Positions 1-64,000 of a stretch of DNA of 64,000 nucleotides are shown piece after piece (the stretch's first letter is position 1; the number at the start of each line of letters is the position of its first letter). This DNA comes from Escherichia phage CL1. The translations under genes were made by a program, and so were the position numbers. Location of the stretch: the sequence record OK040806; one strand, given 5' to 3'. The notes under the pieces are model-generated. The model was not told where the DNA came from and did not search any database. It saw nothing but the letters and a program-made list of their open reading frames with translations.

Positions 1-4651
<4,651 letters not shown>

Positions 4652-4653
4652 TA

Positions 4654-5802
4654 ATGGCAGTAGGTGAAATTCAAATCAGTGCCTTGCCTCAAGCAGCCTT
4701 ACCAATCGACCTTAGTGATATCTTCCATCTTAAGCAGGGTATCGAGGATAAGAGGTGTACTCTTGAGCAATTACTTGCTCCGCACTCAAGCTTAAAGAAT
4801 AACCCTCATGGTGTTACTAAAACACAAATTGGTTTAGATAACGTTATTAATGCTCTTCAGTTAGTTGCTGCAAATAACTTATCAGATATTGTTAATGTAG
4901 CTGAGGCAAGAGCAAATCTACAGATTATGTCTTCAGAAGAGGTCAATAGCCTTATTCAACAGCATATTAATGACAAGAGCAACCCACACAATACAACTAA
5001 GGCACAGGTTGGTTTAAGTAATGTCCAGAACTGGACAACATCTAACCTTTATAATGAAGATGCAGATAAGTATGCTACAGCAAGAGCAGTAAATAACTTG
5101 TACAAGGCTGTTCAGGCTTCTTATCCAGTAGGTACTATCCATCTCTCTATGAATCCTGCAAACCCCTCTACATATTTAATTTGTGGAGGTACTTGGGAGT
5201 TAGTCTCAAAAGGGAGAGCACTTGTAGGTTATGATAGTGATTCTAGGCCAGTTGGTTCAACGTTTGGTTCACAGACTACTGCACTGACGGTTAATAACAT
5301 CCCTGCACATACCCACTCAGTGTATGTCACTGGTGGTGGTCACACTCATGGTGCAACAGCCTCTATCAGTGCTTTTGATTATGGTACTAAAGGGACTACA
5401 ACGTTTGACTATGGAACCAAGACCGTATCTACTTACGACTATGGCAACAGAACAACAAGTGCTGCTGGCTTAACACAAACAACATTCATTAATCGTGGCT
5501 ATGCTGATGGTGGCTGGAGAGGTTTATCGGTTGAGGGGGCAAGCTATGACCCAAGAGCTACGTTGACAACAGCTAACAACCACACTCACTCTGTAGCAAT
5601 TGGTGCGCATAATCATACGGTTGGCATTGGTGCTCACAGCCATACTGTTGCAATTGGTTCCCACAACCACTCAGCAACAGTAACAGTAACCGGAGCAGGT
5701 GAGCATTCTCACTCTGGCACAACTGGTCCAACTGGTTCTGGTCAAGCATTTAGTGTTGAACAGCCATCCTTCGTACTGTATGTATGGCAGAGAACAGCTT
5801 AA
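4654..5802 (+). CDS. tail fibre protein with C-terminal His-x-His repeat domain
   Basis: 382 aa, Gly/Thr/Ser-rich; C-terminal HTHSV, GAHNHTV, GAHSHTV, GSHNHSA motifs and ...GSGQAFSV...YVWQRTA end shared with the next ORF. Confidence 0.55.
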   Translation: MAVGEIQISALPQAALPIDLSDIFHLKQGIEDKRCTLEQLLAPHSSLKNNPHGVTKTQIGLDNVINALQLVAANNLSDIVNVAEARANLQIMSSEEVNSLIQQHINDKSNPHNTTKAQVGLSNVQNWTTSNLYNEDADKYATARAVNNLYKAVQASYPVGTIHLSMNPANPSTYLICGGTWELVSKGRALVGYDSDSRPVGSTFGSQTTALTVNNIPAHTHSVYVTGGGHTHGATASISAFDYGTKGTTTFDYGTKTVSTYDYGNRTTSAAGLTQTTFINRGYADGGWRGLSVEGASYDPRATLTTANNHTHSVAIGAHNHTVGIGAHSHTVAIGSHNHSATVTVTGAGEHSHSGTTGPTGSGQAFSVEQPSFVLYVWQRTA

Positions 5803-5806
5803 TTTC

Positions 5807-5835
5807 TTTACAGGGGCTTTATAGCCCCTTTTAAG
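5807..5835 (+). promoter_or_regulatory. TTTACA followed by GGGGCTTT-AT-AGCCCC stem-loop and TTTT between the two tail-fibre genes
   Basis: hairpin 5813-5828 followed by TTTT; could be weak terminator or promoter with hairpin in spacer. Confidence 0.4.
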
Positions 5836-5848
5836 AGGAAAATTTATA

Positions 5849-8200
5849 ATGGCAGATTACAAGTTGAGTGAATTAAACTCAATCGACACAATCCGTTCAG
5901 ACGACCTTCTTCATGTCAGGGTTAAAAAGAGACCTGAAATGCTAGGTGATGAAGACCGTCGAATGACCTATCAAGACTTCTTAGCATCTTTTAAACTAGA
6001 AAGATTTGTCCAGATTGCTGGCAGTACTATGACGGGTGACTTAGGAATTGTCAAGTTACTTTATGGTGGTAAGGTAGTATTTGACCCTACAGGTTCTTCT
6101 GGGATTACTATGGGGGATGTTTTAAAGACTTTTAAAATCAATGCAAACGGTCTTAAACTCACTATTGCAGATGCTTCAAGGTCTGCAACTGTTTATCATA
6201 CTCTTAATAAGCCAAGTCCTAATGAACTTGGGATGAGAACTAATGAAGAGAATGATGCAAGATATGCAAGACTTGCTGTAAATAACACCTTTAGGGCCAC
6301 TCAAAATATTCTATCTGATAATGAAACTATTATCGTTAAGAATGTTACACAAGGGATGCCGCTGTATATTCGCGGTCAAGATGCAGATGGCTCTAACAGG
6401 TGGTATCTAGGCAATGATAACAAAGGTACAGACAATCTTGTTTTAAAAAATGTTAAATCTGGTGCATATGTAGCTATTTTGGATAGCTTAATCACTGTGA
6501 ACAAATCTATCCAGATTACTGGTCAAGTTCAGCCTTCTGACTTCTCTAACTTAGATGCTAGATACTTTACTCAGACAGCAGCTAATCAGAGGTTTGCGCA
6601 GCTAGTTGGTAATAACACCTTCAGAGGTATTAATAATTTTGTAGGTGAGTTCAATATTACCAGAGATAATGCTGTGCTGGTCATTAAGAATGCCACTGCT
6701 GCAACTGGGTTGTACTTGCTTGGTCAGAAAGCTGATGGGACAAACAAGTTCTACTTAGGGACTGATGACTCTGATTCTGTAGTCAACCTACATAACTACA
6801 CCACGAGTACAACTATCTCTTTGTCAAATGTGATTACCACTACTAAGACTGTGAAAATCACTGGTCAAGTTCAGCCTTCTGATTGGGCTAACATTGACTC
6901 TAGATACATCCCAGCAGGAACTTTGAGTAACCTTGCTAAGCTAAGTGATGCAAATACTTTCAGGTCTGCACAGATTATTAATCGGGATGGCTCATTGTTA
7001 CAGCTAAAGAATACTACACAAGATGGAGAGCTATACTTTGCTGGTCATAATGCTGATGGTGTTAGAAGGTGGTACATTGGGAATGGGGAATCATCCAACC
7101 CAGAAAGACTTATTATCCATAACGGCAGAACTGCAACTACGATTTATATGCAAGATGATTTCTTGTTGAACAAAACTGTTAGAATCATTGGTCAAGTTCA
7201 ACCTTCTGATTGGACTAACTTAGATGCTAGATACTACGTTCAATCTGCAACAGATGCGAAGTACATCTGGTCAGCAGTCAGGGAGACAGTAAGAGCGGAG
7301 GATGGTGGTGTAGCTTGGAATAAACCTTCCGGAATCTATCTTGAGACAGTGCAGGGTGGTGGGGCAAACCGTTTAGTCTCACACATGTTCGTTAATACGG
7401 GAGCATCAACACCTGCTGCACAATTGATGTTTGGTTATAGAAATGGTGGAATGTGGTACAGAACAGCCAGAGATAGGGCTGGTTTTGAGGAGGATTGGTC
7501 TAAGGTTTACACAGAGGCTCAGAAACCAACCCCTTCAGAGATTGGTGCATACACTAAAACTGAAACTGACCAGAAGATTGCACAGGCAGTAAGTGACTCT
7601 ACAGACCTTAATAAAATCTATCCAGTGGGTATTGTGACATGGTTTAACAGTAATGTTGACCCTAATACAGCACTGCCTGGTCTAACTTGGACGTACCTCA
7701 ATAATGGTGTTGGTAGAACTATCAGAATTGCAGCAGCAAACGGTTCAGATGTTGCTACAACTGGTGGTTCAGACTCTGTGACGTTAGCTGTTGGGAACTT
7801 GCCTTCACACACTCACAGATTTTCTGCTACCACTTCATCTTTTGACTACGGAACAAAAAACACTAACACAACTGGTGCTCACACTCACTCTGTAAGTGGC
7901 TCTACTTCATCTGCTGGTAACCACAACCACTCCATTTCGTGGATTGGTCAGAACTCACAGCACTATTCTGGTGGTGGTGGTGCATACGTTGGTTCAGGGC
8001 CGGGTTACACCGATGCTAACGGTGCTCACACCCACACAATCTCTGGTACTGCTGCTTCTGCTGGTAACCATGCTCACTCAGTTGGTATTGGTGCTCACAG
8101 CCATACAGTAAGTGGTAACACTGGGGGTACAGGTTCTGGTTCAGCGTTTAGTGTTACTAACCAGTTCTACAAGTTAATGGCTTGGGTAAGAACTGCTTAA
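5849..8200 (+). CDS. tail fibre protein (internal tandem repeats, C-terminal HxH domain)
   Basis: 783 aa; three ~120-aa internal repeats each containing I[TI]GQVQPSD[FW]xN[LI]D[AS]RY; C-terminus HTHSV...GAHSHTV...GSGSAFSV...WVRTA parallels the upstream fibre. Confidence 0.6.
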
Positions 8201-8279
8201 TCCCTTGTTGACTGATTGTTAAGATGGTGTTAATATTCTTTATGGGTATTCTCACCATCTTGGCTGATGAGGTGATTAA

Positions 8280-8477
8280 ATGCCTACAATCCTAGCAATT
8301 CTTCTAAAAAATCTAGGTAGCTTCTTCTGGAAACTCGTTTTATCCCTTCTAAGTGAATACATGATTGAGAAAGTGTTCTTTAGGCTTGCAAGATATCTTG
8401 CAAGTAAGACAGACACACCTATTGATGATGAGTTCGTAGATAACTTAGAAAAAGCTTTTAAGGGGGAGAATAAATGA
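8280..8477 (+). CDS. hypothetical small hydrophobic protein
   Basis: 65 aa; coupled to next ORF (ATGA overlap). Confidence 0.3.
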   Translation: MPTILAILLKNLGSFFWKLVLSLLSEYMIEKVFFRLARYLASKTDTPIDDEFVDNLEKAFKGENK

Positions 8478-8845
8478 AGTGGCTAGAGGAAGCTTTTAAA
8501 AATAATATTGGTGCAATTGTAGTTGGTATTTTTAGTGTTATTGGTATGTATACCACCATGCAAGTCTCGGATGGTAAGCAAGAAGTATCTATCACAACAA
8601 AGTTACAGCAGCTAGATAATTATTCCAAAAGTAATTATTCAGCTATTCGTGATTTACAGTCTGATATGAGGCTGCTTCAGCTAGGGATGGAGAACCAGAA
8701 AGTCCAGTTAGAGAATGTTAAGGGAGAGAACGCAAAACTTACTAAGACTCTTGACAAATTCTCTGATAGTGTGAACAATCTGGCTCAATCAGTATCAGCC
8801 CTCCAAGCTATTACTGAAAAGAACACAAAGAATACTGAAAAGTAA
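8474..8845 (+). CDS. hypothetical membrane-anchored coiled-coil protein
   Basis: 123 aa; N-terminal hydrophobic helix (IGAIVVGIFSVIGMY) then heptad-like region; last gene before terminator. Confidence 0.35.
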   Translation: MKWLEEAFKNNIGAIVVGIFSVIGMYTTMQVSDGKQEVSITTKLQQLDNYSKSNYSAIRDLQSDMRLLQLGMENQKVQLENVKGENAKLTKTLDKFSDSVNNLAQSVSALQAITEKNTKNTEK

Positions 8846-8852
8846 AGTTTAA

Positions 8853-8879
8853 GGCTCCTTTTTACGGGAGCCTTTTTTT
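8853..8879 (+). terminator. intrinsic terminator ending the structural block
   Basis: GGCTCC-loop-GGAGCC stem followed by TTTTTTT, between convergent genes. Confidence 0.7.
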
Positions 8880-8882
8880 GTT

Positions 8883-9782
8883 TTATTTACCTACTGACAA
8901 AGGCGCTTCAATCTTTCCTGCATGTTGGTAGTTGTTAATACCACCGATAAAGTCACTTGCAGTGAGGTGTTTTAAGTCACTTAAAGTGTTAAGTGGTAGG
9001 CCAATCTCAAAAGTTGGTGCATGGAACTCTTCATTGTTCATCAGTTCATAAACCTGCTTCATATGGTTCTGATAAATCTGAGTATCTCCAAAGACACCTA
9101 TCAAGTACCGTGGAGTGTATCCGGTCATCTTGCAAAGAACTTCCAGAATAAAACCATAAGACGCAATATTAAACGGAAGTCCTAAGAAGGTGTCTACTGA
9201 ACGCTGATACCATTGTAAATCAACTTCACCCTCGTTAGTGATATAAATCTGAAACAGGACATGACAAGGTGCTAAAGCCATTGAGTTTGCTGCAATATCT
9301 GCTGCATTCCAAGCATTAACAAGCATGTAACGGTCTGTGATATCACCCTTCATCTTTGCTACTAAGGTCTCTAGTTGGTCTACAACGCAACCGTTATGAC
9401 CTTCGAAGTTTCTCCACTGAACCCCGTAGATTCTCCCACCTGCATCTTCTAACCAATCTTGTTCAGAAGAATAATTAGAGCTTAACCAACGTTTAAAATC
9501 ATCTGACCAGATAGTCCAACGTTCTCCGTCATTTTCACCCCAAGTACGGTAACGAAGTTCACCCAGCTTATTCTCACCATTCAGGAACCATAAAGCTTCC
9601 CCAATAACTTGCCGCGTAAACACCTGTTTAGAGGTTAAGAGTGGGAAACCAGTTCTCATATCAAAACGAAACTGTGGTGGAGCAAATGCAGAGATAACAT
9701 CTCCAGTTCGTGTAGTACGTAGTTCACCAACGGATAAAACATGGTTCAGGATATTTTTGTAACTCAAATCAGCTTGTGACAT
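8883..9782 (-). CDS. thyA: thymidylate synthase (ThyA family; pyrimidine hydroxymethylase homolog not excluded)
   Basis: 299 aa with RTGxxxxSxF, FPLLTSK, EALWFL, ALAPCH (catalytic Cys) and GLPFNIASY motifs; adjacent to DHFR as in T4 frd-td. Confidence 0.8.
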   Translation of the reverse strand: MSQADLSYKNILNHVLSVGELRTTRTGDVISAFAPPQFRFDMRTGFPLLTSKQVFTRQVIGEALWFLNGENKLGELRYRTWGENDGERWTIWSDDFKRWLSSNYSSEQDWLEDAGGRIYGVQWRNFEGHNGCVVDQLETLVAKMKGDITDRYMLVNAWNAADIAANSMALAPCHVLFQIYITNEGEVDLQWYQRSVDTFLGLPFNIASYGFILEVLCKMTGYTPRYLIGVFGDTQIYQNHMKQVYELMNNEEFHAPTFEIGLPLNTLSDLKHLTASDFIGGINNYQHAGKIEAPLSVGK

Positions 9783-9783
9783 A

Positions 9784-10329
9784 TCAAAATTGCCCTTTTA
9801 CTTGTGGAACATAAATTTCAAAAGTTGCTTTACCATCCTCTGATGGTTTTGACTGTACCTTTGTAAATACTCGGTTATCATACAACTTCTCAAAGAAGTT
9901 TTCAAAAGGTAAATGTACAGTGGCCTCTTCAGTAACTTTATGGAAAACTGTATGGAACACTACATCAGCATACGGTAAAGCATCGACAAGGACACCTGCA
10001 CCACCAATTACAAAGACATCTTCATCAATAGAACTATCAAGATACTTCAAAAATGCCCCAAAGGATTCTTTGCTGGCTTTAGCATACATTACCTCATCTT
10101 TGCCAAAGTCTATGCCTAAGTATGGTACAGAATTTGTTAAGATTAGGTTTGCACGTTCTGGTAAAGGTTTACTCCCCAGAGTCTTGAAAGTCTCGTTACC
10201 CATCACTACTAAGTTGTTTTTAGTGAGTCTCTTAAACTCTTGCATGTCCTGTTTATGTCGAGGCCACGGCATACCAGTTGGAGTACCAAACTCACCATTT
10301 TCACCACTTGCAAAGATTAATTTAATCAT
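9784..10329 (-). CDS. folA: dihydrofolate reductase
   Basis: 181 aa; N-terminal IFASGENGEFGTPTGMPW matches the DHFR G-x-x-G...LPW signature. Confidence 0.7.
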   Translation of the reverse strand: MIKLIFASGENGEFGTPTGMPWPRHKQDMQEFKRLTKNNLVVMGNETFKTLGSKPLPERANLILTNSVPYLGIDFGKDEVMYAKASKESFGAFLKYLDSSIDEDVFVIGGAGVLVDALPYADVVFHTVFHKVTEEATVHLPFENFFEKLYDNRVFTKVQSKPSEDGKATFEIYVPQVKGQF

Positions 10330-10586
10330 TTTGTAAATCCTTTCTTAATGAACCAGTTGATAACATTCTTCACAGCTTTATTGCTATGATAGATTAAGTG
10401 TGGTGTAGGTTGATATGAGCCATAGGCCCAGAAAGCAATGATTTCACTACACCCTGTACACCTTGTACTCTCTTCAGCAATATGACCGTTGACTATTTCA
10501 CTCACCTCACCCTGTAAGTCTGTACATCCACAATGTGGACAACGGATAGGTGTTCCATCAGACTCATAGCAGTGCTCAATTTTCAT
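10326..10586 (-). CDS. hypothetical Cys-rich (zinc-ribbon-like) protein
   Basis: 86 aa; CPHCGC ... CTGC pairs. Confidence 0.4.
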   Translation of the reverse strand: MKIEHCYESDGTPIRCPHCGCTDLQGEVSEIVNGHIAEESTRCTGCSEIIAFWAYGSYQPTPHLIYHSNKAVKNVINWFIKKGFTK

Positions 10587-11102
10587 TTATTTAACCTCAA
10601 AAACTGGTTCAAGAACCAATATAAAGTCTACACAGTCATCTTCTTCATCCAGAATACCATCAAAGTTCTTAGGAACGAAGTCGAAGAGGCTCATAACAAA
10701 GCAGTCAGAAGTAACCCTAATAGTGCCTCCCATATTCTCTACAGTTAGTACTGTACGACTCTCTTTTACCTCTCTCAGAAGATTACTCACAAAGTCATCT
10801 AAGAAGTACTTCATCAACGACTTAAAACCTTTAGGGTAATCTGTACCAGAGTATGTTTCAATCTGAGGTACAAGCTTAACATTTATACTAGTCTTTGTTA
10901 AGAACGTATTAGAGAACATACTATCAGGTAACTTACAAACAATCTTTCCAGTACCTTCATGCTCAATCTCAACAAAACCAGCTTCATCGCCACATGTGAC
11001 TATTTTAAAAGATGCTTCATTCTCACACTGTGAAGCCATAAACTTTTTAAACATCACTTTAAGGAAATCTGCATGAGCATCTTGTAAGAAGATATCAATC
11101 AT
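10587..11102 (-). CDS. hypothetical protein
   Basis: 171-aa ORF co-oriented in minus block. Confidence 0.4.
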   Translation of the reverse strand: MIDIFLQDAHADFLKVMFKKFMASQCENEASFKIVTCGDEAGFVEIEHEGTGKIVCKLPDSMFSNTFLTKTSINVKLVPQIETYSGTDYPKGFKSLMKYFLDDFVSNLLREVKESRTVLTVENMGGTIRVTSDCFVMSLFDFVPKNFDGILDEEDDCVDFILVLEPVFEVK

Positions 11103-11115
11103 AGTTAATCACCTA

Positions 11116-11475
11116 TTATGGGAACAGACACTTAATGTCGTCATTTTTGAAAACGAAACTTGTGTAGTTGTGACCGTCAACATCCAACCAAACAGCCTGA
11201 ATATCTACACCATCAAGATTGTGGTAAAGCTCTTTGATGAAGTGGTCTTTTACAATCTGACTGCTAGTGGTCTCCAGCTTAATGTTTGAGATTGCTGAAC
11301 CTACAGCCATATAGCCCATGACACGTTTTTTCTCAGTATGCTTAATCTTACCATCTTTGTAAGCCATAATGAGATTGGAAAGAATCTTTACACCATAATA
11401 CTTTTCAAGGTGAGTCGGTACACCATAAAAGCCTAATGCGAAGTTTTCAGAGTGGATAATGTTTTCACGTTTCAT
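11116..11475 (-). CDS. hypothetical protein
   Basis: 119-aa ORF. Confidence 0.4.
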   Translation of the reverse strand: MKRENIIHSENFALGFYGVPTHLEKYYGVKILSNLIMAYKDGKIKHTEKKRVMGYMAVGSAISNIKLETTSSQIVKDHFIKELYHNLDGVDIQAVWLDVDGHNYTSFVFKNDDIKCLFP

Positions 11476-11476
11476 A

Positions 11477-11776
11477 TTAATCTGCCAGCCTTAAATTAAA
11501 ATTAACACCAAATTTTTCGCATACTTCCAACATAAACTCAAGAGAGACATTACCAGTGAGATTGATTATGTTGGATACACGAGCCTGAGAGATACCACAA
11601 ATTTTAGCAACTTGCTCTTGAGAAAGACCTCTGGATTTAATCTCTCTCTTAAAACGATGTGCAACGAAATCTCTCATTTCGTCTACATCCATTGGACAAA
11701 TATAACTCTCCATTTCAGCTTCTCTGTCAGCCTCCCAATCATCTTGTGGAGCATAAGGGTCAAAAACCTCATTCAT
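11477..11776 (-). CDS. helix-turn-helix DNA-binding protein
   Basis: HTH-like segment LSQEQVAKICGISQARVSNI; start moved to internal ATG (MNEVF) giving 8-nt overlap with upstream gene. Confidence 0.4.
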   Translation of the reverse strand: MNEVFDPYAPQDDWEADREAEMESYICPMDVDEMRDFVAHRFKREIKSRGLSQEQVAKICGISQARVSNIINLTGNVSLEFMLEVCEKFGVNFNLRLAD

Positions 11777-11981
11777 CTTTCTTCTTCCGTTTTCGTGAAG
11801 TGTCAATCAATGAATCTATGTTTGTAGCCCTAACCTTTTCACGTTCATCGTTAAGATAATCGTCAAGAGCCTTTTCAATCTGTGAATCATCTTGACAGAT
11901 AACTGTAAAGACTGTAAAGCCATCTGTATCATCAATTATCTTACCATAACCGCTTCTGGGATGTAACTTTTTAAGAGCCAT
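11769..11981 (-). CDS. hypothetical protein
   Basis: 70-aa ORF. Confidence 0.35.
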   Translation of the reverse strand: MALKKLHPRSGYGKIIDDTDGFTVFTVICQDDSQIEKALDDYLNDEREKVRATNIDSLIDTSRKRKKKDE

Positions 11982-11982
11982 A

Positions 11983-12366
11983 TCAAATACCTGTGCAGCT
12001 TCTGTTTTCTAAGAAATACTCAACACCATACATAGCTTTTTGCATCAAATCTTCTTTAAACTGAATACGATGATTGAGCATAGCTTGTACGTCAATATCC
12101 TCATGGTGTTTCTCTTTAATGTTTGCAGATTGCAGGAAATACTCTGCAAGAACACGATACTGATAGTCAGTTACCTTATCAGTCATCTCTGTCAAAGACT
12201 CTTCAGAGATTGGTTTAAGTAGCTCGCCATTAGCCAGAGCAACACCTTTAACAATCTGGCAAGTGTCTTCTGGAACACCTGATAAGTCCACATTTGGGAG
12301 TTCTGTTGCATTGACTGGTAAATTCATTGCCATAACCATTGCAGCAGCTAAGAAAATCTTTTTCAT
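11983..12366 (-). CDS. secreted protein of unknown function
   Basis: 127 aa with N-terminal signal peptide MKKIFLAAAMVMAMNLPVNA; own promoter-like element upstream. Confidence 0.4.
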   Translation of the reverse strand: MKKIFLAAAMVMAMNLPVNATELPNVDLSGVPEDTCQIVKGVALANGELLKPISEESLTEMTDKVTDYQYRVLAEYFLQSANIKEKHHEDIDVQAMLNHRIQFKEDLMQKAMYGVEYFLENRSCTGI

Positions 12367-12410
12367 AATGACCTCAAAGTTATATTAAATTTTGTATTAC
12401 ATTGAGTATA

Positions 12411-12439
12411 AAAATAAGCTATAACACCTGACTTGTCAA
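12411..12439 (-). promoter_or_regulatory. sigma70-like promoter candidate for the secreted-protein gene
   Basis: minus-strand TTGACA (plus 12434-12439), 17-bp spacer, TATTTT (TATACT just downstream). Confidence 0.35.
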
Positions 12440-12710
12440 CAGATTTTATAGCTTATCTGGCAGATTTTTTATAAGGCTACTGCCATCCTTCCATACCAAA
12501 CCATACAAGACATAGCCATACCCGACCGTACATCACCTCACAACACTTAAAAACCCTTTTTAGAAGACTCTTAAGTGGTGTAAGTCTCATTTTTATGTAG
12601 CTGAGACTAACTACCCATACTATACCGGACCGAACCTCACCCTACCGGACCAGACACTACCATACAACACCTCACCATACCTCATTAAAAGACCCTCTTA
12701 AAGACCTTTT

Positions 12711-12733
12711 AAAAAGGAGCCTCCGAAGAGGCT
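12711..12733 (-). terminator. intrinsic terminator after gene 12745..13185
   Basis: minus-strand AGCCTC-TTCG-GAGGCT stem followed by U-run (plus-strand A5 at 12711-12715). Confidence 0.6.
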
Positions 12734-12744
12734 ACCTAGTCAAC

Positions 12745-13185
12745 TTAGAAAGGTTTTCTACGTTGCTTGTTAATGTTAGCTTTCATAGCAGCTAAATGGT
12801 TTTGCTGTTCAATCAGTCGTGAACGTTCTTGATGGCTAAGTGCCATAGTGTTCACATTCTCAATCGCTTGAGTAGCTTGCTTTAAAGCTCGACCAATCTT
12901 GCCAGACATTTTACGTTTTGCAATAGTTGCTTGATGCTTAGGTTCAACCACACGATAACCAACACCCATTGAAGCAACCAGATAAATCTTCTCTTCTTTA
13001 AGAAGCTTCTCAATAAACTTCTCAAGTCGGTTTAGGCGTGTAAGCGCATAAGCCTTCATTTCATCTTCGTACTTAACAATGTCACCTTGATAAGTTGGCT
13101 TCACAATACCTAAGAAGGTGTCCATCTCAGAATGTGATACAGTGTCACCGTAACTAAACTTTGCTGCTAATGCTTTTGTATTCAT
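12745..13185 (-). CDS. hypothetical protein
   Basis: 146-aa ORF followed by a minus-strand intrinsic terminator. Confidence 0.4.
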   Translation of the reverse strand: MNTKALAAKFSYGDTVSHSEMDTFLGIVKPTYQGDIVKYEDEMKAYALTRLNRLEKFIEKLLKEEKIYLVASMGVGYRVVEPKHQATIAKRKMSGKIGRALKQATQAIENVNTMALSHQERSRLIEQQNHLAAMKANINKQRRKPF

Positions 13186-13187
13186 AA

Positions 13188-13796
<609 letters not shown>

Positions 13797-13820
<24 letters not shown>

Positions 13821-14221
13821 GAACCCTCAACAGAAGACTCTTTAGAAACTTGGTAGATTTTTAACGTGGCTACTACCATCCACCCAGACTTTACTATACC
13901 TCACCAGACCATACCTGACCTGGCCGCGCCTTGCCTTGCCAAACATCACTTAAAAACCCTATGAGATACTTTATCGAGTATAATTTAAAGACTCTTAAGT
14001 GATGTAATCGAATTTTAATGTAGCTCCGATTAACTACCCATACCCTGCTTTACCTTACCGTACCGTACTTTACCCGACCGTACCGGACAATACTTAACCC
14101 TACCTCACCCGACCGGACATCACTTAAAAACCCTTTTAAAAGACTCTTAAGTGATGCTGGTGAGTACCCGTTGGTTTATGCTGCTCAGTATACTCACCAA
14201 ATTTTCTATGTCAACAACTTT
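13797..14221 (-). repeat. ORF-free element Q: two copies of inverted repeat CATCACTTAA...TTAAGTGATG with GGT-rich tracts
   Basis: IR copies 13944-14004 (41-nt loop) and 14118-14156 (19-nt loop); CCGACCGTACC motifs; promoter at 14187-14214 points into it. Confidence 0.5.
14187..14214 (-). promoter_or_regulatory. sigma70-like promoter TTGACA-16-TATACT directed into the ORF-free element downstream of ligase
   Basis: minus-strand TTGACA (plus 14209-14214) and TATACT (plus 14187-14192), 8 bp after the ligase stop. Confidence 0.5.
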
Positions 14222-15325
14222 TTATTCATAATCTCGTATAACTAGCCCAACAGGGAACTGTAAAGAACCCTTACGAGTCATCTTCTGGAACTGAACCGTT
14301 AAAGGTTTCCCAATAAACTCTTCAGGATGCTCAGCAAGATACTGTTTCTTCTCATGAGTAGTCTTCCATGAAACATCTACAAAGACGTTAGGAAGAGTCT
14401 CTACAACGAACTTACCATGACCCCGCTTATCGGTCTTGATACCAGTCACTTTAAACTCTTCAGTGTGCATCTTCTTGTGCTTAATCAAGAAGTATGAACG
14501 GTGACAACACTCATAGAAGGAGTCTTCAGAGATTGAACGGTACATTGCACCTTCAAACTTAGCTTCAACCCACTTATCATGAGCTTCATCAAACTCTTCC
14601 CAAGAATTTACACGACGAGACTTAACAGGAACAACTTTACAGCCGTCTCTGAAGTCATTCAATGGTGAAGTCTCAATAATATCTCTACGCTCAGGCCACG
14701 TCTTAGTACTGTCACAGATATCGTACCAGTAAAACTTGAGCAAGTGTCTGTCAGGATTGTCTTCATTTTTAATCATGGAGACGATATCTTCTAAGTCCCA
14801 CCCATGAGCATAAATCTCTCCATCAAATTCATCAACATCTTTGTGGAGCCTTAACATTGCCATAATGTCAGGTATTAGTTCAGTAGGGATTTTATAAACA
14901 GTATTCTCACGAGAGTATGCTGTAAATACGCTACCAATGCTTAAGTGTCTTGAAATTCTACAACGTACACCATCAAGCTTCGGTTGAGCATCAGCAGGGA
15001 ATTTCAAATACTTTGCATGACTAACCTTTGCAGCATCATGAGCAAGCTGTACACCTACCTTCTCAGTGTTCTGTGCAGACTCTTTTGTGTAAGCATAACC
15101 TTTGCGGTCAACTTGCTTTTTATACTTAGCAGCAACTTCAAAGAGAGCTTGCTGTTCAGCGTTACGCTCATTCTTTTTACCGATGTTTTTAGGTTCTGCT
15201 GTATACTCTTCAAACATCATCTTGCCATTTTCTTTGCCATACGTGGTAACAACTTTGTCACCTACAGCGACACATGACCAGACGTTAAAAGAGCCATCTT
15301 TATTTTGTTTGTACAGTGTTGTCAT
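14222..15325 (-). CDS. ATP-dependent DNA ligase
   Basis: 367 aa with adenylation motif I (PKLDGVR) in a T7-ligase-like context. Confidence 0.75.
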   Translation of the reverse strand: MTTLYKQNKDGSFNVWSCVAVGDKVVTTYGKENGKMMFEEYTAEPKNIGKKNERNAEQQALFEVAAKYKKQVDRKGYAYTKESAQNTEKVGVQLAHDAAKVSHAKYLKFPADAQPKLDGVRCRISRHLSIGSVFTAYSRENTVYKIPTELIPDIMAMLRLHKDVDEFDGEIYAHGWDLEDIVSMIKNEDNPDRHLLKFYWYDICDSTKTWPERRDIIETSPLNDFRDGCKVVPVKSRRVNSWEEFDEAHDKWVEAKFEGAMYRSISEDSFYECCHRSYFLIKHKKMHTEEFKVTGIKTDKRGHGKFVVETLPNVFVDVSWKTTHEKKQYLAEHPEEFIGKPLTVQFQKMTRKGSLQFPVGLVIRDYE

Positions 15326-15326
15326 T

Positions 15327-15857
15327 TTATTCCTCTAGCATATGTTTTCTAACAGGAATCTTCATACCATTCTCTGCAAGTGCTTCACCAAAAACTGTGA
15401 AGTACTTTTCAGGCCAGTAGATAGGTTCTCTATCATAGAGAGCGATGAAGTCACCCTCTTCAGTCTTATAAGCAATCCTTCCAGATATCTTAAACTGGTA
15501 CAGCTTTAAAGAACCATCATGGTATTTTACACAGGCTTTAAACCGTTCCTTGAAAGCATACTTAGCAAACCTTTCATAAAGGTCACTTAGTAGTACTTCA
15601 ACATTATCTACTTGTGGGATGCTTAAGTTATCACAAATATTTTTGTATTCTTTATCAAAATCTGTACAGTTAAATGGTGTAGCTCCAGTTTCATACCAAA
15701 ACTGTAGTATAGCTCGCTTTTTGGGTTGCTTATCTGAATACTCAGCCTTTTTTATCTTGTACCAAGCTCTACGAAGATTGTTGTCATCCATTCTCAAACA
15801 TCTGCATCTGAAGTTATGTTCTGCAACATATTCATCAATACTTTTGACATATTTCAT
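15327..15857 (-). CDS. hypothetical protein
   Basis: start moved to MKYVKS (GAGGAG SD; 4-nt overlap with upstream stop). Confidence 0.35.
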   Translation of the reverse strand: MKYVKSIDEYVAEHNFRCRCLRMDDNNLRRAWYKIKKAEYSDKQPKKRAILQFWYETGATPFNCTDFDKEYKNICDNLSIPQVDNVEVLLSDLYERFAKYAFKERFKACVKYHDGSLKLYQFKISGRIAYKTEEGDFIALYDREPIYWPEKYFTVFGEALAENGMKIPVRKHMLEE

Positions 15858-16051
15858 GATTTCTCCTCTGTATGATACCAAATGCCACAAACGTTACAGG
15901 CATAGAGATTTAAGTCACTCTTGTCAGGTTTATGAAAACAGTTTGACCCGCAACGACACCGGAATAGCTTACCATCAACACGAAGAATGAATGTTTCAAG
16001 CTCACCATCTTCTGTAAGAACTGCGTTCTTAAATTTATCTTCTGCAGTCAT
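15854..16051 (-). CDS. hypothetical zinc-finger protein
   Basis: 65 aa; CRCGSNC...CNVCG Cys cluster. Confidence 0.35.
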   Translation of the reverse strand: MTAEDKFKNAVLTEDGELETFILRVDGKLFRCRCGSNCFHKPDKSDLNLYACNVCGIWYHTEEKS

Positions 16052-16254
16052 TTTCTCTTACCACCAATCTCTACGTCGATAACCTGAACATCACCAGCAA
16101 CATCAAACTTATGAATGATACTTTCCACAGTGTAAGTCCAACCCTCGATTCGAACCAACTCACCTTCTCGTGGGACGATTGGGTTACGTTGAGCTACGGT
16201 TGTAGTGGAGTGAACAACATCATAACAGTAGATATAGTTTACTAGGACTTCCAT
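16048..16254 (-). CDS. hypothetical protein (start uncertain)
   Basis: ORF open to 16353 but overlaps the lipoprotein gene; ATG at 16254 avoids overlap. Confidence 0.3.
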   Translation of the reverse strand: MEVLVNYIYCYDVVHSTTTVAQRNPIVPREGELVRIEGWTYTVESIIHKFDVAGDVQVIDVEIGGKRK

Positions 16255-16264
16255 CTTGAAAACC

Positions 16265-16501
16265 TCACTCAATAACAGTAGTGTGTGATTGACCATTTTT
16301 GCCATAGCTATAAGATGTTGTTGTTTGAGAGTTTGGACATCTGACAACAACAATATCTCTGCTTATGGCATCACCATGTAACTTATAGACTTTGCAATCT
16401 TGCATCTCTGGTGGGAGGCTATAAGAAGCATTTTTATCCTCATAAGAAGGGTTGCAGCCAGCTAGAAAAATAACACCAAGTGCAATTACTGCTTTCCACA
16501 T
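16265..16501 (-). CDS. small lipoprotein
   Basis: 78 aa; signal peptide with canonical lipobox (VIFLAGC), short mature domain. Confidence 0.45.
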   Translation of the reverse strand: MWKAVIALGVIFLAGCNPSYEDKNASYSLPPEMQDCKVYKLHGDAISRDIVVVRCPNSQTTTSYSYGKNGQSHTTVIE

Positions 16502-16689
16502 AACACATCTCCTGTTTTATTGTTCACGATGTTCTACTTCTCTGTATGTACGCCGGTAGTTTATGATGAGTTGTGCTAATTCGTTGCTTTTAACATCTGA
16601 ACGTAGCAGTTGCCAATCAAAACCTTTACCGACTCTTCCATATAAGCTAAAGAATTTTACTTTGCGTTTCATTTTGGTGTCCCCAATAC

Positions 16690-16902
16690 TCAGAGGTCAA
16701 TACTAATACGTTCACCCTTAAGGACTCCTGTGCGGTCTCTTGCAATCTTACCATCAACAATAAGAATATGCGCAGACCTTAAAGTGTCCTGATTAAAACC
16801 TTTTACGAACTTACTAGGCATCACCACAATAAGCATCTCTTGAATCAACTCTGGAGTGTAGCAGTTGTCGTGAAGTTGCTGAATAACGTCTGCAAGTGTC
16901 AT
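16690..16902 (-). CDS. hypothetical protein
   Basis: ORF-track start is TTG; first ATG (MTLADV) has GGAGA SD and a 4-nt overlap with upstream gene. Confidence 0.3.
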   Translation of the reverse strand: MTLADVIQQLHDNCYTPELIQEMLIVVMPSKFVKGFNQDTLRSAHILIVDGKIARDRTGVLKGERISIDL

Positions 16903-17108
16903 TTTTGATGTCTCCAATATTCAATATCAATAAGCTCTTGTGCAATGCTTTTCAGATTACCTTTCAAGAAAACCTTCTCAGAACCTGAAAGAGATGAATT
17001 GTCAATTAACCTGTTCATCCTCTCAAACAACTTCTGCTTACGATTTTTGATAGTTTCCTTTGAAGCACCTTTCATCATCGCTGCATGGGTTCTCCCACGG
17101 TGGCTCAT
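16899..17108 (-). CDS. hypothetical basic protein
   Basis: 69-aa Lys/Arg-rich ORF. Confidence 0.3.
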   Translation of the reverse strand: MSHRGRTHAAMMKGASKETIKNRKQKLFERMNRLIDNSSLSGSEKVFLKGNLKSIAQELIDIEYWRHQK

Positions 17109-17169
17109 AAGCCCTCCTATATAAGATATTGTATAAGGTACTCTTCCATGAGCACCTTGTCAATACTAA

Positions 17170-19866
17170 TTAGTGTACTTCAAGCCAGCTTTTACCAACC
17201 TTACCAGTACCTGTTACAAGTGTTTCTTTCTTAAGACCTAAGTTCTTAGAAGCTTGTCCATAATACCAGTCAGTAACTGCTTTCACTTCTGCCGTCATAC
17301 TCTCTGGACATTCCCAACTTGTTTCATCGTGATATGCGCAGAGCAAACGAGCACCAATAGCTGGTTGACGACCATTCAACTTCATCAACCCTTCGTCAAT
17401 CATACGACGACAAGCAAGGTTAATTGCCTCATTTTGAATCTGGGCCTCTGAACCCATCAGATAGTTCAACAGTTTGTGTGGAGATTTACACCACAACCAA
17501 GCTCCAGCAACCTTTACAAATCCCCCTTTAGAGATTGCAGCGGTCTTACCAAACACCTCTTCAAGTGCCTTTTTAGTTGCTTTGTAGTCAGCTTCCAAGT
17601 CATCTAGCAGCTTCTTAATTTTAGGCAAACGAATAAAGTAAGTCTGCTTAGTCAGTGCACCTTCCTGAGTAGTTGCAGCTTTAATTGTCTTAGCAAACTT
17701 CTCATCACCTGCACCGAACAGCAGTGCATAGATACCATTCTTAGCTTTCTTACGACCCTTGCTAATCTCATGAAGAAGGTTCTCATCCTGAGTAGCTCGA
17801 CAAGTTAAGATATCCTGCTCATCATTCAAGCTAAAGTAAATGCTGTTCAATGTGTGTGCATCAGTCCCTGAATAGACAACGTACAGGTCATTCTCAGAGT
17901 CATAGCGAAGGTACTTATCAATCTCTGGGTTGAGGTACTCATCAAAGTGTTTGCAGTAATAGCGCCCATCTTCTTGACGAATAAACTCAATTTCTTCTTT
18001 GCCTTGCGTTACCGCTTTGGTGAAGTCTTTGTCGCCCATAAAGTTACAAAGGAGAACTAGCTGGGCTGAGTTCATGTCGACAGAGACAACGTTAGTACCT
18101 TCTTCACAAATCCACACTGCCCTCATTGGTTCCCCATAGACAGCAGCACCAGACGGTACGTTTACAATACCATATTGTGTCATACGTCCAGTTGAAGTAC
18201 CAAATACCATTGCACCAGCACTAAGGCGACCATCAGGACGAATCTGGTTCAACCAGCCTTTTTCATCATCCTTTGAGTTCTCAATAGTTCTGCGTCGGTG
18301 CATCAAAGTGTAGTACTTAGCAATCTTCTGTCCAAGCTCACCTTCAATCGTATCGTAAGATGATTCAGTAAGTTTTGGTGAAGTACGGATTAAGCAAGGT
18401 TCAAGCAAGTCTGTGTATTTCTTCACAGACCAGTTATGCTCAATGTACTGGACACCTTCGTGTTCAACATAACTCAACCCACACCGTTCAACCATCTCCT
18501 GCCACTTAGGATGCTTTGTAATCATCTTTTTGTTGTCTTTGAAACGACAAACTTTGACAGGACGACCATCTGAGTCTTTCTTGTAGTTCCAGTCATCTGG
18601 AATCCAACCAACTGACTTCAAGTAGTCTTTAACAACTGCCACCTGAGTCATGCGAGAAACTTCGAACTCAATTGGTGTATATGGTGCATCAATTAACCCT
18701 GTGTAGCGACTTGACTCCAGTTCAAAGTGGTTAACAACATGGCTGTTATAGTACTTCACAGTCTTGACTGTTTTTACTGGCTTCCAGTCTTTGCATTTCT
18801 TACCAATCTTTGCATTCAACTCATTGCAAATTGCACGAGCATCCTTCATTGCTACAAAACCTTCCTTGTACTCTTCACCAGTTATGGAGTTGGTTGGTGT
18901 ATAGCAATTTCTCTTTTCAATGTTAAAAATCTTTGTAGTTGGCTTACCAAATGGCTTGATTTCATATGTCTGCATCTCACCGTTACGTACCTGCTGACGG
19001 TACTTCGTCTTAGGATACTTGGTAATCCTCTTCAGTCCATCTGCATGACCAAATGCTTCAACATACTCATTCCAAGCTTTTGCAAACTCTTCTCCAGTGA
19101 CTTTACCTTTGGTCTTAATAGTTGGAGGAAGGTGTGGTTCAACTTCCGAAGCAAGCTCATTAGTCAACTTGTCAAGCTCCTTTACATGGAACTCCATAAG
19201 CTCTTTATCAGCTTTCCAACCATTGATAGCTTGTTGACTCATCCAGAAAGATGTTTCTTTAGCTCGCATATAGGTTTCATAAGTGTCTATACCACACTTC
19301 TTTAACTTCAGGTATTCATTATCCAGTGCACGTTTAGTTTTGGCGTTAATACGGATATCTTCCACAACACGAGTGAAGATTTCTGCATTCCACACACCCC
19401 AATGTTCAATCTCTGGTTTACGTACACCAACACGAGCACCCCATGCAGCCAAGCCATGAGCACCTTTATAGCCTTTTGGAGTTGGTCTATCCATCCACTG
19501 AACACGAGACTGGATAAGAGAGTCCTGAAAGAAATTACTCCACGGTTTACACTTTGGATTATCAAAGTTCCACAAATCAGGTGCGATGTGATTGAAAACC
19601 CACCAGTCATATCCCAGACCATTATGGATGCAAAGTCGTTTTGCCTTTAACGCAAACTCAACACCTTCACGCAAGCCACCCTTAATGTACTTGGTATACT
19701 TGTGACCGAGGATAGGCTCATCTGTAAAGACCCATACAGGTGGCTCTTCATTGTCAGATTTATAGTCTGCGAAAGCCATTACGTGCACTTTAGTGAACTC
19801 AAGGAGTAAACCATCAGTTTCTGTATCACCAACTAAGTGTAAGTTTTTAAAATCTACGTTTTCCAT
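17170..19866 (-). CDS. DNA polymerase, family A, with N-terminal 3'-5' exonuclease domain
   Basis: Exo I-like GDTETDGL near N-terminus; motif A-like DMNSAQL, motif B-like K..K.NG.YALLFGAG, motif C YHDE; start at ATG with GAGGGAG SD. Confidence 0.85.
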   Translation of the reverse strand: MENVDFKNLHLVGDTETDGLLLEFTKVHVMAFADYKSDNEEPPVWVFTDEPILGHKYTKYIKGGLREGVEFALKAKRLCIHNGLGYDWWVFNHIAPDLWNFDNPKCKPWSNFFQDSLIQSRVQWMDRPTPKGYKGAHGLAAWGARVGVRKPEIEHWGVWNAEIFTRVVEDIRINAKTKRALDNEYLKLKKCGIDTYETYMRAKETSFWMSQQAINGWKADKELMEFHVKELDKLTNELASEVEPHLPPTIKTKGKVTGEEFAKAWNEYVEAFGHADGLKRITKYPKTKYRQQVRNGEMQTYEIKPFGKPTTKIFNIEKRNCYTPTNSITGEEYKEGFVAMKDARAICNELNAKIGKKCKDWKPVKTVKTVKYYNSHVVNHFELESSRYTGLIDAPYTPIEFEVSRMTQVAVVKDYLKSVGWIPDDWNYKKDSDGRPVKVCRFKDNKKMITKHPKWQEMVERCGLSYVEHEGVQYIEHNWSVKKYTDLLEPCLIRTSPKLTESSYDTIEGELGQKIAKYYTLMHRRRTIENSKDDEKGWLNQIRPDGRLSAGAMVFGTSTGRMTQYGIVNVPSGAAVYGEPMRAVWICEEGTNVVSVDMNSAQLVLLCNFMGDKDFTKAVTQGKEEIEFIRQEDGRYYCKHFDEYLNPEIDKYLRYDSENDLYVVYSGTDAHTLNSIYFSLNDEQDILTCRATQDENLLHEISKGRKKAKNGIYALLFGAGDEKFAKTIKAATTQEGALTKQTYFIRLPKIKKLLDDLEADYKATKKALEEVFGKTAAISKGGFVKVAGAWLWCKSPHKLLNYLMGSEAQIQNEAINLACRRMIDEGLMKLNGRQPAIGARLLCAYHDETSWECPESMTAEVKAVTDWYYGQASKNLGLKKETLVTGTGKVGKSWLEVH

Positions 19867-20123
19867 TTTTACTCCCTCTAAAATCATTAACCTCATACAT
19901 TACTGCAAAAAATTATAAAAAGCAAGTTGACAATGTACTTGACAAGGTGTTAATCTTTGCGAAGTGGGTTTTTACTTAAAAGGTTACTTAACAGTTTAAC
20001 TATACAGATACTTTAAAACTCTTAAAAGATTATTTAATAGCTTTTAAAAAGCTTTAAAGTATAACGTATAGAATACGTTAAGATAAAAGATTAAAACTTA
20101 ATAGTTACTTAAAAGAGGCTTAC

Positions 20124-20546
20124 ATGCAGAAAATGTTTGTTCACCCAGACATAGCTGACTTTGTTAGGGCTTTGCAGAAGTTGGAAGAACTTGACATTGC
20201 TGCTCAACGGGAATATGCTCACCATCACAGGAGAATGGTTGATATACAACATGAAATAGAGTTATCTGAAAACTATGAAGATGACTTAAAATGCTCTGTA
20301 TTTGAGCATATGAAAGATGTTGCTACAGCTAGACGTAAAGCTAAAGACACAGTTGCTTTACTAGATTCTCTTAAAAAGAGGTTGCAAAGTGGTACAGACC
20401 TGTGTAATCTAGCATCACTGATTAATGATGTTGAAACTTCTTGGGATAGACATTACTATCCACGTTCTGAAAAGACACTTGACTTTTCTTCATCCGAAAA
20501 CTTAAAATGTTCTAGAAAGAAACTTAACCAACTGAGAGAGAAATAA
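20124..20546 (+). CDS. hypothetical protein
   Basis: 140 aa; first gene of plus-strand block after divergent control region. Confidence 0.4.
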   Translation: MQKMFVHPDIADFVRALQKLEELDIAAQREYAHHHRRMVDIQHEIELSENYEDDLKCSVFEHMKDVATARRKAKDTVALLDSLKKRLQSGTDLCNLASLINDVETSWDRHYYPRSEKTLDFSSSENLKCSRKKLNQLREK

Positions 20547-20547
20547 T

Positions 20548-21360
20548 ATGAATATCAATGTAGAACAAATGCTTGAAGAAAAAGGTATTGACGAAGCATT
20601 CTTAATCAATGCCGTAGAAAGCATGGCTATGATTCTTCGTGGAAACAACTACACAGAACAGTTTATGCCTGCAAGCTATAACCTGCCTAAAGACAAGTCT
20701 GATAACGGTGCTTTTGCAGAACAGGTCAACATGATGCTTTGCGACAAAACACTTGCTTTAGCATCTATCGTTGTAGGTGTTGATGCTCTTGCAGAGTTCA
20801 TTTTTTATGAAATGCAGAAAAATGACTATATTGCTATGACTTCTGAAGAAAAAGACTCGCTACTGCTCTTAGATAATAATGAGCTAATTGACCTGTTAAT
20901 TTCGTCAACGAGTGCTGTTATGGCTGCTCTTGAGAAGCGTATGGAAGAAAAGCTTTCACGATATGAAAAACTTGATTGGGGTGTAGAAGAGTTAAACCCA
21001 CGAATCAAAGAGATTATCCAGCAAACCAAAGAATCTTTGGAAGAAGCTGTAAAAAATGATTCTGTAGCTGATATAGAACCACTTCAGGTGAAAGTTGCAT
21101 TGATGATTCCAGCTATCTCCACGATGATGAATATCACTGCACTAATCCAACTTTCACAGATGATGGGTACAAGCATTGAGTTCATTGAGAGCATGACTGG
21201 TGGTGTGAGTATGCAAGCAATCAATGATGTTTTGGTAAACATTGGTGCTTCAATCATTGAAGAGAAGCTTCGCATTAACTTTGGTGATGATTTTGTGAAG
21301 CAAGTCTCAGCTATGGCTGAAAAAGAGTATTCACAGATTAGTACTGACCAACTGCACTAA
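20548..21360 (+). CDS. hypothetical protein
   Basis: 270-aa ORF followed by terminator. Confidence 0.4.
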   Translation: MNINVEQMLEEKGIDEAFLINAVESMAMILRGNNYTEQFMPASYNLPKDKSDNGAFAEQVNMMLCDKTLALASIVVGVDALAEFIFYEMQKNDYIAMTSEEKDSLLLLDNNELIDLLISSTSAVMAALEKRMEEKLSRYEKLDWGVEELNPRIKEIIQQTKESLEEAVKNDSVADIEPLQVKVALMIPAISTMMNITALIQLSQMMGTSIEFIESMTGGVSMQAINDVLVNIGASIIEEKLRINFGDDFVKQVSAMAEKEYSQISTDQLH

Positions 21361-21377
21361 GTCTTTATAAACCTTAC

Positions 21378-21402
21378 AAGCCTCCTTAGTTGGGGGCTTT
21401 TT
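21378..21402 (+). terminator. intrinsic terminator
   Basis: AAGCCTCC-loop-GGGGGCTT stem (one G-U) followed by TTTTT. Confidence 0.6.
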
Positions 21403-21421
21403 AGTAATGAAGGGAGATAGA

Positions 21422-22165
21422 ATGAGTAGTATTATCGCATTTACTGGAAAGGCACGTTCTGGAAAGGATACCTCATGTTCGATTGTTAAGAATATCCTAG
21501 AAGATGAGTATGGCTACAATGTTGCAGTAATGGCCTATGCAGACAACCTTAAACTCTCCGCATCAAAGATATTTGACTTGACTTGGAATGACCTGTACGG
21601 TGAAACTAAAGAAACTCCACAGGTTTTTGATTTATCATACCCTGAACTGATGTTCAAAGTCACAGAAGCTATGGAGTTTACCTTCAGAGGTGAACGTTAT
21701 CATACGGACTTTAAACTCATGTCAGAGTTAACCGGACGATTAATTATGGAATTAAAGAAGGTTGCTAAACCGACTCTATTGACACGTCTGGGGTTTAGTA
21801 AAAAGTATAAATTTTCATCAAGACAAATTCAACAGATTTGGGGAACTGAAGTTATCCGTAAAGTTATGGGTGACAAATTCTGGGCTAAAGACCTCGAAAA
21901 ACGAATGGCAAATTTCTTTGACGTTTGCTCACTTAGGAATCAAGAAGGTGTTGTTTTAATCAGCGACTTAAGGTTTGACTCTGAAGCTGAGTGGTTGAGC
22001 AGATTTGCACACCAAACTATTGAAGTAAAAAGAGACAATGTGGACAAGGTTTCATCACATGTTTCAGAAAATGGAATTTCTACCAAATATGCGCGTGACA
22101 TTATCCACAATAATGGTACTCTTGAAGACCTTGAAAGCAAGCTAAGAGCTATCCTGAAAATTTAA
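21422..22165 (+). CDS. deoxynucleoside monophosphate kinase (T4 gp1-like)
   Basis: N-terminal P-loop FTGKARSGKDT comparable to T4 gp1; start set at ATG with AGGGAG SD. Confidence 0.5.
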   Translation: MSSIIAFTGKARSGKDTSCSIVKNILEDEYGYNVAVMAYADNLKLSASKIFDLTWNDLYGETKETPQVFDLSYPELMFKVTEAMEFTFRGERYHTDFKLMSELTGRLIMELKKVAKPTLLTRLGFSKKYKFSSRQIQQIWGTEVIRKVMGDKFWAKDLEKRMANFFDVCSLRNQEGVVLISDLRFDSEAEWLSRFAHQTIEVKRDNVDKVSSHVSENGISTKYARDIIHNNGTLEDLESKLRAILKI

Positions 22166-22173
22166 AAGAGAGA

Positions 22174-22374
22174 ATGAAGATGAGAGTAAAAGATAATTTT
22201 AAAGTTATTGACCATCGTTTAGTGGAACTCTCATCTCTTTCCAATGAGGTAATGATTGAACGTCTTAAGAGAGTTGAATCACGAAGGAAAGAGATTGCAG
22301 ATGAAATTCATGAACTGGACAAGATTGAAAATGGATTGAAGGCAGAACTACAACGAAGAGGTGCTAATGTCTAA
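22174..22374 (+). CDS. hypothetical coiled-coil protein
   Basis: 66-aa ORF upstream of primase-helicase. Confidence 0.3.
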   Translation: MKMRVKDNFKVIDHRLVELSSLSNEVMIERLKRVESRRKEIADEIHELDKIENGLKAELQRRGANV

Positions 22375-24352
22375 AGGTCGTAAATTGAAAGAGGCTGGTC
22401 AGTTTATTGGTCATTGTGCATGTCCACGTTGTGGTTCATCAGATGCTGGTTCAATCTACCATCATGACGATGATTCTTATTCGATGACTTGCTTTAGCTG
22501 TAACAAAGGTTTCCCAGAGTGGGATTTTGATAAAGGACAAATCGTGAGCACTTATTCTACTGGTTCAGACAATAAAAACCGTACTTTCCGTGGAATGGAT
22601 TTAGACGATGTAAAAGAAAACCTAGAAGCAATGGACTTGAAAGACAGGAAGATTCCTGCAAAAGTCCTTGAACGTTTAGGTATCAAGGTTGACATTGATA
22701 GTGACGGTGAAATTGATGCACATTTCTATCCGACATACAAACGTAATGAAGATGGTAAGCTAGAACATGTCGGCTACCGTGTTCGTCACCGTTACCCAGA
22801 AGACCATCCAAAAGAACACCTACGTGGTAAGCTAAAAGACTTTTCAGGCGGTGTTGGAGACATTAAAGGTGAACTGGCAATGTTCGGTTCATGGATTGCT
22901 CCAGAAGGTGGTAATCGTCTGTTCATCTGGGAAGGTGAGATGGAATGCGCTACAGCAATCTACATGACTTCTTTGGCGATTAAAGATAAGTCTCGTCGTA
23001 AGAATTACTGTCACGTATCTGTTCCATCAGGTGCAAACATTAAATCTATCAAAGACAACTACCAGTACATCACATCATTTGATGAGATTTACTTATGCTT
23101 TGATAATGATGAAGCAGGTGCTAAAGCTACCAAAGAGGCTGCTGGTATCCTTCCGATTGAGAAGGTTCGCTTATTCCAGTATCCAGAGGGTGTAAAAGAC
23201 CTTAACGAATGGTGGACAAAGTTCTATAAAGAGAAAGATACAGTTCTGGAAGGATTTAAGCAGCGTATCTACAATGCACCTCGTTACTGCCCTGCTGGTA
23301 TCAAGAACTTTGCAGATGGTTTTGAGGCAATGAAGAATCGTGGTCAGATTCCATTGATTCCTTTCCCAGAATCTTTCGGGGATTTGAACAGACTGACTTA
23401 CGGTGGTTATGGGTTAGGTGAGATTACAACTTTGGCAGCACCATCTTCAGTAGGTAAATCGGCATACACCCGTGAAATGATTTACACTGCTTGGAAAGAA
23501 ACTGACTATAATATTGGTGTAATTCCGGTAGAAGATACCTATGAAGAGTTGATGGAGATGCTCTGTGCAATCCACCTTAGCAAGCAGATTTCTGAGATTC
23601 CTTATGATGAACGAGATTGGGATGAATTAAAGGAAGCACACGCAGAACTATCTAAAGGTCGTCGTATCCACATCGTAGACCATCAAGGGGCAATTGACCA
23701 AGATAACCTGCTTGAGTTTGTTGACTATCTTGTTAATAGTTTAGACTGTAAGATTATCATTCTTGACCCTATTACGTTGGCTCTGTCACGTTCAGATACG
23801 GATGAGGAGGAAGTTTTGTCTGAGCTATTGCGTCGTTGCAAACGCTACCAGTATGCACAGGTAAACGTCTGTCACGTTCGTAAGAGTGCAGGTGGTCAGA
23901 AAGCTAACTCTGAAGGTGGAGATATCTCTGAAGAGGACATTAAAGGCTCTGGTGCGTATTTCCAGATTTCCATGAACAACATCCTGTTAATGCGTAACAA
24001 GGTTGACCCAGACCCTGTTAAGAAAAACTTGACAAAAATCAAGTTAACTAAGTGTCGTCGTCATGGTAAGTCAACAGGTATTGCTGGTCATACTTGGTAC
24101 AATCCAGACACAGGGCGTCTTATCAAAGCTTCTGGGTGTGGTGTTGACATTGATGGTGCAGCAGAAAATATCCGTCAGCAGTTTGGCATTGGTGAAGCTG
24201 AAGACCATTATGACGACTCTTTACCTCATTATGATGATGAAGTATTTGACCGTGAGACTGGTGAAGTTTATACTGAAGAACAGCGTCAAAGCTCAACGAT
24301 TCCACCTGTATTAAGTGAGGATGCAGATGACTGCCCATTCGAAACTGAATGA
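22367..24352 (+). CDS. DNA primase-helicase (T7 gp4-like)
   Basis: N-terminal Cys4 zinc motif (CPRCGSS...CFSCNKG), central TOPRIM-like region, C-terminal DnaB-type Walker A (PSSVGKSAYT) and Walker B (IIILDP); track start is GTG, moved to ATG. Confidence 0.75.
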   Translation: MSKGRKLKEAGQFIGHCACPRCGSSDAGSIYHHDDDSYSMTCFSCNKGFPEWDFDKGQIVSTYSTGSDNKNRTFRGMDLDDVKENLEAMDLKDRKIPAKVLERLGIKVDIDSDGEIDAHFYPTYKRNEDGKLEHVGYRVRHRYPEDHPKEHLRGKLKDFSGGVGDIKGELAMFGSWIAPEGGNRLFIWEGEMECATAIYMTSLAIKDKSRRKNYCHVSVPSGANIKSIKDNYQYITSFDEIYLCFDNDEAGAKATKEAAGILPIEKVRLFQYPEGVKDLNEWWTKFYKEKDTVLEGFKQRIYNAPRYCPAGIKNFADGFEAMKNRGQIPLIPFPESFGDLNRLTYGGYGLGEITTLAAPSSVGKSAYTREMIYTAWKETDYNIGVIPVEDTYEELMEMLCAIHLSKQISEIPYDERDWDELKEAHAELSKGRRIHIVDHQGAIDQDNLLEFVDYLVNSLDCKIIILDPITLALSRSDTDEEEVLSELLRRCKRYQYAQVNVCHVRKSAGGQKANSEGGDISEEDIKGSGAYFQISMNNILLMRNKVDPDPVKKNLTKIKLTKCRRHGKSTGIAGHTWYNPDTGRLIKASGCGVDIDGAAENIRQQFGIGEAEDHYDDSLPHYDDEVFDRETGEVYTEEQRQSSTIPPVLSEDADDCPFETE

Positions 24353-24422
24353 TAGTTATAAAAGAGAGGGGTTCATACCCTTCTTTGAAGAAAAAAGTTT
24401 AAATGAATTTCAGGAAGAGTGT

Positions 24423-24451
24423 TTGACAAAGGTTGATAGGTTCTATAGAAT
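24423..24451 (+). promoter_or_regulatory. sigma70-like promoter TTGACA-17-TAGAAT
   Basis: consensus -35 at 24423-24428, 17-bp spacer, TAGAAT 24446-24451; ~150-nt leader before small ORF 24605. Confidence 0.55.
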
Positions 24452-24604
24452 GCTCTACATGAAATGTGATGGAGGCGTTGAGGTAGAAGAAAAGTTCCAT
24501 CACAGTATGATAACAGTCACTATTACTATACCTCGACATAATATTGGTTGGCTGTTTATAATTAAAGAAAATGTGTTTGAATATCAAGTATATCGGAGAA
24601 TATC

Positions 24605-24751
24605 ATGAAACACTCTAAAGCATTTGAACAAGTTTTTGGGGATTCCTTAAAAGCCACTGCTGGTAAACCAGCAAAATACTATGAAGAGAAGCGTGTAAGA
24701 ACTGGAAAAACTGCACGTAAAGCAGCTTCTAAAGATAAGCACAACTTCCAG
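24605..24751 (+). CDS. hypothetical small basic protein (below ORF-track cutoff)
   Basis: 48-aa ORF MKHSKAFEQVFGDSL... with GGAG SD, lying between two consensus promoters. Confidence 0.3.
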
Positions 24752-24761
24752 TAATTAATGT

Positions 24762-24790
24762 TTGACAATAGAGTATCAACAAATTAGAAT
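24762..24790 (+). promoter_or_regulatory. sigma70-like promoter TTGACA-17-TAGAAT upstream of SSB-like gene
   Basis: TTGACA 24762-24767, 17-bp spacer, TAGAAT 24785-24790; SD GAGG and ATG at 24827. Confidence 0.6.
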
Positions 24791-24826
24791 TGGTACTCTT
24801 CATAAATTGAGATAGAGGTTTAAATA

Positions 24827-25684
24827 ATGTCTAAAGTTGTTAAAATGAAAGCTCCGGTAGAGAAGTACAATGGTACTGAACGTCAAACTCTGCGTTACCT
24901 GCTGAAAGATGTTTGGTTTTATTACCTGAACACTTCACCACGTCCGGGAAAAGGTAAATCCATTGATAAGAAATTCCCAGGCAAAGACTGCAACTACAGT
25001 GTTTCAATTCTGGCAGAAGATGGTAACAAGCTGTTTAAAGAGTTTACTAAGTCTAAGAAAAACCCAGAAGGTTGGGATAAAGTTACTACTGAAGCAGTTG
25101 ATGCAGATGACTTCGAAGAGAAGTTTGGTTGCAAACCACCATTTGAAGCAGACACTTACTACATCCTGAAAGTAAGTCGTGCAGCAGCTTATAAAGATGG
25201 CGCTGTGTGGACAGCTAAACAGTCATTCCCTGTAATGCTGATTGAAGAAGTGAATGGTAAGCGTGTAGCTGTTAAACAGCCGATGAAGAAAATCAAAGCT
25301 CAAGCATCTGACAAACATGAAGATGACAAGAACTATGATGTAATTCATCCAGATATTGCAGTTGGGAACGGTTCTTTTGGTAGTGTGATTCTTTCTACTC
25401 ACTTCTACACTTTTGAGAACAATGTTCTGACAAAACCTATTCAGGAACAGTTTATCATTGATACTCTCGTACCTTACACTGGTGGTAACGGTGCTAACGG
25501 TGAACCTGAACTGGATGAAGACGAACTGGCTATGCTTGGTCTTGACGGTGTTGAAGATAACGGTGAAATCACTGAAGAAGACGCAAAAGACCACAAACCT
25601 TCGAATGATTCTGATGATGGTGACGATGAAGACTTGCCAGACCCAGATGACGAAGAAGATGAAGACTTCGATACAGAAGACTAA
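24827..25684 (+). CDS. single-stranded DNA-binding protein-like (acidic C-terminal tail)
   Basis: 285 aa ending in Asp/Glu-rich tail (...DDEDLPDPDDEEDEDFDTED), as in T7 gp2.5/T4 gp32-type SSBs; sits in replication block. Confidence 0.5.
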   Translation: MSKVVKMKAPVEKYNGTERQTLRYLLKDVWFYYLNTSPRPGKGKSIDKKFPGKDCNYSVSILAEDGNKLFKEFTKSKKNPEGWDKVTTEAVDADDFEEKFGCKPPFEADTYYILKVSRAAAYKDGAVWTAKQSFPVMLIEEVNGKRVAVKQPMKKIKAQASDKHEDDKNYDVIHPDIAVGNGSFGSVILSTHFYTFENNVLTKPIQEQFIIDTLVPYTGGNGANGEPELDEDELAMLGLDGVEDNGEITEEDAKDHKPSNDSDDGDDEDLPDPDDEEDEDFDTED

Positions 25685-25702
25685 TCTCTAAAAGTTACTT
25701 TA

Positions 25703-25730
25703 AAGCCCTGTACTTAGTATGGGGCTTTTT
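25703..25730 (+). terminator. intrinsic terminator after SSB-like gene
   Basis: AAGCCCT-loop-GGGGCTT stem followed by TTTTT. Confidence 0.55.
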
Positions 25731-25746
25731 CATATGGAGAGTCATA

Positions 25747-26787
25747 ATGGAGCAGTATACGCTAACAAAACTTCCAGATTCAGTTACACATGTCTTTATT
25801 GACTCTGACAGTATTGCCTATAAAGGTGCTTGTGTAGTTGAGAAAGCAAAATATAAATATGTCAATAAACTCACAGCAGAAGAATCTGAACCATTTGATA
25901 ATGCAAAAGATGCTGCAAGATGGTTAGCAGACCAGAGAATCCTTGTAGAAGAGCTTGGCCTAACATTTGATGAAGATGAATGGGAAAGACAGACTTGGAA
26001 AGAAGCTAAGAGTGAAAAAGAAGCTATCATGGCTACTCAGCAGGTTCTTCAGGAATGGCTTAAGATTGTTGGTAAAGAAAGAACTTGGGTAGGTTACTTA
26101 ACAGAAAAGGGTGTACATAAACATAAAGACATTAAAGGTCTTGAGCACCAATATCAAGGTAACCGTAAGGATGCTGTCACACCAACACACTTAGTTGCTT
26201 GTCGTGAATATCTTCTGTCAAGACCAGAGTTTAAGCTTCTCCGTGGGGGATTTGAAGCCGATTCCATCGTAATTGCTAAAGCTGAAAAGATGGGTAAGAA
26301 GGCTGCTCTTATGAGTATTGACAAAGACCTTCGACAAGCTGAGGGGACTTATTGTATTGATATGACTTATGAAAAGTCACCACTAATTTTTATTGCTGAT
26401 AATAATGTTGGTGATATCTGGGATTGTCCTATCAAATCAAAACCAAAAGCTGCAAAAACAGTTGGTGTAGGTTTTAAATTCTTGTGTTATCAGGCTGTTG
26501 CTGGAGATAATGCAGACAACTACTTCGGCCTTAAAGGTGCTGGAAAGGTAGCTGTGATGAATGCTTTAGATGGTAAAGAGACATATAAAGAGTGTCTTGA
26601 TGCTATCTATGAACTCTATGCTAAAAAAGAGTCTTACACCTATGTATCATGGGATGGACAGACTGTCACAAAGACACCATTAGAGTTAATGGAACAGCAT
26701 TTCTGGATAGCATATCAAGAGAGAAGTCCAAAAGATAATTTCTCTTTTAAGAAATATAATTGGGAGCCGTGTATGAATGAAGATTAA
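25747..26787 (+). CDS. 5'-3' exonuclease / flap endonuclease (RNase H-like)
   Basis: 346 aa; N-terminal acidic cluster (VFIDSDSIAYKGA) and later SIDKDL resemble the FEN/PIN active site of T4 RNase H and T5 D15. Confidence 0.55.
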   Translation: MEQYTLTKLPDSVTHVFIDSDSIAYKGACVVEKAKYKYVNKLTAEESEPFDNAKDAARWLADQRILVEELGLTFDEDEWERQTWKEAKSEKEAIMATQQVLQEWLKIVGKERTWVGYLTEKGVHKHKDIKGLEHQYQGNRKDAVTPTHLVACREYLLSRPEFKLLRGGFEADSIVIAKAEKMGKKAALMSIDKDLRQAEGTYCIDMTYEKSPLIFIADNNVGDIWDCPIKSKPKAAKTVGVGFKFLCYQAVAGDNADNYFGLKGAGKVAVMNALDGKETYKECLDAIYELYAKKESYTYVSWDGQTVTKTPLELMEQHFWIAYQERSPKDNFSFKKYNWEPCMNED

Positions 26788-27274
26788 AGGATTTGGCAAT
26801 TGTCCCACCTATGGACATTGGGTGTCTTTATGTGGGGAAGTTGACCCCACTAAACATTTTGGTTTTGTCTATTTAGTACACTGTAAGAAAACCGGACAAT
26901 ATTACATCGGAAAGAAACAGCTTAATAGTGTGACCAAAAGAAAAGTTGCTGGCAAGACTCGGAAGAAGGTAGTCACTAAGGAAAGTGATTGGATGACTTA
27001 TGAGACTTCTTCTGAGTATATTAAAAAAGATATTGAGAGTTTTGGGAAAGAATTTTTTGACTTTTACATTATCCAAACCTACTACACGAAAGGTGGCCTA
27101 GTTTATGGTGAAGCAAATCTCCAACATAAATTCGATGTAATGACAAAAAGGATTGACTCTAAGCTCAGACTCTTCTACAATGCCAATATTGCAGCAATTA
27201 AGTTTATTACTAAAGAAACTTATGAAGATGCTGAAAAAAGAATCCATAAGGTAATGAAAGCGAATTGTGCTTGA
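26777..27274 (+). CDS. GIY-YIG-like nuclease domain protein (possible homing endonuclease)
   Basis: FVYLVHCKKTGQYYIGKK has the GIY...YIG spacing; free-standing between RNase H and nrd genes. Confidence 0.3.
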   Translation: MKIKGFGNCPTYGHWVSLCGEVDPTKHFGFVYLVHCKKTGQYYIGKKQLNSVTKRKVAGKTRKKVVTKESDWMTYETSSEYIKKDIESFGKEFFDFYIIQTYYTKGGLVYGEANLQHKFDVMTKRIDSKLRLFYNANIAAIKFITKETYEDAEKRIHKVMKANCA

Positions 27275-27295
27275 TAACTATTGAGAGAGAATAAA

Positions 27296-27544
27296 ATGTT
27301 TAACAAAAGTAAAGCTGTGAGTCATGTAGCAAAAGTTGACAGCAAGATTGAAGAACTTGAGCGCATTCTTGCAAATGCCAGAGAGTCAATCATTAAAGAA
27401 GTTGAAGCTGTTGAATCTCAAATGCAGCACCTAATGCTTAAACGTCAAGAGCTACGTGAGCATCTGGAATATATTGAAACGCGAGAGCTAAAGGTTAACA
27501 AATATTTTAAGGAGTCAGAATGTTTAACTCAAGAGAATCAGTAA
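27296..27544 (+). CDS. hypothetical coiled-coil protein
   Basis: track start is TTG; ATG (MFNKSK) preceded by GAGAGAGA. Confidence 0.3.
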   Translation: MFNKSKAVSHVAKVDSKIEELERILANARESIIKEVEAVESQMQHLMLKRQELREHLEYIETRELKVNKYFKESECLTQENQ

Positions 27545-28275
27545 AAAACTGGAACCTTCGTTGTGGAAACACCCAAAAGCAACCTTACAGTGACGAGTAT
27601 TGGGAATCTTTAAAGTCTCAATCTCTATGTATGCTTGAAGAAGCAAAAGAGCTTGTGAAGGCAATTGAAGAGAAAGACCCAATTGAGACACTGGATGCTC
27701 AGGCAGATTTGCAATATGTTCTTGACGGTTTGATTTACCTGTCACAACATGACCATAACGGTGCTATGAAAGCTGTTTGCCATAATAATGACCTGAAGTA
27801 CACAGATGACTATGAAGAAGCTTTAAAACGTCTTGCAGATATTGAGAAGCGTACTGGTCAAGAGTGTATCATCAGAATGTCAGTAGTTGATGGTAAAGAG
27901 TGGTATGCAATTGTTCGTGCATCCGATGGGAAGATTATGAAACAGTCTAATCTCCCTAAAGTTCAGCTTGGTGAATACATTGTAGAACTTGAAAGCCAAG
28001 AACTTTTTGTGGTAGTATCTGACACATGCGTTATCTGCAAAGGTATTGTAGGTAGCTTAAAGGATTTGGGTGTAGATGGTTTTGTAGAAGTTAATCCAAT
28101 TACCTCTAAAGCAGATAAAGATTTCTGTAAAGAGAATGGACTATGGATTGCAGATATTATCTACTATGATGGTGAGCAGTTCCATGTAACCTCATACCCG
28201 AAACTGAATTATGATGCTAATAACCTGAAGTGCTGGTTAAAAGGGGTTGGTTATAATGGATTCACAGAACATTAA
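27520..28275 (+). CDS. MazG-like nucleotide pyrophosphohydrolase domain protein
   Basis: EEAKELVKAIEEKD...DAQADLQYVL resembles the MazG E-x-x-E...E/D motif pair; motif-level only. Confidence 0.3.
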   Translation: MFNSRESVKNWNLRCGNTQKQPYSDEYWESLKSQSLCMLEEAKELVKAIEEKDPIETLDAQADLQYVLDGLIYLSQHDHNGAMKAVCHNNDLKYTDDYEEALKRLADIEKRTGQECIIRMSVVDGKEWYAIVRASDGKIMKQSNLPKVQLGEYIVELESQELFVVVSDTCVICKGIVGSLKDLGVDGFVEVNPITSKADKDFCKENGLWIADIIYYDGEQFHVTSYPKLNYDANNLKCWLKGVGYNGFTEH

Positions 28276-28579
28276 TAAAGAAGGTGTGGCTCAGAAGAGC
28301 CACTTCTCAAACTACAATATCTCTATGACGGTGTTTATGAATGACCCGTTACTTGAGAAGTATGGTGAGACTCCAGATACACTTCTGGATAATGAACAAG
28401 TTTTAAAAGCAGTTCTGTACAAATACGGGATTGATATTGAGAAAGAGTATTCTTTTGAAATCTGTCAACACAGGAATACTTTTGGTAAAGTTGTAATGGC
28501 TCCACTCTTCATGGGTGTAGAAAGAACTGACTATGGTTGGTTATATCTAAAAAGAAACTTGGAGAAATACCGTGTCTAA
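28256..28579 (+). CDS. hypothetical protein
   Basis: track start is TTG; ATG at 28256 with AAGGGG SD. Confidence 0.3.
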   Translation: MDSQNINKEGVAQKSHFSNYNISMTVFMNDPLLEKYGETPDTLLDNEQVLKAVLYKYGIDIEKEYSFEICQHRNTFGKVVMAPLFMGVERTDYGWLYLKRNLEKYRV

Positions 28580-28907
28580 AGCAAAAAAGCTGTCTTATGA
28601 TGACATTATCTCAGGTGCTAAATTAGGTGTTGATAGTATCGGACAAGATGTTAAGCACGGGGACACAGTTATGTACTGTGACGACCGAAGAGGCAGAAGT
28701 GCAATCTTGTTTGGAAGAATTGTTTGCAAAATGCGAGGCAATTACGTTGTTGCAGACATGGATGTGAATGTCACACAAAAACTCGAAACAATTATGGATG
28801 CTAGTACACCATCATGGTTCCTGAATTGTATGCACACCTCTTCAGTCACAAAGGTAAGCGATAAGTTTTACGATATGTGGCAGAATGAGCAAATTTTCAA
28901 GATTTAA
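28572..28907 (+). CDS. hypothetical protein (GTG start)
   Basis: 111-aa ORF; GTG preceded by GGAG; followed by terminator. Confidence 0.3.
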   Translation: MSKAKKLSYDDIISGAKLGVDSIGQDVKHGDTVMYCDDRRGRSAILFGRIVCKMRGNYVVADMDVNVTQKLETIMDASTPSWFLNCMHTSSVTKVSDKFYDMWQNEQIFKI

Positions 28908-28913
28908 ACTAGG

Positions 28914-28935
28914 GAGCCTCTTCGGAGGCTCTTTT
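28914..28935 (+). terminator. intrinsic terminator upstream of nrdA
   Basis: GAGCCTC-TTCG-GAGGCTC stem followed by TTTT. Confidence 0.7.
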
Positions 28936-28953
28936 CATCTGTAGGATTCAAAA

Positions 28954-31188
28954 ATGATTAAGACAATTAAAAAATCAAACGGTACAGTAGTAAGCTTTGA
29001 CCCAGAAAGATTGAATAAGTGGGCATCATGGGCAGACAAGCGTGGAATTATCTGGTCAGAAGTCACTATGGAAGCCATGAAGCGCGTCTATGAAGGTTGC
29101 ACTACAAAAGAGATGCACCAAGCCATGATTGATGTTTGTGTTGATAAACAAACTCAAGAGTACTCAGACATGGCTGGACGGCTACTTCTGGGGATTATCT
29201 ACAAAGAAGCCTTTGGAGGCTTTACTAAGGTTCCTACGCTGGTTACCTTCGTTAAAAATATGGAGAGAGCAGGACTTTGGGAGAAGATGGACTATTCTCA
29301 GGAAGAGCTTGAATACCTGCAAGGGTACATTGTGCACTCAAAAGATATCTCTTACGGCTATGCAGTGTTGAAACAGTTCAGAGACAAATATGGTATCCGT
29401 GATATTAAAACTGGAAGACTTTTTGAGTCACCACAATTTATGTTTATGGGTATGGCTATGAAAGCCTTTGAGAAGCAACCAAAGCACCGTAGACTGCAAG
29501 ATGTTATTAAGCTGTACACTTACCTATCTGACCTGAAGATTAATGCTCCTACGCCTTATCTGAATGGTTTAAGAGCCACTAAGTCAGGTTATGCGTCATG
29601 TTGTTTGATTAAGGCAAATGATACTGCTGAGTCACTTGGTATTGCTGCAAAGGTTGCTTATGATATGACTACAAAGCAAGCTGGTATTGGTATGCTGATG
29701 GAGACTCGCACTATTGGTGATGGTATTCGTCAAAACACTATCGAACACATGGGTAAGCTACCTTATTACAAGCTTGTACGTTCATCTGTAGAGGCAAATA
29801 AACAGAAGAGTCGTGGTGGTTCAGCTAACAACTTCTACACTGCTCTAGACCCGCAGATTGAAGATTTACTGCGTTTGAAGCACCCTACAACGGTTCCTTC
29901 TAAACGTATTAACGAGATGGACTACTCATTTGGTACAAATGACTATTTCTGGCAGTGTGTTCAATATGATACAGACTGGTTGTTATTCTCTTATAAGGAT
30001 GCACCAAAACTTTATGATATGTTCTACACCGCATCTGCTGATGAGTTTGCTATGGCAGTTGGTCACGCAGTACATTCTGGTGTTAAACACAGACGAGTAA
30101 AGGCTCGTGAAATTGCTAAACTATTTATCCAGCAGCGTTACGCAACAGGTCGTGTGTACCCATTCTTCACAAATAATGCAAACACACATACACCATTTAA
30201 AGAGCCTTTGAAGATGTCAAACCTTTGTATGGAAATTGTGTTGCCAGTATACGGTTTTGAGAAGGAGACAGACCTTTACAGAGATGATGCTGTGAAAGAG
30301 GATGGTGAGGTAGCTCTTTGCTTCCTAGCTAGTTTGGTTGCAGGGAGAATTTCAGAAGATGAATACGCTGACGTTGCTTATTATGCTCTTGCAATGGTTG
30401 ACTCCGTTATTGACCTTATGGATTATCCGTATCCGTCGATGCGTAACCATGTTCAGAAGCGTCGTTCTGTTGGTATTGGCCTTACAAATGTGGCTCATTA
30501 CCTTGCGAAAAACTACGTGAACTATTCTTCAAGAGCAGGTAAGACAAAGCTTCATGAGCTTGCTGAAATGCACTCTTACTACTTACATGAAGCCTCTTTA
30601 AGACTTGCTAAAGAGCGCGGTGTACCTGAATACATGAAGTTCACTAAGTATCCTGAAGGGTGGGTTCCTCCAAAGACAGCTAACAAGAAGATTGATGAGA
30701 AGCATGATGCAAAACTAAGATATGATTGGGATGACTTAGCACAACGTATTAAAGAAAATGGTGGAATCCGTAACTCTGTATTAGAAGCTTACATGCCTAA
30801 TGAGAGTTCTTCACTGGCAACTAATACGACAAATGGCTTGTACCCAATTCGTGACTTTATTTTAACTAAAAAGTCTGCAACTGGTAACGTACTGTTTATT
30901 GTTCCAGATTATGAAGAGTTGAAGTATGTCTATGAAATTGCTTGGGATATTGACACCTTTGACCTGATTGATTGTTATGCAATTGTTCAAAAGTTCACTG
31001 GTCAAGCTATCTCTTCAGATTTCTATGTTGACTACGCAAAAGCTAAGAAGGTATCATTGGCTCAAGCTTTGAAGTACATGATTTATGCCAACTCAGTAGG
31101 TATGAAAACCATGTACTACCTTAACAGTCGCATCGGTGTAGGTAAGTCTGCACTGCAAGATGCTTATTGCGAGGGTTGTGGTGTTTAG
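28954..31188 (+). CDS. nrdA: ribonucleoside-diphosphate reductase large subunit
   Basis: 744 aa; N-terminal ATP-cone-like segment, active-site SNLCMEI, C-terminal Cys pair (CEGCGV); directly upstream of nrdB. Confidence 0.9.
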   Translation: MIKTIKKSNGTVVSFDPERLNKWASWADKRGIIWSEVTMEAMKRVYEGCTTKEMHQAMIDVCVDKQTQEYSDMAGRLLLGIIYKEAFGGFTKVPTLVTFVKNMERAGLWEKMDYSQEELEYLQGYIVHSKDISYGYAVLKQFRDKYGIRDIKTGRLFESPQFMFMGMAMKAFEKQPKHRRLQDVIKLYTYLSDLKINAPTPYLNGLRATKSGYASCCLIKANDTAESLGIAAKVAYDMTTKQAGIGMLMETRTIGDGIRQNTIEHMGKLPYYKLVRSSVEANKQKSRGGSANNFYTALDPQIEDLLRLKHPTTVPSKRINEMDYSFGTNDYFWQCVQYDTDWLLFSYKDAPKLYDMFYTASADEFAMAVGHAVHSGVKHRRVKAREIAKLFIQQRYATGRVYPFFTNNANTHTPFKEPLKMSNLCMEIVLPVYGFEKETDLYRDDAVKEDGEVALCFLASLVAGRISEDEYADVAYYALAMVDSVIDLMDYPYPSMRNHVQKRRSVGIGLTNVAHYLAKNYVNYSSRAGKTKLHELAEMHSYYLHEASLRLAKERGVPEYMKFTKYPEGWVPPKTANKKIDEKHDAKLRYDWDDLAQRIKENGGIRNSVLEAYMPNESSSLATNTTNGLYPIRDFILTKKSATGNVLFIVPDYEELKYVYEIAWDIDTFDLIDCYAIVQKFTGQAISSDFYVDYAKAKKVSLAQALKYMIYANSVGMKTMYYLNSRIGVGKSALQDAYCEGCGV

Positions 31189-31243
31189 TTTTAATAACTA
31201 TGAGGGTCGTAAAAGACCCTCTAAAAATAACTTTGGAGAAACT

Positions 31244-31501
31244 ATGAAAGACTTAATAGCAAATCACGAATGGCCCATATACTTGCTCCACAAACCTCGG
31301 AAAACGCTGTACTATGTGAGTAGCACAGATATGATGATAAAACAGAAGGATGACTCATGGGTCGCTGGTGTCTCTTACATCTCTACAGCAGATGGTAAAA
31401 TCTATGCAAGACCTTATGACATGTTTAATAAAGAAAATTGGGAAGTTTTAGACAGAAAACAAGCCTTAGAGATGATAAAGAAAGGAGAAATCACACTATG
31501 A
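31244..31501 (+). CDS. hypothetical protein
   Basis: 85 aa from ATG with GGAG SD; ATGA overlap with nrdB start. Confidence 0.3.
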   Translation: MKDLIANHEWPIYLLHKPRKTLYYVSSTDMMIKQKDDSWVAGVSYISTADGKIYARPYDMFNKENWEVLDRKQALEMIKKGEITL

Positions 31502-32571
31502 CTAACCAACACCCAATCTTTTTAGGTGGTGAGAGAAAGACATTTGACTCACTTAATAAACACTACCCAAAAATCTTTGAACTATACAAACAACAAAAAG
31601 CACAAGATTGGTCAGAAGATGAGTTCCCTTTTGAACAATCACGTCTTGACTTTGAAAGCGTACCAGCATCAATGTCAGGTGTAATGCTTGAGATTCTTAA
31701 GTGGCAGTGGGAAGCAGATACCCAAGTTGCTAAGAGTTTAGCGTTTGCTTTTGCACCATTCATCTCTGATGACATTTATGCAACTGCAATTATGAAGCAG
31801 TCTGAGATTGAAAACTTACATGCTCTGACTTACTCGGAAATTGTAAGACAATGTATTAAAAATCCTGAAACAATCTTAGATGAGATTAACCAGAACATTG
31901 CTGTACAAGACCGATTAAAAACTGTGAATCGTGTTCTTGAAGAATTACTGGATGAAGGTATAAACTATCGACTGAGTTATGTCCGTGACTCACTTCTGGA
32001 CAAAGACCCTTTGCACTTCCATAAAGTGATTCTAAAAGGTCTATTTGCAGTGACTGCACTGGAAGGTATATCCTTTATGGCATCCTTTGCATGTACTTTT
32101 GCACTTGATGCTCAAGATAAATTTCAGGGTATTGCTCAAGCTGTACAGAAAATTATGCTTGATGAAATCCTTCACACTAAAATTGATATTGAAGTTTTAA
32201 AAGAAACTTTAAGAGATGATGAGTGGCAAAAAGCTTTCCAACAAATTCTTCCAGAGATTAAAGTAATCTTAGATGAAGTAGTTGAAAGCGAAGAAAAATG
32301 GTCGTATTATATCTTCTCCGAAGGACGTGCTGTAGTTGGGTTAAATACAAAGCTTCTTCATGAGTGGGTTTACTATAATGCTGCCCCACTGTATGATATG
32401 TTTGGCATTCCTAGAGATTTTGTAGCTCCTAAAGAACCACCTTTGAAGTATATGATTAAGAAGATGGAAATTGATAAAGAGCAGAATGCTAATCAGGAGC
32501 AACAGAACGGTGCGTATTTATTGAATACTGTTGTAGATGATTTGAATAGTGGATTTTTAGAGGTTCCTTAA
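31498..32571 (+). CDS. nrdB: ribonucleoside-diphosphate reductase small subunit
   Basis: 357 aa from ATG with AAAGGAG SD; helical di-iron-protein-like sequence immediately after nrdA. Confidence 0.85.
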   Translation: MTNQHPIFLGGERKTFDSLNKHYPKIFELYKQQKAQDWSEDEFPFEQSRLDFESVPASMSGVMLEILKWQWEADTQVAKSLAFAFAPFISDDIYATAIMKQSEIENLHALTYSEIVRQCIKNPETILDEINQNIAVQDRLKTVNRVLEELLDEGINYRLSYVRDSLLDKDPLHFHKVILKGLFAVTALEGISFMASFACTFALDAQDKFQGIAQAVQKIMLDEILHTKIDIEVLKETLRDDEWQKAFQQILPEIKVILDEVVESEEKWSYYIFSEGRAVVGLNTKLLHEWVYYNAAPLYDMFGIPRDFVAPKEPPLKYMIKKMEIDKEQNANQEQQNGAYLLNTVVDDLNSGFLEVP

Positions 32572-32813
32572 TGACTTATGTAATTTACTCCAAAACTGGA
32601 TGCCCTCAGTGTGAGACTGCAAAGAATTTTGCAAAAGCTCGTGGTGTTGACCATGTTGTGAGAATGTTAGGGCAGGATTATGAACTGTCAGACCTGATAG
32701 ATATTGCACAGATGCCAGTTCGCCAGATGCCATTCATCATGAAAACGGATGGTCAAAATCTAAAGCCTGTCGGAACACTACAGAATTTTATGGCAGAGGT
32801 GAATAATGCTTAA
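32571..32813 (+). CDS. glutaredoxin-like protein (NrdH/NrdC-type)
   Basis: 80 aa with CPQC redox motif near N-terminus; ATGA-coupled to nrdB. Confidence 0.65.
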   Translation: MTYVIYSKTGCPQCETAKNFAKARGVDHVVRMLGQDYELSDLIDIAQMPVRQMPFIMKTDGQNLKPVGTLQNFMAEVNNA

Positions 32814-33012
32814 ACGCCTTTGGGAAGGCTTGGTTGTTGATGCACCAGCCATTGTGATTGGTATGCTTGTTGTTAACCTATTTACTGATTTTGAACAAGG
32901 TTCATTGTTTGGAGCCATGTTACTATGGGTTATCATTGAAATATTAGAGATACAGCTAGGCATCACTAAAAAACTAAGAAAACTCATTTCAAAGTTTTCT
33001 AAAAAGATTTAA
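32806..33012 (+). CDS. small membrane protein
   Basis: 68 aa, two hydrophobic segments. Confidence 0.3.
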   Translation: MLKRLWEGLVVDAPAIVIGMLVVNLFTDFEQGSLFGAMLLWVIIEILEIQLGITKKLRKLISKFSKKI

Positions 33013-33020
33013 AATGAAAG

Positions 33021-33041
33021 GGTCTCTTCGGAGACCTTTTT
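33021..33041 (+). terminator. intrinsic terminator upstream of nrdD
   Basis: GGTCTC-TTCG-GAGACC stem followed by TTTTT. Confidence 0.7.
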
Positions 33042-33060
33042 AGCATGTAAAGGGGCAATA

Positions 33061-35205
33061 ATGAACAAAGTACAGATTATTAAAAAGAATGGCTCACTTG
33101 AAGAACCTGATATCAAAAAAGTTTTAGCAGCAGTAACTAAGTCAGCTAACAGGGTTGGGTATAAAGAACTTCCACCAGATGTTACCCAAGCTCTTGAGTC
33201 AGCATTTATGAGGATTCTGGTAAAGTCCACTAAGCAGAATAATTTGCTCATCTCGGTAAATGATATTCACAGTATTGTTGAGGGTGCTTTGGCAGAAGTT
33301 AATCACGAGATTTATGAGTCCTACTCAACATATAGAAATTACCGTAAAGAGGTTGCTCAAAATTGGGACGAGCTTTACCAAAAGACTAGAGATACACTCT
33401 TCTTAGGTGACCGTGAAAATGCTAACTTTGACAGCAGTTTAATTTCTACAAAAGGTTCAATTATTCGTGGTTATCTGACTAAAGAAATCTTTAAACAGTA
33501 CCATTTAACACCAGAGGAACTTGAAGCCATTGAAAAAGGGTTTATCTACATCCATGACTTAAGAGACCTAATTTTTGGTGGTATCAACTGTTGCCTGTTC
33601 GACATTGGTAAAGTACTGAAAGGTGGCTTTGAAATGTCTGGAATTGAATACTGTGAACCGAAGTCTGTGCTGTCAGCCTTACAGGTTATTGGTGATGTAG
33701 TTCTTTCAGCAACTGCACAGCAATTTGGTGGCTTTACTTTAGCAGAGATTGACAAGGTACTTGTACCGTATGCTAAAAAATCTTTAGTGTACCACTCAGA
33801 GAAAGCTGAAGAGTACGGAATACCTAAAGAGCAACACTATAATTACGTAATGGAGCAATTACAGAATGAGTTAACACAAGGTTTCCAATCTCTTGAAATG
33901 AAACTTAACACTGTTCCTTGCAGTCGCGGTGATTTTGCATTTACTACTCTGACATTTGGCCTGTTGGAACCAGATATGCACAATGAAGATAACCGTCTTC
34001 AGTTTATGATTGCCAATACAATCCTTAATGTAAGGATGAACGGGCAAGGAAAAAGCAAAAAACCTGTTGTGTTTCCTAAACTTGTGTATATCTATGAAGA
34101 GACAAGACATAAACTTGATGTGTGCCAAGCAAGGTTGTTTGAAAAAGCTATTGAGTGTTGCTCTAAAGCGATGTATCCAGATTTCTTAAGTGTATCTGGT
34201 CATGGTGCTGTAGCAGATGCTTTTAAGCGTTCTGGTAAGGTGATTTCACCGATGGGTTGCAGAGCTTTCTTATCTCCATATCTTAACGAGAATGGGGAAG
34301 AGTTCTATGTAGGTCGTGCTAACATTGGTGCTGTATCTTTGAACTTGCCAATGATTTACCAGTATTCTAAAGATAATGGTTTAGATTTCTGGAAAGAGCT
34401 TGATAAGTACCTAGAGATGATTCGCAGCTTCCACAAGAAACGCTATGAAATGATTGCTAACATGCCAGCAAGCTCTAACCCTCTTGCGTTCACACAAGGT
34501 GGTCTGTACAAAGGGACTAAGAAGCCTACTGATAAGGTTGGTTGGGATATCGTGAAGTCCTTCACAGCTTCTTTTGGGGTTACTGCGCTTGATGAGTTAT
34601 CTGTTCTCGCTGAAGGTAAACGACTTCATGAAGTTGGTAGCTATAGTTTTGCATACGATGTTCTGGCATACATCAACATGAAAACTGAAGAGTTTAAAAA
34701 TGAAGATGGTTTCTTATATGCTGTCTATGGCACTCCAGCAGAATCACTTTGTGGAACTCAACTAAAACAGTTCAGAGAAATGTTTGGTGTTATCAAAGGT
34801 GTTTCTGACAAGGAATACTTTACAAATAGTTTCCATATGAATGTTGCAGCAGACATCTCACCATTTGAGAAGCAGGACTTAGAAGAGCCATTCTTCCATA
34901 TCTGTAGAGGTGGCAGAATCCAGTATGTCAGGGTAGCTAACCCAGAAAACTTAACAGCACTTAAGAGTTGTATTACAAGAGGGATGTTGAAAGGTTTTTA
35001 TCAGGGACTTAACTTTGACCTAGCAATTTGTGAGCATTGTGGTAGCAGACCAAAGGCCGATGTTGAAGAATGTGAGGTTTGCCATTCACATGATATCTCT
35101 GTGATTAACAGGGTGTGTGGGTATCTTGGGTGGACTAAGATTAAAGGTGAATCCCGAATGAACGATGCAAAAATTGCTGAGATTCGTGATAGAGTCTCTA
35201 TGTAA
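33061..35205 (+). CDS. nrdD: anaerobic ribonucleoside-triphosphate reductase
   Basis: 714 aa; C-terminal Cys cluster (CEHCGS...CEVCHSHD) and glycyl-radical motif RVCGYLG. Confidence 0.9.
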   Translation: MNKVQIIKKNGSLEEPDIKKVLAAVTKSANRVGYKELPPDVTQALESAFMRILVKSTKQNNLLISVNDIHSIVEGALAEVNHEIYESYSTYRNYRKEVAQNWDELYQKTRDTLFLGDRENANFDSSLISTKGSIIRGYLTKEIFKQYHLTPEELEAIEKGFIYIHDLRDLIFGGINCCLFDIGKVLKGGFEMSGIEYCEPKSVLSALQVIGDVVLSATAQQFGGFTLAEIDKVLVPYAKKSLVYHSEKAEEYGIPKEQHYNYVMEQLQNELTQGFQSLEMKLNTVPCSRGDFAFTTLTFGLLEPDMHNEDNRLQFMIANTILNVRMNGQGKSKKPVVFPKLVYIYEETRHKLDVCQARLFEKAIECCSKAMYPDFLSVSGHGAVADAFKRSGKVISPMGCRAFLSPYLNENGEEFYVGRANIGAVSLNLPMIYQYSKDNGLDFWKELDKYLEMIRSFHKKRYEMIANMPASSNPLAFTQGGLYKGTKKPTDKVGWDIVKSFTASFGVTALDELSVLAEGKRLHEVGSYSFAYDVLAYINMKTEEFKNEDGFLYAVYGTPAESLCGTQLKQFREMFGVIKGVSDKEYFTNSFHMNVAADISPFEKQDLEEPFFHICRGGRIQYVRVANPENLTALKSCITRGMLKGFYQGLNFDLAICEHCGSRPKADVEECEVCHSHDISVINRVCGYLGWTKIKGESRMNDAKIAEIRDRVSM

Positions 35206-35213
35206 AACTTGAC

Positions 35214-35253
35214 AAGGTGGTGTGAGTCTTGATAGGCTTACATCACCTTTTTT
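35214..35253 (+). terminator. candidate terminator after nrdD
   Basis: AAGGTG...CACCTT inverted repeat with long loop followed by TTTTTT; TTGACA at 35209. Confidence 0.35.
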
Positions 35254-35556
35254 ATTGGATGTTAGATATGGCAGAGAGTATTATTGGGTTGTTCATAGGT
35301 TCTGTCTTACTAGGGTTCTTTTTAGGACTCTCCTATTGTGAGTTGAGAGATAAGCTAAAATGTTTAAAATACCAAAAACGTTGATATACATACTCCACAT
35401 ACTAATCTTCTTCTTTGGGGTTAGTGTTATGGTATGGGGTTTTTCAGACCCACAATGGAGTTTCGCATATCATGGTTAGATGGATTTATGGTCATGCTTC
35501 AAACCATTTTTAGGGTTAGCTATAGCATTCAGTGCATTGCCAACTAAGGTGAAATT

Positions 35557-35952
35557 ATGATTAAGTTGAACAAAAAACAGTTAGAGTGGATTAAAGATTA
35601 CGCCTCAGAGTGTGGCTCTTGCGAAAAGAGTCACGTAAGATATTCAATATTCCATATAACCTTCACATTGTATATCAGTGACAACGTTCTGAGTGATTCC
35701 GTAGAAGACGGTGTAGCATTAACTAATGAGTTACTTGATAAACTAGCTGTAGTCACTGGAACTTGGTCTGAAGAAGACGGTCATGAATTATCTGACAATG
35801 TTGTCTTCTACACCATTGAAAACATTATGAACCCAGAGTATATTGCACTCATGACTTGTGCACAAGACTGTGTGCTCTTACAAGACTTCATTAAAGAGCA
35901 CTGTGAAGAGTTTATTACTAAATATGTTCCTTGTCAGGTAGTGTTTGAATAA
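35557..35952 (+). CDS. hypothetical protein
   Basis: 131-aa ORF with AAGGTGA SD. Confidence 0.35.
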   Translation: MIKLNKKQLEWIKDYASECGSCEKSHVRYSIFHITFTLYISDNVLSDSVEDGVALTNELLDKLAVVTGTWSEEDGHELSDNVVFYTIENIMNPEYIALMTCAQDCVLLQDFIKEHCEEFITKYVPCQVVFE

Positions 35953-36011
35953 GCAAAACAATTCGAAGAGAAGGTTTAAATAATATTTATATGTATTGGT
36001 GAGGTAACTAG

Positions 36012-36498
36012 ATGAATTACATGGAGATTAGGCCATTTGACACAGCTAATGGTGAAGGGGTTCGTGTAAGCCTCTTTGTAGCTGGTTGTAAGCATCACTG
36101 TGAAGGCTGCTTTAACAGGGAGTCTTGGAAGTTTAATGCTGGTAAAGAGTTTACTTATGCAAACCTCTACGGCATCATTAAGTTAATGGATGATGAGGCC
36201 ATCAGTGGGTTGTCAATACTCGGTGGAGAGCCTCTGGATGACAGAAATATTCAAGAGGTTACCAACATATGCAAACGTATTAAAACAGTTTACCCAGAAA
36301 AGTCTATATGGCTCTGGACAGGTTTTCAGTTACACGAAAAAAATTCACTTAGATGTGATGAAATATGTTGACGTGGTGATTGATGGTAAGTATGATTCAT
36401 CTAAACCAACAGTTAAACCTTATCGTGGCTCTGATAACCAAAACCTCTGGAGAAAAGAGTATGGGTGGCAAGGTGATTGTCAATGGCGAGCAGAATAA
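36012..36498 (+). CDS. nrdG: anaerobic RNR activating protein NrdG (radical SAM), reading frame interrupted at an A7 run
   Basis: N-terminal part (36012..36371) has C-x3-C-x2-C (CKHHCEGC); C-terminal part continues in the +1 frame (36337..36498, ...KKIHLDVMKYVDVVIDGKYD...); frames meet at AAAAAAA 36337-36343. Confidence 0.6.
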
Positions 36499-36580
36499 AT
36501 TTAAACATTGGTGGCAATGTTGTTGGTGTCACTGAAGAAGAACCTAAAACATTTTGTGAAAAGATTGAGAGAGATATGAA

Positions 36581-36838
36581 ATGGGAATCTGGAACAGTTT
36601 TAAATCAAAAGTAAAAGCAGCACTGGCATCACTAGGTATGCTCACTGGTGTTGATGTGACTCATCTCATGCAGCACTTCAAGATGGATGAGAAACTAGCT
36701 AATGAGATTATGAAAAGTATCTATGTAGGTCGTGGTAAAGGTGGTAAAAAACAAGCACATCGACCAACTGGTGCAGCAGCTATTAAACGGGCAGCTAAGA
36801 AAGCTCGTAACCGTAAACGTAACAAGAAGGCTAAATAA
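36581..36838 (+). CDS. hypothetical protein with highly basic C-terminus
   Basis: 85 aa; C-terminal ...KRAAKKARNRKRNKKAK. Confidence 0.35.
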   Translation: MGIWNSFKSKVKAALASLGMLTGVDVTHLMQHFKMDEKLANEIMKSIYVGRGKGGKKQAHRPTGAAAIKRAAKKARNRKRNKKAK

Positions 36839-36840
36839 TC

Positions 36841-37161
36841 ATGAGCAAAGTTTATAACACTCGTAAATTACAGATTTTCGTACTGTGCCAGTTTATGGCT
36901 AAAGAGTATAACTACTACTACTGCGGTACAGGGTTCATTAGTGATGATGACGGCTCATATCTACCATTCAAAGAGGCTGTAAAACTCTTCAATGAAGAGG
37001 AAAGCTCTAAGAAAGATATTGAAAAGGTTAAGCTAACCTACAGCAAGAAAGATAAGAAGATTATCTGCCTAGATAACTTTGTAAAAGTTACTGGAGAAGC
37101 GAAAGAGTTTATGGATGAGAGTGAGATTTCATTCACAAGCATCTTGAAAGTAGCTCAGTAA
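36841..37161 (+). CDS. hypothetical protein
   Basis: 106-aa ORF followed by terminator. Confidence 0.35.
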   Translation: MSKVYNTRKLQIFVLCQFMAKEYNYYYCGTGFISDDDGSYLPFKEAVKLFNEEESSKKDIEKVKLTYSKKDKKIICLDNFVKVTGEAKEFMDESEISFTSILKVAQ

Positions 37162-37172
37162 ACAGATACTAT

Positions 37173-37203
37173 AAGGGGACTGTAAAGGTTCCCTTTTTAT
37201 TTT
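37173..37203 (+). terminator. intrinsic terminator
   Basis: AAGGGGA-loop-TTCCCTT stem followed by TTTATTTT. Confidence 0.5.
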
Positions 37204-37212
37204 GGAGATAAC

Positions 37213-37728
37213 ATGTATCTGTCAAACCTGAAACGTTCGGCTGCAATGTCAGTTCTAAGACTCAGTTTTGAGGAACGTCAAGAGTTCATTGACTCCCACC
37301 AATACGACCCTTCTAACTCAAATCACATGATTCTCTGGAATCGTGAGAGTACTCGTGAAAGAGCACTATTCCGCTATTACCCACACTACACTATAGATAA
37401 CTTGTATGAATGTTTTGTTGTGAAGAACACCATTGCAGTGCTCAATAAGCTTTGCAGATACACAGGTAACAAGTCCTTCACATTAGGTCACCACAAACCT
37501 GTTACAAAAGGTGGTGAACATCACTGCGCAAACTGGTTTATCCAAACTAAAGCTGATAACCAGAAGCAAGGAGATAGACTCCTAAGCATCCCTAAGATGA
37601 CCTATGAAGAGCAAGAGAAATATATCAAAAATAATATGCCAGATGTGCTTGACAACAACTATACAGATTTGGCAATATCTCTCCTGTTGAAGTTCGAGAC
37701 AGTTTATAGGGCAACTTACAATGGCTAG
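37213..37728 (+). CDS. HNH endonuclease (putative homing endonuclease)
   Basis: GHHKPVTKGGEHHCANWFIQTKADNQ matches HNH (H-H...GG...N...N) core. Confidence 0.5.
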   Translation: MYLSNLKRSAAMSVLRLSFEERQEFIDSHQYDPSNSNHMILWNRESTRERALFRYYPHYTIDNLYECFVVKNTIAVLNKLCRYTGNKSFTLGHHKPVTKGGEHHCANWFIQTKADNQKQGDRLLSIPKMTYEEQEKYIKNNMPDVLDNNYTDLAISLLLKFETVYRATYNG

Positions 37729-37999
37729 AACAGATTGGGAAGTAAAAGAACTTGTAAGTGATGCTGGAAATGGCTGTGAGATGTATATGATTCGTGGTCA
37801 TGTACCAGACCCATTAGCTATTGAGATGATTGACCATCACACAAGTGGATTCTACAAAGAACTCGGTGAACCAAGTATTGAAAGAACTTGGACAAAACCA
37901 GTTCCAGATAGCACAGGTAACTGCTCAGTAATCTATCACATTGTGAATCCACAAAAATGCAAAACAGCTATGGCTGTGACATTCGTAACTTTTGATTGA
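37721..37999 (+). CDS. hypothetical protein
   Basis: 92-aa ORF, ATGGCT overlap with HNH gene end. Confidence 0.3.
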   Translation: MARTDWEVKELVSDAGNGCEMYMIRGHVPDPLAIEMIDHHTSGFYKELGEPSIERTWTKPVPDSTGNCSVIYHIVNPQKCKTAMAVTFVTFD

Positions 38000-38010
38000 G
38001 AGGGAAAACT

Positions 38011-38892
38011 ATGAAAACATCTATCCGTGTTACAGTTCATTCACCAACTAAAGGTACTCATGAAGAAGAGTTTAACATCATCCAATTTCCTTCTGGTGAG
38101 ATTGGTGGACACTTTTCACAAGAGCTTGTTGATTTCACTGCTTATGCAGCATCATCCATCAACAATGTGATTATGATTGTAAAAGGTTATGATAAAGACA
38201 CATTGTTTGCTGTGGCACTTGCTAAAGAAGCAATTGATGATTTAGTCCCTCATGATTATGCTTTAAAGACTGTCATCTTTTACTACTTACCAAATGCACG
38301 ATACGACCGTCACATGTTTAAAGGTGATGCAGCAGCTTTAAAGGTTTTTGCTAAGCAGGTCAATGCAATGGGGTTTGGCGCAGTCTGTGCAGTTGACCCT
38401 CACAGTTATGTACCAGATAACCTGTTTAACTGCTTCCAGAGTATTCCTCAAAAGGAAATTGCAGTCCACTATGCAAATGACCCACTGGTTGATTACTTAG
38501 TAGCCCCAGATGCAGGTGCTTCTAAGAAGATTGCAGAGACTGCTAAAGAGGTGGATAAACCATATGTCACAATGTCTAAAGTACGTAACCTTAAGACTGG
38601 TGAAATTACTGGTATGCGAATCCTTGATGATGTTGATTTGACAGATAAAACCGTCATGATTCTGGATGATATTTGCGATGGTGGTCGAACCTTCATAGAG
38701 GCAGCTAAACATCTTCGTGAAGCAGGTGCAAGACGTGTGGAACTCTATGTAACTCATGGCATTTTCTCTAAAGGTGTTGAAAACTTGCTTGACAACGGCA
38801 TTGACCACATCTACACTACAAACTCTTTAGGGGAAGCTAAAGACCGTGGCTTAACACATTATGGTCAAGTTACTGTAGCAAACCTTGATTAA
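38011..38892 (+). CDS. prs: ribose-phosphate pyrophosphokinase (Prs) family protein; possible ADP-ribose pyrophosphokinase
   Basis: Prs-like blocks: YYLPNARYDR, AVDPHSY, LVAPDAGASKKIA, PRPP-binding loop VMILDDICDGGRTF...ARRVELYVTHGIFSKG; start at ATG with GAGGGA SD. Confidence 0.7.
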   Translation: MKTSIRVTVHSPTKGTHEEEFNIIQFPSGEIGGHFSQELVDFTAYAASSINNVIMIVKGYDKDTLFAVALAKEAIDDLVPHDYALKTVIFYYLPNARYDRHMFKGDAAALKVFAKQVNAMGFGAVCAVDPHSYVPDNLFNCFQSIPQKEIAVHYANDPLVDYLVAPDAGASKKIAETAKEVDKPYVTMSKVRNLKTGEITGMRILDDVDLTDKTVMILDDICDGGRTFIEAAKHLREAGARRVELYVTHGIFSKGVENLLDNGIDHIYTTNSLGEAKDRGLTHYGQVTVANLD

Positions 38893-38901
38893 AACTTTAT
38901 A

Positions 38902-38923
38902 GGGGCTTACAAGCCCCATTTTG
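38902..38923 (+). promoter_or_regulatory. GGGGCTT-ACA-AGCCCC stem-loop between the Prs-like and NAMPT-like genes
   Basis: hairpin 38902-38917 followed by ATTTTG (partial U-tract); same stem sequence family as the cassette hairpins. Confidence 0.45.
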
Positions 38924-38937
38924 AGAGAGATTAAAAG

Positions 38938-40719
38938 ATGACTAACTCACTTTATGCAGTACCAGCAGGTTTAAACGCAGATGCTTACAAATCTGGCCAT
39001 ATTTATCAGTATCCTAGTGTAACAGAGCATCTAATGTTCAACCTGACACCACGTAGTGATAAATGGTTTAACAGCCCTTTAGCAATTGATGGTGTAGTAG
39101 CTTTTGGTATTCAACGTTTTGTTAAAGATTACTTGATAGACCACTGGAATGCCACCTTCTTTGAACGTGACAAAAAAGAAGCAATTGACGAAATCTTGGA
39201 AGTCATGAACGGTGTTCTGGGTAAAGATGCTATTGGTCGAGAACATTGGGAAGCACTTCACGACTTAGGTTATCTACCAGTTGAAGTATACGCTGTAGAA
39301 GAAGGTACAGTTGTCCCTATGCGTGTTCCAATGATTGTATTCCAGAACACTGTTTCAGGTTTCCATTGGGTAGCAGGGTATCTAGAAGATGCTTTCTCTG
39401 CTGAGATTTGGAAGGCTTGTACCATTGCAACTATTGCATTGCACTACAAACGTATCTGTAAGAAGTGGTCTGACCTTACTTGTGACAATGACTTACATTT
39501 ACCTTATCAGTGCCATGATTTTGCTATGCGTGGTATGTCCGGCTTTACTGATGACGCATTTAACGCTGTAGGTCACTTGACTAGCTTTAAAGGAACTGAT
39601 AGCTTCCCTGCTGTGTATACAGCTAAACGCACCTATGGACAGTCCTACCCAATCTCTGATATCGGTGGTTCTGTACCAGCCACTGAGCATTCTGTAATGT
39701 GTGCAAACATTGCTTGGGAAGGTGGTAATGAGTTGATTGAAGAAGAAAGACGCTTTAAAGGTGAGTTACAAACCTTTCGTCGTTTCTTAACAGAAACTTA
39801 CCCAACTGGTATTGCAAGTGTTGTTTCAGATACTTATAACTTCTGGAGAACTGTGTCAGAAATCTTACCAGCACTTCGCAAAGAGATTATGGAACGTGAT
39901 GGTAAACTGGTGATTCGTCCTGACTCTGGAGACCCTGTACATATTGTCACAGGATATAAAGCAATCCACTTAGAGTGTGCTAAAAAGGCTTATTATGAAC
40001 ACCTAAGCAAGCTGGAAGCCAGTGACACAATGCTGAATGCTGTTCTGAACATGAAGCTTGAGAACATCAACTATGGTATTGCTGGGTGGCTACTGTCAGA
40101 AGGCTACGAAATGGTTGTTGACAGAGAAGACTTTGAAGTTGCCGATACAGTAATGTTGAAAAATGCTTATATGGTTGGTTCTGCAAACGTTGTAACGCGT
40201 CCTGTAGCGGAGATTGATGGAGCTATCAAGACACTGTATAACATCTTTGGAGGAACTATCAACTCTAAAGGTTTTAAAGTACTGGATGAGCACATCGGGC
40301 TTATTTATGGCGACTCTATCACGTTGGAACGTGCAAACGAAATACTGAAGCGTTTGTATGAAATGGGTTTTGCAAGCTCTAACGTAGTGTTTGGTGTAGG
40401 TTCTTACACTTACCAGTACATGACTCGTGACACCTTTGCATTTGCTGTCAAAGCAACTCTTGCAAGCATTGGTGGTAAAGAGATTATGCTTGCAAAAGAC
40501 CCTAAAACAGATAGTGGTGTTAAGAAGTCTGCTTTTGGTGGAGTAGCACCTATGTGGGATGGTGAAAATCTGAAAGCTGTAGATGGCTATGGGTTCCAGA
40601 GCTTTGCAGATGCACTTGAACACCCAGCTTGTGCTTTACGTTTAGTCTTTAGCGACTCTGAGCAGTTCGGCTACACGACTCTTGGTGATATTCGAAATAA
40701 TATTGACAAGCAGCTTTAA
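38938..40719 (+). CDS. nadV: nicotinamide phosphoribosyltransferase (NadV/NAMPT) family protein; possible nicotinamide ADP-ribose transferase
   Basis: 593-aa NAPRTase-family-like sequence immediately downstream of the Prs-like gene; longer than typical bacterial NadV. Confidence 0.7.
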   Translation: MTNSLYAVPAGLNADAYKSGHIYQYPSVTEHLMFNLTPRSDKWFNSPLAIDGVVAFGIQRFVKDYLIDHWNATFFERDKKEAIDEILEVMNGVLGKDAIGREHWEALHDLGYLPVEVYAVEEGTVVPMRVPMIVFQNTVSGFHWVAGYLEDAFSAEIWKACTIATIALHYKRICKKWSDLTCDNDLHLPYQCHDFAMRGMSGFTDDAFNAVGHLTSFKGTDSFPAVYTAKRTYGQSYPISDIGGSVPATEHSVMCANIAWEGGNELIEEERRFKGELQTFRRFLTETYPTGIASVVSDTYNFWRTVSEILPALRKEIMERDGKLVIRPDSGDPVHIVTGYKAIHLECAKKAYYEHLSKLEASDTMLNAVLNMKLENINYGIAGWLLSEGYEMVVDREDFEVADTVMLKNAYMVGSANVVTRPVAEIDGAIKTLYNIFGGTINSKGFKVLDEHIGLIYGDSITLERANEILKRLYEMGFASSNVVFGVGSYTYQYMTRDTFAFAVKATLASIGGKEIMLAKDPKTDSGVKKSAFGGVAPMWDGENLKAVDGYGFQSFADALEHPACALRLVFSDSEQFGYTTLGDIRNNIDKQL

Positions 40720-40734
40720 AAGTATATGATAAAA

Positions 40735-40755
40735 GGCTCCTACGGGAGCCTTTTT
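40735..40755 (+). terminator. intrinsic terminator after NAMPT-like gene
   Basis: GGCTCC-TACG-GGAGCC stem followed by TTTTT. Confidence 0.7.
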
Positions 40756-40772
40756 AATTTCTGGAGAATGCT

Positions 40773-41117
40773 ATGGACAACCTTTCCATATGGTTTAACA
40801 AGAAACCTGTGCAACCAAAATACTTACAAGTTGCATATACAGACATCCTTGAAGTTCTCGGTAAAGAAAAGTTTGAAAAGTTTTGTGAAGGTATCTACAA
40901 TCACCACTGCCAATTTGCTACAAAAGAAGGTATGTTTGTCATAGAACAGTTCTTTGGCAGAGACCCAGATGACTACGAAGAGATTAGCTTTGTAATGAAA
41001 TACATGATAGAGTATATTGAAAATCGTGGATTCGAAGTTAATCCTGAATTTTATGAACATGAGGGTGTGCCTTTAGTAAAAGGTTTTGATGGCATACTCG
41101 TTAACTGGACTTGGTGA
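40773..41117 (+). CDS. hypothetical protein
   Basis: 114-aa ORF with GGAG SD. Confidence 0.35.
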   Translation: MDNLSIWFNKKPVQPKYLQVAYTDILEVLGKEKFEKFCEGIYNHHCQFATKEGMFVIEQFFGRDPDDYEEISFVMKYMIEYIENRGFEVNPEFYEHEGVPLVKGFDGILVNWTW

Positions 41118-41122
41118 AAATT

Positions 41123-41458
41123 ATGAAAATCAAAGAAATGAACATCAATATTGTCTTAGAAGAGCGTTGGGAGAACATCAAGAAGCATGAGAGTGGTCAT
41201 AAGTTCCTTAACAAAATCTTAGTAGCAGCCAAAGAAGAACTGACTGGCAAGGTTGCAGCAGCAATTACAATAAAGGTCTGTGTAAAAGGTCTTCCAGACA
41301 ATCACCAATTTGCACTTGACGAGTTTAAAGAAAGCTTCTACAATCCAAACAAACAGATGCTTGAAAGTAACTTTGCAGTGTCTACAAGTATTGTTCATGA
41401 CAGAAGTTTTATCCTTTACAAGAATATGAGAGGTGAGTCATGCAAGCATATTGGATAG
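41123..41458 (+). CDS. hypothetical protein
   Basis: track start TTG; first ATG (MKIKEM) used. Confidence 0.35.
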   Translation: MKIKEMNINIVLEERWENIKKHESGHKFLNKILVAAKEELTGKVAAAITIKVCVKGLPDNHQFALDEFKESFYNPNKQMLESNFAVSTSIVHDRSFILYKNMRGESCKHIG

Positions 41459-41616
41459 AAATTTTACTGTCACTTGGTAGTGTAGCAGTGTTTGTTTACC
41501 TTCTTTGCAAGTACTATGCAGAGCACAAAAAATGTGACTACTGTAATGGGGAAGGTTATACAAGAGCAGGTTGTTGCCCTATGTGTGGCGGTTCTGGTAA
41601 AATGTTTAATAAGTAA
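41440..41616 (+). CDS. small membrane protein with C-terminal CxxCxGxG zinc finger (below track cutoff)
   Basis: 58-aa ORF; hydrophobic helix then CDYCNGEG...CPMCGGSG; GAGGTGA SD. Confidence 0.35.
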   Translation: MQAYWIEILLSLGSVAVFVYLLCKYYAEHKKCDYCNGEGYTRAGCCPMCGGSGKMFNK

Positions 41617-41644
41617 CTTAACAGTAAACTAAGAGGAAAGTATT

Positions 41645-44011
41645 ATGCGCATGGTAAACGACCACGCAGAAGTGATTAAGAGTTCAACTTCTTTAGAGAC
41701 GTCTCAAGCACAGATTACAATGACACCTGAAATGTTCAGCCTTTTGAGTTCTGGTGTATACACCTTTAAAGAAAGGGCAGTGATTCGTGAGCTGTCATGT
41801 AACGCAGTAGATGCTCAGAAAGAAGCTGGAAAAGAGAACATCCCGTTCCATGTGCATTTGCCTACTCGTTTTGAGCCTTACTTTGAAGTTCGTGATTTTG
41901 GAACTGGATTAACTCATGATAAAGTTATGAGTTTGTACCTAAACTACGGGGCTTCTACGAAGAATGACTCTAATGACTACATTGGTGCAATGGGTATCGG
42001 CTCGAAATCCCCATTTGCAATTGCTCAGTCATTCACAGTGTCCAGTTATGTTGATGGTGTTGTTAATAAGTACTCTGTTTATCTTGAGAATGGTATCCCT
42101 CAAGTGACTAAACTTACTACTAACCCAACAAAAGAGCCAAATGGCTTAGCTGTACGTGTAGCAGTTGCTGACCATCGTATCTCAAAGTTCTTTGAAGAAG
42201 CTGGTCACGTATACTCATACTTTGCTGTAAAACCGGAAAGTAATATCGAGTATGACGATGTACTAGCAGATATGAACGTCATTGCCCGTGAAGAAGGTGT
42301 TTACGATGCTATGATTCATAAGCAAAGCTGGCGTTCTGGTGCTAATAGGACAGAGTTTAATGTGGTGATGGGTAACATTGCATACCCTGTTAATATGGAA
42401 GCATTACTTGGTGATGATTTCTTCAAAGTCTTGCCAGAATTTTTCCGTAGGAGCGTAGACCTTGTAAACATCTACATGCCTATTGGTTCAGTTGCTATTG
42501 CAGCTTCTCGTGAAGCATTGCAGATGAATGACACGACAAAAAATGTTATCATTGAGGCTACTAAAAAGATAACCGAAGCAATTACAAAGGATGTTATCAA
42601 GAAAGTTAATAACCAACCTACACTCATGGATGCTGCACAGGCTTATGCTGAGTTACGTTTGAACTCACGAGAGATGTTTAATGCTGTGTGTCCAAAGCTA
42701 GAGTGGGGTGGTGTTAAGCTTGATTCTCTGGAAGAAGAATTACTAAACATTCGTCGTGGAATTATCTACGCAGAAGACGGCTCAGTCATTTATGAACGTG
42801 ACGGTAAAGGTAATATTAAGGTTGATAGGAACGGGAACAATATCCCTAAAGTAGATTATCTTTATGACCCAGTTGCTTATGTCAAGTTCAACTCTTTAGA
42901 GAGTAAGATTCGTGCAACATCGCTTTCCTACACTCAAGAGGCAAGTATGTTCAATATCTTTGGCGCAATGCGTAAAAGCCAAATTGAACAGTTTTTGTTT
43001 GTTATCAATGACCGTCGCAATAAAAATGGTACTGAGAAGACTGTAGGACGCAATCAAATCTTGCGTGGTGCATGTCGAGACTATGCCAGTGAGTCAAATC
43101 TGTTTCACAGATACAACGGTATTGTCTTTGTATTCTCTACTGAGAAAGAGTTAGACGACTTAATCAATCTGCACAAACTTGATAAAAGCTTGTTAAAGAT
43201 TGTGAAGATGTCTGATAAGGAACACCATTATCAGCGTAAAGAAGCTGTAAGAGGTGTTGTAAAACTCTGGAAAGCTGTTCCAGCAGAAGGTGTAGCTTCA
43301 TACACAGAGGTGTCAGAAGACTTAGACACAATTGAAGAGCCTCAACTTTATATCAAGGCAGTAGGTGATACTGTTGATGGTGAATGTTTTTGCTCATCTC
43401 CAGATGATGTAGCTAAGTCAGTTGCCAATGTCATTGGAAAGACAGTCTATGTTTTCCGAAAAGCAAATTGGAAAAAGATACCAGAAGACTGGATTGAAGT
43501 AGATGAGAAGCTCTTGAACGACAGCTTAACTGATGTTCACTGGATTAACCATAACAGATATATGACACGTATCTACATGAATGGTGTCCTTGACCTCACA
43601 AGCAGTTGGATTATTGCCAGAAACTTTACGTTCAATAACAAGAAGATTTCTCGTGGCTATTGCTATTCACGAGACACAAACAAAACTATCTTCTTAGAAG
43701 GTAATGAAGATGCTGTTGAGGCAATGTTTGGTAAAATCCAATACGTTGCTGCACCGTTTGCATACACTTACACTATTAGCGTGTTGCAAGATTTGAAAAG
43801 TTGTCTTGATAATGATACAAAGCTTTACAAGAAAATTAAGAAAGCTGGTGACCGCATGGTCATTAAGGTGACAAACTACCTTTCAAAAAGAAAACAAGAA
43901 AACTTCTTGCTTTCTCATTTAGATTGGAATAAAGTGTCACCCATCGAAGTGAGTAAGTTCTTAGGCTTTGATGTGAAGTGTGTTCCAGAAGGGACTACAA
44001 TTTACGATTAA
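41645..44011 (+). CDS. rIIA: rIIA-like protein (GHKL ATPase-like N-terminus)
   Basis: 788 aa; N-terminal ELSCNAVDA...DFGTGL...GAMGIGSKS resembles GHKL-type ATPase motifs as in T4 rIIA; followed by rIIB-like gene. Confidence 0.55.
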   Translation: MRMVNDHAEVIKSSTSLETSQAQITMTPEMFSLLSSGVYTFKERAVIRELSCNAVDAQKEAGKENIPFHVHLPTRFEPYFEVRDFGTGLTHDKVMSLYLNYGASTKNDSNDYIGAMGIGSKSPFAIAQSFTVSSYVDGVVNKYSVYLENGIPQVTKLTTNPTKEPNGLAVRVAVADHRISKFFEEAGHVYSYFAVKPESNIEYDDVLADMNVIAREEGVYDAMIHKQSWRSGANRTEFNVVMGNIAYPVNMEALLGDDFFKVLPEFFRRSVDLVNIYMPIGSVAIAASREALQMNDTTKNVIIEATKKITEAITKDVIKKVNNQPTLMDAAQAYAELRLNSREMFNAVCPKLEWGGVKLDSLEEELLNIRRGIIYAEDGSVIYERDGKGNIKVDRNGNNIPKVDYLYDPVAYVKFNSLESKIRATSLSYTQEASMFNIFGAMRKSQIEQFLFVINDRRNKNGTEKTVGRNQILRGACRDYASESNLFHRYNGIVFVFSTEKELDDLINLHKLDKSLLKIVKMSDKEHHYQRKEAVRGVVKLWKAVPAEGVASYTEVSEDLDTIEEPQLYIKAVGDTVDGECFCSSPDDVAKSVANVIGKTVYVFRKANWKKIPEDWIEVDEKLLNDSLTDVHWINHNRYMTRIYMNGVLDLTSSWIIARNFTFNNKKISRGYCYSRDTNKTIFLEGNEDAVEAMFGKIQYVAAPFAYTYTISVLQDLKSCLDNDTKLYKKIKKAGDRMVIKVTNYLSKRKQENFLLSHLDWNKVSPIEVSKFLGFDVKCVPEGTTIYD

Positions 44012-44015
44012 AGTG

Positions 44016-44045
44016 TTTGACAAGGGGCTTCAAAGCCCCTTAGAA
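44016..44045 (+). promoter_or_regulatory. sigma70-like promoter (TTGACA-18-TAGAAT) with GGGGCTT-CA-AAGCCCC hairpin inside the spacer, upstream of rIIB-like gene
   Basis: TTGACA 44016-44021, hairpin 44023-44038, TAGAAT 44040-44045. Confidence 0.5.
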
Positions 44046-44090
44046 TAGCCTTACAAAATGATTTATTAACTAACAAGAGAGAGTAATAAG

Positions 44091-45200
44091 ATGACTACTA
44101 AAACTAAAGCACAGATTGACGCAGAAATTTACGAACTGGTTAAAGAAGGTAAGCTGACTAAAACAGCTATTGCACAGAAGTTCAATACTTCAACCCGTTC
44201 AGTTGGTCGTGCTGTAGAGCGTCATGAAGCAACCTTAAAAGGTAAGAAGAAGGCGACTTCTACACCAGCTAAAAAGACCCTAAAGCAAGTTGCTAAGTCA
44301 GTTAAAAAGAAAGCTGACAAACCAGTTGAAAAGGCCGTTAAAGACGCTGTACAGAAAGCTCCAGTAAATAAACTGCATGAAGCTATGCAGAAAGATGACA
44401 AGATTGAGTACATGATTACTGGTGACTCTGTAATTATGACTTACGGTTCAGAATCTGAAATTGTTGAGTCTACTCATCCGAACTATCAAGAGATTGTAGT
44501 TCATGTTGTGAAAGGTGAGTTCAAGAAAGCATTTGAACTGATGAACATTCGTAAGTCTATCGAAAACTTCACTCAGGGTGCTATCACAATCAAAGGTGAC
44601 AAGCTCTTCTACGGTGCTGTTGAGATGCGTTCTACTCTGGTTGACCGTATTCTTCATATGATGAAAACTGGTGATAAAGGTTTTGAACGACTTGTAATGT
44701 TCTTCGAAAAACTGATGGAAAACCCATCTAAAGATTCTGTAGAACAACTTTGGGGATTTGTATCACACCTTGATGTTGAAATTGATGAAGAAGGCTACAT
44801 CATTGGTTGGAAGAAAGTCTCTACTCGTGAAGGCAAGCTGGTTGACTCTCACACCTACAAAGTGCCTAATGATTTGGGTAACATTGTAGAGATGCCACGT
44901 TGGATGGTTGATAACAACCGTAACGTAACTTGCTCTCAAGGTCTTCATGTTGGTGCTTGGGATTATGTTCGTTGCTTCTCAGGTGATACCATCCTGAAGG
45001 TTCGTGTCCATCCACGAGATGTTGTATCTGTTCCGACTGATTACAACGATATGAAGATGCGCTCCTCTCGTTATGAAGTTGCAGCAATCGTTGATAATCA
45101 ACGTAAAGTGCTGAAAGCATGGGATGGTAAGACTGAAGCTTTGCATGTCATTGTTGGCACTGCTGGTGAACTCATCTCTCAACGTAAACGTGAAATCTAA
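44091..45200 (+). CDS. rIIB: rIIB-like protein
   Basis: 369 aa; C-terminal ...GLHVGAWDYV...VHPRDVVSVPTDYNDMKMR resembles the conserved rIIB C-terminus (from memory); adjacent to rIIA-like gene. Confidence 0.55.
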   Translation: MTTKTKAQIDAEIYELVKEGKLTKTAIAQKFNTSTRSVGRAVERHEATLKGKKKATSTPAKKTLKQVAKSVKKKADKPVEKAVKDAVQKAPVNKLHEAMQKDDKIEYMITGDSVIMTYGSESEIVESTHPNYQEIVVHVVKGEFKKAFELMNIRKSIENFTQGAITIKGDKLFYGAVEMRSTLVDRILHMMKTGDKGFERLVMFFEKLMENPSKDSVEQLWGFVSHLDVEIDEEGYIIGWKKVSTREGKLVDSHTYKVPNDLGNIVEMPRWMVDNNRNVTCSQGLHVGAWDYVRCFSGDTILKVRVHPRDVVSVPTDYNDMKMRSSRYEVAAIVDNQRKVLKAWDGKTEALHVIVGTAGELISQRKREI

Positions 45201-45216
45201 TAAGTAATTTCTTAAA

Positions 45217-45241
45217 AGGCTGCTTCGGCGGCCTTTTTTTA
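45217..45241 (+). terminator. intrinsic terminator after rIIB-like gene
   Basis: AGGCTGC-TTCG-GCGGCCT stem followed by TTTTTTT. Confidence 0.7.
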
Positions 45242-45301
45242 TTTGTATTTTGTGCAGAGTGCTGTATAATTGTTGTCACGATAAACTAAACAGGAGAACC
45301 A

Positions 45302-45850
45302 ATGAAGAAATTGATTCTAGGCTTGTGCTTAATGTTTACAGCACAATTATCTTATGCAGTTGACTGCCCAGAGCTATCAATTAGCCAAAAAGTTAACATG
45401 TTAAAAGCTTACCAGTATGGTGAGAATAATATGGGGAAAGGCTGGGGTATTACTCTAGCAGCTATAGCCTTACAAGAGTCAGAGTTAGGTCTGAAGGTAG
45501 AGAATAAAAAGACCCACGACTATGGTATTTTCCAGAATCACTTGAAGACTGTTGTAAAGCGTAACAAAATTAGTCCTAATGTGGCTAAAAAGAAACTCTT
45601 AAAAGATTTTGACTATGCAGCAAAAGAGACACATAAAGAGCTTGAGTTTTGGACTAAGGTGCATGGCCACCCGAAGTCAAAGAAGACTTTACAAAAAGTT
45701 TTAGCATCATATAATGCTGGGTATTCGTACAAAATCCCTAAAGCTAAGAAATACTCTCAAGACGTCTATAACAATATGAAAGTTATCGCTCAATGTGAAT
45801 TTGCAACAAACATTTCTAAGGTAAATCATGAAAAAATTAAGAAAGTCTGA
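45302..45850 (+). CDS. secreted lytic-transglycosylase-like protein
   Basis: signal peptide MKKLILGLCLMFTAQLSYA; AAIALQESELG resembles the SLT catalytic E-S motif. Confidence 0.35.
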   Translation: MKKLILGLCLMFTAQLSYAVDCPELSISQKVNMLKAYQYGENNMGKGWGITLAAIALQESELGLKVENKKTHDYGIFQNHLKTVVKRNKISPNVAKKKLLKDFDYAAKETHKELEFWTKVHGHPKSKKTLQKVLASYNAGYSYKIPKAKKYSQDVYNNMKVIAQCEFATNISKVNHEKIKKV

Positions 45851-46523
45851 TGAAGTACTGTGCCATGCTTACGACTTGCATCCTCATGAGTTAGGTCTTG
45901 ATTCCTGTGTATGGACTCCAGAACAGTGCAGAGATTTTGAAGATACTGCAAGAGAAGTTGTATGTTCACTTGAAGAGTTCCACACATCACAACCAATTGT
46001 GAACGTTGTGGATAAAGAGACGGGGCAATCTATAGGTGTAAGACGTGACAGTTTAGTCATAGTCAATAAAGACCTTGTAGAAAAAGGTAACCTCATCTTA
46101 GCAGATATTGATGGTGTTCTTACAAATTTTAATCACGAAGATTGCTCAACGGAATTGACTGATGGGTCATTCTCACAGTACACTAATCTTCTTGACTCTG
46201 TAAGAGCAAAACCAACGTATGTTTTTAGTATTATTGATGCAATCGCTAATCATGCTGCCATTGGACTCTTGACAGCAAGAGGTGAATCTCAGAGAATACC
46301 TACTGAGATGTTTTTAAGGCATAACATAGAGCATGATTACATGCTTTTTATGCGTGGTTTTGGAACTAACTCTATAAGTGCAGAAAGTTTGAAAGTCAGG
46401 ATGATTCAGTCTTGCATTCTACCTTACTTTAATATAGTATGCTTTATAGAAGATACAGAGAAGAATGTTCAGAAGGTAAACAGAGTCCTTCCACACATTA
46501 AAACCATGTTAGTTAAACATTGA
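45828..46523 (+). CDS. HAD-superfamily hydrolase-like protein
   Basis: LILADIDGVLTNF matches HAD motif I (DxDG[TV]); LLTARGE as candidate motif II. Confidence 0.35.
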   Translation: MKKLRKSDEVLCHAYDLHPHELGLDSCVWTPEQCRDFEDTAREVVCSLEEFHTSQPIVNVVDKETGQSIGVRRDSLVIVNKDLVEKGNLILADIDGVLTNFNHEDCSTELTDGSFSQYTNLLDSVRAKPTYVFSIIDAIANHAAIGLLTARGESQRIPTEMFLRHNIEHDYMLFMRGFGTNSISAESLKVRMIQSCILPYFNIVCFIEDTEKNVQKVNRVLPHIKTMLVKH

Positions 46524-46534
46524 GAGAAAAACTT

Positions 46535-46999
46535 ATGAACAATATCATTACGGTAGCACTGGACGATACGGCAAACAAATCTGAAGTAGTTCGTAAAATG
46601 ATTCAAGGTAACTTTGAAGGTAAAATTTTCCGTGCTGTTAATGTAAAAGCTGATGGCAGCATTCGTGAATATCGTGCATTGTTGAATGTTAAAAAGCACG
46701 TGAAAGGTGCTGGTTCAACAACTGCACACAAAGAAAACCTGATGACTATCTATGATATGGGTAAGGCTTCAGAGTTAGGTGCTGAAGGTATCGTTAAAGA
46801 AGGTGCTCCGTATCGCTCTTTCAATCTGGAAACTACTCTTATGCTTTCCTTTACAAGTGGTTCTAAAACAATCACTTACCTCTTTACTGATGCTGCAACG
46901 GTATCTGCTATTAAGGATAGCACTGTCAAAGCTGGCGTAGTTGCTGCTGCAAAAGCTTCTTCGATGGCTGCGAATATCCTTGCTAAAGTCCTCGGTTAA
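46535..46999 (+). CDS. hypothetical protein
   Basis: track start TTG; ATG (MNNIITV) with GAGAGA SD; followed by strong terminator. Confidence 0.4.
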   Translation: MNNIITVALDDTANKSEVVRKMIQGNFEGKIFRAVNVKADGSIREYRALLNVKKHVKGAGSTTAHKENLMTIYDMGKASELGAEGIVKEGAPYRSFNLETTLMLSFTSGSKTITYLFTDAATVSAIKDSTVKAGVVAAAKASSMAANILAKVLG

Positions 47000-47010
47000 G
47001 GTTAAGATAC

Positions 47011-47031
47011 AGGCTCCTTCGGGAGCCTTTT
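47011..47031 (+). terminator. intrinsic terminator
   Basis: GGCTCC-TTCG-GGAGCC stem followed by TTTTT. Confidence 0.7.
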
Positions 47032-47051
47032 TCATTTCAGGAGATTGTTAA

Positions 47052-47399
47052 ATGACATTTAAAGAGTTCTGTCAAGCTACTTTCATAATTGTTTTCTTAG
47101 TTGGGGCAGGTGTCTGGGGAGGATACTCTTACAGAGACTACCAAGTTGCTGAAGCTGAGCTAAATAATGAGAAACTAATAAGTGTTGCCAAAGATGCTTA
47201 TCAGGAAGGTTTAGCCACACTCAGCACCAATTACAAAAATGATTTGAAAGATGTGCTTGCTAAGAATAAGCATACAAAAGAGGTACTAACATATGAAAAA
47301 ACTAAGCCAGAGTTTTATAATGTTTGTGTTACTGATAACTATGTCAGGGTGTTCAACGAACAAAGTGAACAGTACATTCAAAAACTCCCAAGTAAGTGA
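47052..47399 (+). CDS. i-spanin-like protein (N-terminal TM, periplasmic coiled coil)
   Basis: 115 aa; TM helix FIIVFLVGAGVWGGY then helical region; its 3' end overlaps a lipoprotein ORF in another frame. Confidence 0.3.
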   Translation: MTFKEFCQATFIIVFLVGAGVWGGYSYRDYQVAEAELNNEKLISVAKDAYQEGLATLSTNYKNDLKDVLAKNKHTKEVLTYEKTKPEFYNVCVTDNYVRVFNEQSEQYIQKLPSK

Positions 47400-47562
47400 G
47401 AGTGATAAGTACACACAAGAAGAATCAAGATTCACCGTCAAAGGTAATACTGGTAGTGATGTGGCAGCAGCCCTTGAGTTTTATCGTGATGGTTTTTATC
47501 AGTGCACAATAAAAGCTAATAACCTTATTGACATGATTTTATTAGGGAATAAACAGCAATGA
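47293..47562 (+). CDS. o-spanin-like outer-membrane lipoprotein
   Basis: 89 aa; signal peptide with lipobox-like ITMSGC; starts inside preceding ORF in +1 frame (Rz/Rz1-like overlap); not Pro-rich. Confidence 0.3.
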   Translation: MKKLSQSFIMFVLLITMSGCSTNKVNSTFKNSQVSESDKYTQEESRFTVKGNTGSDVAAALEFYRDGFYQCTIKANNLIDMILLGNKQQ

Positions 47563-47828
47563 CAGAGAATGAAGATACTTTCTATGTAGAAGGGTACTTA
47601 CTGCTACCACGACCAAAAGAAACTTATGTGCGGGTTGATTTCTCACCAACCATTATGGATAACGTGATGTGTCATATCTTTATGCAAGGTGTCACAGCAC
47701 AGCTTAAGCATGTTGGAAAAGAGTGCAAAATAAAGGTTGACACTCATCCAGAAATCAAAGAGAATCACTACACATGGTTCTTACCAGACTCTAAAGAAAT
47801 CTTAGCAGTTCTTAAAACGAGGAAATGA
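47559..47828 (+). CDS. hypothetical protein
   Basis: 89-aa ORF, ATGA-coupled. Confidence 0.35.
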   Translation: MTENEDTFYVEGYLLLPRPKETYVRVDFSPTIMDNVMCHIFMQGVTAQLKHVGKECKIKVDTHPEIKENHYTWFLPDSKEILAVLKTRK

Positions 47829-48136
47829 TTATGCAATTCCAGCCAACCAATCGTGGATTTTCTTATGCAGAATTTAAAGATGCTAAAGGGGAAATTTGTA
47901 CTTTACAGGAGAGTTCATCATATGAACCATGTATTTGGTTAGGTGCTAAAGAGGTCTCTGTTCAGTACCTAGATGGTGGCTGGAAAACACTTGATATCCC
48001 ATCATTAGTAGGCAAAGATTTTGTAGGTAACCAAAGAATGAAACTCAACCAAGAACAGGTGAAAGAGTTATTGCCGTACCTTCAGTACTTTGCTGAAAAT
48101 GGTGAATTACCAACAGAGGAACTTACAAATGGGTGA
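47825..48136 (+). CDS. hypothetical protein
   Basis: 103-aa ORF, ATGA-coupled. Confidence 0.35.
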   Translation: MIMQFQPTNRGFSYAEFKDAKGEICTLQESSSYEPCIWLGAKEVSVQYLDGGWKTLDIPSLVGKDFVGNQRMKLNQEQVKELLPYLQYFAENGELPTEELTNG

Positions 48137-48533
48137 CTGTGCAGATGATGCAGACCGTTGGGCTGAACTTCAAGACTTAAGAGCAGAGTTTAGAGACCTC
48201 TTAGTGAGGTCTTCTAAAACAAATGTAGAGTACACACAAAAGGATTTTCCAAAGGTTCCTTTATATGTTATACACCAAAATAATCTAATGAACTCTGGAT
48301 TAAGTTTGCAACAAAGGATGGAAATTTGCCTAGCAAGGTATTACATTAATGTTGACGCCAAAGTTGGTGAATTGATTAAGTGTCCGTGCTGTAATCTTGA
48401 ATTTAAGAAGAAGTCATACCAACAAAAGTTTTGTGGAGTTAAAAAGAGAGGTCGCTCTAACTGTAAAGACTTCTTCTTTAATTTCACTGACTTAAAAAGA
48501 AATAACAGAGCTAAGTTCTTTATTGTGGGGTGA
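48129..48533 (+). CDS. hypothetical zinc-ribbon protein
   Basis: start moved to ATG (MGDCADD) with GAGGA SD; CPCCN...C...C cluster. Confidence 0.35.
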   Translation: MGDCADDADRWAELQDLRAEFRDLLVRSSKTNVEYTQKDFPKVPLYVIHQNNLMNSGLSLQQRMEICLARYYINVDAKVGELIKCPCCNLEFKKKSYQQKFCGVKKRGRSNCKDFFFNFTDLKRNNRAKFFIVG

Positions 48534-48535
48534 TT

Positions 48536-48862
48536 ATGGAAGTGAACGGTAAAACCATTGTAGCTGTCATCCAAGATAGTGAAAAAGATATTGGTGTAGC
48601 ACAAGTCACATATGGTAACGGCAAGTTCCTATATGGTGTTGTGGCAATGGTAGGAACAAGAAGTGATACAAAAACTTTTAAAGATTGTGTTGACCTTCTT
48701 GAAGAATCCATCCACAATCATTGGTGTCTGATATGGATGACTGACAACGAAGTGATAGAACGCTTCAAAAAGATTGATATCAACATTGATAGTATTGAGC
48801 ATGTTGATTTATATGAGCTAACTGAGAAGGTAAACTATGAAAGTAATACTAGCCAGAGATAA
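48536..48862 (+). CDS. hypothetical protein
   Basis: track start GTG; ATG (MEVNGK) used. Confidence 0.35.
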   Translation: MEVNGKTIVAVIQDSEKDIGVAQVTYGNGKFLYGVVAMVGTRSDTKTFKDCVDLLEESIHNHWCLIWMTDNEVIERFKKIDINIDSIEHVDLYELTEKVNYESNTSQR

Positions 48863-49070
48863 AAAGACCCGCAAGATTGTACGTTCAGCAGTATTCATAG
48901 GGAGAGATGAAGTCGTTCCGTTTGCAGGGGAAGATGTGTTAACTTATAAGAAAGGTTTAAAACGTAAATTCAGTGACCGTTTACGTGGCTTCATATCTGA
49001 ACCATTAGAAGATTTTAAAAGTCGCTGTGGTAAAGGCATCATCACTCAAGAGGCAATTATTCATGGCTGA
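48837..49070 (+). CDS. hypothetical protein
   Basis: 77-aa ORF with GAGAAGG SD. Confidence 0.3.
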   Translation: MKVILARDKKTRKIVRSAVFIGRDEVVPFAGEDVLTYKKGLKRKFSDRLRGFISEPLEDFKSRCGKGIITQEAIIHG

Positions 49071-49263
49071 TTTCTGCAAAGATTGTGCTATCGAAATGTT
49101 CGGACGTGATACAGGTGACTTAAAAGGTCTTATCACTGAAGATGACTTTAAAGCTGGCTATGCAATGCCAGTAATCTGTGAAGGTTGTGGATGTATCTGG
49201 GTAGACCACGAAGGGCAACGTGTAAAACCTTCAGAAGATAAAGAATCTTGGGAGAGATGTTAA
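49063..49263 (+). CDS. hypothetical Cys-rich protein
   Basis: start at MADFCKDC with GAGG SD; CKDC...CEGCGC. Confidence 0.3.
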   Translation: MADFCKDCAIEMFGRDTGDLKGLITEDDFKAGYAMPVICEGCGCIWVDHEGQRVKPSEDKESWERC

Positions 49264-50049
49264 ATGGGTATTGTGAAAATCATCAATGGTGATATCTTTG
49301 CAGCATTTGATAAAGGTAAGTTTGATGTCATCGGTCACGGTTGCAACTGTATGAACTTAATGGGTGCAGGTATCGCTGACAAGATTTCTAAACTTTACCC
49401 AAAAGCATATGAGACTGATACAGAAGTTTATCTGTATGCAGGTGGCATAGGCCACAAGCCCTGTGAGAATTTACTAGGCAATTTCTCTGTAGCACGTTTA
49501 AAACAAGGTCGTATAGCTAACCTTTACACTCAGCTTAAGACTGGTAAAGATGCCCGATACAGTGCTTTAGAGTCATCTTTGAAACAACTTAACAGATACT
49601 GTGAAGTAAATCAGTTGAAGAAAGTTGGCTTGCCTATGATTGGTGCAGGTATCGGTGGGCTAGACCCTCAAGCCGTCACAGTTATCATTAATCAGGTGAT
49701 GAAGAGTGTAGATGTGTATCTGTATGTCTACGAGACAAAGATGTACAACGAGTTACACTCAGGTTGGAAGAACTACTGCGAACCAGAATACTTTGCAGGT
49801 GTAGTAACGTTCACAGACAATACAGTTACCCTCTTCAGACGAAGAAAAGGTAAGATACATCAAAGTAACCCTCCGGTTGAGAAGATGTCTCTAAGTAACG
49901 CTCTAGTTACCCACCTGTCGAAGAGCAATCACAGGATAGCTGTAACATTTGGTAGTGATGCAGATACATATATCTATGCAAGAACTGATGAGGATATCGA
50001 GACGGTCTTCTCTTCACCAGAAGTTACCTTTTTAGGCGCAAAGAACTAA
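49264..50049 (+). CDS. macro-domain-like protein (ADP-ribose binding/processing fold) with C-terminal extension
   Basis: N-terminal INGDIF...DVIGHGCNCMNLMGAGIA and later GLPMIGAGIGGLDP resemble the two Gly-rich macro-domain motifs; ~100-aa unknown extension. Confidence 0.45.
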   Translation: MGIVKIINGDIFAAFDKGKFDVIGHGCNCMNLMGAGIADKISKLYPKAYETDTEVYLYAGGIGHKPCENLLGNFSVARLKQGRIANLYTQLKTGKDARYSALESSLKQLNRYCEVNQLKKVGLPMIGAGIGGLDPQAVTVIINQVMKSVDVYLYVYETKMYNELHSGWKNYCEPEYFAGVVTFTDNTVTLFRRRKGKIHQSNPPVEKMSLSNALVTHLSKSNHRIAVTFGSDADTYIYARTDEDIETVFSSPEVTFLGAKN

Positions 50050-50080
50050 GAAAATCTGTATAATATTCACAATAGACTAA

Positions 50081-50126
50081 GCCTTTCTTATCTGGTAAAT
50101 TTTTTCAGGTAAGGAGGGCTTTTTTT
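50081..50126 (+). terminator. long-stem intrinsic terminator after macro-domain gene
   Basis: GCCTTTCTTATCTG / CAGGTAAGGAGGGC 14-bp stem (three G-U) followed by TTTTTTT. Confidence 0.55.
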
Positions 50127-50320
50127 ATTTCAAGATTGTGCAGGTAGAGTTCTGTAGAGAAATCTGTAGAGAGAATTTTGAACTCCAAAGAGAAAATTCA
50201 TTTTCAAACTGTGCAGGTAATCTCCAAAGAGCTTTTTCATTTTCAAAACGTGCAGACCCCGCTCAGGTCGGGCAAGAAAAATCATTTTAGAATTGTGCAG
50301 GTAGGTGGGTGCAGGTGGGA
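50127..50320. repeat. four direct repeats of ~20 bp (consensus ATTTTCAAANTGTGCAGGTA), two inside tandem 40-bp units
   Basis: copies near 50127, 50199, 50238, 50283 plus GTGGGTGCAGGTGGG; tandem 40-bp units 50181-50220 and 50221-50260. Confidence 0.6.
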
Positions 50321-50479
50321 ATGTCGCCATTTCTCACAAGGCTACCACATCTGGAAATAAAAGTCAACAGAAAAATTTGTAGCGGATTGAAAAATAATTC
50401 TTGATTGTAGTTCTGTTTTGTGGTAGTCGCGCGCACCCGTTTCATTACAATTTTGCAAAAAATATTTTTAAAATTCCTA

Positions 50480-50508
50480 TTGACTCTTTGAGTATGGTTA
50501 TCTAATAT
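50480..50508 (+). promoter_or_regulatory. sigma70-like promoter TTGACT-17-TAATAT heading the small-gene array
   Basis: TTGACT 50480-50485, 17-bp spacer, TAATAT 50503-50508; ~45-nt leader with GGAG SD before ATG 50559. Confidence 0.6.
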
Positions 50509-50558
50509 TTGCATCAGACGGGCAAGCCAGCCCACTTCCTAAACTGGAGAATCTAAAA

Positions 50559-50765
50559 ATGCTTTACAGTCGCGAATTGATGGTTACAACTAACGTTAAC
50601 ACAGGTGTAAAACGTTTCTACATGCAAATCTGCGGCGTATGGTCCAGAATATCAGAAGATGACTATTGCAACTATGTAGGAACGGCTATTAATTCTAATT
50701 GCTATCTGACAAGAAACACTAAGAAATTTACAAGGCAGACAGCGATTTACTACTACGACAAATAA
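50559..50765 (+). CDS. hypothetical small Cys-containing protein (array gene 1)
   Basis: 68 aa; consensus promoter at 50480 and AGGAG-type SD upstream. Confidence 0.4.
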   Translation: MLYSRELMVTTNVNTGVKRFYMQICGVWSRISEDDYCNYVGTAINSNCYLTRNTKKFTRQTAIYYYDK

Positions 50766-50822
50766 AGTACTTTACAGGGGGCTTAAAAGCTGATATCTTA
50801 AGCCCCAGATAAAGAGCTTTAC
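50763..50822 (+). promoter_or_regulatory. cassette A copy 1: TAAAGTACTTTA palindrome, -35 TTTACA, inverted repeat GGGGGCTTAA-N11-TTAAGCCCC enclosing -10 (TATCTT), then ATAAAGAGCTTTAC
   Basis: TTTACA 50771-50776, 17-bp spacer, TATCTT 50794-50799; IR 50777-50806. Confidence 0.5.
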
Positions 50823-50853
50823 TAAATTAACCCTTAAACTAGGAGATTCAAAA

Positions 50854-51234
50854 ATGGCTTATCGTGCACCGAAATTCATCAACAAAGACAACTTCCGCAA
50901 CGCACTGGAGAAGTCACTTGATGAAAAATTTAACGGCAAATTGATTGTTGTTCACGCATTCAATTTTAAGTATGATATTAACGGGAATAAAATCAACCAT
51001 TACACGGCAACCATGTTAGATGGTACGCTATCAAGTGAAAAAGCCGTACTGAATGCACTTGCAGGACGTGGTAAAAACCTGATAAGATGCGATAAGAGAC
51101 GTTATCAGGGTGGCGCATATGGTTATGATGATGCTGTTTATCATCTTGAAAATATGGGCTATTCAGTGGAAAAAGCTGGAGTGTCTCAAATAATCGGCAG
51201 TGATGGTTATGTAACAATCTTCAAAATTAACTAA
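50854..51234 (+). CDS. hypothetical protein (array gene 2)
   Basis: 126 aa; preceded by cassette A and conserved GGAGATTCAAAAATG initiation region. Confidence 0.45.
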   Translation: MAYRAPKFINKDNFRNALEKSLDEKFNGKLIVVHAFNFKYDINGNKINHYTATMLDGTLSSEKAVLNALAGRGKNLIRCDKRRYQGGAYGYDDAVYHLENMGYSVEKAGVSQIIGSDGYVTIFKIN

Positions 51235-51294
51235 TAAAGTACTTTACAAGGGGCTTATAGTTCGATAAAGTAAGCCCCAGATAAAGAGCTTTAC
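51235..51294 (+). promoter_or_regulatory. cassette A copy 2 (GGGGCTTA-N13-TAAGCCCC; -10 TAAAGT)
   Basis: palindrome 51235-51246, TTTACA 51243-51248, TAAAGT 51266-51271, IR 51250-51278. Confidence 0.5.
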
Positions 51295-51322
51295 CACTAA
51301 ATCCTAAATTGGAGATTCAAAA

Positions 51323-51580
51323 ATGGCTATCATCAAAAACGTTGTAATTACTGCAAAGACTCGTGATGACGCTCGCATCATGGCGAAAAAGTTAGGCGGG
51401 AAAGTGGTTGACAACGGAAAACAATCTGCTGTAAGATGGGGCGTGAAGGCTGATAAAAAGTTAACCTTAAAACGCAGTTCAAATAACCTCTTTAAAGGTG
51501 TAAAATCACTCGGTAAAGTGAACGTGTTTACTAAACAAGGTTACAAAATGCACTTATCATTAACTGGCAATTTAATCTGA
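51323..51580 (+). CDS. hypothetical basic protein (array gene 3)
   Basis: 85 aa; cassette A upstream. Confidence 0.45.
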   Translation: MAIIKNVVITAKTRDDARIMAKKLGGKVVDNGKQSAVRWGVKADKKLTLKRSSNNLFKGVKSLGKVNVFTKQGYKMHLSLTGNLI

Positions 51581-51640
51581 TAAAGTACTTTACAAGGGGC
51601 TTATAGTTCGATAAAGTAAGCCCCAGATAAAGAGCTTTAC
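51581..51640 (+). promoter_or_regulatory. cassette A copy 3 (identical core to copy 2)
   Basis: palindrome 51581-51592, TTTACA 51589-51594, TAAAGT 51612-51617, IR 51596-51624. Confidence 0.5.
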
Positions 51641-51669
51641 TAACTAAATCCTAAACTGGAGATTCTAAA

Positions 51670-52182
51670 ATGAAAACTGTAGACGCTACCTTTGAAGTTG
51701 TAAAAGAAAAATTCACCATTATTTATGAAGCTGTCAATTGCTTTGAAGCAAGCCATAATCTTGATAATTGGAAGTTTACAGATGACCATCAAGGCGGCGT
51801 GACGATTAAAAATCCTAACTGTCAGAGTAATGAATTTAAATATGCAATCCCTTTGCATTACAGCCTTAAGCAGCTTTCAAGTGACTATGCAAAACAAGGC
51901 CGTGAGAATCCATCGAAAGAGGCTTACACGAGCTTACAGAAAGAACTAGAAAGGGATTTAGAGGCTTCAGAGTATAACATTGCCGCGAAAGTTGTAGATG
52001 CAAACGGTAGCACGGTTTTAGAGAGTTTTTATATTGGTTATGCTTTCGATTGGTGCTACAGTGACGGCGATGATTTAGATGACAGACTAAAAGAGGAAGT
52101 GAACAACGCAGACGCAGAATCTGAAGTATTAGAACGCTTGGAAGCATTAAAAGATTCAGTGATGAATATCTTTAAGAACTAA
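51670..52182 (+). CDS. hypothetical acidic protein (array gene 4)
   Basis: 170 aa; cassette A upstream. Confidence 0.45.
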   Translation: MKTVDATFEVVKEKFTIIYEAVNCFEASHNLDNWKFTDDHQGGVTIKNPNCQSNEFKYAIPLHYSLKQLSSDYAKQGRENPSKEAYTSLQKELERDLEASEYNIAAKVVDANGSTVLESFYIGYAFDWCYSDGDDLDDRLKEEVNNADAESEVLERLEALKDSVMNIFKN

Positions 52183-52184
52183 AT

Positions 52185-52242
52185 AGATTTCTTTACACGG
52201 GGCTAACAAGCGGATATGATAGCCCCAGATAAAGAGCTTTAC
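52185..52242 (+). promoter_or_regulatory. cassette A copy 4 (variant IR GGGGCTA-N14-TAGCCCC; -10 TATGAT)
   Basis: TTTACA 52192-52197, TATGAT 52215-52220, IR 52199-52226 with compensatory stem change. Confidence 0.5.
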
Positions 52243-52270
52243 TACTAAATCCTAAACTGGAGACTCTAAA

Positions 52271-52567
52271 ATGAAATTATCGAATAAAGTTCGTGAAAAC
52301 CTTAGTAAATTACTCAACAAAATTGATTTTATCGAGACATCAAGAAATAATCATGATGTTATGGAATGGTTGCACGGCAAAATAAAAGGCCGTCGCGTAG
52401 TGATTTGCTTATGGAATAGTTGCAGGGAGTATAAAAAGCCTGTATTGCAAATTAATGTTTATGATGATACTTTTAAAAGTCCTGTAAAGTCTAAAAGCGA
52501 TTTATTAGAATCCTATGAGATAACTGTAAATGGCAAAGTATCACGTAAAGAGGAAACACCATGTTAA
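52271..52567 (+). CDS. hypothetical protein (array gene 5)
   Basis: 98 aa; cassette A variant upstream. Confidence 0.45.
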   Translation: MKLSNKVRENLSKLLNKIDFIETSRNNHDVMEWLHGKIKGRRVVICLWNSCREYKKPVLQINVYDDTFKSPVKSKSDLLESYEITVNGKVSRKEETPC

Positions 52568-52893
52568 TGACTGGTATCACTGCAATCATTGCCATTTTCG
52601 CGCTATATAAGGCATATAAAGCCTATAATCTAGCAAATAAGGCAATCACACAGCAAGTTAGTAATAACCTTGTAGAGAGCTTTCTAGGGCGTTTAAGTGA
52701 TGAGCAAATAAAGCGGCTAGAGATGAGCTTCAGATATAAAGCGAAAACCTATCAGATAAGTGACATCTTCAAAGAGGATTTTCAGCTTGTCGATGATTAT
52801 AACTCACTGATAAATGCTTTAAATATCAGTGACTTAAAAGATTATTACGCTGTAATTGTCCAAGAACTGAACAAACGAAAACAAAACTGTTGA
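52561..52893 (+). CDS. hypothetical membrane-anchored protein (array gene 6)
   Basis: 110 aa; N-terminal TM helix (MLMTGITAIIAIFALY); overlaps previous gene (ATGTTAATG); no cassette of its own. Confidence 0.4.
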   Translation: MLMTGITAIIAIFALYKAYKAYNLANKAITQQVSNNLVESFLGRLSDEQIKRLEMSFRYKAKTYQISDIFKEDFQLVDDYNSLINALNISDLKDYYAVIVQELNKRKQNC

Positions 52894-52945
52894 CACTGAT
52901 TTTTAGATAACCTAAATTACTAATCAACGGGAGGGATGACCTCCC
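52890..52945 (+). promoter_or_regulatory. cassette B copy 1: promoter TTGACA-17-TAAATT plus 5' leader stem-loop GGGAGG-GATGA-CCTCCC
   Basis: TTGACA 52890-52895 (overlaps upstream stop), TAAATT 52913-52918, hairpin 52929-52945, conserved leader to ATG 52980. Confidence 0.55.
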
Positions 52946-52979
52946 ACTAAACAAAGTCCTTAAACTAGGAGATTCAAAA

Positions 52980-53252
52980 ATGTATACTACTAATAACGGT
53001 CGTACTCTAAATGTAACTTTGCGCCACTATGTTAACGGCGTGATGCACTTTGAAGATTTACAAGCTGAACAACATATCTTAGATTGGCAACTTGCAGGAC
53101 TACAAAAAACTGCTACAGGATACGGGAAAAAGATTCCAACTAGTTGGAAAGTATACTATGAAGGGCGTTTGCGCAGAATTTATCAAGATGTATACAGCAA
53201 TAGCGCAACAAGTTACATCATGGTAAAAGGTAAAAAATTACACTTAGTATAA
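52980..53252 (+). CDS. hypothetical protein (array gene 7)
   Basis: 90 aa; cassette B upstream. Confidence 0.45.
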   Translation: MYTTNNGRTLNVTLRHYVNGVMHFEDLQAEQHILDWQLAGLQKTATGYGKKIPTSWKVYYEGRLRRIYQDVYSNSATSYIMVKGKKLHLV

Positions 53253-53309
53253 AGTACTTTACAAGGGGCTTATAGTTCGATAGAGTAAGCCCCAGATAAA
53301 GAGCTTTAC
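53250..53309 (+). promoter_or_regulatory. cassette A copy 5 (-10 TAGAGT)
   Basis: palindrome 53250-53261, TTTACA 53258-53263, TAGAGT 53281-53286, IR 53265-53293. Confidence 0.5.
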
Positions 53310-53338
53310 TACTCAATCCTAAATTGGAGAACTTAAAA

Positions 53339-53743
53339 ATGGCTATTAATAACCGTGAGTTATCAATCTTAAAAGCACGTTTGACCGTTAACCGGATTAA
53401 TGTTATTACGTCATCAGCACCGGACGAAACATTACACAACATTATTGGGAAGATTCAAAGTGTTATCTTAGACGTTGAAAGCGTAAAAAACTCATTGGCT
53501 GACGTTGCAGCAGGTATCACGCTAGACGGTGCACAATATGAAATGGCTGACATGTTAGGCAAATCAAAGGTAATGAATAAAGAGCTTGATTTAAAAATGT
53601 TCCGTTTTGCCGTGAAAGTGTGGCTATCTGTCGAGTATGACGCAAATTTTGCAATCGCTGACTTTTTCGCAACATGGTTGCAACGTAATTTAACAAATTA
53701 TGATTTTCGTGATATCTGTGACGCAATTTACGCAGAACTCTAA
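53339..53743 (+). CDS. hypothetical protein (array gene 8)
   Basis: track start is TTG; ATG at 53339 sits at the conserved distance from the cassette A SD. Confidence 0.45.
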   Translation: MAINNRELSILKARLTVNRINVITSSAPDETLHNIIGKIQSVILDVESVKNSLADVAAGITLDGAQYEMADMLGKSKVMNKELDLKMFRFAVKVWLSVEYDANFAIADFFATWLQRNLTNYDFRDICDAIYAEL

Positions 53744-53752
53744 AAAATTTTA

Positions 53753-53808
53753 TTGACACTGATTTTTAAAACAAGTAAATTACTAATCAACGGGAGGGAT
53801 GACCTCCC
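53753..53808 (+). promoter_or_regulatory. cassette B copy 2
   Basis: TTGACA 53753-53758, TAAATT 53776-53781, hairpin GGGAGG/CCTCCC 53792-53808. Confidence 0.55.
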
Positions 53809-53842
53809 CACTAAGTAAAGTCCTTAAACTAGGAGATTCAAA

Positions 53843-54043
53843 ATGGCTATTATCAACGGTTTAAACATTGAAACTACTCATATCAAAGATATCAAAGTTG
53901 GCGATGTAGTCCTTTCCCACGGCGTAGAAAAAACTGTCACTGCAAAGGATATTAAAGAGGATTCTTTCATGGGTAGGACTCTCTTCGGTGATTCTTATTG
54001 CTTAGGTTATCTTGCAGTTTTAAAAGTTGTCAAAAATAACTGA
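53843..54043 (+). CDS. hypothetical protein (array gene 9)
   Basis: 66 aa; cassette B upstream. Confidence 0.4.
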   Translation: MAIINGLNIETTHIKDIKVGDVVLSHGVEKTVTAKDIKEDSFMGRTLFGDSYCLGYLAVLKVVKNN

Positions 54044-54103
54044 TAAAGTACTTTACAAGGGGCTTATAGTTCGATAAAGTAAGCCCCAGATAAAGAGCTT
54101 TAC
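54044..54103 (+). promoter_or_regulatory. cassette A copy 6 (-10 TAAAGT)
   Basis: palindrome 54044-54055, TTTACA 54052-54057, TAAAGT 54075-54080, IR 54059-54087. Confidence 0.5.
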
Positions 54104-54138
54104 CACTAAATCAAGTCCTTAAACTAGGAGATTCAAAA

Positions 54139-54702
54139 ATGAAATGCTATCACGGAACTACACTCAAAAACTTTGTAAACCTGCTGAATGGTGGCGATAA
54201 GCCTGAAGGTATCTGGAACTGTTCCTACATGGACGATTGTTTCTATGTTTACCCAATGAATAAGGTTATCAAAATGGGATGTCTGGAAGATGAAGAAGAT
54301 TCTTACATCCGTGAACGCTGCATTCAAAGTGCCTTAGAGTCGGGGCTTATTACGGCTGCTTTCCAAATGGAAACGCAGGACGTGATTGTTATTGAAATGG
54401 ATATCCCAGAGGAAGAACTAGAGGACGATTATTCTTGTGACAACATGAGCGAAATTGCCAGCTTTACCGGATACTTTGATAAAAATTGGATTGTTAGCAT
54501 CCACTCAACGAAATTTAGTGCGATGTATGCACCTTTCTTTGTACCTGATACGAAAAACCGCAACTTGGGATATGTTGACGATGATTTGTTGAGTATTGCA
54601 AAAATTGTACAGAATAGCGGTGATAGTTCCGTGTTTTGTGACCTACTGGATAAAATCACGGAAAACCTCACAGAACGCAATTTAAAGGACTTTTTAGGAT
54701 AA
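54139..54702 (+). CDS. hypothetical protein with ADP-ribosyltransferase-like N-terminal motif (array gene 10)
   Basis: 187 aa; N-terminus MKCYHGTTLKNFVNLLNGG resembles the [FY]HGT NAD-binding strand of H-Y-E-class ARTs, Tyr cluster SYMDDCFYVY follows; motif-level only. Confidence 0.35.
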   Translation: MKCYHGTTLKNFVNLLNGGDKPEGIWNCSYMDDCFYVYPMNKVIKMGCLEDEEDSYIRERCIQSALESGLITAAFQMETQDVIVIEMDIPEEELEDDYSCDNMSEIASFTGYFDKNWIVSIHSTKFSAMYAPFFVPDTKNRNLGYVDDDLLSIAKIVQNSGDSSVFCDLLDKITENLTERNLKDFLG

Positions 54703-54765
54703 GCAGTACAAAGACACCAACTTTTAACTTAAGGCCCACACAGGGCCATTTAGAGGGCTTCAAAC

Positions 54766-54999
54766 ATGCTTACAACCGTTTATCTTATCCTTTCTATTTG
54801 TAATGGTCATTCATGTGATTTTAAAGGGCTTGAGGAGTTTACAGGAAGTAAAGAAAATGCCGTTCAGGTCTGTCAGATAGCAAGACAAGACTACCCCGCC
54901 AGTGATGATATACAATGTTACTTTAAGACAGAAGATGAAGAGGGTATCTATTTCGATAGTGTAGACGGGCAATATGAAATTATCATTGAAAAAGACTAG
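54766..54999 (+). CDS. hypothetical protein (array gene 11)
   Basis: 77 aa; hydrophobic N-terminus; no cassette, short hairpin upstream. Confidence 0.35.
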   Translation: MLTTVYLILSICNGHSCDFKGLEEFTGSKENAVQVCQIARQDYPASDDIQCYFKTEDEEGIYFDSVDGQYEIIIEKD

Positions 55000-55053
55000 A
55001 CAAGCCTGATAAAAGTCTGTAAATTGTCAATCAACGGGAGGCGATAACCTCCC
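54997..55053 (+). promoter_or_regulatory. cassette B copy 3 (-35 TAGACA; loop CGATAA)
   Basis: TAGACA 54997-55002, TAAATT 55020-55025, hairpin 55036-55053. Confidence 0.5.
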
Positions 55054-55088
55054 AACTAAACAAAGTCCTTAAACTAGGAGATTCAAAA

Positions 55089-55430
55089 ATGGCTTATGTA
55101 ACCGTAATTACCAATAAAGAAGATTCATCTTGGTCAACTCAAGTAAGCGATAAGATGTCACCTATGCAGTGCCTAAAATACTTTGAGCAATGGAACAAAG
55201 GCGAGGATACCAGCCCCTTTCAAGTGATGCAGATTATCCATACAGATAACGAAGGGAATAAAACTGTTTTGAATAGTGAGTACTATGCAACCAGATTCGA
55301 AACGAGAAGTAAAGCAATGAAGCTCTTACGTGAATCCGGTTATTCTCATATTGCCGCGCTAATCTGGGATGACCTGCTAAAAAATCAGCGTATCAGCTAC
55401 GTAAAACCTGAAAAAATATTCATCAGTTAA
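55089..55430 (+). CDS. hypothetical protein (array gene 12)
   Basis: 113 aa; cassette B upstream. Confidence 0.45.
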   Translation: MAYVTVITNKEDSSWSTQVSDKMSPMQCLKYFEQWNKGEDTSPFQVMQIIHTDNEGNKTVLNSEYYATRFETRSKAMKLLRESGYSHIAALIWDDLLKNQRISYVKPEKIFIS

Positions 55431-55559
55431 TCAATAACTTACAAAAAACTTTTAAAAAAGTGTTGACAATACCCCTTGACATTGGTAACTTTGTTCGAGG
55501 GGGTTTATCTAAAAGGGATTAACTTAAAAGATTCTTTATAGATAAACTTAAAAAATTGC

Positions 55560-55621
55560 TTGCAATCAGATATCAAAACAAGTAAATTACTAATCAACGG
55601 TGAGGGAATGAACTTCCTCAC
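55560..55621 (+). promoter_or_regulatory. cassette B copy 4 (-35 TTGCAA; compensatory stem GTGAGGGA/TTCCTCAC)
   Basis: TTGCAA 55560-55565, TAAATT 55583-55588, hairpin 55600-55621; extra TTGACA boxes at 55463 and 55476. Confidence 0.5.
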
Positions 55622-55653
55622 TAAATAAAGTCCTTAAACTAGGAGATTCAAAA

Positions 55654-56184
55654 ATGAACAAATTTCAAGCTATCAACTACATTCGCTCAAATGCTGTAAT
55701 GTCTAAGCCTGTTAAAGATACCTATGAATTTCGCTGCAATGGGGTACACTTTGCAACCATTACCAAATCAGAAAACGGGGTTTATTACATTCATCGCCGT
55801 AATGTTTATACTGTTGTAGTCTCTCACTTTATGAAAGCTGTAGCGGAATTATTACCGTTATTCTTAGAGATTTACTTGGATGAGTGTAAAAACGTTCATA
55901 GCCACGTTAAAAACCTTTTAAATAGCTATAAAATGGCTTATGAACGTTCAATCAAGTCCTTAAACAAGTTCTATAAAGCCCCTGTAAATACTGTTTCAAT
56001 GGCCTACGCTGCAAATGGTGAAAGAGTAAGACTATCCGATGTGGAAGATATCGAGCTTTACGACCATCGCCCTAACGGTTACTCTCAGACCCTCGGTGAA
56101 GGTTTAACGTTCAATATCAAGAACTTAGAAAAAACTTTAAAAGATATTGAAAAAGATATTGACGAGACAATCAAAAATCTGTAA
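55654..56184 (+). CDS. hypothetical protein (array gene 13)
   Basis: 176 aa; cassette B upstream after a 223-bp spacer. Confidence 0.45.
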   Translation: MNKFQAINYIRSNAVMSKPVKDTYEFRCNGVHFATITKSENGVYYIHRRNVYTVVVSHFMKAVAELLPLFLEIYLDECKNVHSHVKNLLNSYKMAYERSIKSLNKFYKAPVNTVSMAYAANGERVRLSDVEDIELYDHRPNGYSQTLGEGLTFNIKNLEKTLKDIEKDIDETIKNL

Positions 56185-56214
56185 ATTATCAATCAACGGG
56201 AGGGATAACCTCCC
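56159..56214 (+). promoter_or_regulatory. cassette B copy 5 (-35 TTGACG, inside 3' end of upstream gene)
   Basis: TTGACG 56159-56164, TAAATT 56182-56187, hairpin GGGAGG-GATAA-CCTCCC 56198-56214. Confidence 0.5.
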
Positions 56215-56249
56215 TACTAAGCAAAGTCCTTAAACTAGGAGTTATCAAG

Positions 56250-56522
56250 ATGGAACACGTCGAACTGACCACACTTTTACAAATTGCAACCGACAAAGAG
56301 GATGTAGCATTATTCCACCGCATCGAAAGTGATTTATTCAATGGTGAAATCATTAAAGAATCTTACGAAGTTGTCGGATTCAAAGACGGTAAAGCGTTCG
56401 GATTCTTTGACCTCGACAAAGGCAAAGCGGTTACAAAATATGATGTTTTATCTTGTGAGATTCTTACAAAATACAACGAAAAAAAGGCTTGCAACATACG
56501 CCAACATGCAGTAAATTACTAA
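56250..56522 (+). CDS. hypothetical protein (array gene 14)
   Basis: 90 aa; cassette B promoter embedded in 3' end of previous gene. Confidence 0.45.
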   Translation: MEHVELTTLLQIATDKEDVALFHRIESDLFNGEIIKESYEVVGFKDGKAFGFFDLDKGKAVTKYDVLSCEILTKYNEKKACNIRQHAVNY

Positions 56523-56544
56523 TCAACGGGAGGGATAACCTCCC
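56489..56544 (+). promoter_or_regulatory. cassette B copy 6 (-35 TTGCAA, inside 3' end of upstream gene)
   Basis: TTGCAA 56489-56494, TAAATT 56512-56517, hairpin 56528-56544. Confidence 0.5.
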
Positions 56545-56579
56545 TACTGAATAAAGTCCTTAAACTAGGAGATTCTAAA

Positions 56580-56828
56580 ATGGCAACTATCCGCGCAACT
56601 ATCAATGCTTATGGCTGTTATACTCTGGACGTTAAATTTGATATTGGTGGAACTGATGAATGCTTTTCATTAGTGAAGACAGTTATCAAGCAAGTTATCC
56701 CAGATTATAACCCTACTGATGACTTCTGGAAAGATGCTGTAAAAGAGGCATTAAACGATGAGCATCACTATCATTACTGGGGTGACTTGATTGTCTCCCT
56801 GTACTACAATAAACAAGGTTACAACTAA
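56580..56828 (+). CDS. hypothetical protein (array gene 15)
   Basis: 82 aa; cassette B upstream; followed by terminator. Confidence 0.45.
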   Translation: MATIRATINAYGCYTLDVKFDIGGTDECFSLVKTVIKQVIPDYNPTDDFWKDAVKEALNDEHHYHYWGDLIVSLYYNKQGYN

Positions 56829-56838
56829 TCGACGCAGC

Positions 56839-56888
56839 GGGGCTAAATAGCCCCAGATACCTTTACAGCCCCTTAAATGGGCTTTTTT
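56839..56888 (+). terminator. array-terminal hairpin pair: GGGGCT-AAAT-AGCCCC then intrinsic terminator
   Basis: hairpin 56839-56854; second stem AGCCC-loop-GGGCT 56867-56883 followed by TTTTTT. Confidence 0.6.
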
Positions 56889-58470
56889 ACGTCTTATTAA
56901 ATCCTTTCCCTTTCCTTTCCAGAATCTTACTAGACCTTAAAAGCAATAACTCTATAGTCTACTCTATAGCCTTTTATCAAATCAACTTAAATATAAGCCC
57001 ATAACCCGAAAGGGAAGGGCAACCATTTAAACGCTCTATAAAGCCCTATAACAGCCTTATCAACCTAACTTAAGGGATTGCATTACTCCACGCTTAAAAG
57101 CTCTTTATAAAGCTTCTCAGAGCCTTAAAAGAATCTTATAAGGGTGTAAGCTTTATCATCTCGTTAGTATCTTGTGAATAACTAAAAAGGGCTTGTTAGT
57201 GTCTTAAAAGTATGTTATAGGGGCTATAAAGTTGCTTAAAAGTTGCTATAAAGTTACGTAAATGCTAGCCCCCTTAACATTTTCTTAACAAATTTTTAAC
57301 AATCCCTACATAGTTATGCTTTTAAGGCACTTGTTAACAACTTGTTAGCCCCTTGTTAAATCTCTGTTAAGACCACGTAAAAGCCTTGTAAGAGTCTTTG
57401 ACATAGCCTTAAAAGCTCCTGTAAAGCCCTATAAAGAGCTTTCTATATAGTTGGGGTGCAATTACTAGGGAGAGGCTTAAAAGAGCTTACAAAGAGCTAT
57501 AGAGAGCTTTTAAGAGGGCTATTTAAAGGGTCACTAAGAGGGAAAGGGAACTATAGACCAAGAGATAGTGACCATGTTAATAGCTTGTTAAAAAGATTAA
57601 ACACTTGTTAGGAACTTGTTAATTATCTTAACAAAATAACTCTTAAAAATTAACTTGTTAGCTCTTGTTAGTCATCTGTTAAGACTCTGTAAAGCCTACG
57701 TATCAACTGTTAAAAAACTGTTAAGCTCTTGTTAGTTCTGTTAAGAATCTGTTAAGACCTCTGAAGAGATGTTAAGAAGATGTAGCAACTGTTAAGAGAT
57801 TGTTAATGATATTTTAAAATTTTGCAAAGGGGATGTTACAGGGATGTTAAGGGCTACCAAGCAGATATATATCTTCTACAGATATTTTTGAGTTCCTTCA
57901 AAGACCCTAAAAAATGACTTGATAGCTCTATTTTATAAAAATTTTAAAATTCTGAATAATTACCTAGACAGTCTTTTAAAAATACAGGTAGAAACAGGCT
58001 TATAAGATACCTTGTTAGTACCGTGTTAGACCTTGTGAGATAAGGTCTGTAAAGATATTCCTGTTAAGTTTGCTAAAACAGTCTATATAGAGGCTTAGTA
58101 TTTCCTAGTGAACACCTATAGAGAGTGTCATAGCTGACATAGAGATTAAGAGGTGTATAGGAGCTTCTAAGAGGGTATAGAGGGATGGTTAAGGTGATTG
58201 TATAGGTTGTTAAGAAGGCTTGTTAGAAGAGTGTTTAAAGGGCTTGTTAGAGGGTTATTTAGAAGGCTTATACAGAGGGGCTATTAAGACCACTAGATAG
58301 TGACTAAGATACTATATAGTACTATATAACTATATAGAGAGTAAGATTAAGAAGGTTGTTAAGAAGGGTAGATATTTTATTCACATATGATGGTGACCCA
58401 GAGGTTGGGACAACCGATGAAATTTTATAAAAATTAAAAAGCCCCCAATTAAGGAGGCTCTTAAGATATT
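56889..58470. repeat. 1.6-kb ORF-free region dense in short degenerate repeats
   Basis: no ORF of 60 aa or more on either strand; >30 copies of YTGTTAR often phased ~11 bp (57330-57830); CTTAAAAG/CTATAAAG family (56930-57300); ACTATATA x3 (58308-58340); lies between convergent blocks. Confidence 0.7.
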
Positions 58471-59019
58471 TTAAATCAGTGTTTCCAGAACTGTCTTCAG
58501 TGATGACTTGGTTGTCTGATAAAAATGAGCAAATCCATTGTTACTATCGAATATCTGCATCATGATATCATCTCCCTTGATTGGGTACACTCGGATATCA
58601 TAGTGGAACCCATTAAAGACAGCAGAACCATTACAGAATGAACTAAAGTCATCCACTGAGATATACTCTTCATGACCTGTGATTTTTATACAAACACCTT
58701 TACTCGGTCTCTTAGGGTTGATATCTTCCATCACAGACATATTCTGTCCACCAAGAGACACCATAGTGACCACTTTACGGTTCTTCTGTCTAAAGTACAT
58801 CTTAACTTTCTGCAAAGTGTCTTCATAGAACGGATAAGACCTTTCTACAAAGATTCCTTCAAGTGGCTCTTTACCATTTTCAACTTCTCGGTTATGCCGT
58901 ACTGCAAAGATAATCTGTTCGAACCAGTCAAGATTTTCTTCGGAGAGTGCTTCCCGAATATCACTCCAATCAAGGACTAGATAGTTACCTTCAACTTCTT
59001 TTAAGTTATCTTTTTCCAT
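58471..59019 (-). CDS. hypothetical protein
   Basis: track start is TTG; first ATG (MEKDNL) used; first gene after the 1.6-kb ORF-free region. Confidence 0.35.
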   Translation of the reverse strand: MEKDNLKEVEGNYLVLDWSDIREALSEENLDWFEQIIFAVRHNREVENGKEPLEGIFVERSYPFYEDTLQKVKMYFRQKNRKVVTMVSLGGQNMSVMEDINPKRPSKGVCIKITGHEEYISVDDFSSFCNGSAVFNGFHYDIRVYPIKGDDIMMQIFDSNNGFAHFYQTTKSSLKTVLETLI

Positions 59020-59032
59020 ATCTATCACACCA

Positions 59033-59497
59033 TTATCGTAAAACTTGGTAAGCTGGAACTGCAAACTTGTTGCCGTTGTTCTTAATGAGGTCTTCTTCTG
59101 TTACTAAGAATGTAATCCCACATAAGTGTGTGTAGTGGCTATCATACTCAAATATTTTAAGTAAGTATTTACCATCGTGATAAACAGATTCTACTACACC
59201 TTTTGCAACAATCTTTCCAGTCTTGAAATCTTTAAGATGGTATACATTTCCAACTTTAGGAACTGTTTTCATCTCAGGTTCTTTTAGTTTCTCACCAGCT
59301 TCTACATCACCTAGTAAGTGAGAACTTTCAAAAGCTACATGTCTCATATAAGCTTCTGAGCATTCCAAGATAAAGCAATGCACAAGAGCCTTAGCAGCAT
59401 GTCTTGAACAATTCAACTTATCACAAATCTCTTTGTACATTTTATCTTTAGTTGAATTGTTAAGCATTGCTTTTTGAACTACTACTTTAACTTTCAT
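59033..59497 (-). CDS. hypothetical protein
   Basis: 154-aa ORF. Confidence 0.4.
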   Translation of the reverse strand: MKVKVVVQKAMLNNSTKDKMYKEICDKLNCSRHAAKALVHCFILECSEAYMRHVAFESSHLLGDVEAGEKLKEPEMKTVPKVGNVYHLKDFKTGKIVAKGVVESVYHDGKYLLKIFEYDSHYTHLCGITFLVTEEDLIKNNGNKFAVPAYQVLR

Positions 59498-59550
59498 TTC
59501 GCTACCTTCTAAGTTTCTACAAAGGGGCTATCAAGTAACCCCTCAAGCTA

Positions 59551-59775
59551 CTACTCAGACTTTTCAGTTTTCTTTTCAGATTTCTTACTAGTCTTCTTCT
59601 CAGCTTTCTGCTCAGGTTCCTTCTCAGAAGTTGCCTTGATAACCATATCAAGAAGCTCTGATAAGTCACTCTTCAGCAAAGTAACAGGCTGCTCATTGTA
59701 GAAGTTTTTGTCAAGATAAACTTTGAACTCTTCTATAGAAGGAAATCCAAAAATTGGTACAGGTGTCTTAATCAT
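59551..59775 (-). CDS. hypothetical protein with Lys/Glu-rich tail
   Basis: 74-aa ORF. Confidence 0.35.
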   Translation of the reverse strand: MIKTPVPIFGFPSIEEFKVYLDKNFYNEQPVTLLKSDLSELLDMVIKATSEKEPEQKAEKKTSKKSEKKTEKSE

Positions 59776-59851
59776 TACTTAGTTTCTCCATAGGCATCTT
59801 TTAAGATTGCCTTGTTAATCATTTCAGCGATTGCAAAACGAACACATACAG

Positions 59852-60355
59852 CTATAATTGTAGGTTGCATTCTTTACTTACCTCTTCAAGTTTAACCTCA
59901 GAGTCCTTGAGTCGTTTCTTATGAACTCTGAATCTCATTAGTGAGATGATGATACCAGCTAAAGGAACAGCATACAAGTACCAGACATCATATACCTTTG
60001 CGGTAATCTGTGTAATGGTCAAGTCTTGAGCTATTGAACTAATTGCTGACACTGCCAGTAATGTTGCTAGGAAAAATGCCAGTACCATTACCGTACTTAA
60101 ACAACCTCTGGCATGGTGTTCATGCTTAATGCACTTATTCTTTTCGTCAACAACCCTGTTGTAGTCATTTGTAAAGTCTCTGTAGAAAGCTTTCAAGTAT
60201 TCTTTATTGTAACCTTCAAAGCAACCTGTGCCATACCAATAGTCACCACCAAAATGTGCTATGATGCCAGTATCCCCATTTGGTTTGGTTACTCTCAAAG
60301 AAGTGTGATGACGAGTATCCTGATAATCTATCTTATATCTCTCTTCGTAAATCAT
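59852..60355 (-). CDS. membrane protein (two C-terminal TM helices, charged tail); holin-like candidate
   Basis: track start is GTG; ATG (MIYEER) has GAGAGAGG SD and ATGA overlap; TM segments VMVLAFFLATLLAVSAI and YLYAVPLAGIIISLM then basic tail. Confidence 0.3.
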   Translation of the reverse strand: MIYEERYKIDYQDTRHHTSLRVTKPNGDTGIIAHFGGDYWYGTGCFEGYNKEYLKAFYRDFTNDYNRVVDEKNKCIKHEHHARGCLSTVMVLAFFLATLLAVSAISSIAQDLTITQITAKVYDVWYLYAVPLAGIIISLMRFRVHKKRLKDSEVKLEEVSKECNLQL

Positions 60356-60570
60356 TTTCCAACCTCTCTCAATCGTTTGTTCCACTCAAGGTCAACAAGT
60401 CTTTGCAGGACTTTCCCTCTAGGTGTTACACCTTTTAAATCTGCATCGTAGCAACGGTAAAAGTCACCTTCAGCGTGTTTACCATAGCATTTTCTGATAT
60501 TCTGACTTCTACGATATTGTTCTAGTAGAGACAGCTTGTAGTAATCTTCAACTGTAGTTAGCTTTTTCAT
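60352..60570 (-). CDS. hypothetical protein
   Basis: ORF open to 60585; start choice between 60585 and 60570 uncertain. Confidence 0.3.
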   Translation of the reverse strand: MKKLTTVEDYYKLSLLEQYRRSQNIRKCYGKHAEGDFYRCYDADLKGVTPRGKVLQRLVDLEWNKRLREVGK

Positions 60571-60643
60571 TCTTTCACCACACATCTTCTTCAGAAACTA
60601 AAAAGGGAACTACCTCTCAATAGCTCCCATTATAGTTAATATT

Positions 60644-61234
60644 TTATACTCGGCAAGAGTATTTCTTAGGCATTAATGCACTACGTTTGCTACTCTCTTC
60701 ACTCAACAATGCGATAAAGTCATCACCTTTTCCTTTCCACGGGCTGAATGAAGGGATATGCTCACGAATAGCTTCAATCACTGTCTTCAGTGCTGTATTT
60801 TTCATCCACCAGTCAGAATCTGCTGATGCTACAACATAGTAACCGCCATCATCAGTTAAAATTGGCTCTGAGATACATGGCGAAATCATGGTGGTGATAA
60901 TTGAGCCATTATTCATATAGTATGTACGCTTCATAACCTTTTCAAGAAGCTTGTGAAGGTCACCAAACAGTGTTACAAGTTCTTTATGGTCAATGTCTTT
61001 TTCGAGGCTTGCTCGATACTTCAAAAGTGCAGCATCAACCTCTCTGTCATTAAACTTGAAGTACTGGACTTCATCAACAAGGCAGACACTAATGTTATTA
61101 ACATTCATAGTCAACTTGCAAACTTTTGCAGGGGAATTGATACTTGGTTGAAAAAGTGCAACACACCCTTCAATGTTTCCAAAATGTTGAACCAGTGTTA
61201 CTTGTGGGATAATATCCTGTTGCTCTTCAGACAT
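60644..61234 (-). CDS. hypothetical protein
   Basis: 196-aa ORF. Confidence 0.4.
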   Translation of the reverse strand: MSEEQQDIIPQVTLVQHFGNIEGCVALFQPSINSPAKVCKLTMNVNNISVCLVDEVQYFKFNDREVDAALLKYRASLEKDIDHKELVTLFGDLHKLLEKVMKRTYYMNNGSIITTMISPCISEPILTDDGGYYVVASADSDWWMKNTALKTVIEAIREHIPSFSPWKGKGDDFIALLSEESSKRSALMPKKYSCRV

Positions 61235-61578
61235 TACAGTTTCCTCATTAAATACTTTTTAAGTTGTGTGTTAGGTTTCTCAAAAACTTCTATAGAAGAT
61301 ATCTTAACAGCTTCACCACGCATACCTGTATGTTTGAATATATAGTACTCTAGCATTCCTATGTACTTTGCTGGTAAGTCGTGTTTAACATACACCGTTA
61401 CAGAATCTTCAAATTCGACAACCTTTGTACCATCTTTGTAGTTGAACTCTTTAGGGTGGTTGTAGTTGTCGATATCATACATTAAAAAGAGCCTTTTCCG
61501 TTGCATGTCAAGCTTATTAGTTAAAGACTCTTTGATATCTGAGAAGTTTTTGTACACTGTGACATGGAGCTTACTCAT
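61234..61578 (-). CDS. hypothetical protein
   Basis: 114-aa ORF, coupled overlaps on both sides. Confidence 0.4.
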   Translation of the reverse strand: MSKLHVTVYKNFSDIKESLTNKLDMQRKRLFLMYDIDNYNHPKEFNYKDGTKVVEFEDSVTVYVKHDLPAKYIGMLEYYIFKHTGMRGEAVKISSIEVFEKPNTQLKKYLMRKL

Positions 61579-61864
61579 CGTTAAACTCTCTGACGAAGAA
61601 ATAGTTGACTTTATTATTACCTACCATAAGGTCAAAGCAGGTATTCTCAAAAGGTTTGTTGTAAGCATCGTATGAAGTGTACGTATCAGCTACTTGTTTA
61701 GTGTTAAGCTTTTTACTTGATGGATTTAAGAGGCCACCATACAGTTTCTTGATAGCCTCTTCTACAACAGACCAGATAATTTCGTCAGTAATTTCTTCGT
61801 ACAGGTCGAGTTCACGTTCTAGTGAGAAGTCACAAATTGGGAAAATAACCTGTACTTTACTCAT
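61571..61864 (-). CDS. hypothetical protein
   Basis: 97-aa ORF. Confidence 0.4.
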   Translation of the reverse strand: MSKVQVIFPICDFSLERELDLYEEITDEIIWSVVEEAIKKLYGGLLNPSSKKLNTKQVADTYTSYDAYNKPFENTCFDLMVGNNKVNYFFVREFNDE

Positions 61865-62253
61865 TAACGAATAACCTGTGTTACCTGAATAGCTTCAGTT
61901 ACTGACAAATCACCAACCGTTTCTTCTTTGACGAAGGTGAATGTGAGTTCAACAGGCTCTTGCTCTTCTTGCTCAACCGGAATGCCGTTAAGTTCATCAC
62001 GGATTGATTGGGTTGTCCAGTCTTCGCCACCATCTGGGTAGTGGATTGCGTAAAGAGGGAACTCTATGTCAAACCAACCAAATACAGGGCAGCCATCTTC
62101 ATCATCTCGCACCCTACGTAGTGTGCTACCTGAGTCTATAAAACGAAGGCTGATATTCCCATTACACTCAAAAATTACTGCGTCGGCAAAACCAATGTCT
62201 TCTCGACCATCATGACCAAATGTGTCAACTTTTACTTGAATCTCTTTATTCAT
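61864..62253 (-). CDS. hypothetical protein
   Basis: 129-aa ORF. Confidence 0.4.
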   Translation of the reverse strand: MNKEIQVKVDTFGHDGREDIGFADAVIFECNGNISLRFIDSGSTLRRVRDDEDGCPVFGWFDIEFPLYAIHYPDGGEDWTTQSIRDELNGIPVEQEEQEPVELTFTFVKEETVGDLSVTEAIQVTQVIR

Positions 62254-62644
62254 AAAAACCTCTCTCTGCTTGTTCGATTTTTGCTCTTAGAACTTCACAC
62301 CGTTCAATGTGGTATCTGGCTTCATTCTCATGTGTTGCCAAAGTTCTTTCAAGAATGGTTTTATAGTAACCTGCAAGCTGCTCTCTTGTCAATGGGTTCT
62401 CTGAAATAATATCGAGACCACTTTCACCTAGAGTATTAAACTGCCCATGTTCATTTACATGGTAAGTTTCAAACTTGAATAGGCCATTATTAGCAGACTC
62501 AATAGGTGATAGCTCAACCAGCTCAACAGTAAACCTTGTATGTACCCTATCCCCAACTGTAACAACGTTACTTCCAATGATACGTACAAGTGAACCATTA
62601 CGGGTGTACTTAAAAGTCCCAAAGTCACTAGCCCAAAGCTTCAT
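62246..62644 (-). CDS. hypothetical protein
   Basis: start moved to ATG (MKLWASDF) with AAGGAG SD just downstream of the endolysin terminator; track N-terminal extension overlaps the endolysin gene. Confidence 0.4.
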   Translation of the reverse strand: MKLWASDFGTFKYTRNGSLVRIIGSNVVTVGDRVHTRFTVELVELSPIESANNGLFKFETYHVNEHGQFNTLGESGLDIISENPLTREQLAGYYKTILERTLATHENEARYHIERCEVLRAKIEQAERGFYE

Positions 62645-62663
62645 AGTTTTCTCCTTAGAAAAT

Positions 62664-62686
62664 AAAAAAAGGCTCCCGAAGGAGCC
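62664..62686 (-). terminator. intrinsic terminator after endolysin gene
   Basis: minus-strand GGCTCC-TTCG-GGAGCC stem followed by U7 (plus-strand A7 at 62664-62670). Confidence 0.65.
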
Positions 62687-62696
62687 TATGAAGATA

Positions 62697-63161
62697 TTAC
62701 TTTGGATATACACTGTCAAGATAAATGTCAGCTTCCATTCTTCGTCTATTTTTAAGACCGTTTGAAGTGACCTTCTGACCTTTGACTGTGACCTTGTTCC
62801 ACCACTGCATAGCTTCTGCACAACCCACCTTATTACCAGCATTGTGACGCTTGATAAATGTAGAATCCTGCATAGCTGTGATACCGATGTTGTATGTTTC
62901 ACTTACAAGTGCATCGAACTCATTCTGAGAAGTTGGAGCCTTGATAGCTTTATTCACTGCTGCAACAAACTTCTCAACATCTGCGAGAAGATACTGTTCG
63001 GCTTGTTCAGCAGTAATTTTCATACCCATCTTAACAGGTTTTCCGTCAATACGGATTGTACCATACCCGATTGTTGGGATTCCGGCAGAGTCTTTATAAG
63101 CCTCTAACTTCAGACCTTCAAAGAACTTAATGGCTTCTAAACCTTTTCTTGAGAGTTGCAT
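62697..63161 (-). CDS. endolysin (T4-lysozyme-like muramidase)
   Basis: 154 aa; N-terminal FFEGLKLEAYKDSAGIPTIGYG parallels the T4 lysozyme catalytic Glu/Asp region. Confidence 0.8.
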   Translation of the reverse strand: MQLSRKGLEAIKFFEGLKLEAYKDSAGIPTIGYGTIRIDGKPVKMGMKITAEQAEQYLLADVEKFVAAVNKAIKAPTSQNEFDALVSETYNIGITAMQDSTFIKRHNAGNKVGCAEAMQWWNKVTVKGQKVTSNGLKNRRRMEADIYLDSVYPK

Positions 63162-63997
63162 TATGCCTCCCCTGCTGGGTTAACTGTAACTGTTGCCGCA
63201 TTAGATGTTACAGAGCCACCCGCACCAGTCACTACGCAAGTGTAGCTTCCTGCATCAGCAGCAGTTGCACCTTCTTTGGTGTAAGTTGCAGTCGTTGCGT
63301 CTGGGATGTTTTCCTCACCCTTCTTCCACTGGTAACCTGTCGCACCTGTTGCCACAACGTTGAGTGTCAATGTCTCACCTTCAGTGATTTCTTGATTAGT
63401 TGGCTGTTGAGTGATTACCGGAAGTGCTTTAACAGTTACTGTTGCAGGGATAGAAGTAACGGAACCACCTGCACCTGTTACAACGCAAGTATATGAACCT
63501 GCATCTGCTGGTAGTGCGCCAGACTTGCTATAAGTAGCGTTTGTAGCTGAAGGAATATTAGAGCCATCTTTCTTCCACTGATAGCCCGTTGCACCTGTGG
63601 CAGTCACTTCCAAGCTAATGTTGCCACCCTCGTTGATGGTCTGGCTAGAAGGTTGCTTGGTAATAACAGGTAGTGCGTTAACAGTAACTGTTGCTGCATC
63701 TGAGGTGACACTTGTCCCACCCTCTCCAGACACAACGCAAGTGTATGAGCCAGCATCAGAAGGAGCTACCGACTGTTTTGTGTAAGTTGCAGAAGTGGCA
63801 CTTGAGATATCCTCACCATCCTTCTTCCATTGATACCCAGTGGCATTAGTTGCGAGAACACTTAGGGTAAGTGCTCCACCTTCATTGACTGTTTGGTTTG
63901 TTGGCTGCTGAGTAATTACTGGTGGCTTAATGGCATCCTTCAACTTAGCATTCAACATTGAGAACGGCTTAACTCTTGCCAACCATTCACAATACAC
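63161..63997 (-). CDS. Ig-like domain repeat protein (Hoc-like decoration/adhesin candidate); 5' end may lie beyond the window
   Basis: three ~90-aa tandem repeats each containing TGATGYQWKK...DAGSYTCVV (I-set-type pattern); track start is GTG 3 nt from window edge. Confidence 0.5.
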   Translation of the reverse strand: MYCEWLARVKPFSMLNAKLKDAIKPPVITQQPTNQTVNEGGALTLSVLATNATGYQWKKDGEDISSATSATYTKQSVAPSDAGSYTCVVSGEGGTSVTSDAATVTVNALPVITKQPSSQTINEGGNISLEVTATGATGYQWKKDGSNIPSATNATYSKSGALPADAGSYTCVVTGAGGSVTSIPATVTVKALPVITQQPTNQEITEGETLTLNVVATGATGYQWKKGEENIPDATTATYTKEGATAADAGSYTCVVTGAGGSVTSNAATVTVNPAGEA

Positions 63998-64000
63998 TGT

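Follow-up and report, generated by a model that had tools for sequence, protein, structure and literature searches.

Two adjacent tail fibres of a Felix O1-type phage with a common T4 gp37-like tip, and the reassortment of shaft cassettes among their relatives

What do two adjacent open reading frames encode whose C-termini resemble one another, the larger of which is also internally repeated, and how may the resemblance and the repeats have arisen? The window (the whole stretch of DNA that was analysed, 64,000 nucleotides) is 100% identical to Escherichia phage C600M2, a Felixounavirus, and the two ORFs at 4654-5802 and 5849-8200 carry the GenBank labels tail fibre proteins C600M2_25 and C600M2_26. 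The first (4654..5802, + strand, 382 aa; STF, short tail fibre) is the counterpart of Bas63 gp26 and Sf14 gp52, is 98-100% identical to Bas63 gp26 in each 40-aa window, and matches phrog_2097 (tail fiber) over its full length (E=2e-128). The second (5849..8200, + strand, 783 aa; LTF, long tail fibre) is the counterpart of Bas63 gp27 and Sf14 gp53, matches phrog_4277 over its full length (E=0), has 1038 homologues at E<=1e-10, and is 85-100% identical to characterised fibres in its N-terminus, linkers, collar and C-terminal end. Both in gene order and in full-length homology, the pair corresponds to the fibre pairs of Felixounavirus/Ounavirinae (Bas63 gp26/gp27, Sf14 gp52/gp53, Felix O1 ORF76/77). 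With high confidence, these genes are taken to encode the trimeric fibres, two in kind, of a Felix O1-type myovirus, with the architecture and evolution described here as the whole explanation, the trimeric fold being carried over from homologues.

The surroundings of the fibre genes are equally typical. Directly upstream lies the gene of a 100-aa protein (4349..4651, +) with the same position and length as bas63_0025, the Bas63 gp25 gene, and a full-length match to phrog_4141 (E=2e-61); Bas63 gp25 is the T4 gp9-like ‘LTF platform’, where the long fibre attaches to the baseplate (PMC12609058). The order of baseplate wedge genes and platform gene, then STF and LTF, then small lysis-region ORFs and td/frd, is identical in C600M2, Bas63, bumzen, Barry, humlepung, Felix O1, EC6, Sf15 and Mordin. 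The downstream ORFs at 8280-8477 and 8474-8845 match PHROGs of unknown function only, the 123-aa downstream ORF being labelled holin in relatives, and a promoter and terminator scan of 4200-9000 returned nothing above shuffled expectation except a hairpin at 8851-8874.

By analogy with the Bas63 structure (PMC12609058), both fibres would be fixed to the baseplate by their N-termini, STF binding a wedge protein directly and LTF through the 100-aa platform protein. The STF N-terminal region (aa 1-150; 4654..5103, +) is 95-100% conserved across Felixounavirus; in it, a putative baseplate-binding motif, GIEDKRCT (aa 29-36), is followed by the helix-and-turn motif NPHxxTKxQxGLxNV, which occurs twice, 60 aa apart (aa 50-64 and 110-124). 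The LTF N-terminal region (aa 1-115; 5849..6193, +), with a mean pairwise identity of 0.95 in 140 relatives, is assigned its putative baseplate-binding role from PMC12609058. A weak local alignment that includes G-EDxR-T connects the two N-termini (score 41 vs 28.6 +/- 4.6, a score reached by 21 of 1000 shuffles), and an E-D-R-K-C/M-T motif has been noted for Sf14 gp52/gp53 (PMC11821841).

At the other end of the proteins, the initial annotation had proposed that the adjacent fibres share a C-terminal module, and this holds: BLASTP with composition-adjusted statistics gives 32% identity over 236 aa (E=5e-13), and the Smith-Waterman score of 257 compares with 66 +/- 10 in 1000 shuffles (z=18.7). 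FDYGTK, GAHSHTV, GSG[QS]AFSV and W[QV]RTA are common to both. The motifs that had been quoted are indeed all present, save that LPAHTH is wrong for STF, which has IPAHTH, while LTF has LPSHTH. HxH motifs number seven in STF (aa 219, 230, 310, 319, 328, 337 and 351) and six in LTF (aa 654, 678, 692, 727, 741 and 750); across relatives, STFs have 7 or 9 and LTFs 6 or 4. Such Gly/Ser/Thr/His-rich repeats could in principle have converged in composition rather than descended from a common ancestor, and indeed compositional bias is strong in the needle regions (HMMER bias of 25-39 bits for the 2XGF matches) and the two tips are unequal in length, their alignment needing 22% gaps. However, the observed score stands 18.7 SD above shuffles that preserve composition, and each sub-region is significant alone (the collar, which is free of HxH repeats, with z=8.4, the needle with z=9.1 and the last 25 aa with z=12.7), none of these scores being reached by any of 1000 shuffles. 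Furthermore, the STF collar passes the curated Pfam cutoff for Gp10_C, and the motifs come in the same linear order as in T4 gp37. A compositional artefact behind the similarity is thus ruled out by shuffling, and convergence is regarded as extremely improbable.

The tip had also been described as possibly duplicated, and rightly so. Between STF and LTF, collar identity is a mere ~30% in all phages examined, a sign of old paralogy; the heads in this phage are unrelated in length (47 vs 74 aa), with an identity of only 23%. Gene conversion between this phage's fibre genes was considered at the DNA level and rejected, as the longest shared stretches are 48 nt at 79% identity (a His box) and 43 nt at 74%. 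There has been no recent STF/LTF exchange in C600M2, unlike in Felix O1, where the two fibres share a distal tip module over 207 nt at 87% DNA identity. The suggestion that the tip is swappable is borne out in relatives (in Felix O1, L031 and L026, STF and LTF have the distal module in common, at 71-85% aa identity), not in the phage under study.

A receptor-binding role for the module agrees with its homology, in both fibres, to the receptor-binding tip of T4 gp37 (PDB 2XGF; Bartual et al. 2010). In phmmer searches against PDB, STF aa 146-352 match 2XGF with E=8.5e-15 and LTF aa 651-762 with E=7.8e-15, and BLASTP aligns LTF with T4 gp37 898-994 at 54% identity over 103 aa (E=3e-22). The T4 HxH motifs at 883/915/929/966/980/989 align one-to-one with LTF 654/678/692/727/741/750, so that six of the seven iron-binding motifs of T4 are in register, with GNTGG in place of the seventh. 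In STF, five of the seven are in register (the equivalents of 883, 966, 980, 989 and 998) and two extra motifs bring the number to seven, split two and five between the outgoing and return strands, where T4 has three and four. Since two T4 equivalents are absent and two motifs stand at new positions, the geometry of the STF needle may differ from that of T4. By homology with T4, the HxH motifs of three chains would stack inside the needle and are predicted to coordinate metal ions, at seven sites in STF and six in LTF; the same inference was made by the authors of the Bas63 cryo-EM study (PMC12609058).

As in T4, each fibre would end in a collar followed by a needle, with the chain running to a small head and back to the collar, and the head loops would contact the receptor, reported as lipopolysaccharide for the genus; Bas63 is LPS-dependent (PMC8594841). 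The collar-needle-head fold is supported by sequence homology together with the published Bas63 work, in which AlphaFold models were fitted into low-resolution density (PMC12609058). For the return of the chain, the supporting data are the conserved C-terminal segment aligned with the T4 C-terminus and, again, the Bas63 models (PMC12609058). The likeness to T4 has its limits: the head of T4 gp37 is unrelated in sequence to the STF and LTF heads, and the tips are here borne by single-polypeptide fibres of 382 and 783 aa, whereas T4 has a jointed fibre of four proteins. Another difference concerns the T4 gp38 chaperone, no homologue of which was found beside the fibre genes or elsewhere in the window (best tblastn E=0.22), and no fibre-assembly family appears among the PHROG profile matches of the neighbouring genes, so that folding must differ from T4 in some respect; Sf14 is likewise without a reported fibre chaperone (PMC11821841). 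The absence of gp38 bears on the assembly pathway of T4 rather than on the fold of the tip.

In STF, the collar domain (aa 154-218; 5113..5307, +) matches Pfam Gp10_C PF21939 (E=1.8e-17, 65 bits vs a cutoff of 27) and aligns with T4 gp10 (E~1e-6) and the T4 gp37 collar, as well as with the LTF collar. The needle and head (aa 219-356, with the seven HxH motifs; 5308..5721, +) are assigned as homologues of the needle of T4 gp37 (44% identity over 124 aa, E=6e-16). They include the hypervariable receptor-binding part (aa ~233-320), where identity to Felix O1, EC6, Sf15 and Mordin is 16-50%, against 73-100% in the flanks. The C-terminal return segment (GSGQAFSV...WQRTA; 5722..5799, +), which aligns both to the LTF C-terminal end and to the T4 gp37 C-terminus, is 91-100% conserved within Felixounavirus and, by homology, would close the collar. 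The head allele of this STF is at least 96.8% conserved in 35 GenBank phages and, among those with a stated host, most were isolated on K-12 strains, an association that is based on isolation hosts, with many of the phages coming from a single study. A recent origin of the STF tip in E. coli prophages is rejected: among 5426 genomes, the only match was an 86-nt His-box stretch at 79% identity, in 64 of them. Beyond the subfamily, the tip is most similar at protein level to fibre tips of Peduovirus (P2-like), at ~55%.

The collar match raises the question of whether the 382-aa protein is a receptor-binding fibre at all, or rather a baseplate component like T4 gp10 or gp12 whose action would begin only once the baseplate had been triggered by the long fibre. 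Its sole Pfam match is the C-terminal domain of the baseplate protein gp10, T4 gp10 is among its PDB sequence matches, and the Bas63 authors suggest that STF may act like the T4 short fibres, released after a signal from LTF (PMC12609058). On the other hand, its best match among solved structures is the gp37 receptor-binding tip and not gp10 (E=8.5e-15 vs 1e-6), and no T4 gp12 chain, with its Zn-binding knitted domain, occurs among the PDB matches of either fibre at E<=0.01, so that ‘short tail fibre’ is here a positional name that implies no homology. In addition, its distal part hardly varies among K-12 isolates but is hypervariable when phages with different hosts are compared, as would be expected of a receptor-binding head, the STF of Felix O1 carries the same head as its LTF, and cryo-EM structures show STF as a 430-angstrom fibre (PMC12609058, PMC11821841). 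A purely baseplate role is accordingly judged unlikely; STF may nonetheless act in sequence, as the second to bind, after LTF.

LTF differs from STF in having an additional shaft, made of beta domains with conserved helix-and-turn linkers between them; three of the domains form tandem repeats. These three had been recognized before and hold up: they lie at aa ~131-251, 241-364 and 363-483, show 41% identity to the first and have 34 invariant columns. The repeat length is ~115 aa, and Pfam PF20744 gp37_trimer covers them in three stretches (E=2.5e-52, 175.3 bits vs a cutoff of 21.7). Repeat 1 (6239..6601, +) consists of a linker and cassette bh2, with its core at aa 151-228, a gp37_trimer match, 22 allele classes among relatives and an AF2 pLDDT of 76-86 for aa ~160-220; repeat 2 (6569..6940, +) of a linker and bh3, with its core at aa 263-341, pLDDT 71-92 and 22 allele classes; and repeat 3 (6935..7297, +) of a linker and bh4, with its core at aa 376-458, pLDDT 69-86 and 29 allele classes. 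The shaft is, however, larger than the three domains first described, as a fourth beta domain, bh5, with the last linker follows (aa 483-585; 7295..7603, +; Pfam gp37_C PF12604, E=1.3e-12; 35 allele classes, which come in two sizes, 70 and 132 aa), and there is a fifth copy of the linker (aa 115-147 resemble 553-585). Five shaft domains have been published and four are confidently modelled here, the AF2 monomer having a mean pLDDT of 53.9, with values <50 for aa 1-143 and 580-783.

Among other fibres, bh5 is similar to the Mu S fibre 8JU3 both by sequence (aa 483-577, E=7.8e-22) and by fold (E=3.5e-8), and Foldseek relates the shaft also to the C-terminal part of T4 gp34 (4UXG/4UXE, E=6e-5 to 2e-4) and to T7 gp17 (E=4e-4), with TM-scores kept low (0.1-0.3) by the use of a monomer model for a fibre that is trimeric. 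The T4 gp34 rod (4UXE/4UXG/5NXH), Mu S (8JU3) and the C-terminal domain of T7 gp17 (4A0T) thus have a fold like that of the LTF shaft domains and linkers; in Mu, the related domain needs a chaperone and lies near the receptor-binding end, whereas here it is an internal shaft domain that is followed by a gp37-type tip. This putative receptor-binding tip (aa 586-783; 7604..8197, +), which includes the 2XGF match, comprises a collar (7619-7807), a needle and head with the six HxH motifs (7808-8134) and a C-terminal return segment (8135-8197), all on the + strand. In 140 relatives, mean identity is 0.96 in the collar and 0.65 in needle and head, which fall into 21 alleles. The LTF collar scores 21.2 bits against PF21939 Gp10_C, under the cutoff of 27; many close LTF homologues have a precomputed PF21939 match.

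A close, structurally characterised counterpart, Bas63 (Escherichia phage JohannRWettstein), is of the same genus, with the same gene order and lengths (382 aa for STF; 784 aa for LTF vs 783 aa here). Its cryo-EM study (Sci Adv 2025) describes a T4 gp37-like tip on both fibres, with 7 HxH motifs in STF and 6 in LTF, a common N-terminal baseplate-binding domain, beta-domain repeats in LTF (five shaft domains being counted), and tips and repeats that vary across the genus; recombination is never mentioned (PMC12609058). Compared with Bas63, the LTF of C600M2 is a mosaic, in which bh2 and bh3 are only 25-68% identical and bh4, bh5 and the tip 82-100%; at 692-695, Bas63 has HHxH and C600M2 NHNH.

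The mosaic is not confined to this pair. When the shaft domains and the tip of the LTFs of 140 relatives are sorted with a class cutoff of 85%, each falls into 21-35 discrete allele classes that reassort freely, giving 109 distinct five-cassette combinations, with an adjusted mutual information of 0.22-0.42 between cassettes and as many as 55 four-gamete quartets for a pair of cassettes. Pairwise cassette identities are bimodal, with 65-78% of pairs at <50% and 7-11% at >=85%, and DNA identity to Bas63, bumzen, humlepung and Barry flips between 90-100% and ~40% at the conserved linkers. Relatives also show exchange between positions 4 (bh4) and 2: position 2 of L015 and position 4 of L028 are linked by a 290-nt off-register block with 94% DNA identity, which makes congruent cassette phylogenies very unlikely. 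No cross-position exchange with bh3 was found. Support for recombination is comparative, being drawn from sequences. The modular host-range evolution that had been suggested is supported by this reassortment and by the link of tip alleles to isolation on K-12 hosts. Diversity is taken to arise by homologous recombination in conserved sequences (a linker sequence of 22 residues and the His boxes), through which phages trade whole cassettes; these also change places between repeat positions 2 and 4 and, now and then, pass from one fibre to the other. The principle is that of the T-even distal fibre and adhesin genes, in which crossovers at conserved motifs on either side of hypervariable segments exchange the modules that set specificity (Tetart et al. 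1996, 1998; Trojet et al. 2011, PMC3157838), with the difference that here the units are whole shaft domains (~80 aa) of one polypeptide, which can change position (2<->4), and that a head module can pass from one paralogous fibre to the other within a phage.

Cassette shuffling itself is well supported, and bears on a question left open by the Bas63 authors, namely why the shaft domains vary, for which it argues against simple mutational drift. They list relaxed constraint as one possibility (their hypothesis 1; PMC12609058), and the shaft repeats might be taken as inert spacers that vary through relaxed constraint and point mutations, with no bearing on host range and no exchange of cassettes. 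Very different shaft cassettes do occur in phages isolated on the same K-12 host, so that the shaft is not needed to discriminate that host. Point mutation is nevertheless difficult to reconcile with the bimodal identities, the recurrence of the same alleles in different combinations, the jumps at the linkers from ~40% to 90-100% DNA identity and a cassette that is 94% identical at another repeat position. Against relaxed constraint stands dN/dS within allele classes (0.13-0.24, near the value of the linkers and biased downward by the 85% class cutoff), which indicates purifying selection on the cassettes; moreover, after host challenge of a Salmonella Felixounavirus, two mutations that rose were at LTF aa 497 and 534, which fall in bh5 if the numbering is shared (PMC6669636). 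The inert-spacer reading therefore appears quite improbable. A more far-reaching proposal, that the LTF shaft is a combinatorial set of position-independent beta-domain cassettes (with 21-35 deeply diverged alleles per slot, purifying selection on each, and exchange between phages and between slots 2 and 4 by way of the conserved linkers) that act as lateral, secondary glycan-binding or defence-evading modules, while the head can be copied between fibres, is offered only tentatively.

Much of the above is ordinary and already known: the shared tip and the LTF repeats were correctly recognized, but had been published in 2025 (Bas63, PMC12609058; Sf14, PMC11821841), and what is added is modest evolutionary detail. 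Specifically, neither paper was found to report (i) the reassortment of allele classes with sharp breakpoints at linkers, (ii) the movement of cassettes between positions 2 and 4, (iii) the sharing of a tip by STF and LTF of Felix O1 or (iv) the near-invariant head allele of the C600M2 STF. The PhageMaP gene-essentiality paper on Bas63 makes no statement on the fibres (PMC11482910), and a receptor-prediction preprint leaves the receptors of Felixounavirus unassigned. Raw sequence alone was sufficient to re-derive two Felix O1-type fibres with a common T4-like, predicted metal-binding tip. For phage engineering, there is practical value in that Felixounavirus is a genus used in diagnostics and biocontrol of Salmonella and E. 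coli, and the conserved linkers, FDYGTK and the His boxes, as natural crossover points for its tips and shaft domains, are sensible junctions for designed host-range swaps.

Positions 4349-8477 match Escherichia phage C600M2 (OK040807.1) with 100% identity, and the phage is called by this name below. C600M2 is a Felixounavirus (Ounavirinae) whose isolation host is E. coli K-12. The region is also matched by 236 other phage records, mainly Felix O1-like phages infecting Escherichia or Salmonella. The initial annotation had placed two adjacent tail-fibre genes here, and both exist exactly as delimited, namely the short tail fibre (STF; 4654-5802, 382 aa) and the long tail fibre (LTF; 5849-8200, 783 aa), which carry the GenBank labels ‘tail fiber protein’ and ‘tail fibers protein’. 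Upstream lie the baseplate wedge genes (with Baseplate_J at 2020-3489), and a 100-aa ORF (4349-4651) directly precedes the fibre genes. This ORF is the counterpart of gp25 of phage Bas63, a member of the same genus, where it is described as a gp9-like LTF platform (PMC12609058). Downstream there are two small ORFs, one of which (123 aa) is annotated as a holin in relatives, and then td/frd on the opposite strand. A strong terminator-like hairpin (8851-8874, with a 9-bp stem and a T-run) lies after this 123-aa ORF, at the site where the plus-strand structural/lysis block meets the minus-strand td/frd block and where the GC skew changes sign. ARAGORN found no tRNA genes in the 64-kb window.

The C-termini of the two fibres (STF aa 157-382 and LTF aa 591-783) align with 32% identity (BLASTP, E=5e-13). 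As the region is Gly/Ser/Thr/His-rich, the alignment score was tested against 1000 composition-preserving shuffles, and reached 257 compared to 66 ± 10 in the shuffled sequences (z=18.7). In the same type of test, the collar, a segment without His-x-His (HxH) repeats, is significant by itself (z=8.4), and so are the needle (z=9.1) and the C-terminal 25 residues (z=12.7); the proposed shared C-terminal module therefore stands well above low-complexity background. The motifs initially quoted for this module are present in both fibres, with the correction that the STF reads IPAHTH and not LPAHTH. Both C-termini match the receptor-binding tip of T4 gp37 (PDB 2XGF, E~8e-15), and the collar of the STF matches T4 gp10 as well. 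HxH motifs number seven in the STF and six in the LTF, and a three-way alignment of STF, LTF and T4 gp37 785-1026 establishes their register: the six LTF motifs align to gp37 motifs 883, 915, 929, 966, 980 and 989, while the STF retains counterparts of 883, 966, 980, 989 and 998, lacks those of 915 and 929, and has two extra motifs.

The three tandem repeats reported for the LTF were recovered by fragment-versus-whole BLAST and MAFFT at aa ~131-251, 241-364 and 363-483, the later copies being 41% identical to the first; 34 alignment columns are invariant, among them 13 residues not shown here. Pfam gp37_trimer matches the LTF three times (E=2.5e-52). Outside these repeats there is an extra beta domain (aa 483-585; Pfam gp37_C) that matches the Mu S fibre 8JU3 (E=8e-22), and a fifth copy of the helix-and-turn linker, with aa 115-147 resembling aa 553-585. 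In an AF2 monomer model of the LTF, confidence is limited to four beta domains (aa 150-230, 260-345, 375-460 and 475-560), and the N-terminus and tip, parts that depend on the trimer, are uninformative; by fold, the model comes closest in the PDB to the Mu fibre, the C-terminal rod of T4 gp34 and T7 gp17. In the N-terminal half of the STF, the motif NPHxxTKxQxGLxNV occurs twice, 60 aa apart (aa 50-64 and 110-124; 4801-4845 and 4981-5025), and aa ~90-135 are matched by many PHROG tail-fibre families.

Much of this architecture has been described in Bas63, whose STF is 98-100% identical to that of C600M2. Its cryo-EM study presents an STF (gp26) of 430 Å and an LTF (gp27) of 630 Å. Both have a structurally conserved N-terminal domain binding the baseplate, and both end in a collar-needle-head tip like that of T4 gp37, where the STF has seven di-histidine motifs and the LTF six; the LTF is made of five beta-helix repeat domains with helix-and-turn motifs between them, resembling T4 gp34 (PMC12609058). 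The Mooglevirus Sf14 has the same two fibres and encodes no fibre chaperone (PMC11821841). Fibre coordinates from these two studies were not found in the PDB set searched. The initial observation is thus confirmed and its interpretation supported, but the tip and repeats were already known because both studies describe them: a fibre pair of this kind is ordinary for the genus and was published in 2025.

The homology, motif register, repeats and mosaicism are observed here, and T4 and Bas63 suggest how the fibres would work. Each fibre would be a homotrimer anchored by its N-terminus, in which the chains would pass the collar, follow the needle outwards as far as the head and then turn back; the HxH motifs of the three chains would coordinate metal ions, making the needle rigid, and the head loops would bind LPS. 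No gp38-like chaperone was found in the window or among the genes neighbouring the fibres, and assembly must therefore differ from that of T4 in chaperone use.

The Bas63 paper notes that the tips and beta-helix domains 2-5 vary strongly among members of the genus, though recombination is nowhere mentioned there (PMC12609058). Comparison with the fibres of related phages, proposed initially as a check, revealed a modular mosaic. More specifically, 27 LTFs from GenBank and IMG/VR loci and 118 from the protein database gave 140 distinct sequences, in which the N-terminus, collar and C-end are conserved (mean identity 0.95-0.99), as are the linkers (0.75-0.89), and the variable parts are the four beta-domain cassettes of the shaft (bh2 to bh5) and the needle plus head. 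At an 85% identity cutoff, these fall into 22 (bh2), 22 (bh3), 29 (bh4), 35 (bh5) and 21 (needle+head) allele classes, forming 109 distinct five-cassette combinations. Pairwise cassette identities are bimodal (below 50% in 63-78% of pairs, at least 85% in 6-11%), the slots are only loosely associated (adjusted mutual information 0.22-0.42) and many four-gamete quartets exist. Individual phages illustrate the pattern: compared to the C600M2 LTF, humlepung shares bh3 (95-100%) with bh2 at 24% and bh4 at 28-35%, bumzen shares bh2-bh4 (at least 88%) with bh5 at 30%, and Bas63 shares bh4 and bh5 (~90%) with bh2 at 42% and bh3 at 25%. The breakpoints fall in the conserved linkers, where DNA identity drops from 90-100% to ~40%, or rises back, over one or two 45-nt bins. 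Alleles of the same class show a dN/dS of 0.13-0.24 (biased downward by the class cutoff), close to that of the linkers. Taken from sequence comparison, the pattern indicates an exchange of old, individually conserved alleles and not drift, and speaks against the first of three explanations put forward in the Bas63 paper; the shaft cassettes (6299-7504, LTF aa 151-552) reassort almost freely among the 140 relatives.

Cassettes have also moved to other positions of the array. All 409 cross-position pairs with at least 60% identity join slots 2 and 4, and none involves slot 3. In the clearest traced pair, slot 2 of relative L015 (gene nt 432-721; L015:3659-3948) and slot 4 of relative L028 (nt 1101-1390; L028:4351-4640) share 94.1% DNA identity over 290 nt, as much as the orthologous N-terminal parts of these genes do. 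The bh5 slot (7223-7504 in the window) exists in two size classes, a short Mu S-like one of 70 aa (Pfam gp37_C), to which C600M2 belongs, and a long one of 132 aa that no Pfam family matches (L024, L026, L027, L028, L030, P0017 and P0100), which gives LTFs of 812-849 aa.

The initial suggestion of a swappable tip is borne out in Felix O1 and the relatives L031 and L026, where the same distal module sits on both fibres: the segment from FDYGTK to GIGAH is 71-85% identical between each phage's own STF and LTF, with collars at 31%. In Felix O1 this appears as a 207-nt direct repeat between the two genes (L006:2276-2482 and 4735-4941, 87% DNA identity). Such comparisons show that the distal needle/head module can move between the paralogous fibres. 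No repeat of this type was found between the two C600M2 genes, whose longest DNA match is 48 nt at 79%, and their heads (47 and 74 aa) are 23% identical; C600M2 therefore probably presents two different binding specificities. Exchange of specificity modules at conserved motifs by recombination was established in the fibres and adhesins of T-even phages (Tetart et al. 1996, 1998, as cited in PMC3157838). The Felixounavirus pattern is another instance, with features of its own: the cassettes are whole domains, they can relocate within the array of repeats, and a module can pass from one paralogous fibre to the other. The cassette analysis is a modest addition, mainly for phage specialists and engineers.

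With respect to hosts, 35 GenBank phages share the variable STF part (aa 233-359, 5350-5730) at 96.8% identity or more, and where an isolation host is stated, it is mostly a K-12 derivative (MG1655, DH5alpha, C600). A second head class (77-85% identity) has nine members, of which five have MG1655 as isolation host; the heads of all other relatives (phages of O157, Salmonella, Shigella and Citrobacter) are below 60%, and outside the subfamily, Peduovirus (P2-like) fibre tips come closest (~55%). The sampled K-12 isolates share LTF tip allele A and differ widely in shaft cassettes. This fits a model in which the tips would set laboratory-host specificity and the shaft cassettes would be irrelevant to the laboratory host, and the correlation between tip allele and host is no more than suggestive, many of the phages coming from one sampling study. 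An experimental hint of a shaft role comes from a Salmonella Felixounavirus, in which two mutations rose after host challenge at LTF aa 497 and 534 (PMC6669636), positions corresponding to bh5 if the numbering is shared.

The LTF is split or truncated (ORFs of 541 and 453 aa) in phage EC6 (L007:4776-6401 and 6367-7146) and in the IMG/VR contigs L025 and L029; a frameshift or sequencing error is the probable cause, and the EC6 LTF is flagged as incomplete in the Bas63 paper too (PMC12609058). Near-identical Felixounavirus fibres also occur under Staphylococcus hyicus and Campylobacter labels (P0068, and phage-collection records named Campylobacter phage A132, MG065664.1, and Staphylococcus), probably reflecting contamination or mislabelling of the source records.

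Follow-up and report, generated by a model that had tools for sequence, protein, structure and literature searches.

The GGGGCT/AGCCCC hairpin that recurs in Escherichia phage CL1 is the stem-loop part of promoter-plus-hairpin cassettes, a kind of element already described in T4-like phages as promoter-early stem-loops (PeSLs) and encountered here in a Felix-O1-like coliphage. The window, by which we mean the whole 64,000-nucleotide stretch analysed (record OK040806), is ~100% identical to Escherichia phage C600M2 (Felixounavirus, 88-kb genome). The repetition is real and far from chance: GGGGCT-N(2-32)-AGCCCC is found 10 times for 0.02 expected, and GGGGCTT 22 times on the two strands, a count attained by 0/100 dinucleotide shuffles (2.9 ± 1.9), which is a strong excess rather than an equal frequency in shuffled sequence. 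No match to the hairpin pattern was found elsewhere in the 88-kb C600M2 genome beyond the ten window copies. Each copy starts 9-16 nt past the upstream stop codon, and a -35-like hexamer (CTTTACA, CTTTATA or TTGACA) lies 0-1 nt from the 5' arm in 9 of the 10; neither feature was remarked upon in the preliminary description. The latter spoke of at least ten regulatory contexts, which overstates their variety, as the ten copies fall into some four kinds of setting: the six cassettes, nearly identical to one another, the spacer of one promoter, two hairpins at gene ends beside a ribosome-binding site, and a truncated cassette closing the array. Loop length does vary, as had been claimed, but between 4 nt in the short hairpins and 11-14 nt in the cassettes when extra inner pairs are counted, instead of between 2-4 and 13 nt. 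GGGGCTT matches at 21393, 25721 and 58439 (minus strand) were rejected as family members, being ordinary terminators with the arms reversed (AAGCCnC...GGGGCTTTTT).

We consider it likely that the stem is one component of a family of PeSL-type promoter/stem-loop cassettes related to one another, which would work as a promoter in DNA and as a punctuating hairpin in read-through RNA. This reading is based on a non-random family, promoter conservation, covarying pairing, the modular gain and loss of units and a layout shared with the RB49 PeSLs, from which we infer promoter activity, an RNA-level effect and the exact mechanism in this phage. At the DNA level, the full cassettes and the rIIB site would be host sigma-70 early promoters (TTTACA or TTGACA, 17-18 nt, TAnnnT). 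At the RNA level, read-through transcripts from the upstream gene would fold the same stretch into a hairpin shortly after the stop codon, while transcripts from the cassette's own promoter would begin within or just past the 3' arm, so that they would lack the hairpin. The hairpin would punctuate read-through RNA between small early genes, perhaps by attenuating or terminating transcription, by offering a processing site or by blocking 3' exonucleases, and the cassette promoter would then restart transcription for the next gene.

Six copies are full 62-nt units, called cassette A, each with a predicted sigma-70-type promoter (TTTACA, 17 nt, TAnnnT) whose -10 lies inside the hairpin loop. The entire unit folds as a three-tier hairpin of ~20 bp. 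Its lower helix, the outermost, has 6-7 bp and is separated by a 1x1 mismatch from a middle helix of 5 bp, beyond which a 3x3 internal loop leads to the upper helix of 8-9 bp (GGGGCUUAU/GUAAGCCCC), whose loop holds the -10. All six are on the plus strand, and a promoter scan recovers them together with the rIIB promoter. Copy 1 (50761..50822) has its -35 TTTACA at 50771-50776, its -10 TATCTT at 50794-50799 and its upper stem GGGGCTTAA/TTAAGCCCC at 50778-50806, between an upstream stop codon (50763-50765) and an ORF starting at 50854; it scores 86.2 bits with the covariance model R1 (E 9e-18), the promoter scan picks both hexamers, and its RNA folds at -21.9 kcal/mol (z -4.2). Copy 2 (51233..51294) carries TTTACA (51243), a 17-nt spacer and TAAAGT (ending at 51271), with the stem GGGGCTTA/TAAGCCCC at 51250-51278 and lower helices UAAAGU/GCUUUA and CUUUA/UAAAG (85.6 bits with model R1; -21.6 kcal/mol, z -4.9). 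Copies 3 (51579..51640; promoter 51589-51617, stem 51596-51624) and 6 (54042..54103; promoter 54052-54080, stem 54059-54087) both score 84.4 bits, and copy 5 (53248..53309), with TTTACA, 17 nt and TAGAGT at 53258-53286 and a stem at 53265-53293, scores 84.2 bits. The stem was said to be in every cassette A copy; five of the six have GGGGCTT/AAGCCCC, but copy 4 (52182..52242; TTTACA, 17-nt spacer, TATGAT at 52192-52220) is a variant with GGGGCTA/TAGCCCC at 52199-52226, in which the position-7 pair is compensated (repeat R1 ATAGATTTCTTTA; 68.4 bits with model R1; -19.3 kcal/mol). Cassette folds range from -19 to -22 kcal/mol (z -3.2 to -4.9). Minimum free energies fail to single out the plus strand: for GGGGCT-type copies the complement is marginally more stable (-23.5 versus -21.6 kcal/mol), and a preference for the plus strand is confined to GGGGTT-type copies (-22.5 versus -18.8 kcal/mol).

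The predicted rIIB promoter (44017..44046, plus strand) combines TTGACA (44017-44022) and TAGAAT (44041-44046) with an 18-nt spacer occupied by the hairpin AAGGGGCT-tcaa-AGCCCCTT, which starts 12 nt past the rIIA stop codon (promoter scan score 11/12; fold -15.3 kcal/mol). This copy had been recognized previously at 44023-44038, one base away from its position at 44024-44039; with its extra pairs the stem covers 44022-44041. TTGACA, the stem and TTAGAAT are kept in 29 felixounavirus-like IMG/VR genomes, two of which have a one-base C.A mismatch in the stem. The loop shows CA <-> TG flips and is GAAA in a distant clade, and a relative at 56% identity has a different stem (AAGTGGTC/GGCCACTT) with the -10 in its loop.

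Variation among the cassettes was surveyed on 128 copies from 23 related genomes, and covariation on the 90 distinct copies. The -35 TTTACA is present in 128/128, and TAnnnT follows it after 17 nt in 119 copies and after 18 nt in 8, with T1, A2 and T6 of the -10 hexamer kept and positions 3-5 free. Within Felixounavirus, stem positions 5 and 7-9 vary through wobble or compensation, the inner pairs 7-9 occurring as TA/AT, AT/TA and TG/AT/TA/CG. Among the distinct copies, pair 23-45 is CG in 55, UG in 33 and UA in 1, pair 7-60 is GC in 71, UA in 11 and GU in 2, and pair 8-59 is UG in 80, UA in 7 and CG in 3. The covariation score is 0.067 compared with 0.049 in shuffles (0/500 reach 0.067) and at most 0.030 when the partners are slid, a score that reflects few independent events because the copies are related and recombining. 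The model built on Felixounavirus also detects four copies in Erwinia phage Panisse, of the sister genus Kolesnikvirus (E 1e-11 to 1e-14), where the cassette is GGTGTTTA/TAAGCACC and the third core pair has changed from G-C to U-A in 4/4 copies, which may represent a single event that spread. Other Kolesnikvirus promoter hairpins have GGGGTTA/TAACCCC, GAGGGG/CCCCTC or GCCAC/GTGGC. From the U.G wobbles and compensatory pairs, action of the element at the RNA level is very probable, which agrees with the RNA-processing enzyme proposed in the preliminary description, and the pattern of variation points to a conserved RNA structure in preference to recognition of an exact sequence.

A more specific RNA-level reading is that host RNase III would cut the ~20 bp interrupted helix of cassette A in read-through RNA, as in the early region of T7, leaving the upstream message with a protective 3' hairpin and the downstream message with a 5' end nearly identical to that of the primary transcript. 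The T7 early-region RNase III hairpins do resemble cassette A, being interrupted helices of ~20 bp with an internal loop, located between early cistrons, lacking a U-tract and forming a repeated family in one genome, but they enclose no promoter. The helix length and internal loop seen in the folds, the covariation in both lower and upper helices, the lack of a U-tract after the hairpin and the intercistronic position in an early multigene region all agree with such processing. However, the short copies, with just 6-8 bp and a weak lower helix, are too small for sites of this type, so that RNase III cannot account for the whole family, and a search of Rfam gave no matching family. We regard processing by RNase III as an unlikely explanation.

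The fixed stem had been taken to imply recognition of the sequence itself, with a phage or host protein or nuclease binding the GGGGCU(U)/(A)AGCCCC stem as RNA or DNA, and every copy serving as a site for one factor that might act in antitermination, set the time of early shut-off, or take part in processing or recombination. The GGGG/CCCC core and the position-6 T-A pair are indeed invariant in the 128 cassette copies, the core shows no variation in >200 copies within Felixounavirus, both the core and that pair are the same at three single sites (19-28 genomes each) where loops vary freely, and the G-run adjoins the -35-like hexamer in all but one of the window copies. This invariance is not fully explained by pairing alone, and the PeSL authors speculated in the same way on a co-evolving sequence-specific factor for GGGG...CCCC stems (PMC2839356). 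Nevertheless, invariance at the genus level is also expected from shared descent and homogenization. The common flanks CTTTACA (5') and AGATA (3') show that the copies are related through duplication and recombination and did not arise independently. ORF-plus-cassette units have been gained, lost and reordered between genomes: ORF w16 and one cassette are absent from 5 genomes, one of which has a chimeric cassette, ORF x27 and its cassette are found on either side of w21, depending on the genome, and one genome has a duplicated unit. The stem would look fixed because copies descend from one another, because the recombination between cassettes that moves these units also homogenizes them, and because a short G/C stem tolerates few single changes. 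Moreover, all four Panisse cassettes have U-A at the third core pair, different stems occupy equivalent positions in Panisse and in the 56%-identity rIIB relative, positions 5 and 7-9 wobble or are compensated, two genomes carry the C.A mismatch at rIIB, and the spacing between arms, from 2 to 15 nt, is ill-suited to a dimeric DNA binder. At Prs/NAMPT, 6/29 genomes have an HNH homing-endonuclease gene in place of the hairpin, which is dispensable there, and the reuse of one stem is also seen in the RB49 PeSLs and in this phage's own terminators. Recognition of the sequence itself is thus not supported, and seems improbable.

Three partial copies, for which the coordinates 5813-5828, 38902-38917 and 56839-56854 given previously are exact, are hairpins without a usable -10, and can be accommodated only as incomplete cassettes or as weak terminators. 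Between the two tail-fibre genes (5806..5835, plus strand), CTTTACA is followed by AGGGGCT-ttat-AGCCCCT (5812-5829) and TTTT, with no -10 at the right spacing and a possible lower helix UUCUU/AAGAG over the downstream ribosome-binding site (-16.5 kcal/mol, z -3.0); in 19 genomes the stem and flanks are invariant, with 8 loop variants. Between Prs and NAMPT (38895..38922, plus strand), CTTTATA precedes GGGGCT-taca-AGCCCC (38902-38917) and ATTTT, a -10 is absent, the fold is -12.8 kcal/mol, and 21 genomes show 9 loop variants. At the array end (56839..56883, plus strand), a truncated cassette (56839-56867), GGGGCT-aaat-AGCCCC followed by AGATA, the 3' flank common to cassette A, and CCTTTACA, runs into a canonical terminator, AGCCCC-ttaaat-GGGCT and TTTTTT (56867-56883; -21.5 kcal/mol in all). 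Judged by sequence, the Felix O1 terminator t23 (gcccctatttaaaggggctttttt) resembles this arrangement and is probably an element of the same type. Pairing in the 5813 and 56839 copies is limited to GGGGCT/AGCCCC (6-7 bp).

The T-tracts after the 5813 and 38902 copies could mean that the family consists of ordinary, weak Rho-independent terminators whose overlap with promoters is incidental. Felix O1 terminator t76, which from its gene position and sequence seems to correspond to the 5813 hairpin, is annotated as Rho-independent (PMC3185647), and a PeSL stem-loop tested on lacZ lowered its expression about as much as the strong terminator rrnB T1 (PMC2839356). However, in a hairpin-plus-T-run scan 0/10 family hairpins pass, and the real terminators of the genome form a separate canonical family reusing another stem, AGGCTCC-TTCG-GGAGCCT followed by a T-run, which bears out the earlier statement that this is not a generic terminator hairpin. 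The cassette hairpins are followed by AGAUAAAG, and classical intrinsic termination is unlikely for them because they have no U-tract; in the distant clade the tail after the Prs/NAMPT hairpin is ACTTTG or ACTATTG. Furthermore, the conservation of TAnnnT at a fixed spacing indicates that the promoter overlap is selected, not incidental, and we find it highly doubtful that weak termination is the whole explanation.

Least probable is a DNA-level element, either an inverted repeat extruded as a cruciform or hairpin or a pair of operators for a phage repressor shutting early promoters (the HTH_3, Cro/C1-type protein encoded in the window at 11477-11806, minus strand, being a candidate), since, although palindrome R1 (TAAAGTACTTTA) overlaps the -35, R2 (TAAAGAGCTTTA) lies just past the start site, recombination between cassettes is evident, and the hypervariable loops of the short hairpins are often flipped, with reverse-complement pairs at all three sites as expected of strand-switching at DNA hairpins, the covariation joins the 5' half of R1 to the 3' half of R2 (GC 71, UA 11) and not the halves within each palindrome, which fits one long hairpin and not two operators, the frequent U.G (G.T) pairs would leave the opposite strand of a cruciform with A.C mismatches, and loop flipping shows that DNA hairpins can form in replication, not that they function.

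Promoter/stem-loop cassettes of the PeSL type can be compared with several known systems. REP-type hairpins, which protect upstream mRNA from 3' exonucleases, also have a G/C-rich stem just past a stop codon, no U-tract and many repeats, and could likewise set the stability of upstream and downstream messages, but they are host chromosomal elements, often in inverted pairs, bound by gyrase and IHF-related factors and devoid of promoter overlap. A precedent in sequence is in Felix O1, whose genome paper reports 57-bp and 39-bp direct repeats (Whichard et al. 2010, PMC3185647): the former (CTTTACATGGGGCTTAAAAGTCTGTAAAGTAAGCCCCAGATAAAGAGCTTTACCACT) is cassette A and the latter (TTGACACTGG...ACATCAAC) is cassette B, both listed there, in contrast with the present reading, without function, structure or link to promoters. 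In that work, ORFs 16 and 20, directly downstream of the 57-bp repeat, are maximally expressed at 5 min, and the passage of transcription through terminators, and its timing, are stated to be unknown (PMC3185647).

In organization, the cassettes are like the PeSLs of the T4-like phages RB49/phi1, PST/T4 and nt-1/KVP40 (Arbiol et al. 2010, PMC2839356; Comeau et al. 2014, PMC4122927). These phages are Straboviridae while this phage belongs to the Ounavirinae, and no sequence homology between the cassettes and RB49 PeSLs was detected beyond an 18-mer leader match. Cassette A also has two extra lower helices formed by the flanking repeats R1 and R2, not described for PeSLs, which place the whole promoter inside a ~20 bp hairpin, and promoter and terminator activities and mini-circles are experimental in RB49/phi1 where this phage is known from its sequence. 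The layout is nonetheless the same: an upstream stop codon in A/T-rich DNA, a sigma-70-type -35/-10 with a 17-nt spacer, a stem-loop with a G-run then a C-run, described for PeSLs with G-T pairs and lying between -35 and -10 or overlapping the -10 (PMC2839356), then a conserved leader, a ribosome-binding site and ATG. Reading RB49 directly, we found both arrangements, TTGACA-GGGGAGgataaCTCCCC-TACAAT with the hairpin in the spacer and TTGACA...GGGAGTAgTAAGATACTCCC with the -10 in the loop, and GGGGATC/GATCCCC upstream of four of the ORFs examined. In both systems, one stem 'brand' is reused per genome, in arrays of small ORFs of unknown function from which single ORFs are gained, lost and reordered.

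The ten hairpins found at gene ends in the window form a related family: conserved sigma-70 elements overlap seven of them, and their pairing is kept by wobble pairs and compensation. The heptamer GGGGCTT occurs 22 times against 2.9 ± 1.9 in shuffled sequences, which confirms the excess implied by the preliminary description, and the pattern GGGGCT-N(2-32)-AGCCCC occurs 10 times in the window against 0.02 expected and is not found in the remaining 24 kb of the genome. The hairpins start at 5813, 38902, 44024, 50778, 51250, 51596, 52199, 53265, 54059 and 56839, all on the + strand; the copies first listed are thus real, with the rIIB coordinate one base off. The stem GGGGCTT/AAGCCCC, thought to be present in every copy of cassette A (a 62-nt unit, six copies), is present in five of the six, and the other carries GGGGCTA/TAGCCCC. 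Three GGGGCTT matches, at 21393, 25721 and 58439 (-), were rejected as family members: they are ordinary terminators, with the arms in opposite order and a T-run after them. Genes annotated in the window include those for tail fibres, Prs, NAMPT and rIIA/rIIB as well as a series of hypothetical ORFs, and the array of hypothetical ORFs at 50.7-56.9 kb holds 7 of the 10 copies. Every hairpin starts 9-16 nt after an upstream stop codon (10/10), the stem is followed by an ATG at 20-51 nt, and CTTTACA, CTTTATA or TTGACA lies directly 5' in nine of the ten. Over a 4-kb piece, the window matches Escherichia phage C600M2 (OK040807.1; Ounavirinae, Felixounavirus, 88,159 bp) at 100% identity, and many Felix O1-like phages show 90-94% identity to this piece. 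ORF coordinates in window 1-20000 are offset from those of OK040807.1 by -4 to +2 bases, differing by place; therefore a few small indels separate the two, although the 4-kb and 1.5-kb pieces compared are 100% identical.

The proposal that these are not generic terminators holds: none of the ten is picked out in a terminator scan (43.5-58.5 kb) as a hairpin with a U-tract directly after it, the tails reading TTTTAAG, ATTTTGA, TTAGAAT and AGATAAAG, while canonical terminators of the same genome do have this arrangement. The latter, of the form (A)GGCTCC-TTCG/CGAA-GGAGCC(T), lie at 8851-8874, 12718-12733, 28914-28931, 40731-40754, 47011-47028 and 62670-62687, with a T-run after most. An Rfam covariance-model search of 43.5-57.5 kb, with E up to 5, gave no meaningful match. 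A transposable or MITE-like element was rejected, since terminal inverted repeats and target duplications are missing and all copies are intergenic and in one orientation, as was a dimeric DNA operator made of the two arms, whose spacing varies from 2 to 15 nt.

Cassette A reads TAAAGTACTTTACA-a-GGGGCTT-atagttcgaTAAAGT-AAGCCCC-AGATAAAGAGCTTTAC, then a shared leader and ...GGAGATTCAAAAATG. It contains a sigma-70-type promoter (TTTACA, 17-nt spacer, TAAAGT), and a promoter scan detects all six copies as well as the rIIB site. A set of 128 copies was compiled from the window plus 22 related IMG/VR genomes: TTTACA is present in every one, and TAnnnT follows at 17 nt in 119 and at 18 nt in 8, the single exception being TAAAGC. 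Positions 3-5 of the -10 are highly variable (TAAAGT, TATCTT, TAAGAT, TAGTAT, TATGAT, TACCTT and others). A functional -10 element should be conserved in this way, A2 and T6 being the most critical -10 bases of sigma-70 promoters. The copies at 5813, 38902 and 56839 have no -10 element, and a sigma-70 promoter at 5813 and 38902 was rejected on direct reading, as no TAnnnT lies 16-19 nt from a -35-like hexamer. In Felix O1, expression of ORFs 16 and 20, which lie directly 3' of the published 57-bp repeat (cassette A), peaks at 5 min post infection (PMC3185647); beyond this RT-PCR timing table, a broad-term literature search found no transcript maps of Felix O1-like phages. The early block on the minus strand encodes a small HTH protein of the Cro/C1 type (11477-11806 (-); HTH_3, E 5e-11), a candidate regulator of early promoters.

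As RNA, cassette A folds into one three-tier hairpin (-21.6 kcal/mol, z -4.9): UAAAGU/GCUUUA, a 1x1 mismatch, CUUUA/UAAAG, a 3x3 loop (CAA/AGA) and GGGGCUUAU/GUAAGCCCC, the upper stem closing a loop of 11-13 nt that contains the -10. It comprises 20-21 base pairs in three tiers plus the 3x3 loop, against only 6-8 base pairs in the short copies. The full cassette A hairpin is longer than the stem noted initially, and it covaries. In 90 distinct copies, pair 23-45 (upper stem position 5) is C-G in 55, U.G in 33 and U-A in 1; in the lower helix, pair 7-60 is G-C in 71, U-A in 11, G.U in 2 and unpaired in 6, and pair 8-59 is U.G in 80, U-A in 7 and C-G in 3, and never unpaired. For covariation the alignment scores 0.067, compared with 0.049 for shuffles (0/500 as high) and at most 0.030 with slid partners, in copies that are related and recombining and therefore represent few independent covariation events. 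For the inner pairs the arms were anchored on the G- and C-runs; in a MAFFT alignment a one-base difference in loop length splits the partners of position 7 between columns, masking compensation. Counted in this way, inner pairs 7-9 occur in the compensated forms T-A/A-T, A-T/T-A and T.G/A-T/T-A/C-G. In copies whose loop has one base less, the 5' arm changes in step with the invariant last T of the -10 (GGGGCTT-A vs GGGGCT-A), and the same bases are therefore under promoter and pairing constraint. Because covariation couples the 5' half of R1 with the 3' half of R2 (the two flanking repeats), and not the halves within each palindrome, one long hairpin is favoured over two DNA operators. Folding energy does not decide the strand, since GGGGCT-type copies fold at least as well as the complement; that the cassette hairpin probably acts in RNA is indicated by how often wobble pairs occur and by the location of all genes here on the + strand.

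The fixed stem had been taken as a sign that the sequence itself is recognized, a proposal that comparison with more distant relatives does not support. The cassette is present across Ounavirinae (Felixounavirus, Mooglevirus, Suspvirus, Kolesnikvirus; 288 records). Trained on Felixounavirus copies only, a covariance model recovers six copies in the window and a further four (E 1e-11 to 1e-14) in Erwinia phage Panisse, a Kolesnikvirus. All four Panisse copies have the arms GGTGTTTA/TAAGCACC, in which the third core G-C pair is replaced by U-A and position 5 is U.G, and other Panisse promoter hairpins carry GGGGTTA/TAACCCC, GAGGGG/CCCCTC or GCCAC/GTGGC at the same positions. Because the core pair is compensated in Panisse, other stems occupy equivalent positions and cassette B stems also vary between Felixounaviruses, conservation appears to concern the structure and the order of G-run before C-run, not the exact sequence. 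Within Felixounavirus the GGGG/CCCC core never changes, a notable invariance that can be explained by descent, by the cost of single changes in a short stem, and by homogenization among copies, the last being suggested by the different loop types found at orthologous cassette positions. A co-evolving binding factor would be a further, less likely explanation. Overall, the evidence points to conserved structure rather than recognition of an exact sequence; of the initial reading there remains that these hairpins are not generic terminators and probably act in RNA.

Nor is stem reuse special to GGGGCT, because the list of all perfect hairpins contains two other reused stems. The terminator stem AGGCTCC-TTCG-GGAGCCT, followed by a T-run, is present in six copies. 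Cassette B, with the stem GGGAGG/CCTCCC, is also present in six copies (52890-52980, 53753-53845, 54997-55088, 55560-55655, 56159-56250 and 56490-56580); its hairpin lies just 3' of a TTGACA-17-TAAATT promoter, which places it at the transcript's 5' end, and the leader ...AAGTCCTTAAACTAGGAGATTCAAAAATG is common to cassettes A and B. In relatives the cassette B stem is GGGGAGGG/CCTTCCCC, GGGGC/GCCCC or GGGC/GCCC.

At the single sites, comparison of relatives separates constant stems from changing loops. Between rIIA and rIIB, TTGACA, the stem and TTAGAAT are kept in 29 felixounavirus-like genomes, with a one-base stem mismatch in two. Its loop reads CA or the reverse complement, TG, and a clade with ~80% protein identity has GAAA instead. 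A relative with 56% rIIB identity has TTGACA-17-TCTAAT and a different hairpin, AAGTGGTC/GGCCACTT, with the -10 in its loop. A RegB-type endoribonuclease beside rIIB was considered and rejected: the Panisse protein (L166 50-562) and its window homologue (45302-45850, 44% identity) match only an SLT transglycosylase domain. Their alignment starts with a hydrophobic N-terminal stretch, and the Panisse label 'putative T4 endoribonuclease RegB' looks wrong. The Prs/NAMPT hairpin has a constant stem, and its loop takes 9 forms across 21 genomes. An ORF for a 163-aa HNH-type homing endonuclease exactly replaces this hairpin and its flanks in 6 of 29 genomes (L060 692-1183, in place of window 38893-38937), so that the hairpin is dispensable there. 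In the hairpin between the tail-fibre genes only the four loop bases change, with 8 variants in 19 genomes; its stem and flanks are the same throughout. At window 5819-5822, 38908-38911 and 44030-44033, and at the orthologous sites in L005-L109, the 4-nt loops vary far more than their flanks. Six loop variants form reverse-complement pairs, such as TTCAAA/TTTGAA and TTTATA/TATAAA; such pairs are a signature of loop inversion, by a switch of strand at DNA hairpins during replication, and show the loop sequence to be unconstrained. The 56839 copy has the 3' flank AGATA and a CCTTTACA in common with cassette A and looks like a truncated cassette ahead of the real terminator at the array end. Beyond it, window 56900-58400 belongs to a conserved 1.6-kb ORF-free stretch between convergent transcription units, dense in repeats of the TTGTTAA/TGTTAAG type, many of them 11 nt apart. 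Its counterpart in phage mio lies near the genome end and is annotated repeat_region; this is probably a terminal-repeat or replication-origin region.

We propose that the cassette works at two levels. In DNA it would start early transcription of the next small gene; in RNA the same bases, within a transcript coming from upstream, would fold and mark the end of the previous message. Transcripts from the cassette promoter would escape the hairpin, because they are predicted to start in or just after its 3' arm. Among the possible effects in RNA, we rank first a combination of attenuation and shielding of the upstream message against 3' exonucleases. Second comes cleavage of the RNase III type. 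RNase III processing sites of the T7 early-region type span about two helical turns of paired RNA, and the cut often falls in an internal loop; such cleavage might concern the 20-bp cassette hairpin only and could not apply to the short copies. Classical intrinsic termination ranks third and is plausible only for 5813 and 38902, which are followed by TTTT and ATTTT, respectively; the apparent Felix O1 counterpart of the 5813 hairpin is annotated as terminator t76 (PMC3185647). A bolder and, in our opinion, unlikely reading is that the three-tier, promoter-enclosing hairpin is a dedicated signal, cut by RNase III or bound by a phage factor reading the G-run stem, and that the dual-coded unit is also a vehicle moving genes between phage families. 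If so, read-through and cassette-started transcripts would have the same 5' end, and each small early gene would be expressed independently of its position in the array.

Exchange of units between genomes is directly visible when ORF clusters and cassettes are mapped in 23 arrays (the window and 22 related loci). ORF w16 and one cassette are absent from five genomes; L052, one of the five, retains a cassette that is chimeric between the two flanking ones. ORF x27 with its cassette lies 5' of w21 in two genomes and 3' of w21 in two others, one genome has a duplicated unit, and several further single ORFs are gained or lost beside cassettes.

Cassette A corresponds to the 57-bp direct repeat of Felix O1 and cassette B to the 39-bp one, both listed in the Felix O1 paper only as repeats (PMC3185647). 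A likely function may thus be given to Felix O1-type repeats listed without explanation since 2010, in phages widely used in Salmonella and E. coli typing and biocontrol. In an alignment of about 130 natural variants, promoter constraints (-10 T1, A2, T6) can be told apart from RNA-pairing constraints on the same bases, which is of use in the design of compact insulated expression units.

The closest known elements are the PeSLs (promoter-early stem-loops) of T4-like phages, in which strong sigma-70 promoters are combined with stem-loops. Each is preceded by a stop codon in A/T-rich DNA and followed by a ribosome-binding site and an ATG; PeSLs are concentrated in hyperplastic regions, where they mediate shuffling of ORFs, and they give rise to mini-circles (PMC2839356; PMC4122927). 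One PeSL stem-loop reduced lacZ as much as rrnB T1, and the GGGG...CCCC stem was speculated to be a protein target (PMC2839356). Direct reading of the array of the T4-like phage RB49 reveals both placements found here, TTGACA-GGGGAGgataaCTCCCC-TACAAT and TTGACA-GGGGATCnnnGATCCCC-TATAAT as at rIIB, and TTGACA...GGGAGTAgTAAGATACTCCC as in cassette A, with the -10 in the loop; each stem type is reused several times in RB49. Descent from RB49 PeSLs could not be demonstrated, and the likeness is architectural: the cassette covariance model has no match in 50 kb of RB49, and the sole hit of short-word blastn is a leader 18-mer (E 0.009). This 18-mer, CCCATCGAAACGAAACAA, lies just 3' of the promoter hairpin in Panisse (L166 5363-5380) and in an RB49 PeSL (L167 31958-31975), and related ATCGAAAC leaders recur in both phages; it could reflect convergence or exchange of cassettes between phage families.

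The -35 and -10 elements ~17 nt apart that characterize PeSL promoters are found in the six cassette A copies and at rIIB, and not at 5813, 38902 and 56839, which without a -10 correspond to 'degraded' PeSLs (PMC4122927). PeSL stem-loops, stable and typically made of a G-run followed by a C-run, lie between the -35 and -10 or overlap the -10; likewise, the rIIB hairpin fills the spacer and the cassette A -10 is in the loop or the 3' arm. The PeSL flanks (a stop codon 5' in A/T-rich DNA, a ribosome-binding site and ATG within ~100 bp) are present in the window, and, as for PeSLs, the copies are concentrated in an array of small ORFs with loss, gain, duplication and reordering between relatives. 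There are two differences. The host genome is a Felixounavirus (Ounavirinae) and not a T4-like myovirus, which bears on the known range and not on the mechanism; it would extend promoter/stem-loop cassettes beyond T4-like phages and supports the idea that such units are a general means by which virulent phages express small accessory genes and trade them with one another. In addition, unlike in PeSLs, extra lower helices of the cassette A hairpin enclose the whole promoter. Judged by sequence, the window elements thus seem to have every feature that defines PeSLs at this level, and would be PeSL-type cassettes carried by a Felix O1-like phage and novel in one structural respect.

Follow-up and report, generated by a model that had tools for sequence, protein, structure and literature searches.

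Known exclusion lipoproteins of phages are disulfide-bonded proteins of about 6 kDa that bind FhuA or LptDE from the periplasmic side (PMC12685063), and docking on LptDE is described for the two small lipoproteins Rtp45 and LptM (PMC12685063). Llp of T5, Cor of T1/phi80/N15 and Rtp45 of phage Rtp are each tied to one receptor, whereas the family considered here, phrog_902, is spread far more widely across unrelated phage lineages and hosts. Of the T4 exclusion proteins, Spackle (gp61.3) is helical and soluble in the periplasm, and Imm crosses the inner membrane several times; the phrog_902 lipoprotein differs from both in being a lipid-anchored domain with a predicted beta fold. We analysed the gene of one such lipoprotein in a window of 64,000 nucleotides from Escherichia phage CL1 (the whole stretch presented here). 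The window belongs to a Felixounavirus (Ounavirinae), and its 3-kb stretch 15000-18000 shares 99.8% identity with Escherichia phage C600M2.

The gene is an ORF of 78 aa at 16265..16501 on the minus strand (MWKAVIALGVIFLAGCNPSYEDKNASYSLPPEMQDCKVYKLHGDAISRDIVVVRCPNSQTTTSYSYGKNGQSHTTVIE), whose orthologues are C600M2_42 (100% match by tblastn) and bas63_0042 of phage Bas63. Its ATG (16499-16501) is preceded at a distance of 7 nt by a Shine-Dalgarno sequence AGGAG (16509-16513, minus strand). The precursor begins with MWKAVIALGVIFLAGC|NPSY..., and its signal peptide, residues 1-15 (16457..16501, minus strand), consists of the n-region MWK, in which Lys3 gives the positive charge, and a hydrophobic h-region of 12 residues (AVIALGVIFLAG). 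The lipobox L13-A14-G15-C16 lies at 16454..16465 of the minus strand, and Cys16 is invariant in an alignment of 40 sequences. The signal is of the Sec-type lipoprotein kind, and Cys16 would be diacylglyceryl-modified, the precursor cleaved by signal peptidase II and the new N-terminus then acylated, so that Cys16 would be the acylated first residue of the mature lipoprotein; the residue at +2 is Asn. The mature protein (residues 16-78, about 6.9 kDa) is encoded at 16268..16456 on the minus strand. A lipoprotein precursor of bacterial type is expected to have a positive n-region, a hydrophobic h-region and, within about 35 residues, a lipobox of the form [LVI][ASTVI][GAS]C, all of which this ORF has. 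When the 1,300 start-specific ORFs with a length of 40 aa or more, taken from the six frames of the window, were put through a strict filter for such signals, only 2 passed, viz. the ORF at 16265-16501 and the o-spanin at 47293-47562. Therefore the lipoprotein signal is not a chance match. It may be noted that the Pfam lipid-attachment model LPAM_1 matches 7 of 40 phrog_902 members. The preliminary description had called this ORF a small lipoprotein with a canonical lipobox, which is borne out by the ribosome-binding site, the operon packing, the LAGC sequence, the filter and a dN/dS value of 0.054 (see below), and we consider it very probable that the ORF encodes a functional periplasmic lipoprotein of phrog_902.

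The gene lies in a block of small, tightly packed genes between the DNA polymerase gene upstream (17170-19896) and the DNA ligase gene downstream (14222-15325), both on the same minus strand, and a terminator-like site at 12733-12718 of this strand ends the block. Its description as embedded among replication genes is thus correct. Since the gene is transcribed with the block from polymerase to ligase, the protein should be made before lysis. A promoter scan scored no better than shuffled sequence. The neighbours are small proteins of cytoplasmic type, and no adjoining gene encodes a transmembrane segment. The short tail fibre gene is found at 4654-5799 and the long tail fibre gene at 5849-8197, the latter 8 kb away on the opposite strand. 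A putative holin gene lies at 8474-8842, an overlapping pair of i-spanin and o-spanin genes at 47052-47399 and 47293-47562 (30 kb away), and the endolysin gene at 62700-63161. The statement that the lipoprotein gene is far from both the fibre and the lysis genes is therefore roughly right.

Two observations on the genes downstream may be recorded here. At the junction with the next gene (16252..16272, minus strand), the TGA stop codon of the lipoprotein gene (16265-16267) lies inside GAGTGAGG, which forms the ribosome-binding site of the downstream gene. The ORF of the latter runs over 16048-16353 (minus strand, 101 aa), and C600M2 and Bas63 annotate it as a protein of 85 aa with a start at 16305, which gives a 41-nt overlap with the lipoprotein gene. 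The phrog_4427 profile (68 positions) begins its alignment at residue 34 of this ORF, which corresponds to an ATG at 16254; this start is served by a separate GAGG site, which overlaps the TGA of the lipoprotein gene. The shorter start looks more likely. Further on, between the ligase gene and the gp40 homologue, there is an ORF of 187 aa (15327-15890, minus strand, probable ATG at 15857), which C600M2 leaves unannotated and which fills a segment of about 505 bp (about 15347-15850) missing from Bas63. Most relatives cover just about 82% of the 3-kb query spanning this segment, and the ORF has no match to PHROG or Pfam. The segment may be a mobile insertion; other relatives have homing endonucleases or a split ligase gene at this locus.

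The protein matches the phrog_902 profile over its full length (residues 1-76, E=3.7e-17) and is thus a full-length member of a family that is catalogued without a described function. An exhaustive search of 1.84 billion representative proteins with a profile built from the family gave at least 1,153 clusters (50% identity) at E<=1e-3, of which 606 reached E<=1e-10, with lengths of 71-137 aa for nearly all of the best 150 clusters listed. The identical protein occurs on 47 contigs and is labelled 'hypothetical' on all of them. By tblastn with the window protein we found 585 phage records, and use of a consensus query raises the range to 585-609; Llp, in comparison, was found in 34 phage records, all of them T5-like coliphages or salmonella phages. 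About 200 Felixounavirus genomes carry the lipoprotein at an identity of 60% or more (tblastn). Copies of 30-56% identity are present in Aeromonas phage vB_AceP_PAc (124 kb), in jumbo phages of Eneladusvirus and Asteriusvirus, in Acinetobacter phages of Saclayvirus, in a T4-like Pseudomonas phage, in Vibrio phage RYC and in about 290 T5-like (Demerecviridae) Vibrio phages. With the consensus query, Vequintavirinae-like phages of 141-150 kb and Aeromonas jumbo phages, among others, are also recovered. The carriers, which infect Gram-negative bacteria, include Straboviridae as well, and the hosts span Vibrio to Acinetobacter. For the reverse question of bacterial copies, the core motif was derived from a narrower alignment, the first one being too diverse for a pattern scan. 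Among 185,579 bacterial and archaeal species (one genome per species) the motif was found at a single locus, in Hylemonella gracilis, and we therefore take the family to be essentially restricted to virulent phages. This sole bacterial copy lies at 5983-6261 of a contig of H. gracilis ATCC 19624, in an apparent island where its neighbours are an XRE-type regulator, a secreted protein of 488 aa and one more putative lipoprotein.

Sequence and profile searches of Pfam, NCBIfam, PADLOC and the PDB with the protein or the family gave no informative match beyond LPAM_1. Every homologue in the big protein database carries a precomputed label PF16225.11, presumably DUF4884, while the current Pfam copy matched PF16225 in none of the 40 phrog_902 members scanned; this label is weak, as the match is not reproduced. 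An all-against-all blastp comparison of the neighbours at 22 distant loci revealed no conserved partner gene. Because no neighbour is conserved across phage lineages, the lipoprotein appears to act as a single-gene unit, and phrog_902 moves between phage lineages as a single gene. The literature searched on lipoproteins of Felixounavirus and Felix O1, surveys of phage lipoboxes and Felixounavirus transcriptomes contained nothing on this gene. Some other small lipoproteins were seen on the way. The T5-like Vibrio phage 70E35.5a encodes a second small predicted lipoprotein of 58 aa (MKYIIIMMGMLLAGC..., 74520-74696) in its tRNA region, near which a GOLLD RNA is annotated in the same record (75246-75666). 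The early region of T1 has an ORF with a lipoprotein-like signal (1991-2269, plus strand; MRILICMMAAVAMAILVVSGC...), which is separate from the Cor gene and is unrelated to phrog_902 beyond the signal.

Within the family the lipid-attachment cysteine is kept in all members. A classical lipobox is present in 179 of the 188 members fetched, and in the remaining 9 a hydrophobic stretch is followed by x-x-G/S-C. Two further cysteines are found in the mature part: Cys36, in the motif LPxxLxDC (codon at 16394..16396, minus strand), and Cys55, in the motif VVRCPNSxT (codon at 16337..16339, minus strand). Both columns, together with the proline that follows Cys55 (C55-P56), are invariant over the 40 aligned sequences, in which the conserved stretches read Y-x-LP-x-x-L-x-DC-K-x-Y and VVRCPNSxTxT..Y..GK. 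Of 181 members, 119 have a spacing of 20 residues from the lipid cysteine to the second cysteine, and 161 have 17-19 residues between the second and the third (C36-C55). Two independent AlphaFold2 runs (with 40 and 150 sequences) gave the same five-strand all-beta topology at modest to moderate confidence (pLDDT 63 and 67), with strands at 37-42 and 49-54, so that Cys36 and Cys55 flank the beta2-beta3 hairpin. From this we infer a Cys36-Cys55 disulfide that closes the hairpin. As modelled, the mature part (62 residues) would be a compact beta domain stapled by this disulfide, and the fixed 20-residue spacing from the lipid cysteine would hold it near the membrane. Fold searches with the models returned no informative match and no solved relative. 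The invariant lipid cysteine, the two cysteines at fixed spacing and the shared all-beta topology are consistent with a periplasmic binder. Many metagenomic members have C-terminal extensions, among them a conserved 'ALxKLTxEExKALGL' helix, 'V-I/V-D-G-V-x-Y' repeats (one or two) and proline-rich linkers.

The residue at +2 varies across members (E, D, S, N, T, A, G, K). According to the Lol rule of E. coli, Asn at +2 directs a lipoprotein to the outer membrane and Asp at +2 leads to retention in the inner membrane. On this basis we infer that the Felixounavirus lipoprotein, having Asn, is sorted to the outer membrane. The homologues of enterobacterial jumbo phages (Yersinia, E. coli, Erwinia) have Asp at this position (CDG.., CDA..), so that close homologues may reside on different membranes.

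On comparing 22 Felixounavirus-type genes, the median dN/dS of the mature region was 0.054, which reveals strong purifying selection. The orthologue of Bas63 (JohannRWettstein), gp42, has 92% identity with the window protein; in the mature part the two agree at 60 of 62 positions (97%). For this phage a PhageMaP preprint gives the fitness of barcode-insertion knock-outs in a pooled library after overnight lysis at an MOI of 0.1 (doi 10.1101/2024.10.10.617714). Gene 42 is absent from the text of the preprint and present in its supplementary tables, where the scores of three replicates each are -0.59, -0.79 and -0.78 in S17, -1.02, -1.13 and -1.35 in MG1655, -1.55, -0.92 and -0.83 in BW25113, and -1.42, -1.11 and -0.83 in DH10B (doi 10.1101/2024.10.10.617714). 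The authors label scores below 0 as 'essential'; their structural genes mostly score about -2 to -4 (about -0.2 to -1.7 in S17) and the DNA polymerase -1.3 to -4, and the spanins (g89, g90), rIIA, rIIB and genes 44-46 are neutral or positive, with g89/g90 mostly positive (doi 10.1101/2024.10.10.617714). As insertions in the Bas63 orthologue score negative in four hosts, the lipoprotein gene contributes to fitness in laboratory hosts. In the PhageMaP tables genes 41 and 43 of Bas63 are negative too, and gene 42 is usually more negative and less noisy. Since these two genes are negative and essential ligase genes lie downstream, the effect of gene 42 could be partly polar on the latter. It may also be noted that genes 41-43 are negative whereas genes 44-46, upstream on the same strand, are neutral or positive, a contrast which the PhageMaP paper does not discuss; it could be due to a promoter inside the block, ahead of gene 43, or to genuine effects of the small genes on fitness. 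At an MOI of 0.1 with overnight pooled lysis, a phage should gain from exclusion and from the protection of its progeny.

Taken together, export, anchoring, timing, single-gene spread, restriction to virulent phages, receptor breadth, variation of the membrane and fitness cost are best fitted by a receptor-independent periplasmic factor for exclusion or envelope protection. This reading, drawn from the format, location and distribution of the protein, is tentative, and we place it somewhat short of an even chance. The lipoprotein would bind a conserved component in the periplasm or crossing it, and not the phage's own surface receptor. A candidate target may be the penetration or ejection apparatus of a second phage or its wall-degrading activity, or else a conserved envelope machine. 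Such binding would shield the infected cell from secondary infection or envelope damage, and the yield of progeny would be preserved. The receptor is unlikely as the target because the long fibre has diverged (82% identical between the window phage and Bas63) and the lipoprotein has not (92%, and 97% in its mature part), and because the carriers infect hosts as far apart as Vibrio and Acinetobacter. The occurrence of Asp at +2 in the enterobacterial jumbo-phage homologues and of Asn in Felixounavirus implies a target that can be reached from either membrane. Superinfection exclusion, which the preliminary description had raised as a role of such lipoproteins, is in this broader, receptor-independent sense leading but unproven. 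Several points speak against it: the structural models are of modest confidence and match nothing informative, the Bas63 effect could be partly polar, one conserved inhibitor is hard to square with the diverse tail-tip enzymes of the myoviruses and siphoviruses that carry the gene, and a fitness defect in all K-12 hosts fits the neutralisation of a host envelope factor equally well. We also put forward, as a proposition that we rate as somewhat doubtful, that the whole family, common to many virulent lineages, is a generic receptor-independent envelope effector, in which one disulfide-stapled beta domain of 6-7 kDa, tethered to either membrane, would neutralise a single universal periplasmic or trans-envelope target. 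Candidates for such a target would be the machines for LPS or OMP insertion, peptidoglycan or its hydrolases, or a penetration step common to tail tips.

The alternative that survives best is a takeover of the host envelope, in which the lipoprotein would inhibit or redirect a conserved host protein of the periplasm or envelope and thereby aid the productive cycle itself, whether or not other phages are present. Its target might be a protease, an enzyme that hydrolyses peptidoglycan, a machine of outer-membrane biogenesis such as LptDE or BAM, or a defence or stress sensor seated in the envelope. Phages of many Gammaproteobacteria share the core motif, which points to a cellular target that is conserved, and the restriction to virulent phages, the single-gene organisation and the deleterious effect of the Bas63 knock-out in 4 of 4 K-12 hosts, with no host specificity, agree with it. 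That small lipoproteins can dock on LptDE is shown by Rtp45 and LptM (PMC12685063). On the other side, the searches of Pfam, NCBIfam, PADLOC and the PDB revealed no homology to a host protein or a known inhibitor, PADLOC in particular giving no match, and the presence of Asn or Asp at +2 among the homologues is hard to reconcile with a target confined to one of the two membranes. We regard such a takeover as rather unlikely. Periplasmic endonuclease I was considered as a target and discarded, the Bas63 defect being unchanged in DH10B, which we take to be endA1.

Lytic conversion of the Llp/Cor/Rtp45 type, the analogy with T5 Llp to which the preliminary description pointed, would have the lipoprotein dock in the periplasm and close allosterically an outer-membrane protein that the phage needs, so that the progeny are spared binding to debris. 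The format is similar to that of Llp and Rtp45, i.e. a mature protein of about 6-7 kDa, probably disulfide-bonded, predicted at the outer membrane and made before lysis (PMC12685063), and a fitness cost after overnight lysis in a debris-rich culture fits the protection of progeny. An hhalign comparison with Llp gave a probability of 84.7%, which rests mostly on the signal peptide and a short stretch of about 14 residues (P..I.C..Y.M), and homology with Llp was rejected. Likewise, the match of the family HMM to T1 Cor (E=3e-4) spans only the signal peptide and lipobox, and Cor was also set aside. By PDB sequence and profile searches, hhalign and the family HMM, the mature domain of the window lipoprotein has no similarity to Llp, Cor, the solved Rtp45 or Spackle. 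Against a mask of this kind there also stand the fibre genes, which are 8 kb off on the opposite strand, and the lack of co-variation with the fibres, whose hypervariability in Felixounavirus is reported (PMC12609058). Infection by Bas63 is reported to depend on LPS, and a protein receptor is not known (PMC12609058). Some 600 records of phages with varied, unrelated receptors and hosts contain a family member as against 34 for Llp, and some enterobacterial homologues are predicted at the inner membrane. A receptor mask of the Llp/Cor/Rtp45 type thus fails on homology, on linkage to or co-variation with receptor-binding genes and on a receptor-restricted distribution; the analogy with Llp is unsupported, and we judge lytic conversion in this sense improbable. 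In a T5-like Vibrio phage that carries a family member, a separate lipoprotein gene beside the one for receptor binding was looked for; the strict filter detected none near the tail genes, a result that speaks neither way.

An accessory role in lysis, as a second o-spanin-like part or a part for lysis timing alongside the holin, endolysin and spanins, is a further option, of which the preliminary description had named the spanin part with doubt. A small lipoprotein predicted at the outer membrane resembles the Rz1-type o-spanins, and the coiled-coil or proline-rich C-terminal extensions of some members could span the periplasm. This is countered by the complete overlapping i-/o-spanin pair 30 kb away, by the adjoining genes, none of which encodes a partner with a transmembrane segment, by a location in the replication block and not in a late or lysis cluster, and by the opposite knock-out phenotypes in Bas63, where spanin insertions are neutral and those in g42 deleterious. 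A spanin role is rejected on these grounds, and we give any accessory part in lysis very little chance. A chance reading frame or a decaying, functionless gene, to which nothing points beyond the small size and the 'hypothetical protein' labels everywhere, is practically ruled out by the Shine-Dalgarno site, the conserved lipobox and cysteine pattern, the low dN/dS, the 1,153 family clusters and the Bas63 phenotype.

The ORF is an ordinary one for a phage genome, and the size of its family, its strict conservation and the knock-out phenotype make its role a directly testable question. The fitness contribution, which is seen in the only genome-wide knock-out data available, has gone unremarked in the literature. 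Identification of the target would expose a strategy by which virulent phages at large seal or remodel the Gram-negative envelope while they infect, or else a conserved vulnerability of this envelope, and a function would be assigned to a gene common in phages that are therapeutic candidates (Felixounavirus, Vequintavirinae-like and jumbo phages). If the protein is an exclusion factor of broad specificity, phages administered together in a cocktail could interfere with each other, which bears on cocktail design. A generic envelope effector, if true, would be a new mechanism of exclusion or takeover distinct from those of Llp/Cor/Rtp45, Imm and Spackle.

With regard to known systems, the o-spanins of Rz1 type share with the window lipoprotein the short length, the predicted outer-membrane anchor and the periplasmic cysteines, and differ from it in having an i-spanin partner, in their transcription block and in the phenotype of the Bas63 knock-outs. 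Llp, Cor and Rtp45 are closer in format: a mature part of about 6-7 kDa with cysteines, a predicted or known place at the outer membrane, a gene of a virulent phage or of the lytic cycle that is expressed before lysis, action as a single protein in the periplasm and a loss that is costly in debris-rich culture. The phrog_902 lipoprotein differs from them in that it neither adjoins nor co-varies with receptor-binding genes and in that some of its homologues bear the inner-membrane retention signal (Asp at +2). T4 Spackle and Imm, to which Pfam, PHROG annotation and PDB searches gave no match, resemble it as exported proteins of virulent myoviruses made before lysis, with a block after adsorption that corresponds to the receptor-independent role proposed here. 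By analogy, the logic that we favour for the window lipoprotein would be closer to that of Spackle than to that of Llp. The lipoprotein thus resembles the early periplasmic lipoproteins of phages, and it differs from those characterised so far in sequence, linkage, distribution and probably target.

Follow-up and report, generated by a model that had tools for sequence, protein, structure and literature searches.

The interrupted nrdG of Escherichia phage CL1 is probably an ordinary Felixounavirus gene with a homopolymer miscall

The anaerobic ribonucleotide reductase locus of Escherichia phage CL1 was analysed in a 64,000-nucleotide stretch of sequence record OK040806, hereafter the window, to whose first letter all coordinates refer. 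NrdD, the catalytic subunit of the anaerobic reductase, receives its glycyl radical from NrdG, a radical-SAM activase. The window encodes an intact nrdD, as had been claimed in an earlier note made from the letters alone, and its length of 2145 nt is the same in relatives; nrdA and nrdB, which encode the class Ia enzyme NrdAB, are also present and intact. The nrdG gene that follows nrdD is divided between two reading frames. The features of the locus are as follows.

33061..35205, plus strand: nrdD, anaerobic ribonucleotide reductase catalytic subunit, intact, 714 aa, with ATP-cone and NRDD domains.
36012..36371, plus strand: frame-0 ORF of 119 aa, matching TIGR02491 over positions 1-112 of 154 (151 bits) and PF13353 over positions 1-98 of 137.
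36337..36343, plus strand: A7 homopolymer at which the frame breaks; the run is A6 in essentially all relatives.
36343..36498, plus strand: C-terminal ~51 codons of NrdG in the +1 frame, reading IHLDVMKYVDVVIDGKYDSSKPTVKPYRGSDNQNLW... and matching TIGR02491 over positions 115-153 of 154.

The frame-0 ORF starts at the ATG at 36012 (MNYMEIRPF) and ends at the stop codon at 36369-36371. The native NrdG N-terminus makes up its residues 1-110 and includes the CxxxCxxC motif for the [4Fe-4S]/SAM cluster (C26-KHH-C30-EG-C33), while its last nine residues, NSLRCDEIC, are out-of-frame read-through extending nine codons past the Lys codon of the run. The +1 frame, which starts in the A7 run, translates as (T)KKIHLDVMKYVDVVIDGKYDSSKPTVKPYRGSDNQNLW... 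until the stop at 36496-36498; in the GenBank annotation this piece is represented by an ATG-initiated 46-aa tail alone, labelled 'hypothetical protein'. The N-terminal fragment by itself scores above the curated cut-off of TIGR02491, the NCBIfam equivalog model for NrdG (151 bits against a cut-off of 126), and PF13353 (Pfam, E = 1.9e-34) is split in the same way. The profile matches are divided at the A7 run, and the frame junction therefore sits at the run. For comparison, the intact A6 protein of phage VpaE1_ev035 scores 197 bits against TIGR02491 over positions 1-153 of 154, and a repaired NrdG from the window would closely resemble it.

Alignment of nrdG with its relatives gives 487 versus 486 nt, a difference of one extra A, and deletion of one A yields a protein of 161 aa, as in those relatives. 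The whole NrdG domain thus lies in one reading frame with A6 and in two in the deposited sequence. Beyond the break, the sequence shows no degeneration and is almost the same as in relatives. The split gene is a bona fide nrdG whose frame changes exactly at a homopolymer, and the break is a precise one-base difference in an otherwise collinear gene rather than a chance pattern. The earlier note had described this arrangement correctly: the AAAAAAA run is where it had been placed, the N-terminal piece carrying CKHHCEGC does stop nine codons beyond it, the conserved C-terminal part does continue from the run in the +1 frame, and the single product of ~160 aa expected on removal of one A is the 161-aa protein.

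Comparison with homologues, which the note had proposed as a check, returned the intact A6 gene in essentially every case. The nrdG region is 100% identical in the sister phage C600M2 (OK040807.1, Felixounavirus) and shows 89-95% identity to about 250 FelixO1-like phages. The Felixounavirus NrdG proteins, such as those of FelixO1 (NP_945003.1) and VpaE1_ev035 (VVC17459.1), share with the window a gene located ~0.8 kb downstream of nrdD, the CxxxCxxC motif and DNA identity at the same 89-95%; they differ in that the window carries an extra A in the conserved A6, which shifts the region corresponding to TIGR02491 positions 115-153 into the +1 frame. In relatives the A6 run encodes Glu/Gln-Lys-Ile (GAA/CAA AAA AT[T/C]), and FelixO1 and VpaE1_ev035 both have A6 within a 486-nt ORF. 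An exact look-up of the 119-aa fragment found two NCBI entries only, UCJ01269.1 from CL1 and UCJ01413.1 from C600M2. When GenBank was probed with 60 nt across the run, all 42 other matched records spanned 59 nt, corresponding to A6, and the three closest genomes (MT322327, MW481326 and OQ850289) all have A6.

The same state was found in metagenomic sequence. Thirty IMG/VR loci were retrieved by protein seeding instead of by an exact-flank pattern scan, and 28 of 29 Felixounavirus-like loci have A6 and the 161-aa ORF, even at 78% protein identity. A scan of IMG/VR for the A7 pattern gave no matches, and the A6 pattern with exact flanks gave only two, because the flanks vary. With tblastn, the out-of-frame junction peptide was matched in a single frame, among the top-ranked hits, in C600M2 only. 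None of the other, metagenomic sequences that cluster with the 119-aa fragment at 90% has the out-of-frame tail; two of these have the in-frame HEKIHLDV junction, and the rest end before the junction.

The one exception in IMG/VR is phage EC6 (JX560968/NC_027369), the only other phage found to be broken at this run. EC6 resembles the window in that its nrdG is divided at the same homopolymer into two CDSs (114 and 46 aa) and in that it was sequenced partly on a flow-based platform (454 plus Illumina). It differs in having A5, one base fewer and thus a −1 frame, rather than A7, and in belonging to a different lineage. In the EC6 locus (NC_027369, 66442-68573), nrdD is annotated as an 867-nt CDS only, which suggests that this 454/Illumina genome has several frameshift problems as well. 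Contig ERR12075458 has an nrdG interrupted at another A run, located 36 nt upstream of this one. In the sequences compared, breaks in nrdG are scattered over homopolymers and individual assemblies, not over lineages.

Contigs carrying the 46-aa C-terminal fragment were considered as candidate recurrences of A7 and rejected, as most of the metagenomic contigs just start at 36358 and none supports A7. Six unrelated metagenomic contigs start exactly at the ATG at 36358 of this fragment. The shared start is likely a de Bruijn branch point: the third base of the preceding codon is polymorphic in Felixounaviruses and the next ~40 nt are invariant.

Programmed recoding has as one defining trait a shift site and a two-frame arrangement that are both conserved. 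To restore the nrdG frame, ribosomes must shift by +1 (or −2), or the mRNA must lose one A or gain two; a −1 shift was rejected by inspection, as it meets a TAG within three codons. Rescue would be predicted to produce the junction peptide LHEKIHLDVMK after loss of one nucleotide or a +1 ribosomal shift, and LHEKKIHLDVMK after gain of two nucleotides or a −2 shift. If such rescue were programmed, through +1/−2 frameshifting or transcriptional slippage at A7, the gene would deliver the 119-aa product and full-length NrdG in a set ratio. The sequence A AAA AAA T lets tRNA-Lys re-pair in the +1 or −2 frame, RNA polymerases can slip on A/T runs, and a dead nrdG would be functionally odd beside an intact nrdD. 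Slippage is also known to rescue disrupted genes, and the 9A/9T examples of Baranov et al. 2005 (PMC1088944) share with nrdG an ORF disrupted at an A run, in which a base change in the mRNA restores the frame; they differ in that the window run is only 7 nt and its disruption is conserved in no homologue. In many bacteria, selection against slippage-prone A/T runs becomes visible at a length of ~9, and in occasional cases at 8 (PMC1088944); a run of seven As is below this. Programmed slippage goes with a long run and conserved overlapping ORFs, whereas the run here is 7 nt and relatives have six As in frame. The two-frame arrangement is not conserved, the single A6 frame being found in the IMG/VR loci other than EC6, in the other 42 GenBank records and in the three closest genomes. 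The codon in the A site is AAT (Asn), which is common and neither a stop nor rare. Inspection found no Shine-Dalgarno-like element upstream of the run, and the downstream 97 nt gave no stimulatory RNA structure better than in shuffled sequences (z = −1.2). Programmed recoding at this site is accordingly judged extremely unlikely.

The origin of the sequence bears more directly on the break. CL1 and C600M2 come from one wastewater plant; an Ion Torrent S5 was used to sequence both, and SPAdes/Unicycler with default settings to assemble them, at a coverage of 6,746x for C600M2 and just 37x for CL1 (PMC8759396). Both genomes are thus products of a flow-based platform without orthogonal polishing, the setting expected for a homopolymer artefact. 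Over 64 kb, CL1 (OK040806) and C600M2 (OK040807.1) show no substitutions and eight indel sites, each a difference in the length of a single-base run.

15389: A5 in CL1, A6 in C600M2.
15747: T6 in CL1, T7 in C600M2.
17458: A1 in CL1, A4 in C600M2.
About 28582 (28583): A6 in CL1, A7 in C600M2; affects an ORF boundary.
45234 (45234-45240): T7 in CL1, T6 in C600M2.
50100 (50100-50105): T6 in CL1, T5 in C600M2.
About 56878 (56879-56881): G3 in CL1, G4 in C600M2.
62664 (62664-62670): A7 in CL1, A6 in C600M2.

With no substitutions yet eight run-length differences, at least one of the two assemblies must be wrong at each site. From their sequences, CL1 and C600M2 appear to be effectively one clone, and the ratio of 37x to 6,746x is compatible with, and suggests, possible carry-over between libraries. 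At the sites that the three relatives (MT322327, MW481326 and OQ850289) can decide, the deviant allele is confined to one assembly and in most cases is the longer, as with A7 at 28583 in C600M2 and with T7 at 45234, T6 at 50100 and A7 at 62664 in CL1. The CL1-private runs at 45234-45240, 50100-50105, 56879-56881 and 62664-62670 (T7, T6, G3 and A7) differ from both C600M2 and the relatives; these four appear to be intergenic, several of them beside GC-rich terminator-like stems.

A third assembly, Logan contig SRR15840093, was built from reads of the same project. It has the T7 allele of CL1 at 45234 and therefore most likely derives from the CL1 reads. This contig has an extra A at about 42537 (A6 to A7 at 42538-42543) that splits rIIA (41645-44011, plus strand) into 303 and 494 aa, whereas both GenBank assemblies call A6 at 42538-42543. 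The rIIA discrepancy shows directly that, at A6 runs, the reads do not distinguish clearly between six and seven. Two further coding sequences are touched by the differences between CL1 and C600M2.

15327-15890, minus strand: 187-aa ORF, intact in the window, between the DNA ligase gene and the next gene.
17170-19896, minus strand: DNA polymerase of 905 aa, an exact-protein match to UCJ01247.1 (CL1).

The 187-aa ORF is unannotated in OK040807.1, where it is broken by two extra homopolymer bases (A6 and T7). At 17458 the CL1 polymerase gene lacks AAA, an in-frame loss of one residue, and the protein has 906 aa (2721 nt) in C600M2 and the relatives; the shortening of A4 to A1 in the polymerase gene would be an exceptionally large miscall.

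The break in nrdG is not the only run-length change that the assemblies have in common.

56479..56485, plus strand: second A7 run, A6 in relatives, within the ORF at 56250-56522; common to the CL1, C600M2 and Logan assemblies.

The ORF encodes a conserved hypothetical protein of 87 aa, whose last nine residues are exchanged by the extra A for 12 different ones, so that its length becomes 90 aa. Of the A/T runs of at least six in the window, only those at 36337 (tacacgA7) and 56479 (acaacgA7) follow a CG, an association spotted post hoc. A flow-context effect would give such a pattern, whereas replication slippage would not.

The run-length census shows that such changes depend on length. Among runs that are 6-mers in the relatives, 3 of 34 are read as 7 in the window; the corresponding +1 change is seen at 1 of 156 5-mers and at 0 of 466 4-mers, and no run in the census measures 7 in the relatives and also in the window. 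In the reciprocal census the relatives likewise carry 2-3 private run-length changes per genome, so the number of such changes in the window is unremarkable taken alone. What makes the window stand out is the coding location of its changes and their bias from 6 to 7; in the two annotated relatives, private homopolymer changes fall almost entirely outside annotated CDSs.

The A7 run in nrdG is present in three assemblies (CL1, C600M2 and Logan) from two read sets, one of them at 6,746x. Most reads must therefore call seven, which excludes a random low-coverage error and thereby leaves either a systematic, context-dependent miscall or a real insertion. By our estimate, independent errors at about 5% per 6-mer would give two shared errors at ~0.6%, an improbable outcome. 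The two read sets share a laboratory and a platform, and probably the sequencing run too. Their lack of independence, the CG context and the coding location of both shared sites favour a systematic miscall.

A real +1 A, arising by replication slippage in the CL1/C600M2 clone, would make nrdG a very recent pseudogene or hypomorph. The occurrence of A7 in all three assemblies, including the deep one, agrees with this, as does the undegenerated downstream frame, which suits a very recent event, and A6 runs are natural hot spots of slippage mutation (PMC1088944). Loss of nrdG would also be tolerated under the aerobic enrichment and plaque purification used (220 rpm; PMC8759396), where NrdAB suffices. 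On the PGM, moreover, long homopolymers are mainly under-called, and indel errors of high frequency usually fail to recur from one run to the next (PMC3623719). This under-calling counts against a miscall, but the demonstrated errors in the CL1/C600M2 dataset are mostly over-calls. Agreement between the assemblies carries less weight than their number implies, as CL1 and C600M2 are not independent (no substitutions, same laboratory, same platform) and the homopolymer calls of the dataset are demonstrably unreliable and biased to +1. An insertion in nrdG would in addition have to be matched by a second at 56479, another coding A6-to-A7 change in ACG context shared by the assemblies, so that two real coding frameshifts are needed, whereas private homopolymer changes in the two annotated relatives almost all avoid annotated CDSs. 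A7 is found in no relative or metagenomic contig examined. Taken with this evidence, a genuine insertion is unlikely.

If the insertion were real, some NrdG might still be made, at a low level, through adventitious slippage of the host RNA polymerase (A7 to A6 or A9 in the mRNA) or +1/−2 slippage of tRNA-Lys, a combination that we regard as very unlikely. Were it to occur, the leaky rescue would keep nrdD usable anaerobically and would represent a natural 'saviour' frameshift in a nucleotide-metabolism gene of a lytic phage.

The break in nrdG is probably best explained as an Ion Torrent miscall, A6 read as A7, in an ordinary Felixounavirus gene. Flow-based sequencing is proposed to have lengthened A6 to A7 in nrdG, and the miscall would then have been carried into the deposited CL1 and C600M2 assemblies; the real phage would have A6 and an intact 161-aa NrdG, with an architecture identical to that of other Felixounaviruses. 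From the platform, the disagreement of the assemblies at homopolymers alone and the A6 of the relatives, all of which are observed, we infer that the nrdG call itself is most likely wrong. Known Ion Torrent and 454 homopolymer artefacts resemble the present case in the length of the run (at least 6), in assemblies of the same material that differ only at homopolymers and in spurious frameshifts of the kind described for the PGM (PMC3623719). They differ in direction and reproducibility, since the PGM under-calls while the change here is an over-call reproduced across two read sets. The earlier note had offered three readings of the break, a sequencing error, a pseudogene, or expression through transcriptional slippage or ribosomal frameshifting. 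Sequencing error gains support from the use of the Ion Torrent S5, from assemblies of the same phage that differ at homopolymers only and from homologues with A6, and recoding loses ground to a split that is not conserved, a run shorter than ~9 nt and the lack of stimulatory elements at the site.

The surroundings of nrdG vary in other respects. FelixO1, Pr103Blw, E9, Tf and many other relatives are longer by ~200-300 bases at some point within the 35900-36600 query region, and their alignments break there into two to three pieces; in the window this region includes the spacer at 35953-36011, from the 131-aa ORF to nrdG. In Pr103Blw the insert is an annotated 300-nt ORF directly 5' of nrdG. 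In phage ULIM3, prs and nadV are separated by an HNH endonuclease gene that the window lacks. These inserts represent minor insertion polymorphism within the nucleotide-metabolism module. Pfam searches of the neighbouring small ORFs gave nothing informative except DUF7390.

Should A7 prove real, CL1 would offer a modest example of very recent loss, or leaky rescue, of the activase in an aerobically kept phage, with no new mechanism. If the run is an artefact, the value of the finding is curatorial: OK040806 and OK040807 would carry several spurious homopolymer frameshifts, affecting nrdG, the 87-aa ORF, the 187-aa ORF and the ORF boundary at 28583. Both records need homopolymer correction, and it appears that a single phage underlies the two described as 'novel'.
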